Shown one piece after another: positions 1-64,000 of a stretch of 64,000 nt of DNA. Origin of the DNA: Vampirovibrionaceae bacterium NZW_1234 (GTDB lineage Bacteria; Cyanobacteriota; Vampirovibrionia; Vampirovibrionales; JAGQHJ01); contig JBGUGD010000031.1 in the NCBI GenBank assembly GCA_041697335.1, forward strand, positions 1 through 64,000. The letters run 5' to 3'. Below the pieces are notes generated by a model. It did no database searches and had not been told where the DNA came from. It saw only the letters and a program-made list of their open reading frames with translations. Each line of letters begins with the position of its first letter. Positions within the stretch are counted from its first letter, which is position 1. Position numbers and translations under genes: made by a program.

Positions 1-160
1 TCTAATCATTTATTTTTCTCAGCCTTATCCATTAACTCATTTATATACATCATAACAAGACCTTCAATGCGGTAGGGTCAAAACATTCTCAACCCCAGCA
101 ACCCAGGTTTATTATCGCAGATGACCCGGCTATTGCTGCCGGGCCATTTTTTCAATAAAC

Positions 161-304
161 TCACTCCCCCCCATGGTCCTTCAACCACTGTTTTGCCGTG
201 GGAGTCAGAGATAAATTCATCTTTTCCGTGGCTGGCTCTCCCCATTTTGTCCATCCCTTGGGCCTGCCTCTTGAGCGTTTGGGTGGGGTCGTCTCGTCCG
301 ACAT
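161..304 (-). CDS. Small CopG/ribbon-helix-helix-like protein, possibly frameshifted in a G7 tract
   Basis: Hand translation (below ORF-track cutoff): MSDETTPPKRSRGRPKGWTKWGEPATEKMNLSLTPTAKQWLKDHGGE*. GGAGG RBS upstream. With one G fewer it reads on as HGGSEFIEKMARQQ* to 130. Confidence 0.5.
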   Translation of the reverse strand: MSDETTPPKRSRGRPKGWTKWGEPATEKMNLSLTPTAKQWLKDHGGE

Positions 305-457
305 CCTGTTAAGCCTCCACTCATTTTCCGGGTATACCCGCCATTATACCAAAACCCTCGACGGGAAGGTGTTCAAGAAAAGCGTGTTCTGAGCGTTTAC
401 ATCACGCGTTACCTGGGATGTATTTCGCTTAGTCGCCTTAAAAAACCCGTGACGGAT

Positions 458-613
458 TCAGCTCACCTCGTCGGTGCCCTTTTCGGCAGATTTCTGCTGC
501 TTCTGGCGCTCCCGCTCCTCTGGATCCACACCGAGTATTTTATACGCCCTTTCCTTGCCTTCCTTGATCATCTGCTGAAGCATTTCATGCGTAAGCGGTG
601 TTTTCACTTTCAT
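458..613 (-). CDS. Small charged hypothetical protein (51 aa)
   Basis: Hand translation MKVKTPLTHEMLQQMIKEGKERAYKILGVDPEERERQKQQKSAEKGTDEVS*; GGGAGG RBS upstream of the ATG. Confidence 0.55.
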   Translation of the reverse strand: MKVKTPLTHEMLQQMIKEGKERAYKILGVDPEERERQKQQKSAEKGTDEVS

Positions 614-857
614 TGGCGAGGTCCTCCCATCTTATTTCATAATGGTAAGGCTTTTGCTCCGGCATGTTCAAGAGATATTTTTCTAACACCCGAAGGGTTT
701 TCCAGCCACAAACATCCCAAAAAAACGCCCATCATAGGCATTTCCACCCTGTAAATTCTTAAGAATCTCTAAATATCGGCGCTCTAAGTATATAATTAAG
801 ATATAATATAGAAAAAAATCAACACCCTGAGTTAGAGAAAGTAAGGAGACATAGGCT

Positions 858-1733
858 ATGAAAGATTCGTCAATCGATTGGTACGAGATCAAAGGGCGCT
901 ATATGGCGGGGGAAAAGCCGAAGCGGCTGGCCCAGATGTATGAAATAGACCCAAAGCAGCTCAGCAACATTATTGTACGCCAGGGCTGGCGCAAGCAGCG
1001 CGAGGAAATCCGCCACAAAGTCGCCGAGGAGTTCGTCGAGGCCCAACGGGAACTCAACCAAAAAGCCATGCAGTTCGTGAACCTCGTGTTATCGGCACTC
1101 ATCAACGACGACGGCACCCTGAACTGGGAGGCCTGCAAAACGATGAAAAGCAGCGTGATTCGCCTGTGTCTGCAAATGGCCATGCCGGAAAAAGTCAAAG
1201 TCCGGGAAGTCACCCACACCTTCGGCGAGGGCCCCGAGCCCTGGCGTTCCTTCACTGAGCCGCCGGGCACAGAGGAGGAGACGATGAGTAAAACGGAGCA
1301 AAAATTCGACTTTGAAAATTACTCACCCCCGGCGGCGTCCTGGGAATCTCCCCAGGAAGATGGCTTTGCCGAGCCGACAGCTGCCATGGCGGATCTCGTC
1401 ACCCCCGCGGCAAACCCTGAAGTGAGTAAAACGGAGCAAAAATCCGACGTTGAAAATTACTCATCCCCGGAGCCGACGATCCTGGAAACCCCACCCCCCA
1501 GCAAATTAGCGATGCTCGCCCACATGAACCAGATGTGGGACAGAATCGCCGCCTTGATGGCCCAGGCCCCACGCTTGTCCCCACCGGAGCAAAACCGAGT
1601 CGAACCGCCCCAAAATGCCACGACCGAACAAACCTACTTCTACCCGCCCGGCTATTTCGACTCGCCCCATCTACCGCCGCCCCTGACCCCGGAACAATAC
1701 ATGCGAAACAAAGCCCGCACCATCCGGTTTTAA
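858..1733 (+). CDS. Hypothetical protein: N-terminal HTH resembling phage terminase small subunits, Pro/Glu-rich tail
   Basis: AAGGAG RBS; DWYEIKGRYMAG...LAQMYEI...GW HTH-like pattern followed by a helical segment and a low-complexity C-terminus. Confidence 0.6.
   Translation: MKDSSIDWYEIKGRYMAGEKPKRLAQMYEIDPKQLSNIIVRQGWRKQREEIRHKVAEEFVEAQRELNQKAMQFVNLVLSALINDDGTLNWEACKTMKSSVIRLCLQMAMPEKVKVREVTHTFGEGPEPWRSFTEPPGTEEETMSKTEQKFDFENYSPPAASWESPQEDGFAEPTAAMADLVTPAANPEVSKTEQKSDVENYSSPEPTILETPPPSKLAMLAHMNQMWDRIAALMAQAPRLSPPEQNRVEPPQNATTEQTYFYPPGYFDSPHLPPPLTPEQYMRNKARTIRF
1285..1470 (+). repeat. Imperfect direct repeat of about 45 bp inside the 858 ORF
   Basis: gagtaaaacggagcaaaaattcgactttgaaaattactca (~1285) vs gagtaaaacggagcaaaaatccgacgttgaaaattactca (~1423); peptides SKTEQKFDFENYSPP and SKTEQKSDVENYSSP. 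Confidence 0.8.
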
Positions 1734-1747
1734 TGACACAGCGCAGC

Positions 1748-3007
1748 TTACGGCGCAGCGTAGCTGACCCGATAGATGACGCCGTTTTGATCGTCGCTGA
1801 TCAACAACGCCCCATCCCGGGCGACGGCCAGCCCCGCAATCCGGGCAAACTGGGCCTGACCACCCTCCGTCAGAAAACCGGTCAGGAAATCACGAAACCC
1901 CACCGGACGACCGCCCTCAAATTCAACCACCACCACTTTGTAGCCCACCGCCGGTTTTCGATTCCAGGACCCCCGAAGGGCCAGAAACGCACTGTCCCGG
2001 TAGGCCTGCGGGAACATCGACCCGGTGTAGAAAACAAAGGCCAGCGGCGAACTGTGGGCCTGATACGTCATCACCGCCGGTCGGGTGGTCGTGCAGAACT
2101 CGGCCGGACTCTGGCCGTCCGGGGGGCGATCGGCGGTCATGCGATCCACCTGGGCCGCGCCGAAACACCAGGGCCAACCATAATGCCCTCCCGCCTCAAT
2201 CCGATTCAGCTCCTCGGGCGGAATATCGGCCCCCCGCCAGTCGGACCCATGGTCCATCCCCCACAGCTGACGGGTCTCGGGGTGCCAATCAAAGCCGATG
2301 GTGTTGCGCAGGCCACGGGCAAAAATACGACGCTGCCAGGTTTCCGGGTCCGCCACCAGCATGGTGGCATGCTCCGGATTCGGCTCCCGGCAGGCATCAC
2401 AGGCACTGCCCACGGAAACATAGAGCATGCCATCCGGCCCGAACGCCAGCGTCCGATTGGGATGCCGCCCCCCGGTAGGAAGGTTTCGAATGATGGCCCG
2501 GGGAGCCGCCACGCCCTGCCCGGACGCCGTGTCCATGCGGGCCTGATACACCGTCGTGGGCGTCGCCACATACAACACACCCCGATGCCAGGTAATCCCA
2601 TGGACCTCGTCCAGCCCCGAAATAATCGTCCTGGGGCTTTCGGCCACCCCGTCACCGTTATCGTCCCTGAGCGCCACCACGCGCCCGGCATCCGGCAGGA
2701 TCACATAAACAACCCCCTCGGGCGACACAGCCATCATCCGGGGGTTCGTCAGCCCCCGGGCAAAGACATTGACCCGAAACCCCGGCGGAAGCTTCAGCCG
2801 CTCCAGGTAAGCCTCCTGAAACGGCAACTTTCTGGGCTGAAAGGCCACGGCCGGTGCCGACGAGGAAGCCGCTTCCGTCTGCCGCTGCCCCGGCAACTCC
2901 CCGCGCTCATGCTTCCGGTCCTCAGCGTGCGGCGGCTGCTGACAGCCCAGCCCCAACAGCATCACCACCACCACGGCAGCGGACAGCACGCGCGAACATT
3001 TTTCCAT
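1748..3007 (-). CDS. PQQ-dependent sugar (glucose/sorbosone) dehydrogenase family lipoprotein
   Basis: LGLGC lipobox; LKLPPGF, FGPDGMLYVSVGS, GLRNTIGFDWHP, HYGWP, AHSSPL, GSWNR motifs. Confidence 0.88.
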   Translation of the reverse strand: MEKCSRVLSAAVVVVMLLGLGCQQPPHAEDRKHERGELPGQRQTEAASSSAPAVAFQPRKLPFQEAYLERLKLPPGFRVNVFARGLTNPRMMAVSPEGVVYVILPDAGRVVALRDDNGDGVAESPRTIISGLDEVHGITWHRGVLYVATPTTVYQARMDTASGQGVAAPRAIIRNLPTGGRHPNRTLAFGPDGMLYVSVGSACDACREPNPEHATMLVADPETWQRRIFARGLRNTIGFDWHPETRQLWGMDHGSDWRGADIPPEELNRIEAGGHYGWPWCFGAAQVDRMTADRPPDGQSPAEFCTTTRPAVMTYQAHSSPLAFVFYTGSMFPQAYRDSAFLALRGSWNRKPAVGYKVVVVEFEGGRPVGFRDFLTGFLTEGGQAQFARIAGLAVARDGALLISDDQNGVIYRVSYAAP

Positions 3008-3108
3008 GAGACGCCCTTCTGTCAACCCTGTCCCCAGTATACTCGTCCCCCCCGGCCATTGTCCCCCACCACCCGGCTTAGTCGAGGCTGTCGGTCTTTA
3101 ATCGGCGC

Positions 3109-3729
3109 TTACTCCACCGGGGCCATCAGCTGGCGAAGCGCCTGCTCCACCCGCTCTCGGGTAGGCTTGCCAAACCGATGGCGCCGGTTCTTGAACTTCC
3201 AACGCTCGGCCTTGGGAATGGGCTCGTCCAGTTGTTCTAAATCTTTCAGGCCCAGCGTTACCACCTTGCCCTTGTCCTCCACCCACAGATCCATAAAGGT
3301 CAAATCATGCACCTTCACCCCCTGAATCTCCAAAGCCCGATTCGGCCCGCTCCTGTCGGTACGGTCAATCTGATCCCGTGCCGCCAGGGCCTGGTTGGAC
3401 ATCATCTGCAACTTGCCGAACAAACTGGCCCGAGCCGCCTCAAAGCGCTCCAGCAACACCCGGCCCTGCGGCAGGGGATCCATGTAATAGGACGTGGCCA
3501 GCTTCAGCGCATGCTGGAAGAACTGCCGGGCCTCTTTGCCCGAGGCAATGGCATAATGCACCTTCTCGTCAGCAGCCTCATCGAAGCTGACGACGCTATA
3601 AATTTGGACCCCGAACGTATCCCCCGTCTCCCGACGAAAACGCCGGATATCCTCCCGGATGACCTTGTCCTTGTCCGGGCCATAGCGCGGCGGCAATTTC
3701 TGAAGCGCTGTAAACCTGATTGGCACCAT
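3109..3729 (-). CDS. Hypothetical protein with RFT-type leader (MVPIRFTA)
   Basis: Long ORF; GGGGAG RBS 8 nt before the ATG at 3729. Confidence 0.65.
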   Translation of the reverse strand: MVPIRFTALQKLPPRYGPDKDKVIREDIRRFRRETGDTFGVQIYSVVSFDEAADEKVHYAIASGKEARQFFQHALKLATSYYMDPLPQGRVLLERFEAARASLFGKLQMMSNQALAARDQIDRTDRSGPNRALEIQGVKVHDLTFMDLWVEDKGKVVTLGLKDLEQLDEPIPKAERWKFKNRRHRFGKPTRERVEQALRQLMAPVE

Positions 3730-4011
3730 CACCATCACTCCCCGCACCCGTCACATCAAACCACGACGGTCCATCACCTGAGCTATGATAGGGAGTTGGC
3801 ATGGCAAAGTCAATGGTCACTGCCCGGCCCAACACGCTGCCCTTCGAAAAAGCGGTGCCGGCCACGCATCCCGGCGGTTCATATTTCGACATCCGGCCCC
3901 GGACGCCCAGCCCGCAGCCCCCAGCCGACAATCTCCACCAGCCGGTTGTGTCCCCTGCCCGCTTTTGATATGACTAACGTCAAGAAGTCACGCGTTGTGA
4001 GGAGTCGCCCG

Positions 4012-4416
4012 ATGACCATTCGATTCAGCTCGGTCCAAGAGATTCAATTTATCAATGCCAAAGGCAAGCCCCTCAAGGCAACGCCCCGCATCTGTAGCCT
4101 CGCCCAGGAACTGGATAACCAGGGAAGCAAGGCCTCACCCCCCTTCGGCGTATTTACCCTGAGCGACACCTGCGGCGATCCCAACAACACGTACTACCTG
4201 GTCTACAACGGCCCCCAGGACACCGATGGCGACACCTTTCACCAACAGTCCATCGGGATCAACCAAAAATACCTGGCCAAACTCCCCCTGACCGAGGTCA
4301 CCCGAAACGAACTGATCGCCGAAAAGACCGCCCTGTTTCACTCCTACCTGGCCAAGGCCTCCGGCGTCGTCCAGGTCAAAACCCAACGCAACAAACCCTT
4401 CGAAATCCTGGCCTAG
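4012..4416 (+). CDS. Hypothetical protein with RFS-type leader (MTIRFSS)
   Basis: GAGGAG RBS before ATG 4012; the upstream part of ORF 3307 is a shadow of the opposite gene. Confidence 0.7.
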   Translation: MTIRFSSVQEIQFINAKGKPLKATPRICSLAQELDNQGSKASPPFGVFTLSDTCGDPNNTYYLVYNGPQDTDGDTFHQQSIGINQKYLAKLPLTEVTRNELIAEKTALFHSYLAKASGVVQVKTQRNKPFEILA

Positions 4417-4469
4417 ACACCCATTGCACAACACCCTGTCACACAACAACCAAAGCGAGAATCCCCCTT

Positions 4470-5276
4470 ATGAATATCCGAGTCATTGTGGCCGGCGCCA
4501 CCGGATGGACCGGCAGCGAAGTCACCCAAGCCCTCCTCCAGTCCGAGACCTTCGAACTGGTGGGCGCCATTGCCCGAAAGCGTGTCGGCGAGGATATCGG
4601 CACAGTTTTAGGGCTCCCCGAAGCCGGGCTGACAATCCAGTCCAGCCTGTCTGACATCCTCTCCCAAAACACCCTCGCCGATGTCCTCCTGGACTACACG
4701 TTACCGGACACCGTCAAGGCCCGGGTCCTCCAGGCCCTCGACAACAACCTCCACGTCGTTATCGGCACCTCGGGCCTCACCGACACCGACTACCGCGACA
4801 TTGAAGAGCGGGCGCTGGCCCGACAACGCGGCGTCATTGCCGCCGGCAATTTCTCCATCACCGCCGCCCTGGCCAAGCACTTCAGCCTTCTGGCCGCCCA
4901 ATACCTCCCCCACCGGGAAGTCATCGACTATGCCCACGCCGGTAAAATCGACGCCCCCAGCGGCACCACCCGAGAGCTGGCCCACGCCCTGCAACAGGTC
5001 TCCCCCAACCGCCTGGAAATTCCCATCGATGAGACCCACGGCGACAAGGCGGCCCGAGGCGCCACCGTCGGCGAAACCCAGCTCCACTCCGTCCGCCTGC
5101 CCGGCTATGTGTTTTCCTTCGAAACCCTGTTCGGCCTCCCCGACGAACGCCTCAGCATCCGCCACGATGCCGGCTCCGGCGCCCAACCCTACGTCCATGG
5201 GACGCTCCTGGCCCTCAAAGAAGTCGTCCATACCCAAGGCCTCCTCCGCGGCCTGGACAAACTCATGTTCCGCTAA
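4470..5276 (+). CDS. dapB: 4-hydroxy-tetrahydrodipicolinate reductase
   Basis: GATGWTG Rossmann motif, VIGTSG, NFS, HAGKIDAPSGT, HSVRLPG, IRHDA. Confidence 0.93.
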   Translation: MNIRVIVAGATGWTGSEVTQALLQSETFELVGAIARKRVGEDIGTVLGLPEAGLTIQSSLSDILSQNTLADVLLDYTLPDTVKARVLQALDNNLHVVIGTSGLTDTDYRDIEERALARQRGVIAAGNFSITAALAKHFSLLAAQYLPHREVIDYAHAGKIDAPSGTTRELAHALQQVSPNRLEIPIDETHGDKAARGATVGETQLHSVRLPGYVFSFETLFGLPDERLSIRHDAGSGAQPYVHGTLLALKEVVHTQGLLRGLDKLMFR

Positions 5277-5382
5277 AAACCCGCCAAAAGGCTTTCTAAC
5301 GCACATGCCCTCTTCCCGGGAACACCCCAAAAGGCGTCACCAAACAGAAGAGGGCACGTCTATACGAATGCCGCTTTACACC

Positions 5383-5691
5383 CTAGGCAATGCGATCGAA
5401 CAACCCATTTCTGGACAGTTCCATGGCCACCTCACGGGATTGATTGAAATCCCGGGTCGGGTCGTACACAAAAGGAATCCGACGATCCACCAGCTCGCCC
5501 AAGGCCTTCAGCAAGTTGGTCCGGTTGCTGATGTTATAGCCACTGACCATGGTCTTGCCACCTTCCAACGGCTTGGTCATCGTCCCGGAGCTGTGCAGAT
5601 CCCGAAGCGGCTCGAACCGCTTGTCCAGCTTTGCCGCTTCATCCACACCGGGATGCTTGAAATACACATACGATCCAAAATGAATGTTCAT
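5383..5691 (-). CDS. Hypothetical protein with HFG-type leader (MNIHFGS)
   Basis: About 102 aa ORF with GGAG RBS. Confidence 0.65.
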   Translation of the reverse strand: MNIHFGSYVYFKHPGVDEAAKLDKRFEPLRDLHSSGTMTKPLEGGKTMVSGYNISNRTNLLKALGELVDRRIPFVYDPTRDFNQSREVAMELSRNGLFDRIA

Positions 5692-6174
5692 CAATCACAC
5701 TCCACGAAACACATCACGAATAAATAGACTCATGTAGTGAAATCGAATTTGTTTCAAAAATCAACCGTTTGCAGACACTTGTTTTTATAAAGCAGCTCAA
5801 GCTTCAGCCCCGTTCCCACCGATGCAGGTAACCTGGAACACGCATCATTCTAAACAAATCCTTAACCCCAATGTTGCGCTAGCACAAAAATAACATCATT
5901 CGTTTTTATAGCTATATAAACAATCATTGGCTATTTCTATTTCGTGTGTGTATCGGCAATGGGCTGAATGGCAACGGATTCGTTTCGGACCGTTCTCGTC
6001 GTCATACACGGAAATTCCTTCATGTGTGTGGCTATCAATATAGGCGGATCAAAACAATGGCTATCAATCTTTTTTAACGTTCGTTCGCAGGTCCAGGCGT
6101 GCATTATCGCAACTGCCTGCGACACGTTGTCTCGTACAGGTGTTTAGAAACTTATTGCTGGGAGGCTATATTTT

Positions 6175-7554
6175 ATGAGCGACTTGGCAGGCATATTGTC
6201 TGCATTTACACAGCCACGAACAGGACCCGTCAGTCCTGAAAGAGCGCTTTTCCGATCGGTAGCTGAATTTGGCGGCCGAGCCACCGGTCTTCCCTTGGGA
6301 ACACTGTTTGACGTCGGCGCACAAGTCTATGACTCCTACACCGGCACCTCGTTTACCAGCGCACCGCTGCCTGGGGCAACGGGCTCGTCTGGTGCAGCAG
6401 GGGCTTCCGGAGCAACGGGCTCATCGCGCGCAGCGGGTGCTTCCGGAGCCACAGGCTCATCTGGCGCAGCGGGGGCTTCCGGAGCAACGGGCTCATCGGG
6501 CGCAGCAGGTGCTTCCGGAGCCACAGGCTCATCTGGCGCAGCAGGTGCTTCCGGCGCAACAGGTTCATCTGGCGCAGCGGGGGCTTCCGGAGCCACAGGT
6601 TCATCTGGCGCAGCGGGGGCTTCCGGAGCCACAGGAGCATCCGGCGCAGCGGGAGCAACCGGAGCTACAGGAGCATCCGGCGCGGCGAGGACCAACCGAC
6701 CAACATTTCAGGGTGTCCCTGGAGCGCCACCCAATGCCGAAGACTGGACGGGGCAACCTGTCAATGACAGTAACGTCGTTGACTTTGCCAACAAGGCAAA
6801 CACCACGGGTGTAGGCTTTCGAGGCCAGAATATGGGCTCTATCGTCCAACAAGCCGCTGACGCTGTCCGTGCCGGTATTCGAGCCAATGAAGCACTCCTG
6901 AGCGGCAGTGGATCCGGAGGCTCCGCAGGGGGTATCGGCCGCGGCAGAGCCGTCCGATTCCCGATGACATTCTGGGGCTCCGGCCCACAGGGGGCGCAGA
7001 TCAAGGCGGAATTAGAGCGACAAGTCGGCCCCCTGGTCCAACTTTGTAACGCCCTGGCGGATCGCATTGAAGGTACCGGCACCTCCGGCCCCGGAGGCAC
7101 AACCGGCGGCACCGGGGTGACCGGAGCCAGTGGTGCCACCGGCGGAACGGGCGCAGCCAGCAGCAGGCCTTTTGCGGGACTACAACTACGCGATTTGCTA
7201 ACCCAACTCAACAATGCCATGATACGCCCTGGCGGCGCAGCCGACCCCCGAGCCCCCGAATTGGATAACCTGCTGAGGGAAACCCTGGATCGGTTCCGTA
7301 TTCGAACGTCGGGTCAGCGTCCTTCCGCAAACGTCCGGAATCCCATCAACAATAATCAGATCCGGCGTCTATCGGACATCGATCTCATCACCCGACTAGA
7401 CACCCTGAACCAACGTGCCTCTGCTGGACCGTTGGACGAGGCGGCCCAACAACAACGTCAAGAACTTCAGAATGAACTTATCAGACGTATGCGAAGTTCG
7501 GCGGGCTTGCGAGACGCCAGTCCAACACCGCCGCCGCCACCCGTACTGGTTTAG
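6175..7554 (+). CDS. Gly/Ala/Ser/Thr repeat (collagen-like) protein
   Basis: GGGAGG RBS; tandem [12 protein letters not shown] units; helical C-terminal part; poly-Pro end; followed by a hairpin. Confidence 0.8.
6373..6687 (+). repeat. 36-bp coding tandem repeat, about 8.75 copies
   Basis: Encodes [12 protein letters not shown] repeats; 35 triplets with Gly first except one Arg; synonymous variation between copies. Confidence 0.95.
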
Positions 7555-7580
7555 GGATAAACCACAGTCTTCGCTCCTCT

Positions 7581-7607
7581 CAACACCCCGGTGATGCCGG
7601 GGTGTTG
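7581..7607 (+). terminator. Stem-loop after the repeat protein gene
   Basis: caacaccccgg-tgatg-ccggggtgttg perfect 11-bp stem; weak U tract. Confidence 0.55.
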
Positions 7608-7712
7608 GTGTATCCGCACTCCGGCTCACATCGGTTACAATGCCTCGCGATGCCTCAACAACGATCCCGGCCTTATGTATAATGACGTGATGAAGCGCGT
7701 CATGAAGGCGGG

Positions 7713-9467
7713 ATGATGGATTCCTTGAACCATACCGGGAGTGTGGGCTTAGCCTCGACTGACGAGCGCATTGCCTGGTTATACGAACATCAGAAACAAA
7801 TCCGAGACTGCCTGAACTGGGATAGTCCGTCTTTGAGTGAAGCGGAGATGATCCAGGCACTCCTAGGCAGGCTTGGCCAAAGTCTGGGCGCGGCCCGGGT
7901 GACGCTGTTCAAAATCAGGTCCGATTTAACGGCCTTGCCCATCGAGTTCGAATCTCGCGCCCACGAGGCTGTGCCCTCCATGCTCGGGTGGAACCCACCC
8001 TGGGAAATCTGCCCGGTGTTGAAGCAAACGGCGAGAACCCAGCGCATTGCCTATACCCACCATACCTTCGAAGACCCTGAGGTGCTTCAGAATCCGCTGT
8101 TATACGACATCTTTCACCAGTTTGCCATTGCGTCGGGGATTGCATGCCCGGTGTTGCACCAGAACCAGATGCTCAGCGTTCTGGTGGTCCATGATAGCGA
8201 GCCCCGCCATTGGTCCGCCGATGAACTGTCTCTGACCATGATGGCTGCCGACCAACTGGCATTGGCAACGGTGCTCCAGTCGAAATCCAAAATCGAAGAA
8301 GCCCTGCGGGTGAATCAGAAAGTGTTTCACTCCACCTTTGAACTGGCCCCGGTGGGCATTGTCCTGTGCGATGATCAGGGCCGCTTCAAAAGTGTCAATC
8401 AACGCTACTGCGATTTATTGGGGTATTCCAAGAGCGAATTGCTGACAATGCGCTTCCAGGATGTCACGCATCCTGAGGATGTTGACGCCGATGTGGACCT
8501 CTACCAGCGCCTCATCGCCAAGGAAATCAACCACTTCTCAATGGAAAAGCGCTACATCCGCAAAGACGGCTCGGTATTTTGGGTCTATCTCACGGATTCC
8601 ATCATCTGGGATGAACATGGACGGTTTCGCTACGCCATTGGCGTGGTGGAAGACATCACCGAGCGTAAGCAGTTCGAAGCCATGCTGCACCAGGCCAAGA
8701 CCACCGCTGAAGAAGCCAACCAGCGAAAAAGCCTGTTTCTGGCCAATATGTCCCACGAACTGCGCACACCGCTCAACGCGGTGATCGGCTACTCCCAGAT
8801 GATGGAAAAAGAATTGGCCGGGCCCTTGAATGACAAACAAAAGAAATATGCCCATGCCATCCTGGTTAGCGGGCGCCATTTGCTGGACATGGTCAACGAC
8901 ATTCTGGACCTGGCTAAAATCGAAGCCGGCCATATTGCCCTGGAAATCCAGTCCGTAGACGTTTTTGCGATGATTCTCGATTTACAGGATATTCTGATGC
9001 CCATGGCTGAGGCCAAAGACGTTTCCTTGTCCTTTGAGGTGGATCCCGGCCTCTCCCAGGTTCTGGCGGATCCGGCCCGATTACGGCAAATCTTTTTTAA
9101 TTTAATAAGCAATGCCCTTAAATTTAACAGGCAGGAGGGCCGTGTTTTTGTCAGACTCTTTGCGACACACTCGGATGACCAGCCCTGGTTTGTCGGCGAA
9201 GTGGCGGACACCGGAATCGGGATGCCCCAGGAAAAAATGGGGGAATTATTTACCCAGTTCTACCAGATTGATTCATCCATGTCGCGCCAGCACGACGGGG
9301 CGGGGCTGGGGCTGGCCCTGACGCGTCGGCTGGTGGAGCTGCATGGTGGCACGATTTCAGCCCAAAGTGAAGAAGGCCAGGGATCGGTATTCAGGTTCAA
9401 ACTCCCCAATGCTCCGACACGCCAAGTGCAACCGGGTCTTCCGTCAGAAAAACAGCTGTTCGCGTAA
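7713..9467 (+). CDS. GAF-PAS sensor histidine kinase
   Basis: GAF (ACPVL...RHWSADE), PAS (THPED, EKRYIRKDG), H-box FLANMSHELRTPL, N box NLISNALKF, G boxes DTGIG and GAGLGL. Confidence 0.93.
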   Translation: MMDSLNHTGSVGLASTDERIAWLYEHQKQIRDCLNWDSPSLSEAEMIQALLGRLGQSLGAARVTLFKIRSDLTALPIEFESRAHEAVPSMLGWNPPWEICPVLKQTARTQRIAYTHHTFEDPEVLQNPLLYDIFHQFAIASGIACPVLHQNQMLSVLVVHDSEPRHWSADELSLTMMAADQLALATVLQSKSKIEEALRVNQKVFHSTFELAPVGIVLCDDQGRFKSVNQRYCDLLGYSKSELLTMRFQDVTHPEDVDADVDLYQRLIAKEINHFSMEKRYIRKDGSVFWVYLTDSIIWDEHGRFRYAIGVVEDITERKQFEAMLHQAKTTAEEANQRKSLFLANMSHELRTPLNAVIGYSQMMEKELAGPLNDKQKKYAHAILVSGRHLLDMVNDILDLAKIEAGHIALEIQSVDVFAMILDLQDILMPMAEAKDVSLSFEVDPGLSQVLADPARLRQIFFNLISNALKFNRQEGRVFVRLFATHSDDQPWFVGEVADTGIGMPQEKMGELFTQFYQIDSSMSRQHDGAGLGLALTRRLVELHGGTISAQSEEGQGSVFRFKLPNAPTRQVQPGLPSEKQLFA

Positions 9468-9628
9468 TCCGGCATTGCCCTTTGACGGTCTGCCGGATGT
9501 GCCAGGCCAGCCGTGTGGGGCGATGCGTTGCGCTATCACGATCAACAAAACAAAAGGATTGCGTTCTTGTGAACTTTCCTTTACAGTAGCGTTACTCCTC
9601 GCTTAGTAATTTTAAAGGAAACTTGAAT

Positions 9629-9985
9629 ATGAACGTGACCTCCGTCGGGATGAAAACGGCGGCGATGGCTTGCCGTGGGATGAAAGCCCTGGTTCCCCAA
9701 GCCTCCCCCAAGACCGCTTCTGAAGCGCCTCGCTTTGGAGGGTTGGTGCTCAGCCGTCAATACGGCCAGGAAACCTACATCGGGGACTCCATTGTGATGT
9801 CTCCCCTGGAGCGTCTGCGGGATGGCCGTATCCGTTACAGCATCGTCGCTCCCGCAACCGATACCATTACCATTCGCGGTGATATTCACTTCACCCCGGT
9901 CAAAGTCGGCAATACTCGTGCCAAATTCAATTTCGAGGTCCCCGCCGATGTGGACGTCCTGCGGCACGAAGCTCAGGATCCCTAA
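9629..9985 (+). CDS. CsrA/RsmA-like protein with internal duplication and RFG leader
   Basis: After APRFG the sequence reads GLVLSRQYGQETYIGD...IRYSIVAP, then TITIRGDI...KFNFEVPADVDVLRHE, matching the CsrA pattern LxLxR..G....IGD...AP..V.V.R.E. AAAGGA RBS. Confidence 0.7.
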   Translation: MNVTSVGMKTAAMACRGMKALVPQASPKTASEAPRFGGLVLSRQYGQETYIGDSIVMSPLERLRDGRIRYSIVAPATDTITIRGDIHFTPVKVGNTRAKFNFEVPADVDVLRHEAQDP

Positions 9986-10069
9986 TTATTAAATACCCCT
10001 TTTTAAATACCCTTTGCCGGATGCCTAGCACATCCGTTCAAGAACCATCGCAAGAAACGCCAACGATCT

Positions 10070-10102
10070 GAACAAGCGCTCCTGTCTGCTGAGCGCTTGT
10101 TC
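10070..10102. terminator. Inverted repeat, probable terminator
   Basis: gaacaagcgctc-N9-gagcgcttgttc, 12-bp stem downstream of the CsrA-like gene. Confidence 0.5.
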
Positions 10103-10352
10103 CGTGTTATAAGAAACACTTAAGCCATGCCCGTGATAAGCGGACCTTGGCAGCCTTCAATCCGGTAAAAAACCGCCTCGTCTTTTTTAGCGCTCTTGCC
10201 TCGCTGACCATAATCACTCCAAAGGCCCATTGCCACTGTTCCAGGTTCAGGGTATAAAAACGTAAGGCCTCTTTTGTCCATAACATCGGCCCGAATGATC
10301 TTGGACCGAGAGGCGTATAGCGTCCCAGAAACAGGCCAATGGACTCACGCCC

Positions 10353-11837
10353 ATGCACTCTATCGTCTCCCAGGAAACAAATCAGGCTGGCTGGCATTTT
10401 GATAACAGCTATCTTGCCCTGTCGGATTTCTTTTATGCCGAGGTTGAGCCGACGCCGGTGAAAGCACCGGCCATGACGGTTTTTAATGATGCCCTGGCCA
10501 CCGACCTGGGACTTCACGCGTCTGTGTTGGACAGCGATGCGGGCACGGCCATTTTTGCCGGGAATGTCCTGCCCGAAGGGGCACACCCCATTGCCCAAGC
10601 CTATGCGGGACATCAGTTCGGCGCCTTTACCATATTGGGCGACGGGCGCGCCATTTTGCTGGGAGAGCATCTGACACCCGACGGGGCTCGGGTGGATATC
10701 CAACTCAAAGGCTCTGGGCAAACCCCGTATTCCCGACGAGGCGACGGACGTGCCGCCCTGGGGCCGATGCTTCGGGAATATATTATCAGCGAAGCCATGT
10801 ATGCCTTAGGCATCCCCACCACCCGAAGCCTTGCGGTTGTAACAACCGGCGAGCCCGTCATCCGGGAATCGATTCTGGAAGGGGCGATTCTGACACGGGT
10901 GGCCTCCAGCCATATTCGGGTCGGCACCTTCGAGTATGTCGAGCTACAGGGTGAGCGGGATCACCTGGAGGCCCTTGCCGATTACACCATTAATCGGCAT
11001 TACCCGGAAGTCGCCGCTTCGGAAAACCGCTACCTGCAATTTTTTAGCGCTGTCATGGACAGACAAGCCGCCCTGATTTCCAAATGGATGCACGTCGGGT
11101 TTATCCACGGCGTGATGAATACCGATAACATGGCCTTGTCCGGCGAAACCATCGACTACGGGCCGTGTGCCTTTATGGACGCCTATAACCCGCATACCGT
11201 CTTCAGCTCCATCGACTACCGAGGTCGCTATGCTTTTGGCAACCAGCCGCATATCGCCCAGTGGAATCTGGCCCGATTCGCCGAAGCACTGCTGCCGCTG
11301 TTTTCCGACGTTCCCGAAACCGCCCTGGCGATGGCCAACGAGATGCTGGAAACGTTCCCGGAACGATTCCAACATTACTGGCAAGCCGGAATGCGGGCCA
11401 AGCTCGGCCTGTTTACCGAAGAACCCGAGGATCTGATCCTCATTGAAACGCTGCTGAAAACCATGCACGCGCACCAGGCGGATTACACCAATACCTTTCG
11501 TGCGCTGACCTGGGAGGCGCTTCCGGAAGAGCCCGTGTTTCAGGACAGTGCGTTTCAGCACTGGCACACCGACTGGCAAGCCCGACTCGACCGGCAACCG
11601 CAGTCCCGGGCCGAATCGGTGGCTTTGATGAAAGCCCACAGCCCGGCCGTGATCCCGCGTAACCACCGTGTGGAAGAGGCCCTGAGCGCCGCCGAGCAGG
11701 AAGGCGATCTTTCGGTGATGGAGAGGCTTTTAACGGTGCTCGCCAAACCCTATGACGATTTGTTACCCGAATACCGGCATTACGCTTCTCCACCCGCCTT
11801 GGATGCCCCTCCCTACAGAACCTTCTGCGGCACATAG
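10353..11837 (+). CDS. selO: Protein adenylyltransferase SelO/YdiU
   Basis: [46 protein letters not shown]-terminal YRTFCGT. Confidence 0.95.
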
Positions 11838-11917
11838 GCCTTTCCATTAACAGGCTCCACCATCGGGATCTCTATCTATGCTTAAATGGGAGTAGCATAT
11901 GCGAGTGGATTTTCGGA

Positions 11918-12553
11918 GTGACCCCCGTGGCCAAATCGGAACTGAAACCCTGGGCACTGGCAGGCATTATTGTCGGCTCATTTATCCTGATTCCGTCGAT
12001 CCTGCTGGCGGTACTCATGCTGAAAACCCAGTACCTGGAGCTGCGCAAAGTCGTATCCGCCTCCATGGAACCAGCGCTTCACCCCGGGGACTATCTCTAC
12101 ATCGATAAAGCGGGCGCTGGCCTGAAGCCCTGGCGACGCGGTGATATTGTCATTTTTTATCCTCCCCACCCCAACTCGGTTGTAAAGACCGATGCCCTCA
12201 GCACAATCATCCGCAAAACGGGGCTCTCCCATCTGATTTACCGCACCGGAACAGCCCGGGACAAGGTTTACATCAGCCGAGTGATCGGCCTACCCGGTGA
12301 AACCATCCATGTCGTTCCCAGGCAAGGCGTCTTTATCAATGGCAAGGCGCTGGAAGAACCTTACATTACCGAACCCGGAACTGTCTGTACGCAGTACCAT
12401 CGATGCGAGGCCCTCCGGCTGCCGAAAAATGCCTATTTTCTGATGGGCGATAATCGCAATCATAGCCTGGATAGCCGTTATTTTGGCCTTGTTCCGGGTG
12501 ATCGGATTTATGGCCGCGTCGTCAAGCTGATAGAGCGGCGTCGCCCTTCCTGA
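11918..12553 (+). CDS. Signal peptidase I (S26) paralogue with atypical Lys box
   Basis: N-terminal TM, S.SMEPAL, RGDIVIF, GDNRNHSLDSRYFG; the usual YIKRVIGLPG reads YISRVIGLPG. Confidence 0.85.
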   Translation: MTPVAKSELKPWALAGIIVGSFILIPSILLAVLMLKTQYLELRKVVSASMEPALHPGDYLYIDKAGAGLKPWRRGDIVIFYPPHPNSVVKTDALSTIIRKTGLSHLIYRTGTARDKVYISRVIGLPGETIHVVPRQGVFINGKALEEPYITEPGTVCTQYHRCEALRLPKNAYFLMGDNRNHSLDSRYFGLVPGDRIYGRVVKLIERRRPS

Positions 12554-12588
12554 GGCCCTCCGACCCGGCGTTCCTCCAAATAGGTTGG

Positions 12589-13317
12589 CTAATGCTTCTC
12601 CCCCGAAAAGCGCTCCCAGGGAATATCGGCACGGTTCCGGCGTTTTTCGGTGGTGTCGGTTTTAAAGCGGGCATCCCGATGGGTGATGAAGGCCGGATCC
12701 AGTTGTCCATCCCGGGTGAAGCCCTGCATCAACATGGGTTTTCCCGTCGGCAAGGCCTGGCGGCGGGTATCCCAAATGTGCCAGGTTTTGCCGTGGGTCG
12801 TGTACAGCGTCTCCATCAGCTCATGCTCGGCCACCCGGGGCAAGCCCGGCGCAATAAGCTGTCCGGAACCCACCTCGTAATAATGCGGATGCCATGAGGC
12901 CTTCTCCGACGGGGACAAAGTTTGAAACAAGGCGTCGCTAATCACGTACTCCACCCCGATCAAGGCCGCCTGGCGATTGTTGCCATCGTACAGGGCACAC
13001 TGGGTGACCTCCTCATTGAGCTTGGCACAATAATGATGGGCCTCCATCTGGTCCTTGGGGTTTCCGGCGGCATAGTGAAACCCGTTGAGATAGATCTGCA
13101 ACTGTTCAATTGGTGTCGTATCCTGCAAGATACGTGATCCCGCTTCTAGAACCCGGGTCTTGCCGGTTTTGTCGCTTCCAGACACAGGGCCCTGGGGAGG
13201 CGAGTTCTTCCCACCGCACCCGGCCAAAAGCAAACCCAACACCATCAGACCCACACCCAGTCCATGCCGCTGTTTCAACTGACACCTGCCTTTGCTTTGC
13301 CCATAGGCCCATCTCAC
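12589..13317 (-). CDS. DUF1264/OBAP family lipoprotein
   Basis: LLAGC lipobox; YLNGFH, MEAHHYC, LIGVEYVIS, WHPH.YEV.SG, GKTWH. The true start may lie slightly downstream. Confidence 0.85.
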   Translation of the reverse strand: MRWAYGQSKGRCQLKQRHGLGVGLMVLGLLLAGCGGKNSPPQGPVSGSDKTGKTRVLEAGSRILQDTTPIEQLQIYLNGFHYAAGNPKDQMEAHHYCAKLNEEVTQCALYDGNNRQAALIGVEYVISDALFQTLSPSEKASWHPHYYEVGSGQLIAPGLPRVAEHELMETLYTTHGKTWHIWDTRRQALPTGKPMLMQGFTRDGQLDPAFITHRDARFKTDTTEKRRNRADIPWERFSGEKH

Positions 13318-13508
13318 ATGGGCATGGTTTTATCACCACAAGCCCTCCAAAGCTCTCCCACACCTGACCCATTCATCCTGAAAGCCCCTACCCACGGACT
13401 TCAGATTGCGATAACCCGCATCCGAACAGGAGCTGGGGCTCAAAAACACCTCCCCACGAACTCAAGTATAATAGATGAAGATGCGAGCTGATACAGGTAA
13501 TACTGGAT

Positions 13509-14522
13509 TTGAATAGCGCTTCACCTTCAAACAGGCCGAATACGCATACTTATAAAGAGATTGCAACGCTACTACAAGAGAATAGCAGGCCCCACCTTGA
13601 TTTCTATGTACTCATGGCGCTGGCTTCCATCATTGCCACATTCGGGCTTCTGCTGAACAGCACCGCCGTCATTATTGGCGCCATGATCATCTCCCCCCTG
13701 ATGGACCCCATCCTGGGCGTGTCCTTTGCCAGCCTGGTTCGTAACCGGACCCTGACGACGCACTCCACAATCACATTGATCACCGGTATTGCCTTGACAC
13801 TGGGACTCAGCTTCCTGATTGGGCAAGTCTTCGGCTCTGTAGGCACCACCTCCGAAATGCTGTCCCGGACGAAACCCAACATCATGGACTTGGCTGTCGC
13901 CTTGGCTGCCGGGTTTTTAGGCGCCTACGTCAAAGTGCGCTCATCCGTTTCCGGCACCGTATATGGCGCCGCCATTGCCATTGCCCTGACCCCTCCGTTG
14001 TGTGTCGTCGGCCTTGGATTGGCCCTCAATAATCAACCGCTTTACCTGGGGTCCACGCTGTTGTTTTTAACCAACCTGGCCAGCATCCTGTTTAGCAGTC
14101 TTCTGGCCTTTATCTGGATTGACGTCCCCCGGCATCGAGTTGCGCTCAAGTCCTTTATCATCCCGGCCACAGCCGTGATTCTGCTTGCCATCCCCCTGGT
14201 GTTCAGCTTCCATACCTTGATTGAAGAAAAGAAGCTCAGTCGGGAACTTCACTCGCTTTTGAAATCCAAGACCCACACTTTTGAGAAGCTGGAGATCGTG
14301 AGCACCGATATCGACCTCTTCCAAAAACCCATCCGGATTTCTGTGACCGTCCGCGCTAAGCCCACAGACATCTCGCCTCATCAAGTGAACCAGGTCCGGG
14401 ACTATCTACAAAGCCGGATGGAGAAAGACGTTGAACTCATCGTCAACCTGACCCCCATTCTCCAGATCAGAAGTGAGGAGACACCAGAGCCACCCCAATC
14501 CGGAAAGGCGGAATCGCAATGA
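13509..14522 (+). CDS. DUF389 membrane protein
   Basis: IATFGLLLNS.AVIIGAMIISPLM.PI, RT.PN..DL.VA, G.AIAIAL.PPL. Confidence 0.88.
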   Translation: MNSASPSNRPNTHTYKEIATLLQENSRPHLDFYVLMALASIIATFGLLLNSTAVIIGAMIISPLMDPILGVSFASLVRNRTLTTHSTITLITGIALTLGLSFLIGQVFGSVGTTSEMLSRTKPNIMDLAVALAAGFLGAYVKVRSSVSGTVYGAAIAIALTPPLCVVGLGLALNNQPLYLGSTLLFLTNLASILFSSLLAFIWIDVPRHRVALKSFIIPATAVILLAIPLVFSFHTLIEEKKLSRELHSLLKSKTHTFEKLEIVSTDIDLFQKPIRISVTVRAKPTDISPHQVNQVRDYLQSRMEKDVELIVNLTPILQIRSEETPEPPQSGKAESQ

Positions 14523-15862
14523 ACCTACCCAAGAAAGCCGTCAAGTTCTTATCCCCCCTGCACCGATTTCTGCAACATGAAGCCACCAGCGGAATATTGC
14601 TGATGGGCTGCATCGTGGTGGCCATGTCGCTGGCGAATTCGCCCTATGCCCATGAGTATGAGGAGTTCTGGCACTTGCCCATTACGCTGGGCCTGGGACC
14701 CTATGTCGTCTCCTACCCATTGCATTTCTGGATTAACGATGCCCTCATCAGCCTGTTCTTCGTGGTTGTCGGGTTGGAAATCAAGCGAGAAATCCTGACC
14801 GGCGAACTGTCGTCGATGAAGAAAGCGTCCATGCCCATTGTGGCGGCCTTGGGCGGGATGATCTTTCCGGCTATCATCTATAGCCTCTTCAACTGGCCGG
14901 GTACGCCTACCAGCTCCGGGTGGGGTATTCCCATTGCAACCGATATCGCTTTTGCCATTGGCGTCCTGATGCTTTTTGGCGACCGGGTGCCCCTGTCACT
15001 CAAGGTGTTCCTGCTGGCCCTGGCCATTGTGGACGACATCGGGGCCATTCTGGTGATTGTCCTGTTCTACTCCAAAGGGGTGTCGTGGCTCGGTGTGGCC
15101 GCAGCTGGCGTCATCACGGCAAGCCTGATTCTTATCAACCGGCTGCGCGTCTACTCGACGATGCCCTATTGCATCCTTGGGGTTCTGTTGTGGATTGCCA
15201 TTTTGAACTCGGGGATCCACGCAACCATCTCCGGTGTCATTCTAGCGTTTACGGTGCCAGCGAGCGTGTCCTTTGGGACAAGCGGTTTTTTAGCCCACAG
15301 TCCCCTGGCTCGTTTCTTTAAAGCCCGCAAGCTACCGGCCATTCGTCTGCTGGGAGACAAGCTCTACAAAACCGGAACGCAGACCCTGGAGAAACAGAGC
15401 AAGGAATCGCTCGCCCCCTTGCAGCGCATGGAACACACCCTGCATCCGTGGGTCACCTATGCCATCCTGCCGTTGTTCGCCTTAGCCAATGCCGGTGTAT
15501 CTTTGGCCGGAAGTACCATGGCCCTATGGCTGAACACCGTTACCTTTGGGGTGACCGCAGGACTGCTCATCGGCAAGCCCCTGGGCATTACCTTTGCTGT
15601 CTGGATGGCCCAACGGCTGAAATGGATCGTCTTGCCCGAAGGGGTGACGTTGACGCATATTGCGTCCGTGGGCTTTTTGGGGGGCATCGGCTTTACCATG
15701 TCGCTCTTTATTGCCGATCTGTCCTTTCATTCGCCCGTTCTGCTGAAAGAAGCCAAAATGGGCATTATTCTGGCCTCGTTGTTAGCCGGGCTTTTCGGGG
15801 GCCTTCTGCTCAGCCGGCTTCTGGAAAAGACAGCCTCACCTGACTTGGATCACGTCTCCTGA
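14519..15862 (+). CDS. nhaA: Na+/H+ antiporter NhaA
   Basis: WINDAL, GLEIKRE, GWGIPIATDIAF, LAIVDDIGAI, SGIHATISG, GIGFTMSLFI; ATGA overlap with DUF389. Confidence 0.95.
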   Translation: MNLPKKAVKFLSPLHRFLQHEATSGILLMGCIVVAMSLANSPYAHEYEEFWHLPITLGLGPYVVSYPLHFWINDALISLFFVVVGLEIKREILTGELSSMKKASMPIVAALGGMIFPAIIYSLFNWPGTPTSSGWGIPIATDIAFAIGVLMLFGDRVPLSLKVFLLALAIVDDIGAILVIVLFYSKGVSWLGVAAAGVITASLILINRLRVYSTMPYCILGVLLWIAILNSGIHATISGVILAFTVPASVSFGTSGFLAHSPLARFFKARKLPAIRLLGDKLYKTGTQTLEKQSKESLAPLQRMEHTLHPWVTYAILPLFALANAGVSLAGSTMALWLNTVTFGVTAGLLIGKPLGITFAVWMAQRLKWIVLPEGVTLTHIASVGFLGGIGFTMSLFIADLSFHSPVLLKEAKMGIILASLLAGLFGGLLLSRLLEKTASPDLDHVS

Positions 15863-16016
15863 ATCCTGTTTTGGCAGTTCTGGAGAGAGAGGCCCGACCA
15901 CGGCGCGAGGTTAAGAATTCTAACGCATGGTTTTGCAACGGACCTGTCGACGTTGTGTTCATGGTTTAATCGTGAAGCGAATCACATGTTGAACGCTAGA
16001 TGAAAGGGAGAAAACG

Positions 16017-16316
16017 ATGCGTGTATCTGGACAGGTGTGCTTTGGGGCTGTAATGAAGAAGACCTTCAAGCGGCCGTCGGGCTTGTGGGAGAGTGGGGAT
16101 GAATTCGACAGAATCAAGAAGCAGAAAGCGGCCTTGAAAAAGACCTACAATGGGCCTGATGATGTGGTGCTCCTCAAGACAGAGTCCGAGCTTGAAGACC
16201 AAAAGAAGCTGCCTTGGGCGATTTATGTTCTGACCGGGGACGATGGGGCCAAGTACCGCCAAGCAATTAAGACAGTGAAAGCCCTGTTGGGCACAGCCAC
16301 AGAGGGCAGCCTTTAA
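16017..16316 (+). CDS. Hypothetical protein with CFG-type leader (MRVSGQVCFG)
   Basis: 99 aa ORF with AAGGGAG RBS. Confidence 0.65.
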   Translation: MRVSGQVCFGAVMKKTFKRPSGLWESGDEFDRIKKQKAALKKTYNGPDDVVLLKTESELEDQKKLPWAIYVLTGDDGAKYRQAIKTVKALLGTATEGSL

Positions 16317-16379
16317 GCCGGGTTTATCCCGAATACCCTAGGGCAACTCGGTCACGGGCTTCCAGAGACTAAAATCCGC

Positions 16380-17171
16380 TTAGTACGTGGATCGGCGCTT
16401 ACCGCCGTCGACCAGGTGGGTTGAGCCGGTGATGTAGGCGGCTTGCTGGGAGCAAAGAAAGGCCACCAGAGCACCGCATTCGTCGGGTTGCCCCAGGCGA
16501 CCGGCAGGAATGGTGCGCAGGTACTCTTGCATGTAGGCTTCACGGGTGCCGCCTTTTTGCTGGATCTGGTGCTGGATTCGGGACTCGGTGCGATCCGTGT
16601 GGATGACGCCGGGGGCGACGCAGTTGACGGTGATCTGGTGCGGGGCAATCTCGTCGGCCAGGGTTTTTAGCATACCCGTGACGGCGGCACGAACGCTGTT
16701 GGAGATGGCGAGATTCGCAATGGGTTCCACCACGCTGATGGACGTGATGGCCACGATACGGCCCCATTGCTGCTGCTTCATCCCCGGCAGAAAGGCCTGG
16801 TTGAGGTGGACCATGCTCAGGAAACCATCCTGAAACCCGGTCAGCCAGTCGTCCATGGTGGTTTCTTCCACACGGGTGGGTTTAGGGCCGCCGGAGTTGT
16901 GAACCAGGATGTCCAGGCCGCCATAGGCAGCGTTCACCTTCTCAATCAAGGCGTCCCGCTGAGCGGGGTCCGAGAGATCACAGGGCATCCAATGGACCTG
17001 GACGTTGGCTTGGGTGCGGATGTCCTCGGCGACGTTTTTTAGCGTATCGCCGTTTCTTGCACACAGAAACAGGTCGACCCCTTCCTGGGCCAGGGCCTGC
17101 GCCGAGGCCAACCCAAGACCTTTGGAGGCGCCGCAGACGAGGGCTCGTTTGCCGTGAATGTGGAAATCCAT
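16380..17171 (-). CDS. SDR family oxidoreductase (last gene of the kynurenine operon)
   Basis: CGASKGLG, DILVHNSGGP, SNSVRAA, NCVAPG, YITGS..LVDGG. Confidence 0.9.
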   Translation of the reverse strand: MDFHIHGKRALVCGASKGLGLASAQALAQEGVDLFLCARNGDTLKNVAEDIRTQANVQVHWMPCDLSDPAQRDALIEKVNAAYGGLDILVHNSGGPKPTRVEETTMDDWLTGFQDGFLSMVHLNQAFLPGMKQQQWGRIVAITSISVVEPIANLAISNSVRAAVTGMLKTLADEIAPHQITVNCVAPGVIHTDRTESRIQHQIQQKGGTREAYMQEYLRTIPAGRLGQPDECGALVAFLCSQQAAYITGSTHLVDGGKRRSTY

Positions 17172-17180
17172 AATGACCTC

Positions 17181-18674
17181 TTAGGATGAATAGTAACGAT
17201 AGGAGACTGTTTTGGCTTCCGAGAAGAAGTCCAGGCTGTAGCGCCCGCCTTCCCGGCCCAGGCCGCTCAGCTTCTGGCCACCGAAGGGCGTGCGCAGATC
17301 CCGGGCAAACCAGCAGTTCACCCAGATCATCCCGGCCTGGATGCCTTTGGAGACGCGATGGCAGCGATCGACGTTTTTGCTCCAGAGGCTGGCCGACAGG
17401 CCGTAGGGGGTGCTGTTGACCATGCGCACCACGTCGTCTTCCGTGTCAAAGGGAATCACCGGGAGGACGGGGCCGAAGATCTCTTCGGTGTGGAGGCGGG
17501 AGTCCAGGGGCAGATGGGCATAGACCGTCGGCTCAATGAAATAGCCGCTCCCAAGCGCAGCCAGCCGTTTGCCGCCGGTCAGGCATCGGCCTTCGGCGTT
17601 GCCGATGGCGAGGTAGGACTCGACTTTTTGACAGTGTTCCCGGCTGATGAGGGCCCCCATCTGGGTCTGAGGGTCCAGGGGGTCCCCCACCCGGATGTTC
17701 TGAACGTGGGCCACGACCCGCTCCAGCACGGTATCCAGCTGGCTTTTGTGGACAAACAGCCGGGACCCGGCCAGGCAGATTTCGCCCTGGTTTCGGTAGG
17801 CCGCCCTGATGGCGGTGGGGATGGCTTCATCCAGGTCGGCGTCGTCAAACAGGATCGTCGCACCCTTGCCGCCCAGCTCGAAGGAGACTTTCTTCAAGGT
17901 GCCTGACGCAGCGGCCATAATGGCTTTGCCTGTCGAGGTCTCCCCGGTAAAGGAGACGGCTTTGACATCGGGGTGACGGGTCAGGGCTTCTCCGGCACTG
18001 TTGGCGCCAAAGCCATGGACTACGTTAAAGACACCCGGCGGCAGTCCGGCCTCCTGCATGAGTTCACCCAGGACCGTGGCCGTGTAGGGTGTCCATTCGG
18101 CGGGCTTGAGGACACAGGTATTGCCCATGGCCAGACACGGAGCGATCTTCCAGGTGGCCAGGTACAGGGGCAGGTTCCAGGGCGTAATCAGGCCGACCAC
18201 CCCCATAGGCTCACGGACGGCAAAATGGCGCTCGTCGGGGCTGACGGTGTAGCACTCCTCACCCAGCGAAGAGGCAAAGTCGGCAAAGAAGTGGAAGTTT
18301 CGGGCCGAGCGGGGGATGTCCCCTTCCAGGGATTCCGTGATGGGCTTGCCCGAGTCCAGGGTCTCGGCCTGTGCCAGGCGCGCCTGATTGGCGAGAATCA
18401 GATCGCCAACACGCCGAAGAATGGCGCAGCGCTCGGCAATGGGCATCCGGGGCCAGGGGCCTTCGTCAAAGGCGCGTTTGGCAGCTGCGACGGCCATGTC
18501 GATTTCCAACGAGCCGCCTCGGGCCACATGGGCCAGGACCTGACCGGTGGCGGGGTTAATATCCTCGAAGGTCTCGCCCGAGGCCGACGGGCGGAATTCG
18601 CCATCGATAAAATGGTTAAAGGTCAGCACAGTGCCTTGGGTGGGGGTTTCCAGTTGGGATAAGAGCGTGGACAC
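17181..18674 (-). CDS. 2-aminomuconate/2-hydroxymuconate 6-semialdehyde dehydrogenase
   Basis: ALDH motifs ITPWNLPL, FTGETSTG, FELGGK, NQGEICLAGSR, EEIFGPV, RDLRTPFGG; GTG start after AGGAGG; operon context. Confidence 0.88.
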   Translation of the reverse strand: MSTLLSQLETPTQGTVLTFNHFIDGEFRPSASGETFEDINPATGQVLAHVARGGSLEIDMAVAAAKRAFDEGPWPRMPIAERCAILRRVGDLILANQARLAQAETLDSGKPITESLEGDIPRSARNFHFFADFASSLGEECYTVSPDERHFAVREPMGVVGLITPWNLPLYLATWKIAPCLAMGNTCVLKPAEWTPYTATVLGELMQEAGLPPGVFNVVHGFGANSAGEALTRHPDVKAVSFTGETSTGKAIMAAASGTLKKVSFELGGKGATILFDDADLDEAIPTAIRAAYRNQGEICLAGSRLFVHKSQLDTVLERVVAHVQNIRVGDPLDPQTQMGALISREHCQKVESYLAIGNAEGRCLTGGKRLAALGSGYFIEPTVYAHLPLDSRLHTEEIFGPVLPVIPFDTEDDVVRMVNSTPYGLSASLWSKNVDRCHRVSKGIQAGMIWVNCWFARDLRTPFGGQKLSGLGREGGRYSLDFFSEAKTVSYRYYSS

Positions 18675-18684
18675 AGACAACCTC

Positions 18685-19149
18685 CTATACGCTGGGGGCC
18701 GGTGTGGGGCACAGGGCCACCACCCGCATTTCGATAAAGTTGTATCCGGGCGGCGGGGCCTGAATCGTCGTTCGGGCCGGGGCCCCCTCAAAGGTGAAAT
18801 ACTGGGCATAGACCTGGTTGTAGGCATGGAAGTCCTTCATGTCGGTGAGGTAGACGTTGACCTCGATGACATCGCGCAAGGTGCATCCGGCGGCGGCCAA
18901 TACGGTCTGGATGTTGCGGATGACGGCATGGGTCTGCACGGCGATATCATAGGAGGCAACCGTGCCGTCGGGGTTGACGACGACACCCGCTTCTTTCCCG
19001 GTCTCGGGGTCACGGGCGCCCTGGCCGGAAAGGAAAAGAAGAGGTCCTGCCTTGACGGCATGGGAATAGGCGCCTAAGGCGCTGGGCGCCTTGCCGGGGA
19101 CGTTAATCGCCACTCGTTCGACGGGGGCTGAGGGTGTCATCTGGGTCAT
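18685..19149 (-). CDS. RidA family protein, probable 2-aminomuconate deaminase
   Basis: GAYSHAVKAG.LLFLSGQG, NVYLTDMKDF, PARTT; operon context. Confidence 0.85.
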   Translation of the reverse strand: MTQMTPSAPVERVAINVPGKAPSALGAYSHAVKAGPLLFLSGQGARDPETGKEAGVVVNPDGTVASYDIAVQTHAVIRNIQTVLAAAGCTLRDVIEVNVYLTDMKDFHAYNQVYAQYFTFEGAPARTTIQAPPPGYNFIEMRVVALCPTPAPSV

Positions 19150-19210
19150 CACGGTATCCTTCTGGTTGGGCGGGTTCGGGAAGTCTGTTGTATCATCGCG
19201 GGGGCAGGGC

Positions 19211-20593
19211 CTAAACGGACATCGCCGACTGGGCTTCGGGGACGTCATTGAGCCTGGCCAGCAGGGATTCGGCAAGGGTCCAATCCACCTGATCCGGCGC
19301 CGAAATACCCTGGCACAGCGTTTCCAGGATCTCGTCCTGGATGGCTCCCCAGTGCTTGGCCTGGGCATAGGAAATGTCGGGGCGGAAGACCACCATGGAG
19401 TAGCGGGGGATGAAACGCTCGGGCCAGCGTTTTTCCAGCTCGAAGCCCACCTGCTTTTTGAGCAGGAAATGCGGATCGGTGACGCTGTCGCGCATCTCGA
19501 CGAAGTTTTCGACGGCCATATCGGCAATGGCATCGGCGTTGGGTTTTCGGGCCTGAGTGAACTGCTTGAAGACCGAGGCCCAGTCCGGCGATTCGGAGGT
19601 AATCAGGCTGTTCAAGACCGAGCAGTCCTCAAAGCCGCTGTTCATGCCCTGGGCAAAAAACGGCACGATGGCGTGGGCGGCATCCCCGATTAACAGTGCC
19701 CTGCCATCGGCATGCCAGGGATAACACTTGATGGTGACCAGCGCCCCGGTGGGGTTATGGAAGAAATCCTCCAGTAGCGTCGGCATCAAGGGAACGGCAT
19801 CGGGAAACTGGGCATTGAAGAACGTAGACACGGTCTCCGGCGTCGTGAGGTTGGCGAAACTCTCCCGGCCCTCGTAGGGATAGAACAGAGTGACGGTAAA
19901 GCTGCCCTCGGTGTTGGGCAGGGCAATCATCATATAGTGCTTATGAGGCCAGATATGCAGTGCATGAGGTTCCATGCGGTAGTCACCGCTCTCGGTGGGG
20001 GGAATATAGAGCTCTTTGTAGCCGTACTCCAGGAAGCTCTGGGCGTAGTTGAAGTTCTCCACCCGATCGAGCATCGCCCGCCGGATGGCAGACCACGCCC
20101 CATCGGCACCCAAGACCACCTCGGCCTGCACAGTCCGGGTGTGACCGGTGTGCTCTGTTTCCATGGTCAGGCAATGGTTGTCCAGGTCGTAGTGGATGCA
20201 GCGCTGGTTAAACTCGATGGTGACATTGGGATGGGCTTCGGCGGCATCAAGGAGCATCATGTTGAGCATGCCGCGGGAGGCCGCATAAATGACCTCGTTT
20301 TCCTTCTGGCTGTAGGGTTGCAGCTCGGTTTCGCCATTGAGGTGGTGGACCATCCGGCCCTTCATCGGAATCGAGATGGTGGAGACTTGCGGTTTGAGAC
20401 CCACTTCTTCCAGGGCCTTCCAGCCCCGCCCGGTGATGGCCAGGTTGATGGAGCGACCGGCAGCGATGGTGGTTTTTCGCATATCCGGGCGCCGCTCGAA
20501 GAGATGGACCCGAAAGCCTTTCTTGGCGAGATAAATGGCCATGAGCGGCCCGACCAGGCCAGAGCCGACAATATGGACCGTGGATGCACTCAT
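19211..20593 (-). CDS. kmo: Kynurenine 3-monooxygenase
   Basis: GSGLVG, ERRPD, GRSINLA, GADGAWS, GYKEL.IPP, LHIWP, MMIALPN, GDAAHAIVPF.AQGMN.GFED, NFVEMRD. Confidence 0.93.
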   Translation of the reverse strand: MSASTVHIVGSGLVGPLMAIYLAKKGFRVHLFERRPDMRKTTIAAGRSINLAITGRGWKALEEVGLKPQVSTISIPMKGRMVHHLNGETELQPYSQKENEVIYAASRGMLNMMLLDAAEAHPNVTIEFNQRCIHYDLDNHCLTMETEHTGHTRTVQAEVVLGADGAWSAIRRAMLDRVENFNYAQSFLEYGYKELYIPPTESGDYRMEPHALHIWPHKHYMMIALPNTEGSFTVTLFYPYEGRESFANLTTPETVSTFFNAQFPDAVPLMPTLLEDFFHNPTGALVTIKCYPWHADGRALLIGDAAHAIVPFFAQGMNSGFEDCSVLNSLITSESPDWASVFKQFTQARKPNADAIADMAVENFVEMRDSVTDPHFLLKKQVGFELEKRWPERFIPRYSMVVFRPDISYAQAKHWGAIQDEILETLCQGISAPDQVDWTLAESLLARLNDVPEAQSAMSV

Positions 20594-21888
20594 CAGATGG
20601 CCTCCTTTTGCTTAGTGTTGGCCGTCACGGCGGCCTCAAACAACTGAACGAAGCGATACACCTCGGTGTAGGTGTTGTACAAGGGCGTCGGGGCGATCCG
20701 GATGCAATCGGGCTCACGCCAGTCGCACACCACGCCTTGGGCCATCAGGGCTTCAAACACCTGTCGGCCACCTTCTTCCAGGGTCAACGACAACTGGCAG
20801 CCCCGCTCCTCGGGGTTGGACGGTGTCAGAATACGCAGGCCCGGAATGGTCGCCTGGTGAAGCAGGTATTCCAGGTAGCCCGTGAGGGACTTGCTTTTCT
20901 CCCGAAGGCGAGGCATTCCGGCGTCCTGGAAAATGGCCAGCGACACCCGGCTGGCGGCAAAAGATAGAATCGGCGGATTGGACAACTGCCAGCCCTCGGC
21001 ACCGGTCATGGGGTGAAACTCAGGGCCCATCTTAAAGCGCGTGGCTTTGTCATGGCCCCACCATCCGGCGAATCTTGGCCGGTCAAAGGCCTGGGCATGG
21101 CGCTCGTGAACGAAGCACCCAGCAACAGCACCCGGGCCGGAGTTGAGGTACTTGTAACTGCACCAGCAGGCAAAGTCCACGTCCCAGTCATGAAGGCTCA
21201 ACATCACGTTCCCGGCGGCATGGGCCAGATCGAAGCCGACGATGCAGCCTTTCTCGTGACCTACTCGGGTGATACGAGCCATATCGAAGACCTGGCCGGT
21301 GTAGTAATGAACGCCCCCCATCAGGATCAAGGCAATGCTGTCACCCTCTTCCCGGATGCGGGCCTCGATGTCCTCGGTGCGCAGGGTCACCTCCCCGGGT
21401 CGAGGCTCCAGAATGACCAGGGCCGTTTCCGGATCGTAGCCTTGGAAGCGCAACTGGGATTCCACGGCATAGCGGTCCGACGGGAAACCCAGGGGCTCAA
21501 TCAGAATCTTGTAGCGCTGGGGGGTGGGACGGTAGAAGGACACCATCATCAGGTGCAGGTTCACCGTCAGGCCGTTCATCATCACCACTTCCGAGGGCTT
21601 GGCTCCCACCAGGTCGGCGGCCATCTGGGTCAGAAACTCGTGATAGGGCATCCACGGGTGCTTGGCCTGAAGGTGGCCTTCGACACCCAGGGTTCGCCAG
21701 TCCTCCAGCTCCTGCAATACAGCGGCTTCCACCCCTTTGGGCTGAAGGCCCAGGGAGTTGCCACACAGGTAAATGCAGTCCTCGCCCGCAGAAGTCTTGG
21801 GGATACAGAACTGGTCCCGGTAGGTTGCCAGGGGATCGGCGGCATCCATCTCTTGTGCAAAGGTCAGGGTGTTTTGATAGGTCGTCAT
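20593..21888 (-). CDS. kynU: Kynureninase
   Basis: YLCGNSLGLQP, MNGLTVNLHL, FDLAHAAGN, WCSYKYLNSGPG, GWWGH, SNPP, DWREP. Confidence 0.95.
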   Translation of the reverse strand: MTTYQNTLTFAQEMDAADPLATYRDQFCIPKTSAGEDCIYLCGNSLGLQPKGVEAAVLQELEDWRTLGVEGHLQAKHPWMPYHEFLTQMAADLVGAKPSEVVMMNGLTVNLHLMMVSFYRPTPQRYKILIEPLGFPSDRYAVESQLRFQGYDPETALVILEPRPGEVTLRTEDIEARIREEGDSIALILMGGVHYYTGQVFDMARITRVGHEKGCIVGFDLAHAAGNVMLSLHDWDVDFACWCSYKYLNSGPGAVAGCFVHERHAQAFDRPRFAGWWGHDKATRFKMGPEFHPMTGAEGWQLSNPPILSFAASRVSLAIFQDAGMPRLREKSKSLTGYLEYLLHQATIPGLRILTPSNPEERGCQLSLTLEEGGRQVFEALMAQGVVCDWREPDCIRIAPTPLYNTYTEVYRFVQLFEAAVTANTKQKEAI

Positions 21889-22703
21889 AGGCTTGCCTTG
21901 TCTGATACAGGGTACAAAACGGGGCGGCTGGGAGCCGCATCGGCCACAAAGGCGGCCACTTGAAGATTCAGGATGTAGGGCCCGTCAGAGACAGCATCGG
22001 GCACATAGATCAATTCCGTGATGGTTTTAGCCGAAGGCCGCTCGACATGGGTCTGCCCCATGGGCACTTGCCAGAACAGGCGATGGTTTGAGAGCATGCC
22101 GTCATCGTCTACCCGATCCACCGAGGGCAGATCCACCAGCAAATGCTGGACCTGGCAATCCAACAGGACCTGAACGGCATGGTGCGTGAAGAAGGGGGGC
22201 ACGGAGTCCCCGTAATGGCGATGGGCTTTTTCGGCCCCATTGGGAAGGGTGCGGATCACCAGGGCTGTGAGGAAGGCCGGGTTGGCTTTTTCCAGCGCAG
22301 CCAATAGGGCCTTGGCGGTCAGCACCGGGTCATCGGTGCGTAATGACGGGGTATAGCTTTCATCGGGAACATCCCCGGCCGGGGTGGGCTGGAGGGTGAT
22401 GAGCGTGGCCGGGACCAGTGCGCCGGTGGTCAGGGTGTGAATGGACAGACGCTCGCCGGTGAGATGGCCCACGCCTTCGGTGTGGGTGCCATGCAGATGG
22501 GGGCTGAAGTGGTAGACGTCACAGTTGCAGCTGCCGCCCTCGCGCACGCTGCCGATAAAGCCGCCGGTCTGGTAGGGTGATGCCGTGGCCGGACCGGTGC
22601 CGAAGGCTGACACCTGGGGGCCATCAAAGCCCACGGGAATGGCAATGTCAACCGGGCGGGACAGATCGGCCACCATGGGGCCTACGGACAATGTCAGGGT
22701 CAT
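21885..22703 (-). CDS. Cyclase family protein, probable kynurenine formamidase
   Basis: HLHGTHTE, HLLVDLPSVDR, TITELIYVP, DAAPSRPVLY; translationally coupled within the operon. Confidence 0.8.
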   Translation of the reverse strand: MTLTLSVGPMVADLSRPVDIAIPVGFDGPQVSAFGTGPATASPYQTGGFIGSVREGGSCNCDVYHFSPHLHGTHTEGVGHLTGERLSIHTLTTGALVPATLITLQPTPAGDVPDESYTPSLRTDDPVLTAKALLAALEKANPAFLTALVIRTLPNGAEKAHRHYGDSVPPFFTHHAVQVLLDCQVQHLLVDLPSVDRVDDDGMLSNHRLFWQVPMGQTHVERPSAKTITELIYVPDAVSDGPYILNLQVAAFVADAAPSRPVLYPVSDKASL

Positions 22704-23824
22704 GGCGTTTCCCCCAGCCAGGCTTTGGCGGTCCCGGAGAGAATGCGGACCCGTTGGGGCTCGGTGAGCGCCGTGAGGAATTCCACCGAGTGGCCCGGGT
22801 AAATGCCCTTGGGTTGAGGGTACGGGCAACTGTTGCCCAGCGGATCAAGCAGAGTTACCGGGTCGAAGGTATCCAGCTCGCCCAGGGGGTAGGGATAATC
22901 GGAGCCCATGGCAATGCGGTCCACCCCCAGCTGGTGCACCAGCATCTCCAGCACCACGGCATCATGGACCAGGGTGTCCACGTAGACGCCGCACTGTCGA
23001 ATGGTTTGGGAGGCGGTCAGGGACGAGGTGCCCGGGAAAAGATCGGGGCGACAGTAGGCCCCATGATCCAGGCGGCCCAACAGCGTGGGAAAGGCGCCGC
23101 CGCCGTGGGCGTACATCACCCGCAAGTGAGGCAGGCGCTCGTGAACCCGGCCAAAGTGCATGGCGTCAAAGGCCAGCGTCGTTTCCATGGCCATGCCAAT
23201 CAACCAGGGCCGCCAATGCCGGTTGGCGTTCATTCGTTGCTTCAGGCGCGGCTCGGTGGGCGTCATAAAGCCGCCCCAGGGATGGACAAAGACGGCCATG
23301 CCCAGATCAGCCAGCGCCTCGAAGACCGGGAAGAACGTGGGGTTATCGAGATCCTGGCCGTTGATGTTCGAGTTGATTTCGACGCCTCGCATGCCATGGG
23401 TTTTCGAAATGCGCTCCAGCTCGGCAATGGCCTCGTCCGGGTGGTGCATGGGGATGGCCCCCAGGGCCCGGAAGCGATGTGAAAACTCGGCCACCAGCGC
23501 TGCGTTGGCATCGTTGAGAATGCGGCAGATGTCCCGGGCATCCTGCGGGTTGTCCACATAGTCGGGAATCATCATGGGCGTGGGGGAGAGAACCTGCACG
23601 GTGACATGATGGCGGTCACAGTCTTCCAGGCGGGCATGGGCCTGGTAGGCATTGGCCTCAATCTGGCGCTGGACCTCGCCCCGGCTGTTGACCATGACGG
23701 CACAGCAGGGATTGGTCTCGTGGGTACGGACCCGCACAAAGTCCGGGTATTGGGTAAAGCGGCTCAACGCCTCGTAGGTATCAGGCGAGGGCGTGGTATG
23801 GGTATGGACATCCCACTTTTCCAT
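22700..23824 (-). CDS. Aminocarboxymuconate-semialdehyde decarboxylase (ACMSD, amidohydrolase family)
   Basis: DVHTH, VQVLSPTP, FVHPW, WLIGM..ET, AHGGG.FP, GSDYPYPLGE. Confidence 0.88.
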   Translation of the reverse strand: MEKWDVHTHTTPSPDTYEALSRFTQYPDFVRVRTHETNPCCAVMVNSRGEVQRQIEANAYQAHARLEDCDRHHVTVQVLSPTPMMIPDYVDNPQDARDICRILNDANAALVAEFSHRFRALGAIPMHHPDEAIAELERISKTHGMRGVEINSNINGQDLDNPTFFPVFEALADLGMAVFVHPWGGFMTPTEPRLKQRMNANRHWRPWLIGMAMETTLAFDAMHFGRVHERLPHLRVMYAHGGGAFPTLLGRLDHGAYCRPDLFPGTSSLTASQTIRQCGVYVDTLVHDAVVLEMLVHQLGVDRIAMGSDYPYPLGELDTFDPVTLLDPLGNSCPYPQPKGIYPGHSVEFLTALTEPQRVRILSGTAKAWLGETP

Positions 23825-23854
23825 CAGATACACCTCCCCATCACCGCATCTCCA

Positions 23855-24382
23855 TTAGCGGGCCTGGAGCCTGGCTTCGGGCAAGGGCATCACCGTACCG
23901 CATTGGGAGCAGGTGCGGGCGGCCTCGTTTTGCCAGAAGCGGTCGAACAAGGGCGGCAGGTCGGTGACAATATTCTTCAAGGGCAGATACTCTTCATAGA
24001 GCTTGCTATGGCAGACATCGCAGTACCAGAGAAAGCCGTCCAACTCGTCGGGTGTGCGCTTGCGTTCAATCACCAGGCCCACGGTGTTGGCAAACCGCTG
24101 GGGAGAATGATGCACGTGGCCCGGCAACAGGAAGATCTCCCCCTCTTGAATGCGGATGTCCCGGGGGCGGCCGTTTTCCATGATGCGAAGGACCATGTCC
24201 CCTTCGATTTGATAGAAGAACTCTTCACCCGGGTCGTCATGATAGTCCTTGCGGGTGTTGGGGCCCCCGACGGCCATAATGATAAAGTCGCCGTCCTCGT
24301 AAAGCAGCTTGTTGCCCACCGGCGGCTTGAGGTCTTCCCGGTGATCCTCTATCCATTGCTTGAAATTCATCGGCAGACGCAT
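23855..24382 (-). CDS. nbaC: 3-hydroxyanthranilate 3,4-dioxygenase
   Basis: [29 protein letters not shown], CxxC...CxxC; AAGGAG RBS before ATG 24382 (the ORF-track extension to 24730 is spurious). Confidence 0.93.
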
Positions 24383-24503
24383 AGGGACTCCTTCATCCTG
24401 GGGTCTACCACCCCTCCTGACGTCCATGACGCTCTCTCGGATACACGGTGATTTTACACCAACCCTGGCCGCAAATGAAGCCGTTTTCCAGACGCCCTTG
24501 GCC

Positions 24504-24605
24504 CGCGTGAAACACGCGTGAATCGCGCGTGATTTTCGCGTGAATGGCCCAAAACACGCGTCATTCACGCGTAAAACACGCGTGATTTTCGCGTGTTTTA
24601 CGCGT
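24504..24605. repeat. Phased array of nine CGCGT cores with 11-bp period
   Basis: CGCGT starts at 24504, 24515, 24526, 24537, 24557, 24568, 24579, 24590, 24601. Confidence 0.85.
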
Positions 24606-24983
24606 GATTTTTCGGCGGAGGCGCCCCCCGGCAGCCGGGGCAGCCCGAGGCGCCACACCCGACAAGAAGCTGAATTGGCAAGTGTTTTGGCTGTTTTTTG
24701 ATCGGCATTATTGGACCTTTTGTGACGCATGAGAACCTCGGGAGAGCGTGATTTTTTTATTTTTTAGGATTTTTACGCGGTTTTACGCGTTTTTCCGCTT
24801 TTGGGTTTGCCAGGATTCAATTATATATTTATTATATACTACAATTCGACGCAAAACGCTTCTCTTAAGGTTATTTTAAGATTCTCAGTCCTGCTTTAAG
24901 TCTCACTGCCAGATCTTCCAGGATAGCAGATGCAGTTTTTGTTATATTGACAGCAACATGAAGCAAATCGACCGCGAGTTTTG

Positions 24984-27164
24984 CTAGGCGATGGGGAGTT
25001 CGCCGAATTTTGGGCTCCACCAGCGGCCTTTGGATTGGAAGAAGGCCACGTCTTTGTGCTTCTTGTCCGTGCGGGCCTTGGGATCCGAGCAGCGTAGCAA
25101 CGACTTCTTCTGGCCGTCTTTGACGTAATGGAAGGTTTCCAGCGGCGTCTTCTTGCAAACCGGGCAGGTGTAGGCGGTCAGCTCCGGCGCAGGCGGCGGG
25201 GTGCCCTCGGCCGTCAACGCCTTAGGCTTGGGACGCTCCCAACACTTCTCCCGATCGGACCAGAACATCACCAAATCCGGGCAGGTGCCGACACATTTGA
25301 GGAAATAGCCTTTTTTGACCTTTTTGGTCGTCACCTTGCCCATGGGCGTGTTGCACTCGGGGCAGCGGGTACGGCTGGGCTCCAGGGGCTTGGAATAGGT
25401 CCGCTGCATGGGAGGGCGGGTGGCGTATTGCTTGGACAGATGCTGGGACGCCTGCTCGAGGGCGGGGCGCAAATACCCGCGGTTCCAGCCCAGCAGATAG
25501 GGCTCCCATTGATTTTTGCCCTCGGCAATGGCATCGAGGGCCGATTCCATTTCGGCAGTGAACTGCGTGGCCACCAGATCCGGCAGCACCGTGGACAGCA
25601 CCTCGTCGGTCTGCATGCCCAGGTTGGTGGGATGAAGGACCTTGCCCTTCAAGACCAGATACTCCCGGGTCTTCAGGGTTTTTAGCGTGGACGCATAGGT
25701 CGAAGGGCGACCGATGCCTTTGCGTTCCATCAGCTGGACCAGCTTGGGTTCCGTGTAGCGGGAGGGGGGCTGGGTCTGCTTCTTCTCATGGGCAGCCTCA
25801 TGCACCGTCAACGCCTGGCCTTGGGTCAGCATGGGGAGCGAGGATTCTTTTTCCAGATTGTTCCAGTAGGTGGTATAGCCTGCAAAGGAGACCATCATGC
25901 TGCGGGCCTCCCAGGTGACCGGGCCGGACTGGGTGATAATGCGGCTCTTAATCAGCTTGGCCGGGGCGGCCTGCGAGGCCAGGGCCCGACGCCAGATGAG
26001 TTCATAAAGCTGGTATTGCTCGGCATTGAGATGGGCCTTGATGGCCGACGGAGTCAGGGTAATGTCTGTGGGGCGGATGGCTTCGTGGGCCGCCTGGGCC
26101 GAGTCCTTGCTGCGATGTTTGGGCGGCTTTTCCGGCAGGTTCTTGGGGTCATGGGCCGCCAGATAGTCCCGGGCCTGGGCCATAAACTCCGGCGACAGCG
26201 TAATGTCATCGGTCCGCATATAGGTAATCAGGCCCTTGGGACCCGACGGCAACTCCACCCCTTCGTACAAGGACTGGGCAATGGCCATGGTCTTTTCCGG
26301 ATTGAAGCCCAGAATCGCCCCGGCGCTTTGTTGCAGGGAGCTGGTGATAAAGGGCGGCGGCGGCGCCTTGGTGGTAGTTTTGCCTTCGGTGTTGACGACA
26401 TGATGCGGGTGGGCCTTGGCCAGGGCGACCAGATTATCGGCTTCGGCCTGGGATAACACCCGGGAGGATTCCGGGGCTTTGTCCTCGTCTTTCTTGTTGG
26501 CGTCGTCCTCTTCCTCGGGCGCAGCGTCGGTCTGCTGACTGGCGCTGTAAAAAGCCTTCAACCCCTCGGCATACTCCACCCAGACCGACCAGTAATCCAC
26601 CGGCTGAAACGCCTGAATCTCCCGCTCGCGCTGGCAGACCAGATGCAGGGTCGCACTCTGGACCCGTCCGGCACTTTTGCCCCCCGTGGAACTCCACAGA
26701 AGCGGCGATACTTTATAGCCCACCAGCTTGTCCAGACACTGGCGGCAGCGCTGGGCATTGATGAGATCCGTGTCCAGGGTGCGTGGTGCCATCAGCGCCT
26801 GGCGAACCGCCTGTTCGGTAATCTGGGTATACACAATGCGCTTGGGCTGGGACAACTTCAACTGCTCGGCAATGTGCCAGGCAATGGCCTCGCCCTCGCG
26901 ATCCGGGTCGGTCGCGAGATAGACTTCCGAGGCACTCTTGGCCGCCGCACGGAGTTTCTGGATGACCTCCTTGCCCCGATCGCCACGGGGAACATAGCGG
27001 CAGGTAATCGACGACTCGTTCAGATCAAAGCCCAGCGAATCCTCGCCATCATGCGCCAACTCCGTAATATGGCCCACGCTGGGTTGCACGTCCCAGCCGC
27101 TGCCCAAGATCTTGCGCAGCGTTTTCAGTTTCCCAGGGCTTTCGACAATCAGGAGTTTTCGCAT
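24984..27164 (-). CDS. topA: Type IA DNA topoisomerase
   Basis: LLIVESPGK, ATDPDREGEAIAW, SAGRVQS, AQSLYE, ITYMRTD (catalytic Tyr), AHEAIRPT, GIGRPSTY, C-terminal Cys ribbons. Confidence 0.93.
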   Translation of the reverse strand: MRKLLIVESPGKLKTLRKILGSGWDVQPSVGHITELAHDGEDSLGFDLNESSITCRYVPRGDRGKEVIQKLRAAAKSASEVYLATDPDREGEAIAWHIAEQLKLSQPKRIVYTQITEQAVRQALMAPRTLDTDLINAQRCRQCLDKLVGYKVSPLLWSSTGGKSAGRVQSATLHLVCQREREIQAFQPVDYWSVWVEYAEGLKAFYSASQQTDAAPEEEDDANKKDEDKAPESSRVLSQAEADNLVALAKAHPHHVVNTEGKTTTKAPPPPFITSSLQQSAGAILGFNPEKTMAIAQSLYEGVELPSGPKGLITYMRTDDITLSPEFMAQARDYLAAHDPKNLPEKPPKHRSKDSAQAAHEAIRPTDITLTPSAIKAHLNAEQYQLYELIWRRALASQAAPAKLIKSRIITQSGPVTWEARSMMVSFAGYTTYWNNLEKESSLPMLTQGQALTVHEAAHEKKQTQPPSRYTEPKLVQLMERKGIGRPSTYASTLKTLKTREYLVLKGKVLHPTNLGMQTDEVLSTVLPDLVATQFTAEMESALDAIAEGKNQWEPYLLGWNRGYLRPALEQASQHLSKQYATRPPMQRTYSKPLEPSRTRCPECNTPMGKVTTKKVKKGYFLKCVGTCPDLVMFWSDREKCWERPKPKALTAEGTPPPAPELTAYTCPVCKKTPLETFHYVKDGQKKSLLRCSDPKARTDKKHKDVAFFQSKGRWWSPKFGELPIA

Positions 27165-27282
27165 TCCGTCCTCTCTCAATGCACCGTCAATGCACCGTGC
27201 CAGTCTGATCTAAGATAACACACGTTCCATCAAACGTCCCGTACTGGGGCTTCCAGTAGAACATTTGCCCTGCCAAAGCAGG

Positions 27283-27957
27283 CTAGACGGAGCAATGCTG
27301 CCCGAAGGACATCTCCGGCACGTGATCCGGGATGATCAGATCGGCTTCGGTCAGGGCCTTAATCTCATCCACCGTGACGCCCGGGGCGCGTTCCAACAGA
27401 TGAAACACCCCGTCTCGCAGTTCCAGGACCGCCAGGTCGGTGACGACTTTCTTGACACAATGAACCCCGGTCAAGGGCAGCGTGCATTCTTTCAGGATCT
27501 TGGATTCGCCAGCCTTGTTGGCATGAGCCATGGCCACGATGATGTTCTCGGCCCCGGCCACCAGGTCCATAGCCCCGCCCATGCCCTTGATCAGCTTGCC
27601 CGGAATCATCCAGGAGGCGATATTGCCTTTTTGATCGACTTCAAAGGCCCCCAGGACGGTTAAATCCACATGGCCGCCCCGAATCATGGCAAAGCTCTCG
27701 GCGGAGGAAAAGAACGAGGCGCCAGTCACGTAGGTGACGGTCTGTTTTCCGGCATTGATCAGATCCGGGTCAATGGTATTTTCCGTGGGGAACTCGCCCA
27801 TGCCGAGCAGCCCGTTCTCCGACTGGAGCATTACCGACATGCCCTCCGGGACATAGTTGGCAACCAGCGTGGGAATCCCGATTCCCAGGTTGACGTAATA
27901 GCCATCACGCAATTCCTGTGCGATGCGTTGTGCAATTTGATCTCGACTTAATGCCAT
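27283..27957 (-). CDS. scoB: 3-oxoacid CoA-transferase subunit B
   Basis: VNLGIGIPT, LQSENG, GMGGAMDLV, CTLPLTG. Confidence 0.92.
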   Translation of the reverse strand: MALSRDQIAQRIAQELRDGYYVNLGIGIPTLVANYVPEGMSVMLQSENGLLGMGEFPTENTIDPDLINAGKQTVTYVTGASFFSSAESFAMIRGGHVDLTVLGAFEVDQKGNIASWMIPGKLIKGMGGAMDLVAGAENIIVAMAHANKAGESKILKECTLPLTGVHCVKKVVTDLAVLELRDGVFHLLERAPGVTVDEIKALTEADLIIPDHVPEMSFGQHCSV

Positions 27958-28003
27958 ACATCCGGCCTCTTGCTTCTGGGTAAACCTCTACGATGACGTT
28001 AAT

Positions 28004-28714
28004 CTAGCGCACGGCGGCTGTTTTGACGGTGCGCTGCTCGATGCGTTTTTCAAAGACCCCTTGAATCACCCGATCGACATAAATGCCCGGCGTGTGAATA
28101 AAGTCGGGGTCAAGTTCACCGGGCTCGACGATCTCCTCCACCTCGGCCACCGTGATTTTCCCGGCGGTCGCAATCATGGGGTTGAAATTCATGGCCGTGT
28201 GGCGGTATATCAGGTTGCCCATGGTGTCGGCCTTCCAGGCCTTGACCAGGGAGAAATCGGCTTTCAGGGATTCTTCCAGGACATAAGGGCGACCGTTAAA
28301 GACCTTGGTCTCCTTGCCTTCGGCAATGGGTGTGCCGTAGCCGGTGGCGGTGTAAAAGGCGGGAATTCCGGCGCCACCGGCCCGGATTTTTTCCGCCAGC
28401 GTGCCCTGGGGCGTCAGGATGACTTCCATCTCGCCGGTGAGAAACAGTTGCTCGAACAAGGCGTTTTCGCCCACGTAGGAGGCGATCATGGTCTTGATCT
28501 GCTTTTTCTGCAGGAGGAGCCCCAGGCCAAAATCATCCACCCCGGCATTGTTGGAGATACAGGTCAGCCCGGAGACACCCATATCCACCATGCGCCTAAT
28601 CAGGCCTTCGGGAATCCCGCACAGGCCAAAGCCACCCACCATCACCGTCATGCCATCGGTCAACCCCTGAAGGGCATCTTCATACGAGGTCACTACCTTG
28701 TTAAATCCGGCCAT
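28004..28714 (-). CDS. scoA: 3-oxoacid CoA-transferase subunit A
   Basis: [40 protein letters not shown]. Confidence 0.92.
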
Positions 28715-28941
28715 GTCCAGCTCCTTTTACCAACATATATACCCTCGACAGAATCAACGGTCCCGCGTCCACGGGTACGTTCATCCTACCCTGTCACAAA
28801 TAAGACACAAGATCTTTGTTGATAGTCAAGGATCCTCTGTCGGGTGACACGTTTCTTCACATCTGTTTTGTTCCGTATGTGTTTTCGATACACTCGGTCG
28901 CAGCATTCATGTCAAATTACTGTCAACGGGGGGAGCCATTC

Positions 28942-30228
28942 ATGATTTCCATTTCCAATCACACCGCCATGTCCCATCGGCCTCGGACCACGCTGCGGCA
29001 AACACCAGCACCTCGGGTGGCCTCGCGCTTTGGCGCCGACACGACACCGACACCGCCAGCCAGTCCAACACCGCCACCAGCCCTCCCGGATCCGAGAAAG
29101 GAATTCGTCAAAGGCCTGGCCGGGATTATTGCCGGGGTGACCCAGATTGCCGAAGTCGACCCGGTCATTCACAGCCTCATCTACCGGGGCCACGACATCC
29201 AGGAGCTGGTGAACAACAACGCCAGCTTTGAAGAAGTCACCCACCTGCTGCTGAAAGGCAAGCTCCCCAATGCCGCCGAACTGGCCGAAACCGAGGCCAA
29301 GATCCGCAGCCAGCGGGAACTGCCCCCACAAGTGCTGAAAACCATCCGGACCTTCCCGAAAAACAGCGACTACATGGACATCCTGCGTACGACGGTTTCC
29401 ATGCTGGGCCAATTTGACCCGGATGCCGCCAAAAACGACAAAGCCGCCAACGTTGAAAAAGCCATCCGCCTGACCGCCCAGATGCCAACCATCCTGGCCG
29501 CCTCCTACCGCATTCTTAACGGCAAACGTCCTGTTAAGCCGGATCCGAAGCTGAACCAGGCCGAAAATTTCCTCTACATGCTCACGGGAAAAAAACCCGA
29601 TCCCTTTATGGCCAAAGTGTTTAACGCCACCATGTTGGTTTATGCCGAACACGGCTTCAATGCCTCGACCTTCTCCTCCCGGGTCACCGCCTCGACCCAG
29701 TCCGATCTGCACTCGGCCATTACCTCGGCCATTGGCACCCTGAAAGGCCCGCTTCACGGTGGGGCCAACCAGGAAGTCATGAAAACCCTCCTGGAAATCG
29801 GCTCGGAAGACAAAGTCGAAAGCTGGGTGAAACAGGCCCTGGCCGAGAAGAAAATCATTATGGGCTTTGGCCATGCGCTCTATAAAAACGGCGACACCCG
29901 TGCCCCGATTCTGAAGAAGATGGCCCACACCCTGAGCCAGCGCCAGGGCGAGATGAAATGGTACAATATGGCCGAAACCTTCGAAAAAACCATGATGGCC
30001 GAGAAAAAGCTCCAGCCCAACGTGGACTTTCACATGGCCTATATCTATCACCTGATGGGCATTCCCATTGAGCTTTACACGCCACTGTTTGCCGCCGCCC
30101 GCGTCATCGGCTGGTCGGCGCATGCCATGGAGCAGCTGGACCTGGGCAAGAACAGCCTGATTCGCCCGCAATCGTTGTATGCCGGTCCTCGGGGCAATCC
30201 GTTCTTGCCCGTTGAGAAGCGCTCTTAG
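28942..30228 (+). CDS. Citrate/2-methylcitrate synthase with RFG leader
   Basis: KGLAGI, LIYRG, AEHGFNASTF, LKGPLHGGAN, MGFGH, PNVDF; about 50-aa extension ending ...VASRFG plus a Pro/Thr linker. Confidence 0.92.
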   Translation: MISISNHTAMSHRPRTTLRQTPAPRVASRFGADTTPTPPASPTPPPALPDPRKEFVKGLAGIIAGVTQIAEVDPVIHSLIYRGHDIQELVNNNASFEEVTHLLLKGKLPNAAELAETEAKIRSQRELPPQVLKTIRTFPKNSDYMDILRTTVSMLGQFDPDAAKNDKAANVEKAIRLTAQMPTILAASYRILNGKRPVKPDPKLNQAENFLYMLTGKKPDPFMAKVFNATMLVYAEHGFNASTFSSRVTASTQSDLHSAITSAIGTLKGPLHGGANQEVMKTLLEIGSEDKVESWVKQALAEKKIIMGFGHALYKNGDTRAPILKKMAHTLSQRQGEMKWYNMAETFEKTMMAEKKLQPNVDFHMAYIYHLMGIPIELYTPLFAAARVIGWSAHAMEQLDLGKNSLIRPQSLYAGPRGNPFLPVEKRS

Positions 30229-30275
30229 GTTCTGGGTACACTGTTTTATTGATTGACCTGGAGGGTCCTCGTTCT

Positions 30276-30653
30276 ATGCAGATTCGTTTTCAAGGATTTA
30301 CCCGGATTGTTGGGGCTACGGCCGAGGCCGTCAATGAGCGCGTCAGAACCGAGTCCTCACGCCATGCCATCTCTCTGACCAATTCGGCTGGCCCGGTGGG
30401 CGACCGATTCGAGGGTCGGGTTCTTTACGGTAAAGACGCCCGCAACGTCCTTCGATGGTTGAACATTCGCTCTGCAGCCAAGGCCACCAGCGAGGAAGCC
30501 GATAAAGCCGTTGTGGACGGCCTGACCCAAACCTATAAAGGCAACCTTCCCAAAGGGCTTGAGGACCTGGCCAACTTGACCTTTCACTACTGGCGGGTTG
30601 TGGCCCCGAATCGCAAGGTCAGGACCATTGATCTCGACGGGGAAGGAACCTAG
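30276..30653 (+). CDS. Hypothetical protein with RFQG leader (MQIRFQG)
   Basis: GGAGG RBS; 125 aa. Confidence 0.65.
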   Translation: MQIRFQGFTRIVGATAEAVNERVRTESSRHAISLTNSAGPVGDRFEGRVLYGKDARNVLRWLNIRSAAKATSEEADKAVVDGLTQTYKGNLPKGLEDLANLTFHYWRVVAPNRKVRTIDLDGEGT

Positions 30654-30657
30654 GCCG

Positions 30658-31008
30658 ATGCGAATTCACGCGCCTGCAGCACTGCCCCTGAGGACCTCCG
30701 TGCGGTTTGGAAATCAATCGCCACCGGGACTGACCGTCGATGAACAGAAGGACGTCGAAGCCAAGGTGACCGCAGCGCTGACGGGAGCCTCCCTTCAGGC
30801 CAATGTATTGGCCAGAGCTCGAAACGTGACCGTGGTGGCCAAGCAAAAAGTGCTTACTGCCGTAAAAAACCTATTGGAGACGTTGGACGGGTTCACGAAA
30901 GACGCAAACGGGACGTTCAAGTACAAGGGCTACCCGGTACTCATCGCACCAGAGCGGACCTATCAAATCCCAACGACCCGGGTCAAGCCCCGCCGCCGTC
31001 CGTCCTAG
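30658..31008 (+). CDS. Hypothetical protein with RFG leader
   Basis: MRIHAPAALPLRTSVRFG; starts just after the preceding stop; GAAGGA RBS. Confidence 0.65.
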   Translation: MRIHAPAALPLRTSVRFGNQSPPGLTVDEQKDVEAKVTAALTGASLQANVLARARNVTVVAKQKVLTAVKNLLETLDGFTKDANGTFKYKGYPVLIAPERTYQIPTTRVKPRRRPS

Positions 31009-31017
31009 TCCAGGCTT

Positions 31018-31389
31018 ATGATCATGCACCCGCTAGCGCCACGGCCAGTATCCACGTTCTCCTACCCAACCCTTCAGCCGGTTCGCCGACACAGTTACGT
31101 GCCCCCGGCACCCCGGTTTGGTCAAGCCCCGGAAAAACCGACATGGGGTCAGCGGGCCTATCGGTCCATTCCGCTGTTGGCCAGTCTCTCGTTCCTGCTG
31201 GGGTCTGGCTATTTATGTCTCAAGGAAACCATGATCCAAAAAGAGTGGGTCTCGTTTCCAACCCTCGCATGGACCGTGGGATCCGCACTCCTGGTGTTTC
31301 GGGAGACACGAGAACTGCTGCGAAACCCTGACAAAAACCCCCCGGATCCCCCACCGACAAATCCCAACACCACGGATGCCAAGGCATGA
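31018..31389 (+). CDS. Small two-TM protein (YrhK-like pattern) with RFG leader
   Basis: ...VPPAPRFG followed by two hydrophobic segments (FLLGS, TVGSALL). Confidence 0.6.
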   Translation: MIMHPLAPRPVSTFSYPTLQPVRRHSYVPPAPRFGQAPEKPTWGQRAYRSIPLLASLSFLLGSGYLCLKETMIQKEWVSFPTLAWTVGSALLVFRETRELLRNPDKNPPDPPPTNPNTTDAKA

Positions 31390-31488
31390 TACAATGCCCC
31401 GTGACGTTGTTGATGAGCGTTCATTCGCCTCACTCCTCTCTCCTTCTCTCCCGTTCTCCCGGTTGACATGAAAGGTTGAATCACCCCC

Positions 31489-32115
31489 ATGCCGTCTATT
31501 TATGACTTGAAACCCGCGTTTCAGCAATTGCTTCGCCCGATCCTTCACATGCTGATCCAGGCCAAGGTAACGCCGAACCAAATTACCCTGGTGGCGCTTT
31601 TTCTGTCGCTGGCCGGGGGCCTGATGCTGCTGTTTTTCAGACCCACCCCCTGGGCCCTGATCGTCATGCCGATCCTGTTGTTTGTGCGCATGGCCCTCAA
31701 TGCCCTGGACGGGATGTTGGCCCGGGAATGCCAACTGGCCAGCCAAAGCGGTGAAATTTTAAATGAACTTGGGGATGTCATCTCCGATGCCTTTCTCTAT
31801 GCGCCCCTGGTTCTGTATCTGCCGCCCACGCTGGCGAACTGGGCGTTTTTATTCATGTTTCTTTTTCTGGCACAACTGTCGGAATTCTGTGGCATCCTGG
31901 CCAAATGCGTCACCGGCGTGCGCCGCTATGAAGGTCCCATGGGGAAAAGCGACCGGGCCTTTCTGATCGGCCTGTTTTGCATCGCCTTGTATTTCTGGCC
32001 GCCGGTAATTTACTACAGCGCCTGGATTTTTGGCATCGCTTCGGTGCTTTTGGCGTGGAGTGCCTATAACCGAATACGGCCAAATACCTCGCATCAAAAC
32101 GCTAACGTGAGCTAA
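31489..32115 (+). CDS. CDP-alcohol phosphatidyltransferase family protein (YnbA-like)
   Basis: SIYDLKP.FQ, TPNQIT, RMALNALDGMLARE...G..LNE.GD..SD, GPMGKSDRA. Confidence 0.92.
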   Translation: MPSIYDLKPAFQQLLRPILHMLIQAKVTPNQITLVALFLSLAGGLMLLFFRPTPWALIVMPILLFVRMALNALDGMLARECQLASQSGEILNELGDVISDAFLYAPLVLYLPPTLANWAFLFMFLFLAQLSEFCGILAKCVTGVRRYEGPMGKSDRAFLIGLFCIALYFWPPVIYYSAWIFGIASVLLAWSAYNRIRPNTSHQNANVS

Positions 32116-32132
32116 CGTGAAAGGATAAGCCC

Positions 32133-33098
32133 GTGTTCGACACTTTGGTGAACTGGATCCAACATGCCTCGGCAGTGAGTCAAATGGGGCTTATCGTCGT
32201 GGGGCTTCTCCTGGTGGCGTCATTAATTACACGTGGACTTCAGCTGGCAAAACCTCAAAGCGATTTTTCCGAGCTGAAACTGCGCATTCGCTCCTGGTGG
32301 TATATGGCAGGCTTCTTCTTTGCCAGCTTGATCATCAGCCCGCATACCTCGTTATTCTTGTTTGCCCTGCTCAGTTTTCTGGCCCTCAAGGAATACTTCA
32401 CCATGATTCACACCCGCCTGGAGGATCACCGGGCCATGTTCTGGGCCTTTCTGGCTATACCGGTGCAGTACTGGTGGGTGTTTACCCAGTGGAAGGCCAT
32501 GATTTTGCTTTTTATTCCGGTCTATATGTTTTTATTTATTCCCTTCCGCCTGATTCTCGTGGGTCAACCCAAGGGAATCATTGATTCAATGGCCCGAATT
32601 CAATGGGGGTTGATGGCCTTTGTCTACTGCATCAGTTATCTGGGCTTTATTACAATTCTGCCTGCGACCGAAAGCATTCCCGGCGGGGGAAAGGCACTGC
32701 TGCTGTATCTGGTGTTCCTGACCGAGATGAATGACGTCTGCCAATATGTCTTTGGCAAACTGTTCGGCAAACGGAAAATTGTTCCCACCATCAGCCCCAA
32801 TAAAACATGGGAAGGCTTTTTAGGGGGATTCTTCAGCACCCTGCTCCTGGCGCAGGCCCTGCGGTTTTTAAGCGGGTTTTCCATGGAGGCGTCTCTGGCC
32901 GCGGGCGCCATTATCAGTGCGTCGGGCTTTATTGGGGATGTCGTGATCTCCGCCGTCAAACGCGATATCGGCGTGAAGGATTCCAGCACCCTGATTCCCG
33001 GTCATGGCGGCATGCTGGACCGGGTGGATTCCCTGGCCTACACGGCCCCCCTCTTCTTCCATTTCACCAATTACTTTTTCTACCACCAGCGCTGGTAA
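32133..33098 (+). CDS. Phosphatidate cytidylyltransferase (YnbB/CdsA family)
   Basis: SFLALKEY, NDV.QY..GK.FGK, SPNKTWEG, KRDIGVKD, IPGHGGMLDRVDS. Confidence 0.92.
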   Translation: MFDTLVNWIQHASAVSQMGLIVVGLLLVASLITRGLQLAKPQSDFSELKLRIRSWWYMAGFFFASLIISPHTSLFLFALLSFLALKEYFTMIHTRLEDHRAMFWAFLAIPVQYWWVFTQWKAMILLFIPVYMFLFIPFRLILVGQPKGIIDSMARIQWGLMAFVYCISYLGFITILPATESIPGGGKALLLYLVFLTEMNDVCQYVFGKLFGKRKIVPTISPNKTWEGFLGGFFSTLLLAQALRFLSGFSMEASLAAGAIISASGFIGDVVISAVKRDIGVKDSSTLIPGHGGMLDRVDSLAYTAPLFFHFTNYFFYHQRW

Positions 33099-33101
33099 CC
33101 C

Positions 33102-33773
33102 ATGATGTTGCGCCGAATCGCCCGGATCCTGTTTTTTCTGGCCGTGGTAAAGCCCCTGCTTTTGGTTGTGCTGGGGCTCAATGTCTTTGGACGTCAGCAT
33201 CTTCCCCAGGGGCAGCAATTTATTCTGATTGCCAACCATAACAGCCACCTGGATACCCTGGCCCTGATGAACATGTTTCCCCTCACCCAGTTGCACCGGA
33301 TTCACCCGGTGGCGGCCGGGGACTACTTTTTAAAAAACCGGCTCATGGCCTGGTTCAGCCAAACCTTTCTCAATATCCTGCCCATTGCCCGAAGCAACTT
33401 TACACGGGAAACCAACCCGTTGACGAAAATGGGCGACGTCCTTGCCCAGGGCGATTCGCTGATTCTGTTTCCCGAAGGCACGCGCGGGGAGCCGGAGATT
33501 ATGGCTCCCTTCCAAACCGGGATTGCGCATTTGATTAAAAAATATCCGAACGTGCCGGTGGTTCCCGTCTTTTTAAAAAACATGGGGCGCTCCCTGCCCA
33601 AAGGGGAAGCGCTTTTACTGCCATTGTTTTGTGATGCCCTCATTGGTCCGCCGTGTCATTTTACCGGGAGCAAGGATGACATTCTGGCCCAGATTCAAGC
33701 CACCATGAGTGACTTACAGCAGTCGTTGATCGGCATGTTTGAAGAAACAGACCGAGCCAGCGACAACGCATAG
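33102..33773 (+). CDS. Lysophospholipid acyltransferase (PlsC family)
   Basis: ANHNSHLD, FPEGTRG, VPVVP. Confidence 0.9.
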   Translation: MMLRRIARILFFLAVVKPLLLVVLGLNVFGRQHLPQGQQFILIANHNSHLDTLALMNMFPLTQLHRIHPVAAGDYFLKNRLMAWFSQTFLNILPIARSNFTRETNPLTKMGDVLAQGDSLILFPEGTRGEPEIMAPFQTGIAHLIKKYPNVPVVPVFLKNMGRSLPKGEALLLPLFCDALIGPPCHFTGSKDDILAQIQATMSDLQQSLIGMFEETDRASDNA

Positions 33774-33841
33774 CCCCCTCGGAGACACACACCCATGTTT
33801 GTACTACCATGGCAGATGAATTGCTGATGGAGTCGTTTTTG

Positions 33842-34204
33842 ATGAAACTTCGTTTTGGGACCGATTTGCATTTTGACAACAGCATCACTCCGAAAGAACA
33901 AGCCACGATTCGCCATTTCTTTGCCGATCGGCAATTATTGGCCTCCGACGGCACGGTAACCGATGTGTATCGCTTTGCCGAAGAGCCGGACAGCATTCAT
34001 TTGTCGGTGGAAGCGATGCAGGCCCGGAAACCTTTAAAACGCCGCAAAAACCGTCCTCAGCACCAAACGGTCAAGAAAGCATTGGCACGCCTTCCCCTGG
34101 CCAAGGAAGTGGTTCGTATGGGCGACTTTACCGCCATGCCGTTACCCCAGGCGCTCGCGGATTTAATTGATGAATTGATTCGCATCGGACGAAGCCCATC
34201 CTAA
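33842..34204 (+). CDS. Hypothetical protein with RFG leader (MKLRFG)
   Basis: GGAG RBS before ATG 33842; alternative start at 33809. Confidence 0.6.
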   Translation: MKLRFGTDLHFDNSITPKEQATIRHFFADRQLLASDGTVTDVYRFAEEPDSIHLSVEAMQARKPLKRRKNRPQHQTVKKALARLPLAKEVVRMGDFTAMPLPQALADLIDELIRIGRSPS

Positions 34205-34831
34205 GGCCGGATAAGACGTTTTTAATGCATTGAAAAACTTACTTGCTCACACGCAATGACGTTGGAAATGCCACTCGAAGGTATCGCCCCCCTCGATTGC
34301 GAAGCCGGGCCATCAGGCCAGTCAGCATGATCCGCACGCTTCGAAAGCAGATACATTGCAGCAGCGACATCAACAACACCAATAGGATTCCTTCATACCG
34401 AGGCTATGGAAGCAGCTGCATTAAAGCCCAATACTGTCGCCGCTCAGCCATTTAAAACACGAGAATAAGAAAGTGATAATGCTAAAACAGTCATTATCTT
34501 TCATTATTCTTGGACGCACCTATACCCGCTTCAAAACGATTCCCGCCACGCTGTCTCTTTGGCATCGAAACAATGTGTGAATTTATTATAGAGCACGATC
34601 ATGAAATTGGGCTAGACGCGAATTTATTTGCTAGGGTTCTTCTTTTTTGGTTCAGCGCTATCCGAATACCGCTTTTGCGGATACCCCGGGATCCGCATCT
34701 GCCCATGAAAAATCCTCTGATAAGAGGAGCCCCGACGGTAAAAATACACACACCTATAGGAGCCGCTAGAACGTCAATTTCGGTATTCTTAACCCTACGT
34801 TGAATTTTATGAAACGCGAAAGGGATTACCC

Positions 34832-34936
34832 ATGAATATTAAGCAATTGATGCTCTATTCCATCATTACAACAGGCCTGTGGTTGGGTGCAAATTACCTG
34901 CTGCCCGTGCTGCCTGGCTTTGGTGAAATTTTTTAA
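34832..34936 (+). CDS. Putative 34-aa single-TM peptide
   Basis: Hand translation MNIKQLMLYSIITTGLWLGANYLLPVLPGFGEIF*; AAAGGGA upstream. Confidence 0.35.
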   Translation: MNIKQLMLYSIITTGLWLGANYLLPVLPGFGEIF

Positions 34937-35134
34937 CGCACTGGCCCGAATAAAAATAAAACAATACGTGACACTCTGCCCACCATGGGTGGAGTGTTTT
35001 AGCGTGACTCGCATTTTTTGCGCATCAATACGTGAGCTTTACTGCTCGAATTACAATCTGAAATAATGATTGAATACGCCGGATACTTGTCATAGGATCA
35101 AAGACACGTCAACGCGCCTAAAGGAACCGGTTGT

Positions 35135-36052
35135 ATGAGACTCGCCCCGCCTAGATTTCAAGGCTCCATTGTGGTTCGCACCATGAGCGATCCCCGTCAC
35201 CAGGAAGACTACCTGAAAGCACAAGTCACCCCATTGCCGGGAACAATTATTCCTCCGTATTTACAGTCCCAACAAACGGTTCGGGATCTCTTGAAAACAG
35301 TGACAATGACTCACGTCAAGGGGATTGTCAAGCGTCTGACGCCCGCAAAGCCTGACAAAGCCAATACACCGCAATTGACGATCGGGCATAACCTTAAAAC
35401 CGCAACCATTGACTATGGTGAAAACGTCACCTTGCGAGGCCAGCTCCACCAGGCGCTACTGGAAGTGGGAGCCGATTTTATCGATACGGACGGCGATATT
35501 TTTAAACCCGGCTTTAAAATCCAGTTGCAGGAACAATTTCTCCAAGGGCTGGGCCACCCCTTGGAGCGGGAAATCCTGAAACTTCTCAAAGAAAAAAACC
35601 TCACCCTGGCAACGGCAGAATCGGCCACAGGCGGCCTGGTCAGCTCTCGGCTGACCGACATTCGCGGCAGTTCCTACTTCGTGAAGCACAATATTGTGAC
35701 CTATTGCAACGAAGCCAAAACCAATGCCCTGGGCGTCGATGCAGATTTTCTGGCTAAAGAGGGTCCCTATAATGAGCGCACCGCTGCCGATATGGCCGAA
35801 GGCGTGCGCAAAGCCACCGGTGCCAAGGTTGGTCTGGCCTTTACCGGCCTGGCCGGCTGCAATAAATGGGGCGATGACTTTGCCGGGGTGGTCTTTATCG
35901 GATTGGCCGGATTAAGCGATAAACCCATTGTCAAACGGGTCCAAGTCGATGCCGATTTGCCTCGGACACTGAAAAAACAGCTTTTTAGCGAATACGGGCT
36001 CGTCTTTCTCAAACACTACCTGCAGGGCAATTTGACCTCAGATTCACCTTAA
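35135..36052 (+). CDS. CinA C-terminal/PncC (NMN deamidase-like) domain protein with unknown N-terminal region and RFQG leader
   Basis: TLATAESATGGLVSSRLTDI.GSS, TY.NEAK, MAEGVR, TGLAG; begins MRLAPPRFQG. Confidence 0.82.
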   Translation: MRLAPPRFQGSIVVRTMSDPRHQEDYLKAQVTPLPGTIIPPYLQSQQTVRDLLKTVTMTHVKGIVKRLTPAKPDKANTPQLTIGHNLKTATIDYGENVTLRGQLHQALLEVGADFIDTDGDIFKPGFKIQLQEQFLQGLGHPLEREILKLLKEKNLTLATAESATGGLVSSRLTDIRGSSYFVKHNIVTYCNEAKTNALGVDADFLAKEGPYNERTAADMAEGVRKATGAKVGLAFTGLAGCNKWGDDFAGVVFIGLAGLSDKPIVKRVQVDADLPRTLKKQLFSEYGLVFLKHYLQGNLTSDSP

Positions 36053-36078
36053 TCTCGGCTTTTTAGTTTATAACGGGT

Positions 36079-37284
36079 TTACTCTGTCCGGGGTATCAGC
36101 TCGTGTGGGGATGCGACCCTTATTGATGAGTCGGTCTCGGTGTTCTTCCAATGCCACTGGAGTTTGCCCTGCAACACCGGAAAAGTCGGATTCAGTATCC
36201 AGCGCCGAACGGGGACTTCCACCCACCGGTACATCAATACGGCACACCCCAGACTCAGGCTCAACAGGAGCATGATTAAAAGACCACCCGGCAACAGGCC
36301 GATTGCCGCCGTCGGCTCATAGCCGAATCGCTTAAGGCAAAACAAGACGTAGCGCATGATGAGATGATGGAACAGGTAGAATGAATAGCTGATTTCGCCA
36401 CCGAGAATAACCCAGGGATGGGTCAGTACGGCCAGCGGTTGGCCATAGGCCTCGAGTAAGGCCAGGCCGAGAATCATGGCCCAGGCCCCGCCCATGTAAT
36501 ACAAATAAAAATACTCACCGGCAAAGGTCTTCACGCCCAGAAAAACAGGCTCCAACACCATTAAGAGCAGCACGGCCATCAAGCCGAAACACAGGCCTTT
36601 TCTGTTAAAAGCGGAGGTAAACACGGACTGCAACAGAGGATGTTGGCGGTAATGGGTATAAAGATACCCGCCCAGCATGCCCACGACAAACTCGCCTAAG
36701 CGATTGGCAGGGAAGGTTGCTCCAGCATAAAAGCTGTGCGCGGGTAATTCGTGTTGCACTACAACCAGACACGCCCAATACAACCCAAGGGCAATAGCCA
36801 CATGACGAACCGGCTTGCCCGCCATAAACAAGAGACCTAAAATCGGAAAGCATCCATAGAAAAATGCTTCAAGACTAATCGACCACCCCGGGGCGTTGAG
36901 GGCCCCGCATGACGCTTGCCAGAAGCAATGCAGCAAACTTAGGTTCAATGGCAACTCAGGCCACAGGGACCGATGGTTGGGCGAAAACATCTCGATCGGC
37001 AGCGCTGCCAGAACACCCAGCGCAAAAACGGGATAAATGCGGGCAAAACGGGCCTTAAAAAATCGTCCTAAAGCCAGCTTTGGGGCATCGGGCTTAAGGT
37101 AGTTGATAAACAAAACAAAGCCGCTCAGCACAAAGAAAACCGAAACACCCAGTTGCCCCAACTGATTTAAAAAATCATAGAAAGGTCCCTGGGTTAAGCC
37201 CAGCAAATAGCCAAACAAATACAAGTGGGAAATGAACACAAAGAGGGCCGCATAAAAGCGAATACCGGTTAGACTTCGAATCAT
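36079..37284 (-). CDS. Acyltransferase family 3 (OafA-like) membrane protein
   Basis: LTGIRF.AA..V..SH, GV..FFVLSGF, RFARIYP, WSISLEAFFY, GEISYSFYL.H, VEVP. Confidence 0.92.
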   Translation of the reverse strand: MIRSLTGIRFYAALFVFISHLYLFGYLLGLTQGPFYDFLNQLGQLGVSVFFVLSGFVLFINYLKPDAPKLALGRFFKARFARIYPVFALGVLAALPIEMFSPNHRSLWPELPLNLSLLHCFWQASCGALNAPGWSISLEAFFYGCFPILGLLFMAGKPVRHVAIALGLYWACLVVVQHELPAHSFYAGATFPANRLGEFVVGMLGGYLYTHYRQHPLLQSVFTSAFNRKGLCFGLMAVLLLMVLEPVFLGVKTFAGEYFYLYYMGGAWAMILGLALLEAYGQPLAVLTHPWVILGGEISYSFYLFHHLIMRYVLFCLKRFGYEPTAAIGLLPGGLLIMLLLSLSLGCAVLMYRWVEVPVRRWILNPTFPVLQGKLQWHWKNTETDSSIRVASPHELIPRTE

Positions 37285-37669
37285 CAGAATCTTTCTGGGG
37301 CTTCTTTCTGGGCAACATGCCAAAGCGTCGACATCAGGAACGGGGTAACCCTTTCTTGGTAAACACCCCGGGACAGGAAAAATTGCCTCGAGACAAAAAA
37401 ACCCAATCTACAGCGAGGAGACCTTTCCAAACAAATTCATGCCAGGGGGGGCAAGGATTTCCGGAAATCAAACGCTTTTTCCCGGCAGACAGATGCCGGG
37501 TTTCACGGGTTGGTTTCTCTGTTACAAAACTTAAACACCTGCTGTATGGTTAATACACCATGCCTTAGACCGTTAAAATTACGTTACATCACGATTAATT
37601 CGGGTTTAATTTGGGAATATAACTGAAGAGCACGATTAGAGAGAACAATAAGAACAAGGTATATTCGCT

Positions 37670-37909
37670 ATGGGTAAGAAACCATCTTGCCGGTCGGATA
37701 AGACGTCCCACTTGAGTCTTAATATTCAAGAGGCCAAACGTCTTCGATACGAGATTTTGTCCTTGATCCGTCCCGAAGAATTTTCCGATGACGATGATGA
37801 GCACCTGTCCTTTCGTGAACCTCGCATGGTGAGTTATAAGGATCTTCAAAAACTCAAAGTCGAAGTGTCACGAATACATCAAAAGCGAGTGCGAGAAAGC
37901 GCCCCCTAA
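37670..37909 (+). CDS. Hypothetical protein
   Basis: 79 aa ORF with charged, helical composition and AAGG upstream. Confidence 0.4.
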   Translation: MGKKPSCRSDKTSHLSLNIQEAKRLRYEILSLIRPEEFSDDDDEHLSFREPRMVSYKDLQKLKVEVSRIHQKRVRESAP

Positions 37910-38135
37910 GTTACTCGGGCTCTCTTTAGCAACCATACCCAGTCCTCTTAGGGACGATAGTCAGAAAACGTATTCTGTGCTGATGTTTGGGCGCATCCTC
38001 CATGGAGGATGCGTCTTTGGTTTTTATCGCCCGTCCCTTCAGGGGTAACGATGCGTTAACAAAAACGCATTTTCTTCTCTTGAGCAGTGTTGATATGACA
38101 TCGTCAGATGATTTCCTCAGGAGGATTTTGGGTTC

Positions 38136-38672
38136 ATGCAACAGGTTTATGGTTATTCCGCCGTTTCTTCCCTTCAGAAGCCGCTGTTTGGGAGTCGGCA
38201 ACGTCAGCCATCGGATGTCGAGTATTCGTGTATGCTGCTCAAGCCCCCGAGCCCGGGATCCGTGGCTCCAGGAGAGGAGAGCACTTACGACAAGCTCAAA
38301 AATTACCCGATTCCCCCTGGTTGGACACGTCGGACCCATCACTGCACCATTGAATACAACCCTGTAAATGGGCGGTATCCTTCAGGAACAGGTCAAATCA
38401 AGGTTTCAGCCATTCGCAAAACCAATGAGGTCATCTACGCCATTGCCGACCCACCGGATTACATCAAGCAATGGGCCGCAAGAGAAGGCCTTAACCAGCC
38501 ATGGCACATTACCATTGCGACGGCCCCAGGCATTCCTGCGGTCAGAGCCAAGGAAATGACAGCGCAAAATATTGGCGAATATATCGAGCGGTTCGATCCC
38601 CCCCTGTCGATTGATTTCGAAGCGGGTGGGTTTACCTTCGGGGGCGACCTGACGACAGCGAACCCCAAATAA
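38136..38672 (+). CDS. 2H phosphoesterase-like protein with LFG leader
   Basis: Two HxT motifs (HHCTI, WHITIA) about 55 aa apart; AGGAGG RBS; followed by a terminator. Confidence 0.65.
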   Translation: MQQVYGYSAVSSLQKPLFGSRQRQPSDVEYSCMLLKPPSPGSVAPGEESTYDKLKNYPIPPGWTRRTHHCTIEYNPVNGRYPSGTGQIKVSAIRKTNEVIYAIADPPDYIKQWAAREGLNQPWHITIATAPGIPAVRAKEMTAQNIGEYIERFDPPLSIDFEAGGFTFGGDLTTANPK

Positions 38673-38677
38673 GACGT

Positions 38678-38704
38678 GAATGCCCGCTAAAATAGCGGGC
38701 ATTC
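38678..38704. terminator. Hairpin between convergent genes
   Basis: gaatgcccgcta-aaa-tagcgggcattc. Confidence 0.7.
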
Positions 38705-38745
38705 TTCTAAATCCAGATAAATTTTAATCTTAGGGCAGCGGAAGG

Positions 38746-39072
38746 CTAGGCAATAATATTCAACTGTCCCTTAGCCCTTGCGGCATCTACAGCCTCCTGG
38801 CAGGCATTCACCCGAGCTTGTGCCAGGCCGCGTAATGGATGTCCCTCCAGCTTCCGGGACACCTCGGTCAAGTCTGGGGCATTGGTATTGGTAATCAAAA
38901 CAACCTGATCATTGGGTAACTCTTCCATCATGACGGAAGTAGGATTATCAATATCCAAAACCGCCGGATCCTGGGTCACTTTTGCCAATTCCCGCGGCAA
39001 AGGTTCCAGTAACATCCGCTTGGTATTGTCGTTATGGTTTAAAAGGTGAATGGCTCCAAACCGCATCGTCAA
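38746..39072 (-). CDS. Hypothetical protein with RFG leader (MTMRFG)
   Basis: GGAG RBS; about 107 aa. Confidence 0.65.
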   Translation of the reverse strand: MTMRFGAIHLLNHNDNTKRMLLEPLPRELAKVTQDPAVLDIDNPTSVMMEELPNDQVVLITNTNAPDLTEVSRKLEGHPLRGLAQARVNACQEAVDAARAKGQLNIIA

Positions 39073-39305
39073 AACTCCATATCAATGCCTTCCTCCTTTC
39101 AAGTCTGCTCAAGACCCAAAGTTGCGTGCTCGTATTTTTTTGACTGCCATCTTTTTGTCATCATCTCCCAGTAAGCTGATGCTCGAGTAGACATTAACTT
39201 TGTAAACACCGGTGTTTTCCTTTTCTTTACAAAGACAATTGTTCTCCTTAAAATCGCATTAAGCATCGTTTTTATTTTGTTATGTCATGGTTGGGGACAG
39301 TATCC

Positions 39306-40157
39306 ATGGTTGGAATTGGGGGTCGTTTGGCTGTTTGTCCGACACGGGCATCTGCACAGGGCAGTCGGTTTGCGCTTCGCTTTGGCGAAAAAAGGGTACA
39401 GCCAGAGAATGGATTGCCGGAAGGTCTGGTCAAAGGCATTGAATCGGATATCCGCCTGAAGCGGGTCGAGAGCAAGCCCGCCCTGGAAAGGCAGTCGGCA
39501 TTCTTCAAGTGGATTACAGCACACCGGCAAGCGCTGAGTGCCTCTGGCTTGGAAGAGGGCATACACCTCTTCGACCAAATTCAACGTATTGCCGGACAAG
39601 GCAAAAGCAAGCGTTCCTCCCTCGTGTCGGAACTCACACTGATGCGCATGGGGTTCTTGAATTACCCCAAGCAGAACCCTGCTGCCCAAACCGCCTTTCA
39701 ACAGATTCATCAATACTTTAACACGGCACTTGGCCGCGTCGAAAAACCTCAGGACTCACCCGTGATGCAGCGCCTTAAACAGGCTCTTATTGCTGCGGCG
39801 GCAGAGGACACGGCCTATGACAAGGCAGCCTACCGAAAACGGAGCCATCCCATTGAAGGGCACTGCAAAGCCGTGGCTCATGTGCTCGAAAATCTCCTGG
39901 GTGGCGTAATTGTTCGAGGTATGGTCGACGGCGAGACCCATTTTTTCAATCGGGTTCAAAACGGCACCATGTTGGATATGTCCAATGAACAGTATTCTGC
40001 GGATCGGACCCGGTATAACGGGTATACTCCCGTCACGACAAATTTTCGTATCGTTGCGCCCACCAAGGACATTAATCCCCGGTTTAAAACCTATTTCAGT
40101 CGGGTTCTGACCGCGTATTTGAGCTCGCTGGAACAGAGTCTTGAACAAACGCCCTGA
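39306..40157 (+). CDS. RFG-leader protein with C-terminal YunG-like Cys-His-Asp domain
   Basis: GHC.AV...L..LLGG.I, THFFNR, LDMSNEQY; alternative start at 39282. Confidence 0.6.
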   Translation: MVGIGGRLAVCPTRASAQGSRFALRFGEKRVQPENGLPEGLVKGIESDIRLKRVESKPALERQSAFFKWITAHRQALSASGLEEGIHLFDQIQRIAGQGKSKRSSLVSELTLMRMGFLNYPKQNPAAQTAFQQIHQYFNTALGRVEKPQDSPVMQRLKQALIAAAAEDTAYDKAAYRKRSHPIEGHCKAVAHVLENLLGGVIVRGMVDGETHFFNRVQNGTMLDMSNEQYSADRTRYNGYTPVTTNFRIVAPTKDINPRFKTYFSRVLTAYLSSLEQSLEQTP

Positions 40158-41907
40158 ACTCCTCGTTCATGCGAGCCTGGAGAGCACGCCTTACCCAGGC
40201 GATCAGCGCAATGCTGACGCTTTTGAATAATGCGACCCTGCCCCAGCGGGTCAGGCCTGAAGATTGGGCCATGGACGCAAAAATCGCATCCAACACCCGA
40301 TATAAACGCCGTTCGATCCCTTCGAGAATATGGGGCATACTGATCACACGCAAGGGTTCAGGGCGCTCCGGTGGGGGGATGGGGATGGCAGCATCGCCAA
40401 CCAGCGGAATGATGGGTAAAAATTCCTCACGGATCGGTCCATATATGCTGTGGGTGTAGGTTTTTTCCAAAGGCACCCCCTGTTCAGAAAGACATCGATA
40501 TTGGGCCTTTAAGTCAGTCGTCCAGCCGGAGCCGGCCCCGAACAAGGGATGACTTTGCGGAAGCGAAAAATGACGTTGGAGGAAGCGCTGCGCGTTTCGG
40601 CGCCCCAGTAAATAATCATGGCGCCGAAACGATTCGTGAAAAAACGCGCCAAAAGCCCCCAGGAGTTCCCCATACAACGGATAGGTCATTGTCACCTCCG
40701 TGGGGGTTCCATCCGCAGCGAGAGCGGTTCGGGTGTTGATGGGGCTGATTAAAAAGCGGCTAAAAATATCCTCATCCTGCGCCAGGGCCAGTTCTTCGGG
40801 CTTAAAGCGGGCTTGTCCCAGCATGGCCTTTACCATGCGAATAACCACGTCCACCAGCGACAGATCCGTCTTGGCAGGCATGTGGACCTTGGAGGGGTGT
40901 CGATTCAGCGGGCTAATCAGAATCACTGCCTTGGTTGCCTCATCTGCATGACGAGGGTTATGGCCGTTGGGACTGCCCGTTAAGCTGAGGCGCGCGTATT
41001 CCAAAGGATGGTTATTAATAAGCCCGCCGTCGACGGCTGCAAAGTGAATTTCCCGAGCCTGGCTCATCTGCTCTAACCAGTCCGAATCCGGTAACACGGG
41101 CTTGGATGAGCCGTGTGACGGATCAGAACAGGAAGCGCCCGCTCGTAGCTGCAACCGGCCGACGGGGTGAATATAGCGATGAAGCGGCTGGGTTACCGTG
41201 TGGCTTTTCAGGAGTCCCGGAAAGGCTCCCGAGGCCAGTGCAGCCTCTTTCAAGGCGTTGGCAGCAGCAGCATCTCCAAGGGACACTTGCCTGGGGTTTA
41301 CGTGGATTTTCTCCGCATCCTCGCTTGATGACGGCATTTTTAAACTCACGGCAAAGGGCTGCACATTGGCATGACGCGTCATGACGTGATAATCACCCAC
41401 CATGGAAATGCGGTAGGGAACGCCTTCCAAATCCGTGATGCAGAGATACATATCCAGCGGGTCTGCAATATAGCGACGACGAATTTCTCCCAGAGCCTCC
41501 ACGTTGAAGGCTTCTTGTGCAATCTGAATCACGGGTGTGCTGTCGAGCAGGGAGGCCACATGGTTGGGGCGCTGCTTCAGATCGTGCTCCCCTAGAAGCC
41601 GCTGTATATCAATTGCCTTGACCCAACTGTGATAGAGGCGATTTCGGGCAGCCGGTGGTTCCTGCTGGCCCCGATAGGGTTCAAACAAGCCATACCAGAC
41701 TCCTGGCAACAGCAGGGCTGTTTTCGCTCCGCCTGAGTTTCCGGCGACTGCTTTAATTTCGATGTTATGCGGTGGATCCCCCCGAAAGGCTTGGTACCAG
41801 GCATCAAGCGCCTCGGTCAAAAAATCGAGCACCCCGGCTGTGTAAGCACCTGCCGAAACAGTCCCAGAGAGGACCAGCGCAATTTGAAATGTTGGTTTTT
41901 CAGTCAT
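40096..41907 (-). CDS. Patatin-like phospholipase
   Basis: LVLSGTVSAGAYTAG, GNSGG (GxSxG), ASGAFP, VDGG. Confidence 0.85.
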   Translation of the reverse strand: MTEKPTFQIALVLSGTVSAGAYTAGVLDFLTEALDAWYQAFRGDPPHNIEIKAVAGNSGGAKTALLLPGVWYGLFEPYRGQQEPPAARNRLYHSWVKAIDIQRLLGEHDLKQRPNHVASLLDSTPVIQIAQEAFNVEALGEIRRRYIADPLDMYLCITDLEGVPYRISMVGDYHVMTRHANVQPFAVSLKMPSSSEDAEKIHVNPRQVSLGDAAAANALKEAALASGAFPGLLKSHTVTQPLHRYIHPVGRLQLRAGASCSDPSHGSSKPVLPDSDWLEQMSQAREIHFAAVDGGLINNHPLEYARLSLTGSPNGHNPRHADEATKAVILISPLNRHPSKVHMPAKTDLSLVDVVIRMVKAMLGQARFKPEELALAQDEDIFSRFLISPINTRTALAADGTPTEVTMTYPLYGELLGAFGAFFHESFRRHDYLLGRRNAQRFLQRHFSLPQSHPLFGAGSGWTTDLKAQYRCLSEQGVPLEKTYTHSIYGPIREEFLPIIPLVGDAAIPIPPPERPEPLRVISMPHILEGIERRLYRVLDAIFASMAQSSGLTRWGRVALFKSVSIALIAWVRRALQARMNEEFRAFVQDSVPASSNTRSEPD

Positions 41908-42527
41908 AATGCCTATTTATAAGATATTTTTGCTTATATCACTGATGTATTGGCATTATTCCCATAGTTCAAGACTTTTAATCACCAAAAAGGCTTATTT
42001 AATGATTCCATAAGCATTTTCATCAACACACCCCAAAATTCGCTTGGATCCATCGACGTGTTAGGCTTTTCCAGGACAAAATAAAAAGTCCACAGAGGGT
42101 TGGATTCCATGACCCAATTCTCTGCGGACTGCCTGAAAGGCTTCCCCAACACATGATGAAAGAAAAAATTGAATGTCCTTTGTTCTCGAAAAACCTTATT
42201 TCACCCTGACGAATACGTTTGCATAGCGTGGCTGATGATAACACCCCAAGTGCATGAATACCCAATAAATGACCTGTTCCACCTTACCCATCATATTTAT
42301 CACTCGGCCAACCTAACTGTAACAAGTGCCTGTTTAAAAAATCAGAATTAAAACCAGAACTCTGATTTTAAAATTATATCGATTTGAGTCCTACTTGTCG
42401 AGCGATAGTAACGTTTTGTTACAGCACTTTCGAACAATTAACGTAGAAATTTTACGACGAAACAAGCCTTTTGCACATTTGAACGGGGTAACCGACTCAG
42501 CTGAAGCATCACTTCAATGGTAATAGT

Positions 42528-43547
42528 CTAGCCATCCGAACGCGTCCGCTTGGGTTCCCGAGACGGGTTATTACTGGGTCCAAGCACATTCCAGAACACA
42601 ACGGTTCCCGCCCCATGCCGGTCTCGGCACAACTCCCATGCCTTTCTATCGTAGTTGGCACATGAAGGAAAGGGTGTCGCCATTCGCAGTTCCTGCTCCA
42701 GTCGTTTGGGATGCCTGATAATTTTTGCTCGCCCCGGATCCGCAATATCCATTCCAACCTGAACACCGATAATTTTTGTTTTCGGGTTTTTTAGGCCTGC
42801 CTGGAGCCCTCGGGTTAACACACCACTGGCCGCAGCAGACCAAAGCTCATCAATTGGCCCCACCTGATCCTCGACCTGTTTGATGACTCGGGCTAATACC
42901 GACTCTGCCAGAGAGGATTTTCCTCCCACTTCCAGGTAATGACGACCTGGAGCCGCTGTACTGAAGCGTTTGGCATGAGATTCGAGGACATTCAAGAATC
43001 CATGGGGAACCTGCTTCACCGTAACATGTGGCCCACCAAGGCGAATCGCCTCTAACGTCCTGGGATGAAGCTGCTGGCGCTTGGCGACGAACAAGGTGAC
43101 ATGCTTTCCCGTTAAGCGGGCCATGGCTGCCAGAGCCACCTGAGCCCCTCCCCAGGTGGTCGATGGATAGACCACATGATCGTGCTGGGAGAACAGATGA
43201 ACAAAGAATCGTGACTTCGTGCCTCCCGGCAGGCGATCATCGCGAACCACAAAGACCCCTTCGTGACGCTCCACTCGAGGAGGAGCAAAGAGAATCTCAT
43301 CCAATAGGGCAGCTCGGCCCGGATCCAGTTGGCGCAATCTGGGCAGAACGGCTTTTCTGGGAGCACCCAGATAAACCGACCGAATGATATCGGATAAGGC
43401 CTGTGTCTGTGCTTTTGACAGGGGTGAGAGCGTCGACACCTGATCCGTTAATGCTACCTCCTCAGAAACACCTGCAGAGGCAACGGATTTGGTCTGGCTG
43501 CTAAATCTTGGGGCAGTCCCCAAAAAGGAAACGCGATGAATGGACAT
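42528..43547 (-). CDS. Compact PLP-dependent fold-type II enzyme with RFS leader
   Basis: VVRDD.LPGGTK.R, SAAASGVLTRG, IIGVQVG, YDRKAW, FWNV. Confidence 0.7.
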   Translation of the reverse strand: MSIHRVSFLGTAPRFSSQTKSVASAGVSEEVALTDQVSTLSPLSKAQTQALSDIIRSVYLGAPRKAVLPRLRQLDPGRAALLDEILFAPPRVERHEGVFVVRDDRLPGGTKSRFFVHLFSQHDHVVYPSTTWGGAQVALAAMARLTGKHVTLFVAKRQQLHPRTLEAIRLGGPHVTVKQVPHGFLNVLESHAKRFSTAAPGRHYLEVGGKSSLAESVLARVIKQVEDQVGPIDELWSAAASGVLTRGLQAGLKNPKTKIIGVQVGMDIADPGRAKIIRHPKRLEQELRMATPFPSCANYDRKAWELCRDRHGAGTVVFWNVLGPSNNPSREPKRTRSDG

Positions 43548-43556
43548 AGGCGTTGA

Positions 43557-43880
43557 TTACGTCGATAAGGATTGCTTGGGAATATTATCGGCAAACACCG
43601 GTGCCGTGCGAAAGGGAACGATTTGAACATCCTGCCAGACATTGCCCCGGACATAGGGATCATTGTTGTACCATGCGTCAAAGGCAGCCCGATCCGGAAA
43701 ATCACAGATGATAATCGAGCCGATCATCTGGCCCTCGTCATTCAGCAAGGCCCCGCCATGAATCATATGGCCTTTTGCCCGTAAATCAGCCACCATTGCC
43801 ATATGGGCCTCCCGAGCGGCCAGACGCCGGTCCAGGGCCTCGTTGTCATGTCCATCATACGCAATTACGGCAAATTCCAT
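43557..43880 (-). CDS. YciI family protein
   Basis: R...REAH, GGALL, MIGS, DPYV...VW, I.PFR. Confidence 0.9.
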   Translation of the reverse strand: MEFAVIAYDGHDNEALDRRLAAREAHMAMVADLRAKGHMIHGGALLNDEGQMIGSIIICDFPDRAAFDAWYNNDPYVRGNVWQDVQIVPFRTAPVFADNIPKQSLST

Positions 43881-43978
43881 GGGTCGCTCCTTCTGTCAAT
43901 GGCCTGTCTACTCTGAACTGATGGCGCTCACTGTATAGCATTCGGACGTTGAGATCAATACGGCAGAACGGCCAAGCC

Positions 43979-44791
43979 TTAAAAGAGCCAGAAGCGGCGT
44001 CTTGTTTTGCTCGCGTCGCTTGGCTTGATAAACACTTGCGAGAAGGGGCCTTCTCGGGCCGACTGCACAAAACCTGCCCGGATCAATGCTTGTCCTGCCT
44101 CTGGGTCTCCGCGGTAGGTACCGATAATCACCATACTGCCCGGCTGCAGATTTTGAAAAAGTGCCTGTGTCACCCTGGGAATCGTTTCGGACTTGTCCTT
44201 AAGCAGGTACCAGGCATTTCGGAAGAACACGACGGTACGGGGTGGAAATGTCCCTTGAACGTCTTTGACAAAGTCACCCACCTGAAAATGGACCGCTTGT
44301 TTCAGCTCCGGAGTCACGAGGCATCGGGTACCGGCATCAGCGGCAGTGGGTATAAAAAACCGTGTCAGCGGGGATTTCATCCCGACCTCATGATAACGAT
44401 ATTTCTCGCGCTCGCTCAGGGAAAAGCGGCCTTGCTGCGGCGCTTCAAGCACCGTGTCACTCAAGTCACGGGCTTGGATCGGCATATATTTTTGAGCCGC
44501 ATCCCGAGGCAACCTGTCGAGGAGGGCCATTGCCACTGAAAACGGCTCCGACCCGTCAGAAGCGCCATGACAGATTAGATGAACCGGCTCCTGACCCGGA
44601 AAGTGCTTCTCCAAAAATCGTGGCAACTGCACAAACAACCCCTCGTCTCGAAACAGACTGGACACGTGGATCAGATCAATCCGACGACCATCCGCGTCCT
44701 GGACGACACTGGTCTCACGAGTGCCTTGAAAAGGAATTCTGGAACTTCGAAACAGGCCGGAATCACCGGGTGATGAAATGGCAATTTTCAC
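43979..44791 (-). CDS. CheR-like SAM-dependent methyltransferase (C-terminal domain only)
   Basis: SLFRD, GASDGSEPFSVAM, ARDLS, VHFQVGD, FFRNAWY, LQPG; GTG start adjacent to the ftsH stop. Confidence 0.75.
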   Translation of the reverse strand: MKIAISSPGDSGLFRSSRIPFQGTRETSVVQDADGRRIDLIHVSSLFRDEGLFVQLPRFLEKHFPGQEPVHLICHGASDGSEPFSVAMALLDRLPRDAAQKYMPIQARDLSDTVLEAPQQGRFSLSEREKYRYHEVGMKSPLTRFFIPTAADAGTRCLVTPELKQAVHFQVGDFVKDVQGTFPPRTVVFFRNAWYLLKDKSETIPRVTQALFQNLQPGSMVIIGTYRGDPEAGQALIRAGFVQSAREGPFSQVFIKPSDASKTRRRFWLF

Positions 44792-47752
44792 TTAGGCCTC
44801 AGCAGCACGTTCTTTTTGGCGACGCAGTTTTCCTGAGGGATCGCTAAAAAATGCCCCGGCAATGGTTTCAATCTCCCGACGCAGATCCGCCGGGATATGT
44901 TTTTCCGCAAACGCCACGGCTTCAGGACCAATCAACTCCTTGTCCATGGCCATGGCTTCCGTCACCATCGCGCTCATGCGCTCTTCGCCCACCGCAGTCA
45001 TTATGGCTTTTGCCGCTTTCATCCCCTCTTTAATCACATGGTTCATCAGGCGGGTTTGCGAGGGCGTCAAATCCTTTTCCGGGTCCAGGACATCCAGCGC
45101 ATAATTATTATCGAACATGGCATAGGTCAACATCTGACGGAGTTGTTTGCGAACCTTGTCAATGTCGCTGGACAAACCGGATGTTCGCCCCAGATCGCCG
45201 TACTTGGCTTCTTCGGCAGCAACACCGCCCAATAACATTAACACCCATGCCAGGTAATCGCGCTTGGTTTTGCTGAGTTCGCTGATGCTTCTCGGATCCA
45301 CCACAACCCGCCCCAGCGACTCGTTACGCTGGAACATGGAAATGACAAAGGGCTTAATCCCACCGGGAATCCCGGCCAGCATGTGCCCAAATTCGTGACG
45401 CCCGGTTTTTTCCACCTCCTCCGCGGGAGGCTTGTTCAGGGAGATGTCCCCGAAGACATTGGTCTGAAAACTTTCAATACAGTCTTCCAACGTGACTGTG
45501 GTTCGCTCGGCTTTCAAGGCCCGATCGGCAGCCCCTTTGATGACGGCTTCCAAGCCATCCCCAGAGAGGCCACGACAAATAGAGGCAACTTCACCCAGAA
45601 CCGAGTCATTCTCAAAAGACAGGCCATCGGCGTTAAAAATCCGCTTGGCGTGAATTGCCAGGATTTCCTGACGTTCCGTGTCACTTTGGGGATTGCCGAT
45701 ATGGATGATATGGCTGAAGCGCTTGCGCCGGGTCAACAGTGCCGGATCCAGGAGATCCTTGCGATTGGTGGCGGCAAGCACGACGATGTTATCGGATTGT
45801 TCAAACCCATCCATTTCCTTGAGCAGGGCGTTCAGCGTGCTTTCTCGCTCGTCACTGGCACCACTGCCCGCGCCATCCATTAAACGCTTTTTGGCAAGGG
45901 AATCGATTTCATCGATAAAAACAATACAGGCGCCTTTTTCCTGGGCTTTCTGGCGGGCCTGCTGGAAGAGATCCCGGATGCGGCTGGCACCAACGCCCAC
46001 GTACATTTCGTTAAAATCCGATCCACTGAGGGATACGAAGGGCACACCGGCCTCACCGGCCAAGGCCCGAGCCATCAGGGTTTTGCCGTTTCCGGGCGGG
46101 CCTTCCAATAATATGCCCCGAGGCAGATCCACGGGCAGCTTCATCACCCGTTTTTTGATTTTCTGGAGCAGATCGGTGAATTTCTGCTTGGCAATATGGT
46201 TACCACCCACATCGGAAAAGCGGGTTTCAATGTTTTCTTCCATCTCCGCACCGCGGTGCTTGCCGAAATTATCGGCCCGCTCCAGATGCTTCAACTGACG
46301 GTCAAGGAACTCCATCTGTTTTTTGGCGAGCTTACTGTTGCCGCCGCCACGGTTTGCCAACTGAATGAGAATCGAAATGGCAAACAACGCCAATAGTCCT
46401 CCCCCAATCAGTGTCCCGGAATTAATTCCACCGGACTCGGTGGGAGCTTGTACGGTTGGTACCGTAATCACCGGCGGTGGAGGTTCTTCTGCAACCAGAG
46501 TTACATTGGCCTGCTGGAATGCAGGTGTCAACCGGCTTTTCTGAGCCAGATCCACATTCGGCAAAGTCATGACTCGAGAGGCTTCCTGGGGTGTCCCTGG
46601 TCGTGTGGAGAAGACATAGGTATAAAACCCGTTATTATGGGAAATTTCTTTGACGACGGGGTTGAGCCTGTTTTGCTTCAATGCCTCAATGGCTTCATCC
46701 ACCGTGGCAAAGCGATTGCTTACCACGGGTGCCGACTCGGATGTGACCGGTGTGGTCGAGGCATTTTTTGATGTCCCTTTCGACGTGGGGTTGGCGCTCT
46801 TGGTTGCCGGAGGCGTAGGTTGCGTTGAGCCTGTTTTTGATGACGTGGACGCAACAGGCGAGGCATTGGGTTTTTGAGACGATTGGTTAGACAGAACCGC
46901 AATACCAATCGACAGCGGGATGACCGTGGCCAATAAAATCCCCAAGCGCCGAAGCGCCCCAGGCGCTATTTCCGTCGTGCGGGCCTCGCCCATAAAGGGG
47001 GTTCGCGTCGTCAGCTTATGATCTTCATCGCGTGGAAAAATATCGGGCCGATCGGCTTTATACGGCTCCTGTTTTTCCGGGGGCAGCTGGGACACTTTAA
47101 ATATTTCTTCCGCACGCTGGGTTAAATACAGTCGGTGAACAATGCGCACGCTGGACGGATCTTTATAGGCCGGGCTGGACAAATCGGCCCGTTCACCGGT
47201 AGCCGGATCCACATACTCCTCCTGCGGCATTAAAATCCGGGATTCAATCAGATTTCGGGTCATCAGGATTTGAGAGGTGCGATTGCGAAACCCGAAGTGC
47301 GTATCCAGCGCCCAGAGGTACTTGCTGCTATAGGCTTTGCCGGGATCTTTCTGTCCATTGAGATAGCCTGCTGGTCCCTGCCGACCATCCAGGTGAGCCC
47401 GGTTCTGAACAAAGTAGGCCAAAATTTCCTTGCCCGTTACCGGGCGCCAATCATCGTTCATAAAGGAGGTTTCGAGGAAATCCTCGAAGTATTCGGGAAT
47501 ATGCAAAAAGGGTTTATCCACTTCCGGTTCCCGATTCAAGCCTGGAAAGAGTTTTTGCCAGATCGTTTTCCGAGGCTTATTCTCCGGCGTTTCTCCGGCA
47601 TTGGGAATACCATCCGTTGGGTTGGCACCAAAACGAACGGGAGGTCGAAGTGCAGTAGCAGCAGACATCCCCCGCTGAGGCTTGGCCCCACCTGTACTGA
47701 AGGCCTTATGTCGCTGGGTCGCAACAGAATAATATCCCTGAATCACGTCCAT
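44792..47752 (-). CDS. ftsH: FtsH-like ATP-dependent Zn metalloprotease with long N-terminal extension
   Basis: Two TM segments, GPPGNGKT, VFIDEID, TLNALL.EMDGF, ATNR.D.LDPAL, HEFGH, LLGG.AAE; RFG near residue 41. Confidence 0.88.
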   Translation of the reverse strand: MDVIQGYYSVATQRHKAFSTGGAKPQRGMSAATALRPPVRFGANPTDGIPNAGETPENKPRKTIWQKLFPGLNREPEVDKPFLHIPEYFEDFLETSFMNDDWRPVTGKEILAYFVQNRAHLDGRQGPAGYLNGQKDPGKAYSSKYLWALDTHFGFRNRTSQILMTRNLIESRILMPQEEYVDPATGERADLSSPAYKDPSSVRIVHRLYLTQRAEEIFKVSQLPPEKQEPYKADRPDIFPRDEDHKLTTRTPFMGEARTTEIAPGALRRLGILLATVIPLSIGIAVLSNQSSQKPNASPVASTSSKTGSTQPTPPATKSANPTSKGTSKNASTTPVTSESAPVVSNRFATVDEAIEALKQNRLNPVVKEISHNNGFYTYVFSTRPGTPQEASRVMTLPNVDLAQKSRLTPAFQQANVTLVAEEPPPPVITVPTVQAPTESGGINSGTLIGGGLLALFAISILIQLANRGGGNSKLAKKQMEFLDRQLKHLERADNFGKHRGAEMEENIETRFSDVGGNHIAKQKFTDLLQKIKKRVMKLPVDLPRGILLEGPPGNGKTLMARALAGEAGVPFVSLSGSDFNEMYVGVGASRIRDLFQQARQKAQEKGACIVFIDEIDSLAKKRLMDGAGSGASDERESTLNALLKEMDGFEQSDNIVVLAATNRKDLLDPALLTRRKRFSHIIHIGNPQSDTERQEILAIHAKRIFNADGLSFENDSVLGEVASICRGLSGDGLEAVIKGAADRALKAERTTVTLEDCIESFQTNVFGDISLNKPPAEEVEKTGRHEFGHMLAGIPGGIKPFVISMFQRNESLGRVVVDPRSISELSKTKRDYLAWVLMLLGGVAAEEAKYGDLGRTSGLSSDIDKVRKQLRQMLTYAMFDNNYALDVLDPEKDLTPSQTRLMNHVIKEGMKAAKAIMTAVGEERMSAMVTEAMAMDKELIGPEAVAFAEKHIPADLRREIETIAGAFFSDPSGKLRRQKERAAEA

Positions 47753-47980
47753 CACTCACCCTTATGTTCACATCCCACTTTTTCAGAAGTGAATCATATT
47801 GGAATACAAACCGAAATAAATGTACACCTTGGATCGCATTTTTATCGCATTGTGTTTACATTCATTTACGCCCACGCACCAAAGCACACGGCTTTATACT
47901 GCGAGAAGCCCATATCCGCAGAACAAGATTGGCAACAGAAATTGCCACTTCCGCAAGAAAAAAGGGTGAGAGACGACTTC

Positions 47981-48784
47981 CTAAACCAATGTTTGTATTG
48001 CCGCGTGGGTGTTTATAAAGGCTTCCATTGCGGTGACCAAAGCCACAGGCGTTTCCACCATGGGATAGTGCCCGGCATTTTGAACCACCTGCAAAGAGGC
48101 TTTAGGGAACCACCGCAGAATAGTATCCTGGATGAGTGGCGGTGTTACAGCCGGATCGGACTCGCCTACCAAGACGAGAAAGGGTATCCCTAGCCCCTGC
48201 ACATGGTCGACAAAGCTGGTTTGGGACCAGGCCGTCAGATAGGCATCAAATGCCTCGGGCGTTGTTTGTTCCAGAGAGCGTTGGGTCATCACATGGCCAA
48301 ATTGCGGTGTCAGACGATTGCCGGTGGTATGCATCAAGATTGCATTTCGGCTTTCCGCCTGGGATTTTGCACTGCGAAACAGAGCTTCGGTTTGCGCATC
48401 AAAAGGAAACCCGCAAGCAGGGACCGGGGTTATGCCAACCAGGCTTTGAATACGTCCGGCATAATGTGCGGCCAACCACTGCGCCACCATTCCTGCCATG
48501 GAGTGCCCAACAAAGTGAAATTCACTCCATCCAAGGTGATCCGCAACAGCAACCGCATCCGACGCCATTTCGGCAATGGTGTACTCACCCGGAGTCTGCC
48601 GGGAAAGGCCATAGCTGCGAACATCCATAAAAGCATAGGTAAACTGCGAATGATCCAAAAACGGAAGAATAGGATCAAACACCGAGCCATCCCCCAACCA
48701 ACCATGCATGACGATTACATGTCGGGAACCCTGACCCACGAGTCGGAATCCAACACCTGAGGGGGTAACGTTTTCTTTGCTCAT
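47981..48784 (-). CDS. Alpha/beta fold hydrolase
   Basis: MHGW, GHSMAG, GESD, AGHYPM.E. Confidence 0.9.
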   Translation of the reverse strand: MSKENVTPSGVGFRLVGQGSRHVIVMHGWLGDGSVFDPILPFLDHSQFTYAFMDVRSYGLSRQTPGEYTIAEMASDAVAVADHLGWSEFHFVGHSMAGMVAQWLAAHYAGRIQSLVGITPVPACGFPFDAQTEALFRSAKSQAESRNAILMHTTGNRLTPQFGHVMTQRSLEQTTPEAFDAYLTAWSQTSFVDHVQGLGIPFLVLVGESDPAVTPPLIQDTILRWFPKASLQVVQNAGHYPMVETPVALVTAMEAFINTHAAIQTLV

Positions 48785-48898
48785 ACCTTTACCTTTGGTC
48801 CTTCCTTACCGATGCCATCGACATTGATTCAACCCAATTCTAGCAGGAAGTCCGGCGCTTCCCTACTCCCCTACTCAAAGACAAACAAGGTTGAACGT

Positions 48899-49612
48899 CT
48901 ATGAACCTGGGCTTCGGCGCGCCGCATATTTTTGAAAGCGCGTGTTTAAAAATGCCAACAGCTTGGATTCGCCGTTCAGATAAAAAGACTGACGAATGCC
49001 ATCAAGGGCCGGTTTTTCATCCAGGCCCAGCTTTCGGTAAAATCCTTCGGCACCCAAGGTCGCATTTAAAAAGAAGCCTTGAGCCCCTTTCTTCAGACTT
49101 TCAATCACCCCATGCGTGGTCAACGCTGCACCCACCCCGGTATAGTCCGGCGTTGACGTCATCATCGAATTACATCGGGGATGAATGCGGATGCCATTCA
49201 GGTAGGTTTTACGGAGGCCATCGGTTATGTCCACCAAGGAATGATGCAAAGCCACCACACCCAAAATCACCCGATTAGGCAGCATTAACTTCAACACCTC
49301 GGTATTGGGTGGTGGTGCCTTAATGACGTCCCGCCACCAGTCTCGCCACTTCATATTGGCAGCATAGGTGGGTTCACCCGGCGGTTTCGGATTGTACCAA
49401 TCGTCCACCTCTGCCGCATCCTGAGGCTCAACGGGAACAATCGACACGTCCACCGAATCACCGCGGCGTGTTTTTAGGGGGACCACCCCTTGCCAGAACC
49501 GAGGTGCCCCGGCAATCCCGTTAAGTTGATCCGGCAGGGCCGATTGCCCACCAAAGCGAGCTGATGGTCTCAACAGCATCGGTGTGGCATGTGCCTTGGG
49601 TTTAATGAACAT
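48899..49612 (-). CDS. GNAT-like acetyltransferase with RFG leader
   Basis: YTGVGAAL and AEGFYRKLG GNAT motifs; begins MFIKPKAHATPMLLRPSARFG. Confidence 0.7.
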   Translation of the reverse strand: MFIKPKAHATPMLLRPSARFGGQSALPDQLNGIAGAPRFWQGVVPLKTRRGDSVDVSIVPVEPQDAAEVDDWYNPKPPGEPTYAANMKWRDWWRDVIKAPPPNTEVLKLMLPNRVILGVVALHHSLVDITDGLRKTYLNGIRIHPRCNSMMTSTPDYTGVGAALTTHGVIESLKKGAQGFFLNATLGAEGFYRKLGLDEKPALDGIRQSFYLNGESKLLAFLNTRFQKYAARRSPGS

Positions 49613-49660
49613 TTGCACCAACACGAAAAATAATCCTCGATTCTTAAAAAAGCGATTGTG

Positions 49661-50725
49661 TTAGGCTGCGGGAGACACCGGTTTATCCGGCCCGGAAGCC
49701 GAGGCATCCGGGACAGAGGGCTGAGCCAACACCGCTTCTGCGGCGGCAATATTGGTACGAATCGCCGCAACCGATTTATCCCAGGCCAGCTTTTCATCGG
49801 CCGACAAGCTTAGTGGGGCAATGGATTCCACCCCATTCTCACCAATGATAGCGGGCACGCCGGCATACAAACCTTTATCCGGGCCAAACTGATCATCCAG
49901 TTGTACGGAGCACGGCAAGGTTTCTCGGGTATTATTAAAAATGGCATTGACCATGCGCGCAATGGCCGCACCAGGCCCATGGGCCGAGGCCGACTTAATG
50001 GCCTGCAACAGCTTGGCAAGGCGCCCACCCCCGTTAATCGTGGCATCGGCAACAACTTTCTGCTCGTCCGCTGTTAATGCTGTTGCAGCAGGTTGTCCAT
50101 TGACCGTGGTCATGCTGAACATCGGGATCATATTGTCGCCATGCTCACCCAATACCCATGCCTTAACGGACTGCAAGGGCAGATTCTTTTGGGATGCAAT
50201 GGCTTCCTGCATCCGAGCCGAATCCAGAATACCTCCCATTCCCATCACCCGATTTGCAGGAAAACCGGTCAGCTTTTGCCCCATGAAACTCATCACATCC
50301 AGGGGGTTTGAGACCATAATCACCTTGGCCTTGGGAGCCCGTGTCTTGATGTTGTCACAAATGGTGCCCAGAATCTTGGCACCCATCGCTAAAAAGTCAC
50401 TGCGGCTTTCTCCCGGCTTGCGGGCCCGTCCAGCGGTAACCACCACGATATCGGCATTATCAATGACCGAATACTGATCACTGCCATAGACCTTGGTATG
50501 GGATCCATTCGCCGCCGCAGCCTGGGTTAAATCCAACCCTTTGCCTTCCGCCACGCCCGGTTGAATATCGAACAGGGCAATTTCATCACAGGTCTTATTA
50601 TGAACCAGCGATGAGGCCGCCGCACTACCGACATTTCCAGCGCCAATAATAGCGACTTTACGGGGTTTTGACTGTTCCGTCGAGTTTGTCCCAAAGCGAA
50701 GTAACTGCAGTGCCTTCATTTGCAT
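49661..50725 (-). CDS. mdh: Malate dehydrogenase (LDH-like) with RFG leader
   Basis: KVAIIGAGNVG, GKGLDL, TAG.ARKPG.SR, SNPLD, LDSAR, GEHGD; 21-aa extension MQMKALQLLRFG... Confidence 0.88.
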   Translation of the reverse strand: MQMKALQLLRFGTNSTEQSKPRKVAIIGAGNVGSAAASSLVHNKTCDEIALFDIQPGVAEGKGLDLTQAAAANGSHTKVYGSDQYSVIDNADIVVVTAGRARKPGESRSDFLAMGAKILGTICDNIKTRAPKAKVIMVSNPLDVMSFMGQKLTGFPANRVMGMGGILDSARMQEAIASQKNLPLQSVKAWVLGEHGDNMIPMFSMTTVNGQPAATALTADEQKVVADATINGGGRLAKLLQAIKSASAHGPGAAIARMVNAIFNNTRETLPCSVQLDDQFGPDKGLYAGVPAIIGENGVESIAPLSLSADEKLAWDKSVAAIRTNIAAAEAVLAQPSVPDASASGPDKPVSPAA

Positions 50726-51011
50726 GCCTGGCCCCTTTCACATTCCCATCATCCCAAATAAGGGTGTCATTATACTGCTAACATTGTCCGCTGTTAATGT
50801 ATCCATCCGGATCAACCCAATGCTGACGGATACGGATATCTTTTTGGATCGTTATTGAAGCGCTCTGGATAAGGGAAACGGGATTATAAACATTTGTAAC
50901 GATTTGCTTAACAATTTGCACGATTCTCGCTTCACGATCGTTATTTGAGTGGAATTGATAGACACACGTATTCACGACACACCCACCACCCATTGGAAAG
51001 GATACACCCCC

Positions 51012-51566
51012 ATGAGCATTACCCTCAACTCTGGCGTGCGCTTTGGCGCACAATTCGATCAGTCCAAGCCCGCAAAAACGGAATTTGACGTGTTTGGCAT
51101 GCCCGAAAACAACTACGAAAACAAGACCAACAGTAAAATCGAACTCGTCGATATGCTGTCCGGCGCCCCGGTTGACTCGTTACTGAACGTCAAAGACCCT
51201 GAGACCAAACAACCGTTGATTACAGCACAAGACGTTTTCAACTGGACCAAATATGACCATATGGTCAATAAAAGAGACTGTCCGGCCTATACCCGCGTCA
51301 AAGTTAATCCGCTCATCGCATTGGCCGCTGGACTTGCTCATGGCGCCGACTTTGGTCGTTGTGGCTGGAGAGCCCTGGACTTAGGGCCTCTGAAGCAGGA
51401 GTTTCCACGAGTCTTTAATGCCGTTGCGACTCGCGTCGGCAAAAAGATTGAAGAACTGAAAAGCCTGAACGCGGCTACAGCAGGGTTATACCCCGTTATC
51501 GACTTTATTGCCAAGAACACCGACAAGTACTACATGGACGGTGATAAAGCCGTTTTAATGGACTAG
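51012..51566 (+). CDS. Hypothetical protein with RFG leader (MSITLNSGVRFG)
   Basis: AAAGGA RBS; 184 aa; followed by a terminator. Confidence 0.75.
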   Translation: MSITLNSGVRFGAQFDQSKPAKTEFDVFGMPENNYENKTNSKIELVDMLSGAPVDSLLNVKDPETKQPLITAQDVFNWTKYDHMVNKRDCPAYTRVKVNPLIALAAGLAHGADFGRCGWRALDLGPLKQEFPRVFNAVATRVGKKIEELKSLNAATAGLYPVIDFIAKNTDKYYMDGDKAVLMD

Positions 51567-51589
51567 CTTTACTTTTAAACCCACTTAAA

Positions 51590-51621
51590 AAAACGCCTCC
51601 ATGAATCCATGGAGGCGTTTT
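51590..51621. terminator. Bidirectional intrinsic terminator
   Basis: aaaacgcctccatg-aatc-catggaggcgtttt between convergent genes, with A and T tracts on both sides. Confidence 0.8.
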
Positions 51622-51664
51622 CGGTTTTTTAAACGGGTTATAGAGTTTTCCAGAGATTCGATCA

Positions 51665-54600
51665 TTAAGCCCCTTCGACTTCCCCATCGACGGGAAGGCC
51701 ATGTGCTGACAGCGCCGACTTGGGAGCAAGGATGGCTGAAATGGAGGGTTTTGATAAATATTTACGAGCAACCTCCTGCACCTGTTGCGGTGTCACAGAT
51801 TCCAGGGCAGCTGCCAGTTCCAGGTTGGACAGGTGTTTGCCGCTTCGATGTGCAACCAGATGATTGCTCACATCTGCCGATTTCTGGGTGTCTGCCAGAA
51901 TATTGCTCTTCATCAGCAAACGCACCCGCTTCATCTCTTCAGCGCTGGGAAGTGTGGTCATCAATTTATCCACTTCCGCCTGGAAGAGTTGCCGAACCAA
52001 CGTGATGTTATCCGGATCGGTGCCGATGTAAAACTTGAAGGTGCCCCCTTCTTCGTTGGCTTCATGCTTCGTATAGACTTGATAACACAAGCCCTTCTCG
52101 CCTTCCCGAAAGGTCTGGAACAGGCGTGAACTCATCCCGGCATTTAAGATGCCATTCAGCATGGCCATGGGCACTCGGTCCTCGTGGGCTTTGGAAGGGG
52201 CAATCCAGGCGCGCATAATTTCGGCCTGTTTAATGTCTTCCCGACTTTTCGTGACGACTTTACTGGCTGAAATTGTCGCGGGCTGAACCGCTGGAATCAT
52301 CGGAGGCTCATCCTGAAGCGGTGCGAGTATTTTGGCCATCTGAGATTTAACCTGGTCCGCCTTAACCTTGCCCACAACACCAATGGTGATATTCCCTTTG
52401 CGAAACAGCTGCTGAAAGGCGCGTCGCAAATCATCGGTCGTTATCTGATCCTGCAAGGCAATGGCCCGGCCCGTCGTCGCTCCGTAAGGATGCTCTTTGG
52501 GATAAATGGCTTCATGCAAGAGATCGGCAACCACTCGCTGAGGTTTTTTATCGACATCTGACTGATAATCTTGGGCTTCCTGTTTGCGCACAAAATCCAG
52601 GTCGGCTTGTGTAAACGCAGGCCCCGAGAGGAGTTTTCTTAAAACTCGGAACATGACTTGCTGAGGGGCTTTTTCCGAAAGGCCTTCGATGTGGATTTTG
52701 GTCAGATCGGGTGTGGTCACGATATCCATATCAAGCCCTTCTGCTGCCAAAGCATCTTGCACGGCTTCAGCCGGAAAATCCGGTGTTCCCCGTTCAATCA
52801 TCTTGGCCAGCAGATCGGTTTCACCGAGTTTCGAATCGGCTCGATTACCGCCCTTGATACCTAGGGTGATGGCTGTTTTCAGAGACGTTGGCCGTTCCTG
52901 GACAATCAACTCGGCCCCGCCGGGAAGAATAAAAGATTGGTCCGAAGCCCTTAACTGACCGGAAAATCGCAGCTTCCCAGAGAACTTAGGGGCTTCTGGC
53001 TTGGGCGTAGCATTTTTCTTGAGCTTCTTGGCGTTAAGACCGTAATCGGCAGGCACAAGCGACACGGTCCGGCTTGCGCCGTCGGTTAGATACTTTCTGG
53101 CAACCGCCTGAATATCTTGCGAAGTAATGCTGTCAAGATACTTTAGCGAGTTTCCTAAGGACGACTTCAACGATCCTCCCCGTATGGTCGAGGCCAAGGT
53201 ATAAATCACCTCGTCCTGGGTCTCGGAATGATCGGCAAAATCACTCTTCAGCATCATTTTGGCCTTCTTCAGCTCTTTATCGCTCACGCCATGATCGGCA
53301 ATCTGAGCAAATGCATCCCGAATCTGGGCCTTGATTGTTTCCAGGTGCTCCGGCTGACAGGAGGACACCAGGTAGAACAAAGAACGTTCCTTCATTTCGT
53401 ATAAACCCAGATTGATGGCATTGGCTATCTGCTGTTTTTCTACCAGAGACTGATAAAGCCGGGAACTTTCGTCCCCTCCCAGAATGTTGGCCAGCAAATC
53501 CAGGGCAAGCAATGTTTTGCGGCTCGATGCCCCACCCGCGCCTGGAACCTGGAATCCCTGGGCCAGTGTGGCCATTTTTACCTGATCCCGCACCAGGCGG
53601 TTTGGCTGAATGCCTTGGGTCGACAAGGGCTTGGTGTAGGCCCTGGGTCTTTGTGAAGCCAGATTTGCCGGGTAGGTGCGGCCATGATCCTTGGGCGGGA
53701 AAGGTTTGTTATACTCCTCTGCCACAGTATGGAGAACTTCATTCATATCGAAGTCCCCAACCACAATGACGGCGCGATTTTGTGGGGCGTAGTGTTTGGC
53801 ATAATAGGCCAGAATTTCTTCCCGTGACAAATCACGAACCTTGAACCGGGTCCGCAACTCGGTTTCCGTCAGGGGTGTACCTAGGGGATTAAAGGGTGGG
53901 GCGCTCAGCAAATCCCGTGGCGTTAGCCCTCGTTGCTTCAGAAGCGCCTTCAGTTTTTTCGCCTTTTTGGTTTCATCCTCTGTAAACGGCTCACCCGAAA
54001 CACTGTGTGTTGGCAAACGCTCCGAGGACACTGCCAGGGCTTCCAAAACCTTACGCCAGGTTTGATGCTCCTTGGAGGCTGACTCCAGTGCAAAATTGGC
54101 ACTGGCTTTGGGGCCTGATGCCGGATCCAGGATCACCCGCAAATCATCGCCAATGTTTTTGGACGGCCCCAAAATGGGTCGACGGTAGGGATGATTGGCA
54201 AATACGCTTTCAAACAGGCGGTTGAACATCTGACTGTTTTTGCTGTTCTTGGAACGCTTAATTTCTTCCACAACGGTAAAGCGCTCTTTTAGAAGCTCTT
54301 CCGGAGGCAGCAACATATTCTGCACCTTCTCGGCTTCAATTCTGATGGCCTCGTTTAAGCCTTCCTTCGGCGTGTTGTAAATGTAATAAAACGTCCCATC
54401 GAAGCCCGTCCAAGCATTGACGCCAGCGCCCAAGTCCTCCAGCAACCGATCCGATTCTCCGGGCTTGAGGTTTGGCGTGCCTTTAAAAATCAGATGTTCC
54501 AGAAAGTGCGAGACGCCGTTGTTTTTTCGGGTCTCGTTGGCCGCGCCGGTTTTAATTAAAACACCGTAGGAAACCAAAGGAACGTCTTTCCGTTGGATGC

Positions 54601-54877
54601 CGTAAAATTCCATGCCATTGGAAAACCGGCGACGCTCAATCTTGCCGAATACCGGATCTTCAATGGGAGGCAACGTTTTCCAGGTTAATTTTGGATCCTG
54701 GCCAAACCGGACTGTGGCAGACAATGCCGTTGAATGCAAGTCCGACCATGGGGAGAAAGCTGTTGCAGAACCCGAAGCGGAAGATGGCTTATGGCCCCCG
54801 TCCGACTTTGGCAACCTTGATTTTAAACGAGTGTTACTTTTTCCAGCCTGAACACCTGAAACAAACATATCAGTCAT
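51665..54877 (-). CDS. M16 family Zn peptidase, fused catalytic and non-catalytic halves
   Basis: GVSHFLEHLIFKGT (HxxEH), NAWT, SSRLYQ; second half has SSRLFQ.FRE.EKGLCY but no HxxEH. Confidence 0.9.
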   Translation of the reverse strand: MTDMFVSGVQAGKSNTRLKSRLPKSDGGHKPSSASGSATAFSPWSDLHSTALSATVRFGQDPKLTWKTLPPIEDPVFGKIERRRFSNGMEFYGIQRKDVPLVSYGVLIKTGAANETRKNNGVSHFLEHLIFKGTPNLKPGESDRLLEDLGAGVNAWTGFDGTFYYIYNTPKEGLNEAIRIEAEKVQNMLLPPEELLKERFTVVEEIKRSKNSKNSQMFNRLFESVFANHPYRRPILGPSKNIGDDLRVILDPASGPKASANFALESASKEHQTWRKVLEALAVSSERLPTHSVSGEPFTEDETKKAKKLKALLKQRGLTPRDLLSAPPFNPLGTPLTETELRTRFKVRDLSREEILAYYAKHYAPQNRAVIVVGDFDMNEVLHTVAEEYNKPFPPKDHGRTYPANLASQRPRAYTKPLSTQGIQPNRLVRDQVKMATLAQGFQVPGAGGASSRKTLLALDLLANILGGDESSRLYQSLVEKQQIANAINLGLYEMKERSLFYLVSSCQPEHLETIKAQIRDAFAQIADHGVSDKELKKAKMMLKSDFADHSETQDEVIYTLASTIRGGSLKSSLGNSLKYLDSITSQDIQAVARKYLTDGASRTVSLVPADYGLNAKKLKKNATPKPEAPKFSGKLRFSGQLRASDQSFILPGGAELIVQERPTSLKTAITLGIKGGNRADSKLGETDLLAKMIERGTPDFPAEAVQDALAAEGLDMDIVTTPDLTKIHIEGLSEKAPQQVMFRVLRKLLSGPAFTQADLDFVRKQEAQDYQSDVDKKPQRVVADLLHEAIYPKEHPYGATTGRAIALQDQITTDDLRRAFQQLFRKGNITIGVVGKVKADQVKSQMAKILAPLQDEPPMIPAVQPATISASKVVTKSREDIKQAEIMRAWIAPSKAHEDRVPMAMLNGILNAGMSSRLFQTFREGEKGLCYQVYTKHEANEEGGTFKFYIGTDPDNITLVRQLFQAEVDKLMTTLPSAEEMKRVRLLMKSNILADTQKSADVSNHLVAHRSGKHLSNLELAAALESVTPQQVQEVARKYLSKPSISAILAPKSALSAHGLPVDGEVEGA

Positions 54878-55744
54878 CACACTACGATCCCAACTTAACG
54901 AATCACCAAATCGTATTTCAAATACAAACACAGAGTAAATGTTTAGTGCACTAAACCTGATACAGTTTGTAACACAGTGATCCTGGTATTCGGAGTTAAT
55001 CCTCTCTATGGGCTTCTTTCTCAGTCATGACACAGCACAAAAAAAGGGAGGCCCCAAGAGAACCTCCGCGATCATGGCGAATATAGGTCGTTGTCATGGT
55101 AAAACTGTTCGCCGAGATCCCAGGACTCAGCGAAAGAAACGTTAAAACAACACGCATGAACAGTGGCGTGTGTCATTGCAAATTTATAAAGTCAATTTTT
55201 ACCCGAGCCCGTAGAGGTGCCGAAACTGTAATTTGCGACACACGAAGCTACCACTCGAATTGCTTATTCGTGCCGTCTGCTACCTGGCATTGAAATACCC
55301 ATGCGCACGTTCACAACGGACTCTATCCATTCTTTGCCTCCAATGTGTCTATTAGCCCAGTCCTATGACCGTTTTAAATAACGAGATACATATATAAAAA
55401 AACAATTTGATTCTTTTTTGCTAGATCTAATGATTTCTTAAAGATCTCGGATATTGACTCGCAGAGACTCCGTCATGGATGCCCATTCACATGTTATCCC
55501 TTAGTTCCAAGATTCATGCGGGTGTTCATCCGGATGATCTTTTTTATTTTCACACGAAGACCCGTCATCGTTGCAGTCCTGCTGCTTTGTTGAGACTGTC
55601 CTAAACAAGCGAAAAGCAGGTCGGCGCAGAACTACACGCACCGACTCACAACCTGCGTAATCGATAAAAAGGGCCTGAGTCCCGCTTTTCAGCGAAACTC
55701 AGGCTAGACGTTTGTTCAATTTGGGTAGTTTACTTTTAAATGCG

Positions 55745-55999
55745 CTATTCTCTGTTGCGTCCACCACGGCTGGATTCGCCCCCCTTGCGGCCAATTTCAG
55801 ACATATGCTCTCGATCCTGACTGACCTTTTCGCCGCCTTTACGACCGGCTTCACGGGCTTCTTCCGAGGTGAATTCGTGAGCGGTCCCTCTTTCATGAGC
55901 AGCTTTGCCGCCTTTGCTGGCGATTTCACGTTGCTTTTCTTCGTCCATGGACGCAAACCCGCGATTGCTAGTGCCGCCTTCTTTCCCTGTATTCGCCAT
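55745..55999 (-). CDS. KGG-repeat general stress protein (YciG/GsiB-like)
   Basis: RGFASMD.EKQREIASKGG, AREAGRKGG, MSEIGRKGG; GGAG RBS. Confidence 0.9.
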   Translation of the reverse strand: MANTGKEGGTSNRGFASMDEEKQREIASKGGKAAHERGTAHEFTSEEAREAGRKGGEKVSQDREHMSEIGRKGGESSRGGRNRE

Positions 56000-56573
56000 A
56001 ACCTTCTCTCCTTCTCATTCATCTTGTCTTTGTATTCAGTTCGACAGTGATTTTTTAATAAACGCAATCTCGTCCTTCCCACATTTGCCACATTCAGGTA
56101 TAGCAATACGTCAAGATAAACGCTATTTCAGGTAGCTGAGTCGTTTTCGTGTTCTCAACCATAGCATCCCTATCACAACGATACTCAATGGTAATTGATT
56201 CCCATAGGTATTCTATTAGGCAAGTGGTTAGAGATATTAAGCTCAAACCTACGCCCAGCTTCTATTACAGCCTCCACCTCCAAATTATCGATGAAGACTG
56301 TCACTCCATACCAGAGTTATGAGGATGGTCAGGACCTGCCCTATACGATGGGTCCTGACCAATTAAAAAAGACATCGATTAATTTTCATAATCAGACTGA
56401 ACATCCGAGTTTTTTTCACCCGTTCTGCCCCAATCAACATTCTGATGACTCCATCCAAAGCCGAGCTATTGGACAAGAAGCCGACGACTATGGCACCCCA
56501 AGACAACTCCACCTTCTATTCTCGCTATTCTCGGGCGGAGAAAGCAATAAAACATCTGGGATGACAAAATAAA

Positions 56574-56649
56574 TGGTGGGCAGTACAGGATTTGAACCTG
56601 TGACCCCCACAATGTCAATGTGGTGCGCTACCAACTGCGCCAACTGCCC
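56574..56649 (-). tRNA. tRNA-Val(GAC)
   Basis: Reverse complement GGGCAGTTGGCGCAGTTGGTAGCGCACCACATTGACATTGTGGGGGTCACAGGTTCAAATCCTGTACTGCCCACCA: 76 nt cloverleaf, GAC anticodon, encoded CCA. Confidence 0.97.
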
Positions 56650-56864
56650 ACGGAAAAGCTATGAAATTGTCTTGATTTCGAATCTCAACTGAGAAACGAA
56701 TTGTATTCTAGCGGAAAGGTATTCGCCTTGACAAGGCCAAGCGTATTCCCAAGTCTTGACAAGCGTACAGAGCTTTTCGCCACATTCACCTCAGTTATAA
56801 TCATCCTTTACAGCGATCTGAAACAGATTTTGCCAGCCCCATAGATTTCACGTACAATAGGACT

Positions 56865-57521
56865 ATGTACACGTATCTCAACGGGATTCTGGCACACAAA
56901 GGCGAGCTCCCTACCGGCGGGGCCTATTTTGTGGTGGACGTCAACGGGGTGGGCTATCAAGTTCACACCAGCAATATGTCCTTGATTCATGCCCCCCAGA
57001 CCAATGCCCCCATCAAGGTCTTCACATCATTAATCGTGCGAGAAGACCTGATGCAACTCGTCGGCTTCCTGAGCCGGGAAGAACGGGATATGTTCGAGAT
57101 TTTGGGCACCGCTTCAGGAGTGGGTGCCAAAGTGGCTTTGGCCTTGATGTCATCCTTAACGGTTCCCGAGTTGGCCTCGGCCATTATGGGTGGCGACTTC
57201 AAGCGTTTGACGGCAGCCAAAGGCGTTGGTCCCAAGCTGGCCCAGAAAATTACCATTGAGCTGAAAGACAAGCTGTCTAAGTGGCGTGATGAACGCCTGA
57301 TGGACTCTCCCATCTCGTCTGGTTCAGAGCCTCTGGCGGCAAACGAAGCCTTCCAGGAAGCGGAAACGGTTCTCCTGTCTCTGGGCTACGATGTAAACGA
57401 GGTCTATCACAGCCTGAAACACATCCAGAGCACCTCGGAGAACGCCACCCGGCTCACCTCGGAAGAAGTGTTACAACACGCCCTCAAGTGGCTGGCGACC
57501 CATCCGACCCCATCGGCTTAG
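56865..57521 (+). CDS. ruvA: Holliday junction branch migration protein RuvA
   Basis: DVNGVGY, VRED..L.GF, SGVGAK.A, KGVGPKLA.KI..ELKDK, L.SLGY. Confidence 0.95.
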   Translation: MYTYLNGILAHKGELPTGGAYFVVDVNGVGYQVHTSNMSLIHAPQTNAPIKVFTSLIVREDLMQLVGFLSREERDMFEILGTASGVGAKVALALMSSLTVPELASAIMGGDFKRLTAAKGVGPKLAQKITIELKDKLSKWRDERLMDSPISSGSEPLAANEAFQEAETVLLSLGYDVNEVYHSLKHIQSTSENATRLTSEEVLQHALKWLATHPTPSA

Positions 57522-57524
57522 CAA

Positions 57525-58505
57525 CTACCAGCCCACAGACAGGTTAGCCTCTTGGCCCATTGCATCATGTGCCTTAAGTTGCGTCAGACTGGGTTGTACC
57601 GTTCCCCCCCATTCAAACACGGTAAACCCCTGGCGTTGAACCGGCATGAGGGTTTGGGGCGCTAAGCCCTCCAAATCCTCTGGCGATGGGTTTGGAACCG
57701 CAATCAGCAGCACCCGCTGCAGCGTGTCTGGTGTGGGTGTTACGGTCATGGGCAGCAAGGCCTGAACGGCCTCATTCTGCAGGTAGCTCAGCTTATAGCT
57801 GGCGACAGAGGCATCCCGGGTCAAATCAGTGAGCCAGAAATCCATAAACTCAAATTTCTCGCCCTGGAGAAGCCCCAGGGTATCCAGGGTTTCTTCAAAA
57901 AAGTCCGACAGGTCCTCGACATCCACCAGCCAGCCTTCGACCATACGGGGGGTTTCATTCAGCGGGTGATAACCGTCCCAATATAAATACGGGTATTCCC
58001 CGGTTTCCTGAATTTCCCGCAAATAGAAAAAGCCATGTTGATTGGGATCATACTGTTTCAAATCGGTCAACTCAGGTTGCAAGTCTTTTAACGACCCATC
58101 GGGATGGGCCAGGACCCGCCATCCATGGTGGGGATGATAGCGAGGAATATCGATCTCAAGCTTAATCATCGGATCCAGGGTCACCTGCACTTCCATGTCC
58201 TCAGGGGGATACAGATAGACGGCAGGTTTTTTCACAAAGCCACTGCCCGGAACCGAATCCGGCAGATTCTGGGCTCCGGGAATAGGAACCGCGCAAAAAT
58301 GGGGCCCATCTTCCCGCCGACCGAAGAAGAGGTTCATCACGCGTTCGATGGCGGTTGAAAGCGAGTTGTTCAAGCCCGGACGATAATTGCTCCATCCCAG
58401 CCGAAATGCAGGACGACGATTTTCTGTACTGACATTACTATTGCTAGACGTGGTTGCCTCTGCTGGCCGGTTTTCTGGAACTTTCATCACGCACACCCTC
58501 GACAC
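57525..58505 (-). CDS. Conserved hypothetical protein (KPxxYLYP ... EWGG type)
   Basis: KKPAVYLYP, YPYLYWDG, F..FW, P.PDT..RV, R.GFTVFEWGG. Confidence 0.75.
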   Translation of the reverse strand: MSRVCVMKVPENRPAEATTSSNSNVSTENRRPAFRLGWSNYRPGLNNSLSTAIERVMNLFFGRREDGPHFCAVPIPGAQNLPDSVPGSGFVKKPAVYLYPPEDMEVQVTLDPMIKLEIDIPRYHPHHGWRVLAHPDGSLKDLQPELTDLKQYDPNQHGFFYLREIQETGEYPYLYWDGYHPLNETPRMVEGWLVDVEDLSDFFEETLDTLGLLQGEKFEFMDFWLTDLTRDASVASYKLSYLQNEAVQALLPMTVTPTPDTLQRVLLIAVPNPSPEDLEGLAPQTLMPVQRQGFTVFEWGGTVQPSLTQLKAHDAMGQEANLSVGW

Positions 58506-58643
58506 TCTCGAACTTTAAAAATGGATGTTATTACCCCTTCGACCCACTTCGCAAAAAACTTAAGTAATTCGGATCAATGCGCACAGAACAACTTTATGCC
58601 GATTAACATCACCTCTCCGAATTGATTACAGTCACGCCAAAAG

Positions 58644-58672
58644 TCAGGCCCCGCCATATTCGTGGGGCCTGA
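58644..58672 (-). terminator. Hairpin downstream of the diguanylate cyclase
   Basis: tcaggcccc...ggggcctga stem. Confidence 0.5.
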
Positions 58673-58706
58673 AGTCACTTCTGAAATACTCAGTATCAAA
58701 GCCGAA

Positions 58707-60659
58707 TTACTCGGCCGAATCCTCACTTCTGGAGGATTTGGGCGGTGCATAAAGCTGTTGCACCAGATCCGGGGTGATGTCATAGACACTTTTCTTTTGG
58801 CCCTTAAAATAAGCCCGAACCTGATTACGCCCATTTTCCTTACAGGCATACAAGGCATCATCGGCCAACTCAAACAGTTCTTTCATTTCGGCAGAATCCA
58901 TCCCGGCCATGGCAAACCCAACAGAAACAGTCACCTGGAGTTGCTGATCGTCATAATGCAAAACGCTATCCTGAATTTTCTGCCGAATCCCTTCCAGAAA
59001 GCATCCTGCCGTCATCGGGTCGGTATCGGGCATCAGGATACAAAATTCTTCACCGCCATAGCGAAACACCATATCATCATGCTCGGCCCGAAGGGAACCG
59101 GTCAAAAGCTGACTGACGTGCTTCAGCACCGCGTCGCCCACGACATGGCCGTTGGTATCGTTGAACTTTTTAAAATGGTCAATATCAAATATAGCCAGCG
59201 CCAGAGGCGTTTTATTGGCCAGGGCTTCACTGAAGCGCTCGGCAAATATCTGTTCAAAGTAGCGGGTATTATAAAGCCCGGTCATCCGGTCGGTAATGGA
59301 CGCACTGTAGAGACGGGTTTTATGCAGGTTCACCGCCGCCTGATCGGCCAGCCCCAACAGCAGTGCAATATCTTCTTCACTAAAGCGGCCCAGGGGGTCC
59401 AGGACTTTATCGCCGTCTTCCGTCACCAGGATCTTATTCGTCATATTAATGACGCCTTCCAGCTCGTTGCCGTAAATAATGGGGACAGAAGCAATACAAT
59501 ACACTTCGTGCTGGCTGACCTGGGGAATGTGATTGCGATCATTCACCCGGATGGGTTTTCGGGTCAGACCACACTGCCCGGCGATTCCCTCACCAATGGC
59601 ATAGGCCTTGGTCTCTTTCAGGCCGTTGTTAATATCATCCCGTTCAAACGAGGGAATATCGCCCCAAACCACTTTAATTTCCAGCTTCTGAGTCTGCTTG
59701 TTCAAGATCATCAGGTTGCCTTTTTGCGCATTCAACGCCTCAACCGCCGTGGACAGGGTCTTGATGCACAGGCGTTTGAAATCGTTGACGTTGGCAATTT
59801 GCTGGTTGATGTTGTACAGGGTCTGAATATTATTCAGGATGCGAATGTTCTTCTCGTATTTCAGCGTCGAATCAATGTTGGTGGTGGCAATGGAGGCCAG
59901 CTCCTGCAAGAAGGAAAATTCCGACTGCGGAATCTGGCTGCCGTCCTGACGCTCGCCCAGGGTCAAAATTCCCAGAACATCGCCACTTTTGATCAACGGA
60001 CACCAGATGTCCGAGCCCAACACACCCAGATTCCACTGCTGCCAGGCCGACTCGAAACGCGGGTGCTTTTGCATGTCCTGGACGCTAAACACGTGGCCTT
60101 GCTTGATGATTTGCCATAACAGCCCCTCATCCTTGGGGAACTTGAACATGTATAATGACTCATCCCATTGCTCTTCGCGATAGGTATCCGGCAGGCCATA
60201 GTAAGCTTTCACCCGATAATACTCGCGGCTGGAATCGAGATCATCTTTTAAAAGCACCGTGGAGTTGATGGCGCCGTATTTCTCCCGAACCACGGCCATA
60301 AAGGAATCCAGAAGCTGCTTCAAATTCAGGATATTGCTAAACCCTTTGCCCGATTGAAGCAGGGCCCGCATTTCAAATATCTGGATATCCTGCTGAATGG
60401 CCTTGGTCTTGTAATAGTCCAATTCCGACTTGACCTGCACCAGGTTTTTATCCTCTTCACCCGAACCTGGTGGAACCGGAATCGTTGCGTGTTCCGGCAC
60501 GGCATAAAACCGATTGTCTTCCAAAGCAGTATCATAAATAGGCATGCGTCTTGACGTACCCCCTTGATCGTCCATGTTCAGAATCACACCACGATTAATG
60601 GCGTCCCAGTCTTGGGTATCGGACCCGGTAAGATTGCGTTCTTGCTTTCGCTGCGACAT
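58707..60659 (-). CDS. GAF-GAF diguanylate cyclase
   Basis: D.MTGLYN, DIDHFK.FND..GH..GD, RYGGEEF, AD.ALY..K..GRN; two GAF-like segments. Confidence 0.92.
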   Translation of the reverse strand: MSQRKQERNLTGSDTQDWDAINRGVILNMDDQGGTSRRMPIYDTALEDNRFYAVPEHATIPVPPGSGEEDKNLVQVKSELDYYKTKAIQQDIQIFEMRALLQSGKGFSNILNLKQLLDSFMAVVREKYGAINSTVLLKDDLDSSREYYRVKAYYGLPDTYREEQWDESLYMFKFPKDEGLLWQIIKQGHVFSVQDMQKHPRFESAWQQWNLGVLGSDIWCPLIKSGDVLGILTLGERQDGSQIPQSEFSFLQELASIATTNIDSTLKYEKNIRILNNIQTLYNINQQIANVNDFKRLCIKTLSTAVEALNAQKGNLMILNKQTQKLEIKVVWGDIPSFERDDINNGLKETKAYAIGEGIAGQCGLTRKPIRVNDRNHIPQVSQHEVYCIASVPIIYGNELEGVINMTNKILVTEDGDKVLDPLGRFSEEDIALLLGLADQAAVNLHKTRLYSASITDRMTGLYNTRYFEQIFAERFSEALANKTPLALAIFDIDHFKKFNDTNGHVVGDAVLKHVSQLLTGSLRAEHDDMVFRYGGEEFCILMPDTDPMTAGCFLEGIRQKIQDSVLHYDDQQLQVTVSVGFAMAGMDSAEMKELFELADDALYACKENGRNQVRAYFKGQKKSVYDITPDLVQQLYAPPKSSRSEDSAE

Positions 60660-60789
60660 TGTCCCGGCTCAGCTGTCTTACACAGACGGTATCGGAACAC
60701 GAACGGGATTCTTGAGCCCCCTTCACAAAACTGTACGATTGACCGGGATTCAGGCGAGTGCGTGACCCAGGATAGCCACTCAGCGTATA

Positions 60790-61995
60790 ATGGCTTTTAT
60801 GCAACTCGACCGTCTGTTTATTACCAAGCATTCACCTCCCTTTGGCCGCCTTTTTGGGGCGGGCATCCTGGGGTTATGCCTTACAATGGTGATGATGGCC
60901 TGTGGCAAGCCTCCGGAGCCTCCATCGGTGGAGGCCGTTTTACGGCAGTCCTGGCAGTATTACCAGCAGCAGTTTATGGTCAACGGCGAACGGGTTCAGT
61001 CCAACACGTACCAGGGCACCATCAGCGAAGGGCAGTCCTACGCGCTGCTGAAGGCCGTGTGGATGAATGACCCCGAGGTGTTTGAGAAAACCTGGCAATG
61101 GACACAGCGGGAGCTGGATCGCCCCAAGGACCATCTTTTCGGCTGGCGTTGGGGAGAGCGTCCGGATCACACCTGGGGGTTGTTGTTCGAGGAAAGCGCC
61201 CCGGATGCGGATCAGGACATCGCCTATGCCCTGCTGCTGGCCGGCGAACAATGGAACAGACCGGATTATATTCAATCTGCCAGAGCGATCATCGCTGATT
61301 TCTGGCGTGTTCATGTGGTCCGGCTCGGCGGGCGCTATTACCTGACCGCAGGCGACTGGGAAGGGTTTCGGCAGCCCTACTTGACATTGAATCCCTCGTA
61401 TTTCGCACCTTACGTGTATCGGCACTTTGCCCGCTACGATGAGGATCCCGCGCATGCCTGGGCGAAGCTCGCCCAGGACAGTTATGCGACCCTTGAGGCC
61501 TGCTCCAATCTCACGCAACACAAGCTCCCCCCAAACTGGTGCAGCGTCGATTGGAAAACCCATCGGATCGGGTTTTCCGACGTCCAAGGGGAAAACGCCC
61601 GAGACTTCAGTTATGATGCCATCCGGGTTTTTTGGCGCATGGCCATGGATGCCGCTGACACAAGCGCCGATGCCAGAGGTTACCTGTCCCGGCATCACTT
61701 TTTAATGACCCTCAATCAAGGCCCGCATCAATTTCCGCCCGGCTTTGGCCCCAACGGCGAATCCCGTGGAACGGGGCCTTCGGGCTTCACCCTCAGTCCA
61801 GCCATGGCCCAATATGCTCTCCTGCACCCGGGAGATCCGGACACCTTGTATCAAAAAACCCTGGCCCCCTATTACCACCCCCGGGGCTTCTGGTTTAACG
61901 ACTACGACGACTTTCTCCACAGTGTCATCTGGCTCCACCTGTACACGCTCACCTTGAATTCTCCTGGACCTTCTGACACATCAAGACACCATTAA
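60790..61995 (+). CDS. Glycoside hydrolase family 8 lipoprotein
   Basis: SEGQSYALL, SAPDADQDIAYALL.A...W, NPSYF, FSYDAIRV.W; lipobox-like MMAC. Confidence 0.9.
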   Translation: MAFMQLDRLFITKHSPPFGRLFGAGILGLCLTMVMMACGKPPEPPSVEAVLRQSWQYYQQQFMVNGERVQSNTYQGTISEGQSYALLKAVWMNDPEVFEKTWQWTQRELDRPKDHLFGWRWGERPDHTWGLLFEESAPDADQDIAYALLLAGEQWNRPDYIQSARAIIADFWRVHVVRLGGRYYLTAGDWEGFRQPYLTLNPSYFAPYVYRHFARYDEDPAHAWAKLAQDSYATLEACSNLTQHKLPPNWCSVDWKTHRIGFSDVQGENARDFSYDAIRVFWRMAMDAADTSADARGYLSRHHFLMTLNQGPHQFPPGFGPNGESRGTGPSGFTLSPAMAQYALLHPGDPDTLYQKTLAPYYHPRGFWFNDYDDFLHSVIWLHLYTLTLNSPGPSDTSRHH

Positions 61996-62030
61996 AGCCA
62001 TTCTGGTGGATGCTCCACCAAAATGGCTTT
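61994..62030. terminator. Hairpin between convergent genes
   Basis: aaagccattctggtgga-tgc-tccaccaaaatggcttt, one mismatch. Confidence 0.65.
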
Positions 62031-62112
62031 TAACCTGGTTCTCAGCTTCGGACACTTGACACTATCGGCTGAGACAATCCCCTCTAACTCTCATAAAACT
62101 TCCTAGGACTCT

Positions 62113-62736
62113 CTAAGTGGCTTCATTGACACTGATCACCAGCTTGTTGCGCTTGATGGTCAGGTCCATATTCTTGAAAAAGTTCATCCCTAACAGGCCC
62201 GACAATTGACTGTCGTGACCCAAATCCTGCACCACGGCTTTGACTTCGTGAACTTCGATGCCGCCAATTGAAACACTGTTCAAGGTCACCATCGGAGCGG
62301 AGATCACGCCGTTGGCCGTCATAATATTCATTTTCGGGGTGTGGCTGTCCATTTTCACATGGAGTCTATGGGCCAAGTCCGGGGTAATCACCGTGTAGGT
62401 GGCACCGGTATCCACCACAAAGGTGGCGAGGAACCTATGTTCCAAGAGCATCGGAACGGCCAGCGAGCTCTTAATCTGCTCAATAAAGGGCACTTCCACC
62501 TGACGGGTGTGGTGGTCCTCCTCCGGCTTAACGGTGGCTGTGTTGGATTGAAGCTTGGCCAGGCTTTGGCGAGCCAAATCGGCAATCACGGGATTATTGG
62601 TTTCTTTAAGCAGATGATCAAAAAAGATAGCCGCTTCGCTTTTCTCGCTGGTGCCCGACTCCTTGGCAAACGAGGGTATCATGGTCACGGACATCAAGGT
62701 CAAGGCAATGGCTGCAATGGTAAACACTCGCTTCAA
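62113..62736 (-). CDS. Secreted retropepsin-like (clan AA) aspartic protease
   Basis: Signal peptide ending SFA; FVVDTGAT, TANG, GLLGMNF. Confidence 0.88.
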   Translation of the reverse strand: MKRVFTIAAIALTLMSVTMIPSFAKESGTSEKSEAAIFFDHLLKETNNPVIADLARQSLAKLQSNTATVKPEEDHHTRQVEVPFIEQIKSSLAVPMLLEHRFLATFVVDTGATYTVITPDLAHRLHVKMDSHTPKMNIMTANGVISAPMVTLNSVSIGGIEVHEVKAVVQDLGHDSQLSGLLGMNFFKNMDLTIKRNKLVISVNEAT

Positions 62737-63148
62737 TGTGATACCCTCTCTTCGGTGTGTTTCTTCTCACGTATGAAGACCATCGGCGCAGGGGTATTTA
62801 AACTTTAATATCCTAACAATATATTTAAGATTTTTTCATATTCGAACCCGGGTTCCGCCAAAGCCCCGCAATGGTGTCGTTTCGTCGAGCTACAGCAAGA
62901 TTATCCCGGCCTTCACGATTCACGGGAGCAAGATCCTTAAGGCCCCGTATTATCGATGTTTTCAGACATTGATATCAATCCAAAACAAACTTATCTATAC
63001 TGTGTAAATATATTAAGCATTCCTGCTTCTGCGCCCCCAGAAACTTGATTTTTATACCTGTTCTTCCTATTATTTTCAAACTTAATACACATTTGAAACA
63101 AAACAATAAACACGCTGCACATCCGGTGCACAGAAATTAGGTGATGCT

Positions 63149-64000
63149 ATGGCGTTGGCTCCTCGGAAAGACAGAAAACCGCGCTCGGTCTTTCTGAACA
63201 CACCCGTCACAACTGGCCCCATCATACTGGGGGACAGCGTCACGTCTGTTCCGGCCTTGCAGTATGCCTATCCGTTTTCCGTAACGTACCCAAGCCTTCA
63301 AAACTCACGCCCTGGTAGTCAGGGCTTGGGATTGGCCCTCCCCTTAAGCCTGGCCATGACGGTGGCCATCGCCACAACCCCGGTTGCTCATGCCGCCCCG
63401 GGTGAAATCAACTCCGTGAATATCGGCCAAAACGTCCAAGGCGGTGTTTATTACAACACACCTGGAAGCCAAACCACCTTCCAGGCCCCCACTACCGGTG
63501 GCAGCCTGGTGGTCTCCAGCAATACCGTGGTTCGGGGTTTGGAATCCGACATGTCGGGCACACCCACGGGCAATGGCGGCCATATGGTATTTAACGCCCC
63601 GGGCGGGGTGGTCCGCCTGGATGGCACCATCGATGCCAGCGCCATTAAATCCGGACAGTTCTACTATGGCAACGGTGGACGCGTCTCCATCAACGCCGAA
63701 TACCTGCTTCAGTCAGGCAATATCTATGCCAACGGCATTAACGGTGGTCACGTCTCTGTAAATGTGGGGGCTTTGGCCGCTGGTCCCAGTTCTAAGATTC
63801 AGGCCATGGGCTTTGGCGGAGCCGGGGGCAAAGTAGAAATTCGCTCGCAAGGCCCGGTTGTTATTCATCCGGGAGCCCTTATCGATGCCTCGGGCCGGGT
63901 CCTCCATTACGATGCCAGCGTCATCCGGATTGAGGGCGGCATCGTCAACAATGCCGGTATTATCCGGGCCAACGCCATTGCCCGAAACGACGGCAAATCC
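63149..64000 (+). CDS. Filamentous-haemagglutinin-like beta-helical exoprotein (3' truncated by window end)
   Basis: Hand translation is open to the window end: long N-region, hydrophobic stretch ending PVAHA, then G.GG.V.I / IDAS repeats (GNGGHMVF, GNGGRVSI, GAGGKVEI). Confidence 0.75.
   Translation, partial: MALAPRKDRKPRSVFLNTPVTTGPIILGDSVTSVPALQYAYPFSVTYPSLQNSRPGSQGLGLALPLSLAMTVAIATTPVAHAAPGEINSVNIGQNVQGGVYYNTPGSQTTFQAPTTGGSLVVSSNTVVRGLESDMSGTPTGNGGHMVFNAPGGVVRLDGTIDASAIKSGQFYYGNGGRVSINAEYLLQSGNIYANGINGGHVSVNVGALAAGPSSKIQAMGFGGAGGKVEIRSQGPVVIHPGALIDASGRVLHYDASVIRIEGGIVNNAGIIRANAIARNDGKS

Follow-up and report, generated by a model that had tools for sequence, protein, structure and literature searches.

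About 150 unrelated proteins encoded in the genome analysed here, that of an uncultured bacterium related to cyanobacteria, carry a translated, selected N-terminal leader that is sharply bounded at an Arg-Phe-Gly (RFG) motif and is common to related bacteria. The motif had been noticed in a single stretch of 64,000 nucleotides (the window); the observation is confirmed as real and as far larger than the 64-kb window. The leader looks like an undescribed address or processing tag, and a literature search found no published description of it. Our preferred reading, to which we give somewhat less than even confidence, is that of a so far undescribed leader for export or sorting, with possible cleavage at Phe-Gly; its transport role, its cleavage and its route are what we infer from the features described below.

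Genome-wide counts were made on 3032 ORFs of 100 aa or longer, which we assembled by a greedy method; this set is not curated and includes some spurious ORFs. Across the 3.7-Mb genome, 164 RFG tripeptides lie within the first 50 residues (1.08 per 1000), while the density past residue 100 is about 0.21 per 1000. RFG is the top N-terminal tripeptide of the genome (172 observed vs 37.5 expected, z 25.6), and 185 ORFs carry it near the N-terminus where chance alone would give about 35. N-terminal SF[GK] is enriched 1.35-fold in this genome. Some N-terminal RFG tripeptides are clearly inside a fold, as in MoaA-like, MqnA-like and FliW-like proteins; the proportion of proteins with an RFG-type leader is about one in 20 (some 5% of the proteome). 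The 163 strict RFG proteins fall into 149 BLAST families, in agreement with the proposal that the leader sits on unrelated proteins. Tagged genes are clustered, with 27 adjacent pairs vs 8.6 ± 2.7 in 2000 permutations.

Such counts could be an artefact if the true starts lay downstream and RFG were a translated DNA or RNA element of 5′ regions, or if a few paralogous families had been counted many times. The start codons are predicted from sequence, and TTT encodes the motif Phe somewhat more often (78%) than it does Phe elsewhere near N-termini (69%; P about 0.007), both of which lend some weight to this idea. It is nevertheless contradicted already, and we consider it very improbable. CGN-TTT-GG in the first 150 nt is split 126/14/39 across the three frames of the genome-wide ORF set, and this frame-specific excess therefore indicates a signal at the protein level. 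The third codon positions of Arg and Gly differ between genes, and the number of families argues against a paralogous origin. SD-like sites accompany 200 of 524 start candidates upstream of the motif vs 113 of 528 downstream, and thus favour starts upstream of RFG; at least one upstream start with such a site is present in 130 of the 163 tagged genes, and nine of the 163 have no alternative start in the 50 codons past the motif.

Conservation at the protein level also argues against an artefact. In the ortholog series of the malate dehydrogenase (MDH) paralog, at 46-74% identity, LRFG, LQFG, PLFG, VKFG or PRFG is kept while the remaining leader diverges, and the motif is doubled in some orthologs. 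Orthologs of the M16 peptidase show RFG, LFG, MFG, FQG or RFS at one aligned position, and homologues of the 237-aa protein keep ARFGG, AVFGS or (T)VRFGG. In all three series hydrophobic-x-Phe-Gly stays in place and the rest of the leader drifts; these series and the frame-specific enrichment bear out the idea of a shared, translated and conserved leader. Mapped across related genomes, as had been suggested, the tag is found in relatives as well: of the three families sampled within the order, two show it. It is enriched in G001, G004, G020 and G022, less clearly in G028 and G024, and under a looser xFG measure in G012 too. In 100-kb samples from three other families of the class, G046 showed weak enrichment (6 vs 1.8) and G055 and G078 showed none.

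All 12 strict RFG sites and nine variants reported from the window were recovered at the same places and with the same spellings (Table 1). The strict sites read xxRFG at residues 4 to 57. The CinA/PncC-domain, PALP and 178-aa proteins are plausible tagged members, and the CheR-like, 125-aa and 99-aa proteins possible ones. No family match was found on either strand around the three doubtful variants, whose genes are uncertain because unannotated ORFs overlap there on both strands.

Table 1. Strict and variant RFG leaders in the window (positions in nt of the window)
Feature	Position	Strand	Motif	Motif nt	Remarks
CsrA-like protein, 118 aa	9629..9985	+	APRFG, residues 33-37	9731-9739	Pfam CsrA at residues 78-116
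Citrate synthase paralog, 428 aa	28942..30228	+	ASRFG	29026-29034	domain from about residue 53; leaderless paralog elsewhere in genome, 55% identity
116-aa protein, no assigned family	30658..31008	+	SVRFG	30703-30711	
123-aa protein, no assigned family	31018..31389	+	APRFG	31114-31122	hydrophobic stretch further along
120-aa protein, no assigned family	33842..34204	+	MKLRFG	33851-33859	
108-aa protein, no assigned family	38746..39072	-	(L)TMRFG	39055-39063	
YunG-domain protein, 283 aa	39306..40157	+	ALRFG	39378-39386	
FtsH-like AAA/M41 protease, 986 aa	44792..47752	-	PVRFG, residue 40	47627-47635	270-aa N-terminal cytoplasmic extension; two predicted TM segments; intact HEFGH
237-aa protein, no assigned family	48899..49612	-	SARFGG	49550-49558	
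MDH paralog, 354 aa	49661..50725	-	LLRFG	50690-50698	Rossmann fold from about residue 22; leaderless paralog on contig C2
184-aa protein, no assigned family	51012..51566	+	GVRFG	51039-51047	tagged paralog on C30
Four-domain M16 peptidase, 1070 aa	51665..54877	-	TVRFG, residue 57	54701-54709	
CinA/PncC-domain protein	35135..36052	+	variant PPRFQG, residues 5-10		FQG known in M16 ortholog
PLP-dependent enzyme (PALP)	42528..43547	-	variant APRFSS		RFS known in M16 ortholog
CheR-like methyltransferase	43979..44791	-	variant RIPFQG		
178-aa protein, no assigned family	38136..38672	+	variant KPLFGS		LFG known in MDH and M16 orthologs
125-aa protein, no assigned family	30276..30653	+	variant MQIRFQG		
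99-aa protein, no assigned family	16017..16316	+	variant QVCFGA		CFG known in relative's homologue
Three doubtful variants	3109..5694		PIRFTA (3729-), TIRFSS (4012+), NIHFG (5691-)		

The consensus at the end of the leader is [Ser/Ala/Pro]-[Leu/Pro/Val/Ile]-Arg-Phe-Gly-[Ser/Ala/Gln/Asn]. Phe-Gly is the conserved core, Arg being replaceable in relatives and the position after Gly variable. Leader length varies from 1 to about 60 residues with a median close to 16, and one quarter of the leaders are of 8 residues or fewer. Asp and Glu together make up 2.8-5.3% of the 30 residues preceding the motif and 9.8-12% of those directly following it (background 11.1%). The step is seen with non-Arg variants, [LPVI]xFG[SAQNTG], as well (5.0% upstream vs 9.4% after) and is missing from other N-terminal tripeptides (RLG, RYG, KFG and R[LIV]G, 9-10% upstream). 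Arg exceeds Lys, and Ser, Thr and Pro are abundant, a composition that, with Asp and Glu at 3-5%, agrees with the proposed likeness to organellar transit peptides. An AF2 model of the MDH paralog gives pLDDT values below 50 to residues 1-16 and puts the beginning of strand 1 at residue 21, and none of the NCBIfam and Pfam models touches a leader, the family models beginning past it; the leader is therefore placed outside the fold. These models also agree with the earlier remark that recognisable domains begin soon past the motif.

Since the composition step falls exactly at the motif, the leader might instead be a pro-peptide, involved in no transport, which a dedicated peptidase of the cytoplasm would remove by a cut at Phe-Gly or beside it. 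This peptidase might, for instance, be among the five M16 paralogs or be of retropepsin-like type, and the proteins would be made inactive or immature, the cut activating paralogous enzymes at some stage of the life cycle. The genome has several M16 peptidases, one of them tagged with a conserved tag. The variable leader length, including leaders of 1-8 residues, would suit a protease, more tolerant than a translocon, and the domain begins about 10 residues past the motif in MDH and within a few tens of residues in isocitrate dehydrogenase. However, no peptidase co-varies with the tag among the genomes compared, and tag-rich G022 lacks the ortholog of the aspartic protease type found in the window, which tag-poor G008 and G016 do have. 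The variable residue following Gly, the two motif copies in some orthologs, which better suit a docking site than a single cut, and the low Cys content and scarcity of Sec signals described below, which this reading leaves unexplained, make it rather unlikely.

The recognisable cargo is largely of cytoplasmic type and includes ordinary NAD-, ATP- and CoA-dependent enzymes: MDH, citrate synthase, isocitrate dehydrogenase, acyl-CoA dehydrogenase, enoyl-CoA hydratase and guanylate kinase, together with NadD-like and NUDIX proteins, PrkA, SpoVR and ClpB-like ATPases. In FtsH-like proteins the tagged N-terminus is expected to lie in the cytoplasm. Untagged twins exist for MDH, citrate synthase, isocitrate dehydrogenase, PRPP synthase-like protein, guanylate kinase, M16 and FtsH. 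Such cargo, with membrane proteases tagged on the cytoplasmic side, regulators and enzymes, would suit a linear motif on a flexible tail that binds a hub inside the cell, no membrane being crossed. A scaffold, a pole or a membrane domain might serve as the hub, and so might an AAA+ protease adaptor for which the tail would be a degradation handle; AAA+ proteases engage flexible N-terminal tails. The occasional doubling of the motif is consistent with this, and the untagged twins would fit conditional localisation or turnover of one copy. Docking gives no reason, however, for the strict exclusion of Asp and Glu across the 30 residues upstream, and leaves the exported-like Cys content and the depletion of Sec signals unexplained. 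The analysis found no hub for it, and we regard it as improbable. FG-repeat proteins, considered as hub candidates, showed no co-occurrence with the tag.

A hydrophobic segment within 70 residues past the motif is found in 16 of 163 tagged proteins, and one in the first 100 residues in 685 of 2869 other ORFs, which upholds the statement that the leaders have no hydrophobic core. Cys makes up 0.48% of tagged proteins, 0.40-0.50% of ORFs with a Sec-like N-terminal hydrophobic segment and 0.96-0.99% of ORFs without any; tagged proteins differ from the cytoplasmic-like set (P about 1e-11) and not significantly from the Sec-like one. The Cys level of tagged proteins is thus like that of exported ones and fits an export or sorting signal. 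Because Cys content is the same (0.58% each) when tagged proteins are compared with their best untagged paralogs in 34 pairs, the difference comes mainly from lineage-specific proteins, which may be Cys-poor for reasons other than export. The part of the sequence-only reading that called the leader an export or sorting signal therefore stands as far as Cys content goes; a simple secreted-effector picture does not explain ordinary NAD/ATP/CoA enzymes and FtsH-like proteases. At least two tagged proteins have, by eye, a Tat-like or lipoprotein-like signal of their own past the tag.

In the export or sorting reading, a lineage-specific, disordered, almost Asp/Glu-free leader rich in Ser, Thr, Pro and Arg would end at Phe-Gly, where a cytoplasmic receptor would read it and direct its cargo into a route, for translocation or sorting, that is neither Sec nor Tat; the motif may also mark the point of possible leader removal. 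The reading is weakened by the quarter of leaders with 8 residues or fewer, a small size for a signal of translocation. The genomes examined yielded no receptor, peptidase or translocon for the leader; a second flagellar-type export core is a candidate machinery. Within the order, each of 31 genomes (31 of 31) has two full FlhA-type genes. In G000 there is, besides two FlhB genes, a second and compact FliF-FliH-FlhA-FliI-rod cluster (contig C32).

The leader could accordingly be the substrate signal of flagellar-type export, probably through this second core, with Phe-Gly recognised at the gate much as early flagellar subunits are on FlhB. Type III signals are disordered, acid-poor and rich in Ser, Thr and Pro, as is the leader. 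Early flagellar subunits have a short Phe-containing motif about 36 residues in, 36-FLTLL-40 in FlgD (PMC8983047). We nevertheless hold this to be unlikely: RFG is absent from all 13 rod, hook and flagellin N-termini of the present genome, none of the 27 ORFs on the C32 contig is tagged, and relatives without the tag or poor in it have both FlhA genes equally.

Among known leaders, chloroplast transit peptides are unstructured, basic over acidic and rich in Pro and hydroxylated residues, with the semi-conserved FGLK as a TOC34 contact, according to the review PMC8645953. Transit peptides and mitochondrial presequences resemble the RFG leader in being N-terminal, unstructured, acid-poor and rich in Pro and hydroxylated residues, in having a short Phe-Gly motif, and in being attached to many hundreds of proteins of unrelated kinds, some of them duplicate housekeeping enzymes. 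The RFG leader differs in belonging to a bacterial genome without a known internal compartment and in its motif, which is basic-Phe-Gly-polar rather than Phe-Gly-Leu-Lys, far more uniform, and ends the leader; TOC/TIC or TOM/TIM machinery is not expected for it. Organellar leaders are processed by M16 peptidases. The bipartite type III signal of early flagellar subunits, made up of an N-terminal hydrophobic signal and a gate recognition motif (PMC8983047), is likewise disordered and without a hydrophobic core, with a Phe docking motif tens of residues in, and the genome has two flagellar-type export cores; its own flagellar subunits, however, lack RFG (0 of 13). RFG leaders also do not keep the spacing rule of at least 19-30 residues. 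We know of no strict RFG consensus in type III substrates. Sec, Tat and lipoprotein signals share with the leader an N-terminal position, positive charge, proteome-wide use and a defined C-terminal boundary, but the leader has no hydrophobic core, twin arginine or lipobox cysteine. Type IV prepilin and Firmicutes L27/Prp leaders are short and basic, end at a Gly or Phe site and are removed by a dedicated peptidase. In prepilins Gly is followed by Phe and then by a hydrophobic helix, whereas in the RFG leader Phe precedes Gly and polar sequence follows; leaders of the L27 type occur on very few proteins, the RFG leader on 5% of the proteome.

Among 3032 non-overlapping open reading frames (ORFs) of at least 100 aa in the strain's own genome (3.70 Mb in 41 contigs, the window being the initial 64 kb of contig C25), RFG is the most over-represented tripeptide at the N-terminus. 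The ORFs were chosen greedily, each beginning at the earliest ATG, GTG or TTG downstream of a stop, and the set is uncurated, with some spurious frames. The comparison with internal frequency proposed by the sequence-only reading gives 172 copies of RFG against 37.5 expected; against composition, z is 25.6 when all tripeptides are compared at N-termini, and PRF, LRF, VRF, RFS and RFQ are next in rank. The first 50 residues hold 164 copies (1.08 per 1000), compared with about 0.21 per 1000 beyond residue 100. Few internal RFG sites (12) are accompanied by leader-like sequence, and several of these are really N-terminal in over-extended ORFs. In the window itself, the 12 strict sites and nine variants listed earlier all read as stated; of the strict genes, seven are read from the plus strand and five from the minus.

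The first 150 nt contain the word CGN-TTT-GG 126 times in frame 0, 14 times in frame 1 and 39 times in frame 2, and the signal is therefore a peptide and not a DNA or RNA word; CGN-TTC-GG is likewise enriched in frame 0. A DNA or RNA element was ruled out by this frame specificity together with synonymous variation of the Arg and Gly codons, the third bases varying at the strict sites (CGC, CGG or CGT for Arg; GGA, GGC, GGT or GGG for Gly). TTT makes up 78% of the Phe codons in the motif, as against 69% of other N-terminal Phe codons (P ~0.007), a mild preference that is unexplained. It had been asked whether the true starts might lie downstream of the motif. Shine-Dalgarno-like (SD) sequences precede 38% of the candidate starts 5' of the motif and 21% of those 3' of it, the corresponding rate being 51% at starts that are unambiguous and 16% at internal positions taken as controls, and at least one SD-bearing start lies upstream of the motif in 130 of the 163 tagged genes, that is, those with [LPVITSAM]RFG. 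Nor do a few paralog families inflate the count, since single-linkage BLAST clustering sorts the 163 proteins into 149 families; the tag does sit on unrelated proteins. We regard an artefact as extremely improbable.

The leader has a defined anatomy. In the 185 ORFs with RFG within the first 70 residues, Ser is found at position -2 in 25% (3.9-fold), Leu, Pro, Val and Ile together account for 69% of position -1, and the motif is followed by Ser, Ala, Gln, Asn or Thr. In the 163 tagged ORFs, Asp and Glu together stay at 2.8-5.3% in each bin between -30 and -1 (background 11.1%) and are back to 9.8-12% from the first residue past the Gly. Upstream of the motif Ser+Thr (18-25%) and Pro (8-16%) are raised, and leader Arg (6.4%) exceeds Lys (3.6%); the tagged proteins themselves are rich in Lys (6.4% vs 4.9%). 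Control tripeptides at equal distance from the N-terminus (RLG, RYG, KFG, R[LIV]G and RF followed by a residue other than Gly) are without this composition step. It is equally present in 81 cases of [LPVI]xFG[SAQNTG] lacking Arg (Asp+Glu 5.0% vs 9.4%), and the tagged family is therefore wider than strict RFG. The nearest SD-bearing start lies a median of 16 codons from the Arg (quartiles 8 and 29). In an AlphaFold2 model built on the tagged malate dehydrogenase (MDH) alignment, residues 1-16 have pLDDT below 50 and the first strand begins at residue 21. All Pfam and NCBIfam matches begin beyond the leader, in agreement with the earlier view that the domains follow it. No sorting-signal model in Pfam or NCBIfam matches the leaders, and a search for a C-terminal signature of the tagged proteins found none.

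Selection on the motif is seen in three ortholog series. The tagged MDH homologues, 46-74% identical, carry either a single motif (LLRFGT, VLRFGT, PLQFGS or PLRFGS) or two (KPLFGN with LVKFGG; APRFGQ with LTRFGG) in leaders that are otherwise unalignable; ordinary MDHs start right at the Rossmann strand. One MDH homologue of 69% identity has the source name 'Cyanobacteria bacterium'. M16 peptidase orthologs have VRFGQ, PLFQGT, VMFGY, MLFGA, LLFGA or VRFSS at one aligned position, 8-10 residues ahead of a conserved block, and a family-less protein of 237 aa keeps ARFGG, AVFGS or VRFGG. SF[GK] is enriched 1.35-fold in the strain's genome, and orthologs show SFG, AFG and LFG variants. The leader is real, under selection and bounded by the motif.

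Tagged proteins of the window are a CsrA-like protein, citrate synthase, MDH, a YunG-domain protein, an FtsH-like protease (intact HEFGH, two TM segments and a 270-aa N-terminal extension), a four-domain M16 peptidase and six proteins matching no family; plausible variant motifs are on CinA-, PALP- and CheR-like proteins. Outside the window, a Pfam scan (E up to 1e-5) of 45 tagged proteins, those listed of 152 candidates, assigned a family to 20 and left 25 without one. Those assigned include isocitrate dehydrogenase, acyl-CoA dehydrogenase, enoyl-CoA hydratase, guanylate kinase, a NadD-like protein, NUDIX, a nucleotidyl transferase, a GH13/CBM48 enzyme, a SAM-dependent methyltransferase, PrkA, SpoVR, a ClpB-like ATPase, a trypsin-like protease and a TPR protein. 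Two of the 20, MqnA-like and FliW, are probably background, with RFG inside or abutting the fold. For many of the tagged enzymes the same genome also encodes an untagged twin: MDH (42% identity), citrate synthase (55%), isocitrate dehydrogenase, M16, FtsH, PRPP-synthase-like and guanylate kinase. The tagged genes are clustered (27 adjacent pairs vs 8.6 +/- 2.7), most densely in the window; a search for loci related to the tagged MDH gave no match. CAATTT (GCAATTT) is present upstream of 28 of 137 tagged genes and 149 of 1857 others (P = 1e-5, 517 words tested) and may be a promoter element common to a subset of tagged genes, a weak lead.

The kyn genes and the window copy of topA are without the leader, as had been noted from the sequence. 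The former encode 3-hydroxyanthranilate dioxygenase, an ACMSD-like amidohydrolase, a formamidase-like cyclase, kynureninase, an FAD monooxygenase and an aldehyde dehydrogenase, with a role in NAD synthesis or tryptophan breakdown; the latter has a paralog of about 40% identity. Other features of the window and of the wider genome are collected in the table.

Table. Locations of features in the window and on other contigs of the same genome.
Feature	Location	Strand	Remarks
Long ORFs overlapping on both strands	window 3109-5727	+ and -	coding strand ambiguous; no family match
ORF, first overlapping group	window 3307-4416	+	overlaps 3109-3747 (-)
ORF, second overlapping group	window 4681-5727	+	overlaps 4701-5330 (-) and 5383-5694 (-)
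Collagen-triple-helix repeat protein	window 6175-7554	+	Pfam Collagen, E 1.4e-12
SelO protein adenylyltransferase	window 10353-11837		untagged, among tagged genes
Kynurenine-pathway cluster	window 17181-24730	-	none tagged
topA	window 24984-27179		untagged
topA paralog	C9:136053-137750
CDP-alcohol phosphatidyltransferase, CdsA, PlsC-type acyltransferase	window 31489-33773	+	phospholipid synthesis, amid tagged cluster; second copies of CdsA and PlsC elsewhere in genome
Patatin-like phospholipase, 603 aa	window 40096-41907		untagged, among tagged genes
Second flagellar-type core (L133/L134)	C32:8000-21000		outside window
FG-rich protein	C34:114271-115452		outside window
FG-rich protein	C34:142341-143126		outside window
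FG-rich protein	C12:35402-36121		outside window

We sampled 16 relatives of the same order, 84-200 kb each. N-terminal RFG is enriched in G022 (10 observed vs 2.5 expected), G004 (7 vs 1.8), G001 (5 vs 0.6) and G020 (5 vs 1.2), less clearly in G028 and G024, and is unenriched in the 84-200 kb sampled from each of G005, G006, G008, G012, G013, G016, G017, G018 and G023. When the measure is relaxed to x-Phe-Gly preceded by an acid-free polar 14-mer, G012 is enriched as well, and one family of the order, f2, is unenriched when pooled (7 vs 5.0). Other families of the class are represented by three samples of 100 kb, of which two are unenriched and one (G046) is weakly enriched. The public runs containing the window are labelled hot-spring or microbial-mat metagenomes, the best of them being maybe the source sample; no RNA run is listed among them.

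Our preferred reading, held tentatively and at somewhat less than even confidence, is that the leader serves as an export or sorting signal, of which Phe-Gly would be the last element and possibly the cleavage point. We favour it because the exclusion of acidic residues extends through the entire leader and stops precisely at Phe-Gly, because the leader is disordered and Sec signals are scarce on tagged proteins, because their cysteine content is like that of exported proteins, and because tagged genes cluster and many of their products are lineage-specific. Cysteine content is the sole result that points to life outside the cytoplasm: tagged proteins contain 0.48%, ORFs that have a Sec-like hydrophobic segment at the N-terminus 0.40-0.50%, and ORFs lacking any hydrophobic segment 0.96-0.99%, the tagged proteins differing from the cytoplasmic-like set (P ~1e-11) and not significantly from the Sec-like set. 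However, cysteine does not differ in 34 comparisons of a tagged protein with its best untagged paralog, the recognisable tagged proteins use NAD, ATP, CoA or SAM, the FtsH-like proteins bear the tag on an end expected to be cytoplasmic, and two tagged proteins have, by eye, a Tat-like or lipoprotein-like signal of their own past the tag. These points run counter to the cysteine result. Of the intracellular readings, a pro-peptide cut in the cytoplasm seems unlikely, and a tag for intracellular docking or degradation a little more so.

An export or sorting signal might be specifically of the flagellar type III kind. Two full FlhA-type genes are present in 31/31 genomes of the order and two FlhB genes in the strain's own; its compact second core of rod-like genes, FliF, FliH, FlhA and FliI might form a second flagellum or have been repurposed for secretion. 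The earlier suggestion that the tag be mapped against secretion systems was thus answered in part: a flagellar-type export apparatus is present, but it does not split tag-rich from tag-poor genomes. What is more, none of the 13 open frames for the strain's own rod, hook or flagellin proteins has RFG near the N-terminus. In the flagellar bipartite signal, at least 19-30 residues separate the docking motif from the N-terminal element (PMC8983047); the RFG leader is often shorter than that. We consider this narrower form of the export or sorting reading improbable.

Other candidates for the machinery were tried and rejected. The distribution of orthologs of a retropepsin-like aspartic protease of the window, tried as the leader peptidase, does not match that of the tag, and the tagged M16 peptidase, tried as a marker, behaves as cargo, its orthologs in G020, G012, G022, G028 and G003 being themselves tagged. 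Gene families adjoining tagged genes gave no significant candidate; the best is pilin-like, with 5/7 members nearby (P = 0.002, uncorrected for several hundred families of at least three members). An FG-binding phase or hub made of tail-anchored, low-complexity FG-repeat proteins is not supported, the family being present in tag-poor G008, G005 and G017 and not found in tag-rich G020, G022 and G028. These proteins, patchy in the order, resemble nucleoporin FG domains; examples have about 25 PQGFGG(A) repeats and a C-terminal hydrophobic tail anchor, or 28 FG in 261 aa.

For bacteria, the N-terminal signals that act proteome-wide (Sec, Tat, lipoprotein, prepilin and motif-less type III) are generally regarded as well catalogued. 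A strict, conserved tripeptide that ends an acid-free, non-hydrophobic leader on about 5% of the proteome, in a poorly studied lineage, is outside these classes. Should the leader serve in routing or processing, a new receptor, peptidase or translocon must exist, and the tag would be a ready list of about 150 substrates. In gene calling and annotation, the starts of tagged genes will often be misplaced or their common feature overlooked. We found no literature on such an RFG-type motif in a search covering few subscription journals and no supplements.

Sec signal peptides have a hydrophobic h-region within the first 30-40 residues. As had been argued from composition, the RFG leader is not of this kind: a hydrophobic 15-mer lies within 70 residues after the motif in 16 of 163 cases and upstream of it in one of 163, compared with 685 of 2869 other ORFs (24%) in their first 100 residues. 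In Tat signals a twin-arginine S/T-R-R-x-F-L-K precedes an h-region, whereas here a single Arg is followed by Phe-Gly and polar residues, with no h-region; one tagged protein has a separate SRRQFL stretch past the tag (by eye). Lipoprotein signals consist of an h-region and a lipobox ending in Cys, and the earlier exclusion of this class also stands, Cys not being frequent after the Gly. Class III type IV prepilins are cleaved at Gly-Phe, ahead of a hydrophobic helix with Glu5; the order here is Phe-Gly, and polarity is higher in the 40 residues past the motif than in residues 31-70 of other ORFs. Double-glycine leaders of peptidase-ABC transporters are acidic and helical and end in Gly-Gly, Gly-Ala or Gly-Ser, while the present leader is nearly acid-free and ends in Phe-Gly. 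The RFG leader is not a Sec, Tat, lipoprotein, prepilin or double-glycine signal.

The likeness to transit peptides seen in the sequence-only reading is borne out in composition, the leader being, like the chloroplast type, an unstructured N-terminal extension with more basic than acidic residues and rich in Pro, Ser and Thr. The comparison with the chloroplast FGLK motif is mixed: both have Phe-Gly, but here a basic residue precedes the Phe and polar residues, not Leu-Lys, follow. Chloroplast transit peptides direct import into a separate compartment and are then removed by an M16 peptidase; M16 paralogs exist in this genome. The chloroplast also has a Ycf2-FtsHi-NAD-MDH import motor. A parallel with it, prompted by the FtsH-like, MDH and M16 cluster of the window, all tagged, was dropped: the HEFGH of the FtsH-like protein is intact, its PDB matches are generic AAA/FtsH, and the neighbourhood is not kept around the MDH ortholog of G022. 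A transit-peptide-like routing system in free-living, non-photosynthetic relatives of cyanobacteria is, taken as a whole, a long shot. The leader would then take housekeeping enzymes of a second set, along with AAA proteases and an M16 peptidase, through a membrane into a so far unseen compartment or, within the microbial mat, into a prey cell or a neighbour. Where the tag precedes a signal of Tat-like or lipoprotein-like type, targeting would have two parts, as it does for the thylakoid lumen. The plan of plastid transit peptides (acid-free, hydroxylated, with Phe-Gly) would in that case be older than plastids or have arisen in parallel with them. The lineage is sister to the group of the plastid ancestor, and with this likeness the origin of the leader becomes a testable question. 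Of known leaders, plastid transit peptides and mitochondrial presequences (PMC8645953) come closest in form to the RFG leader, a resemblance from which we claim no membership.
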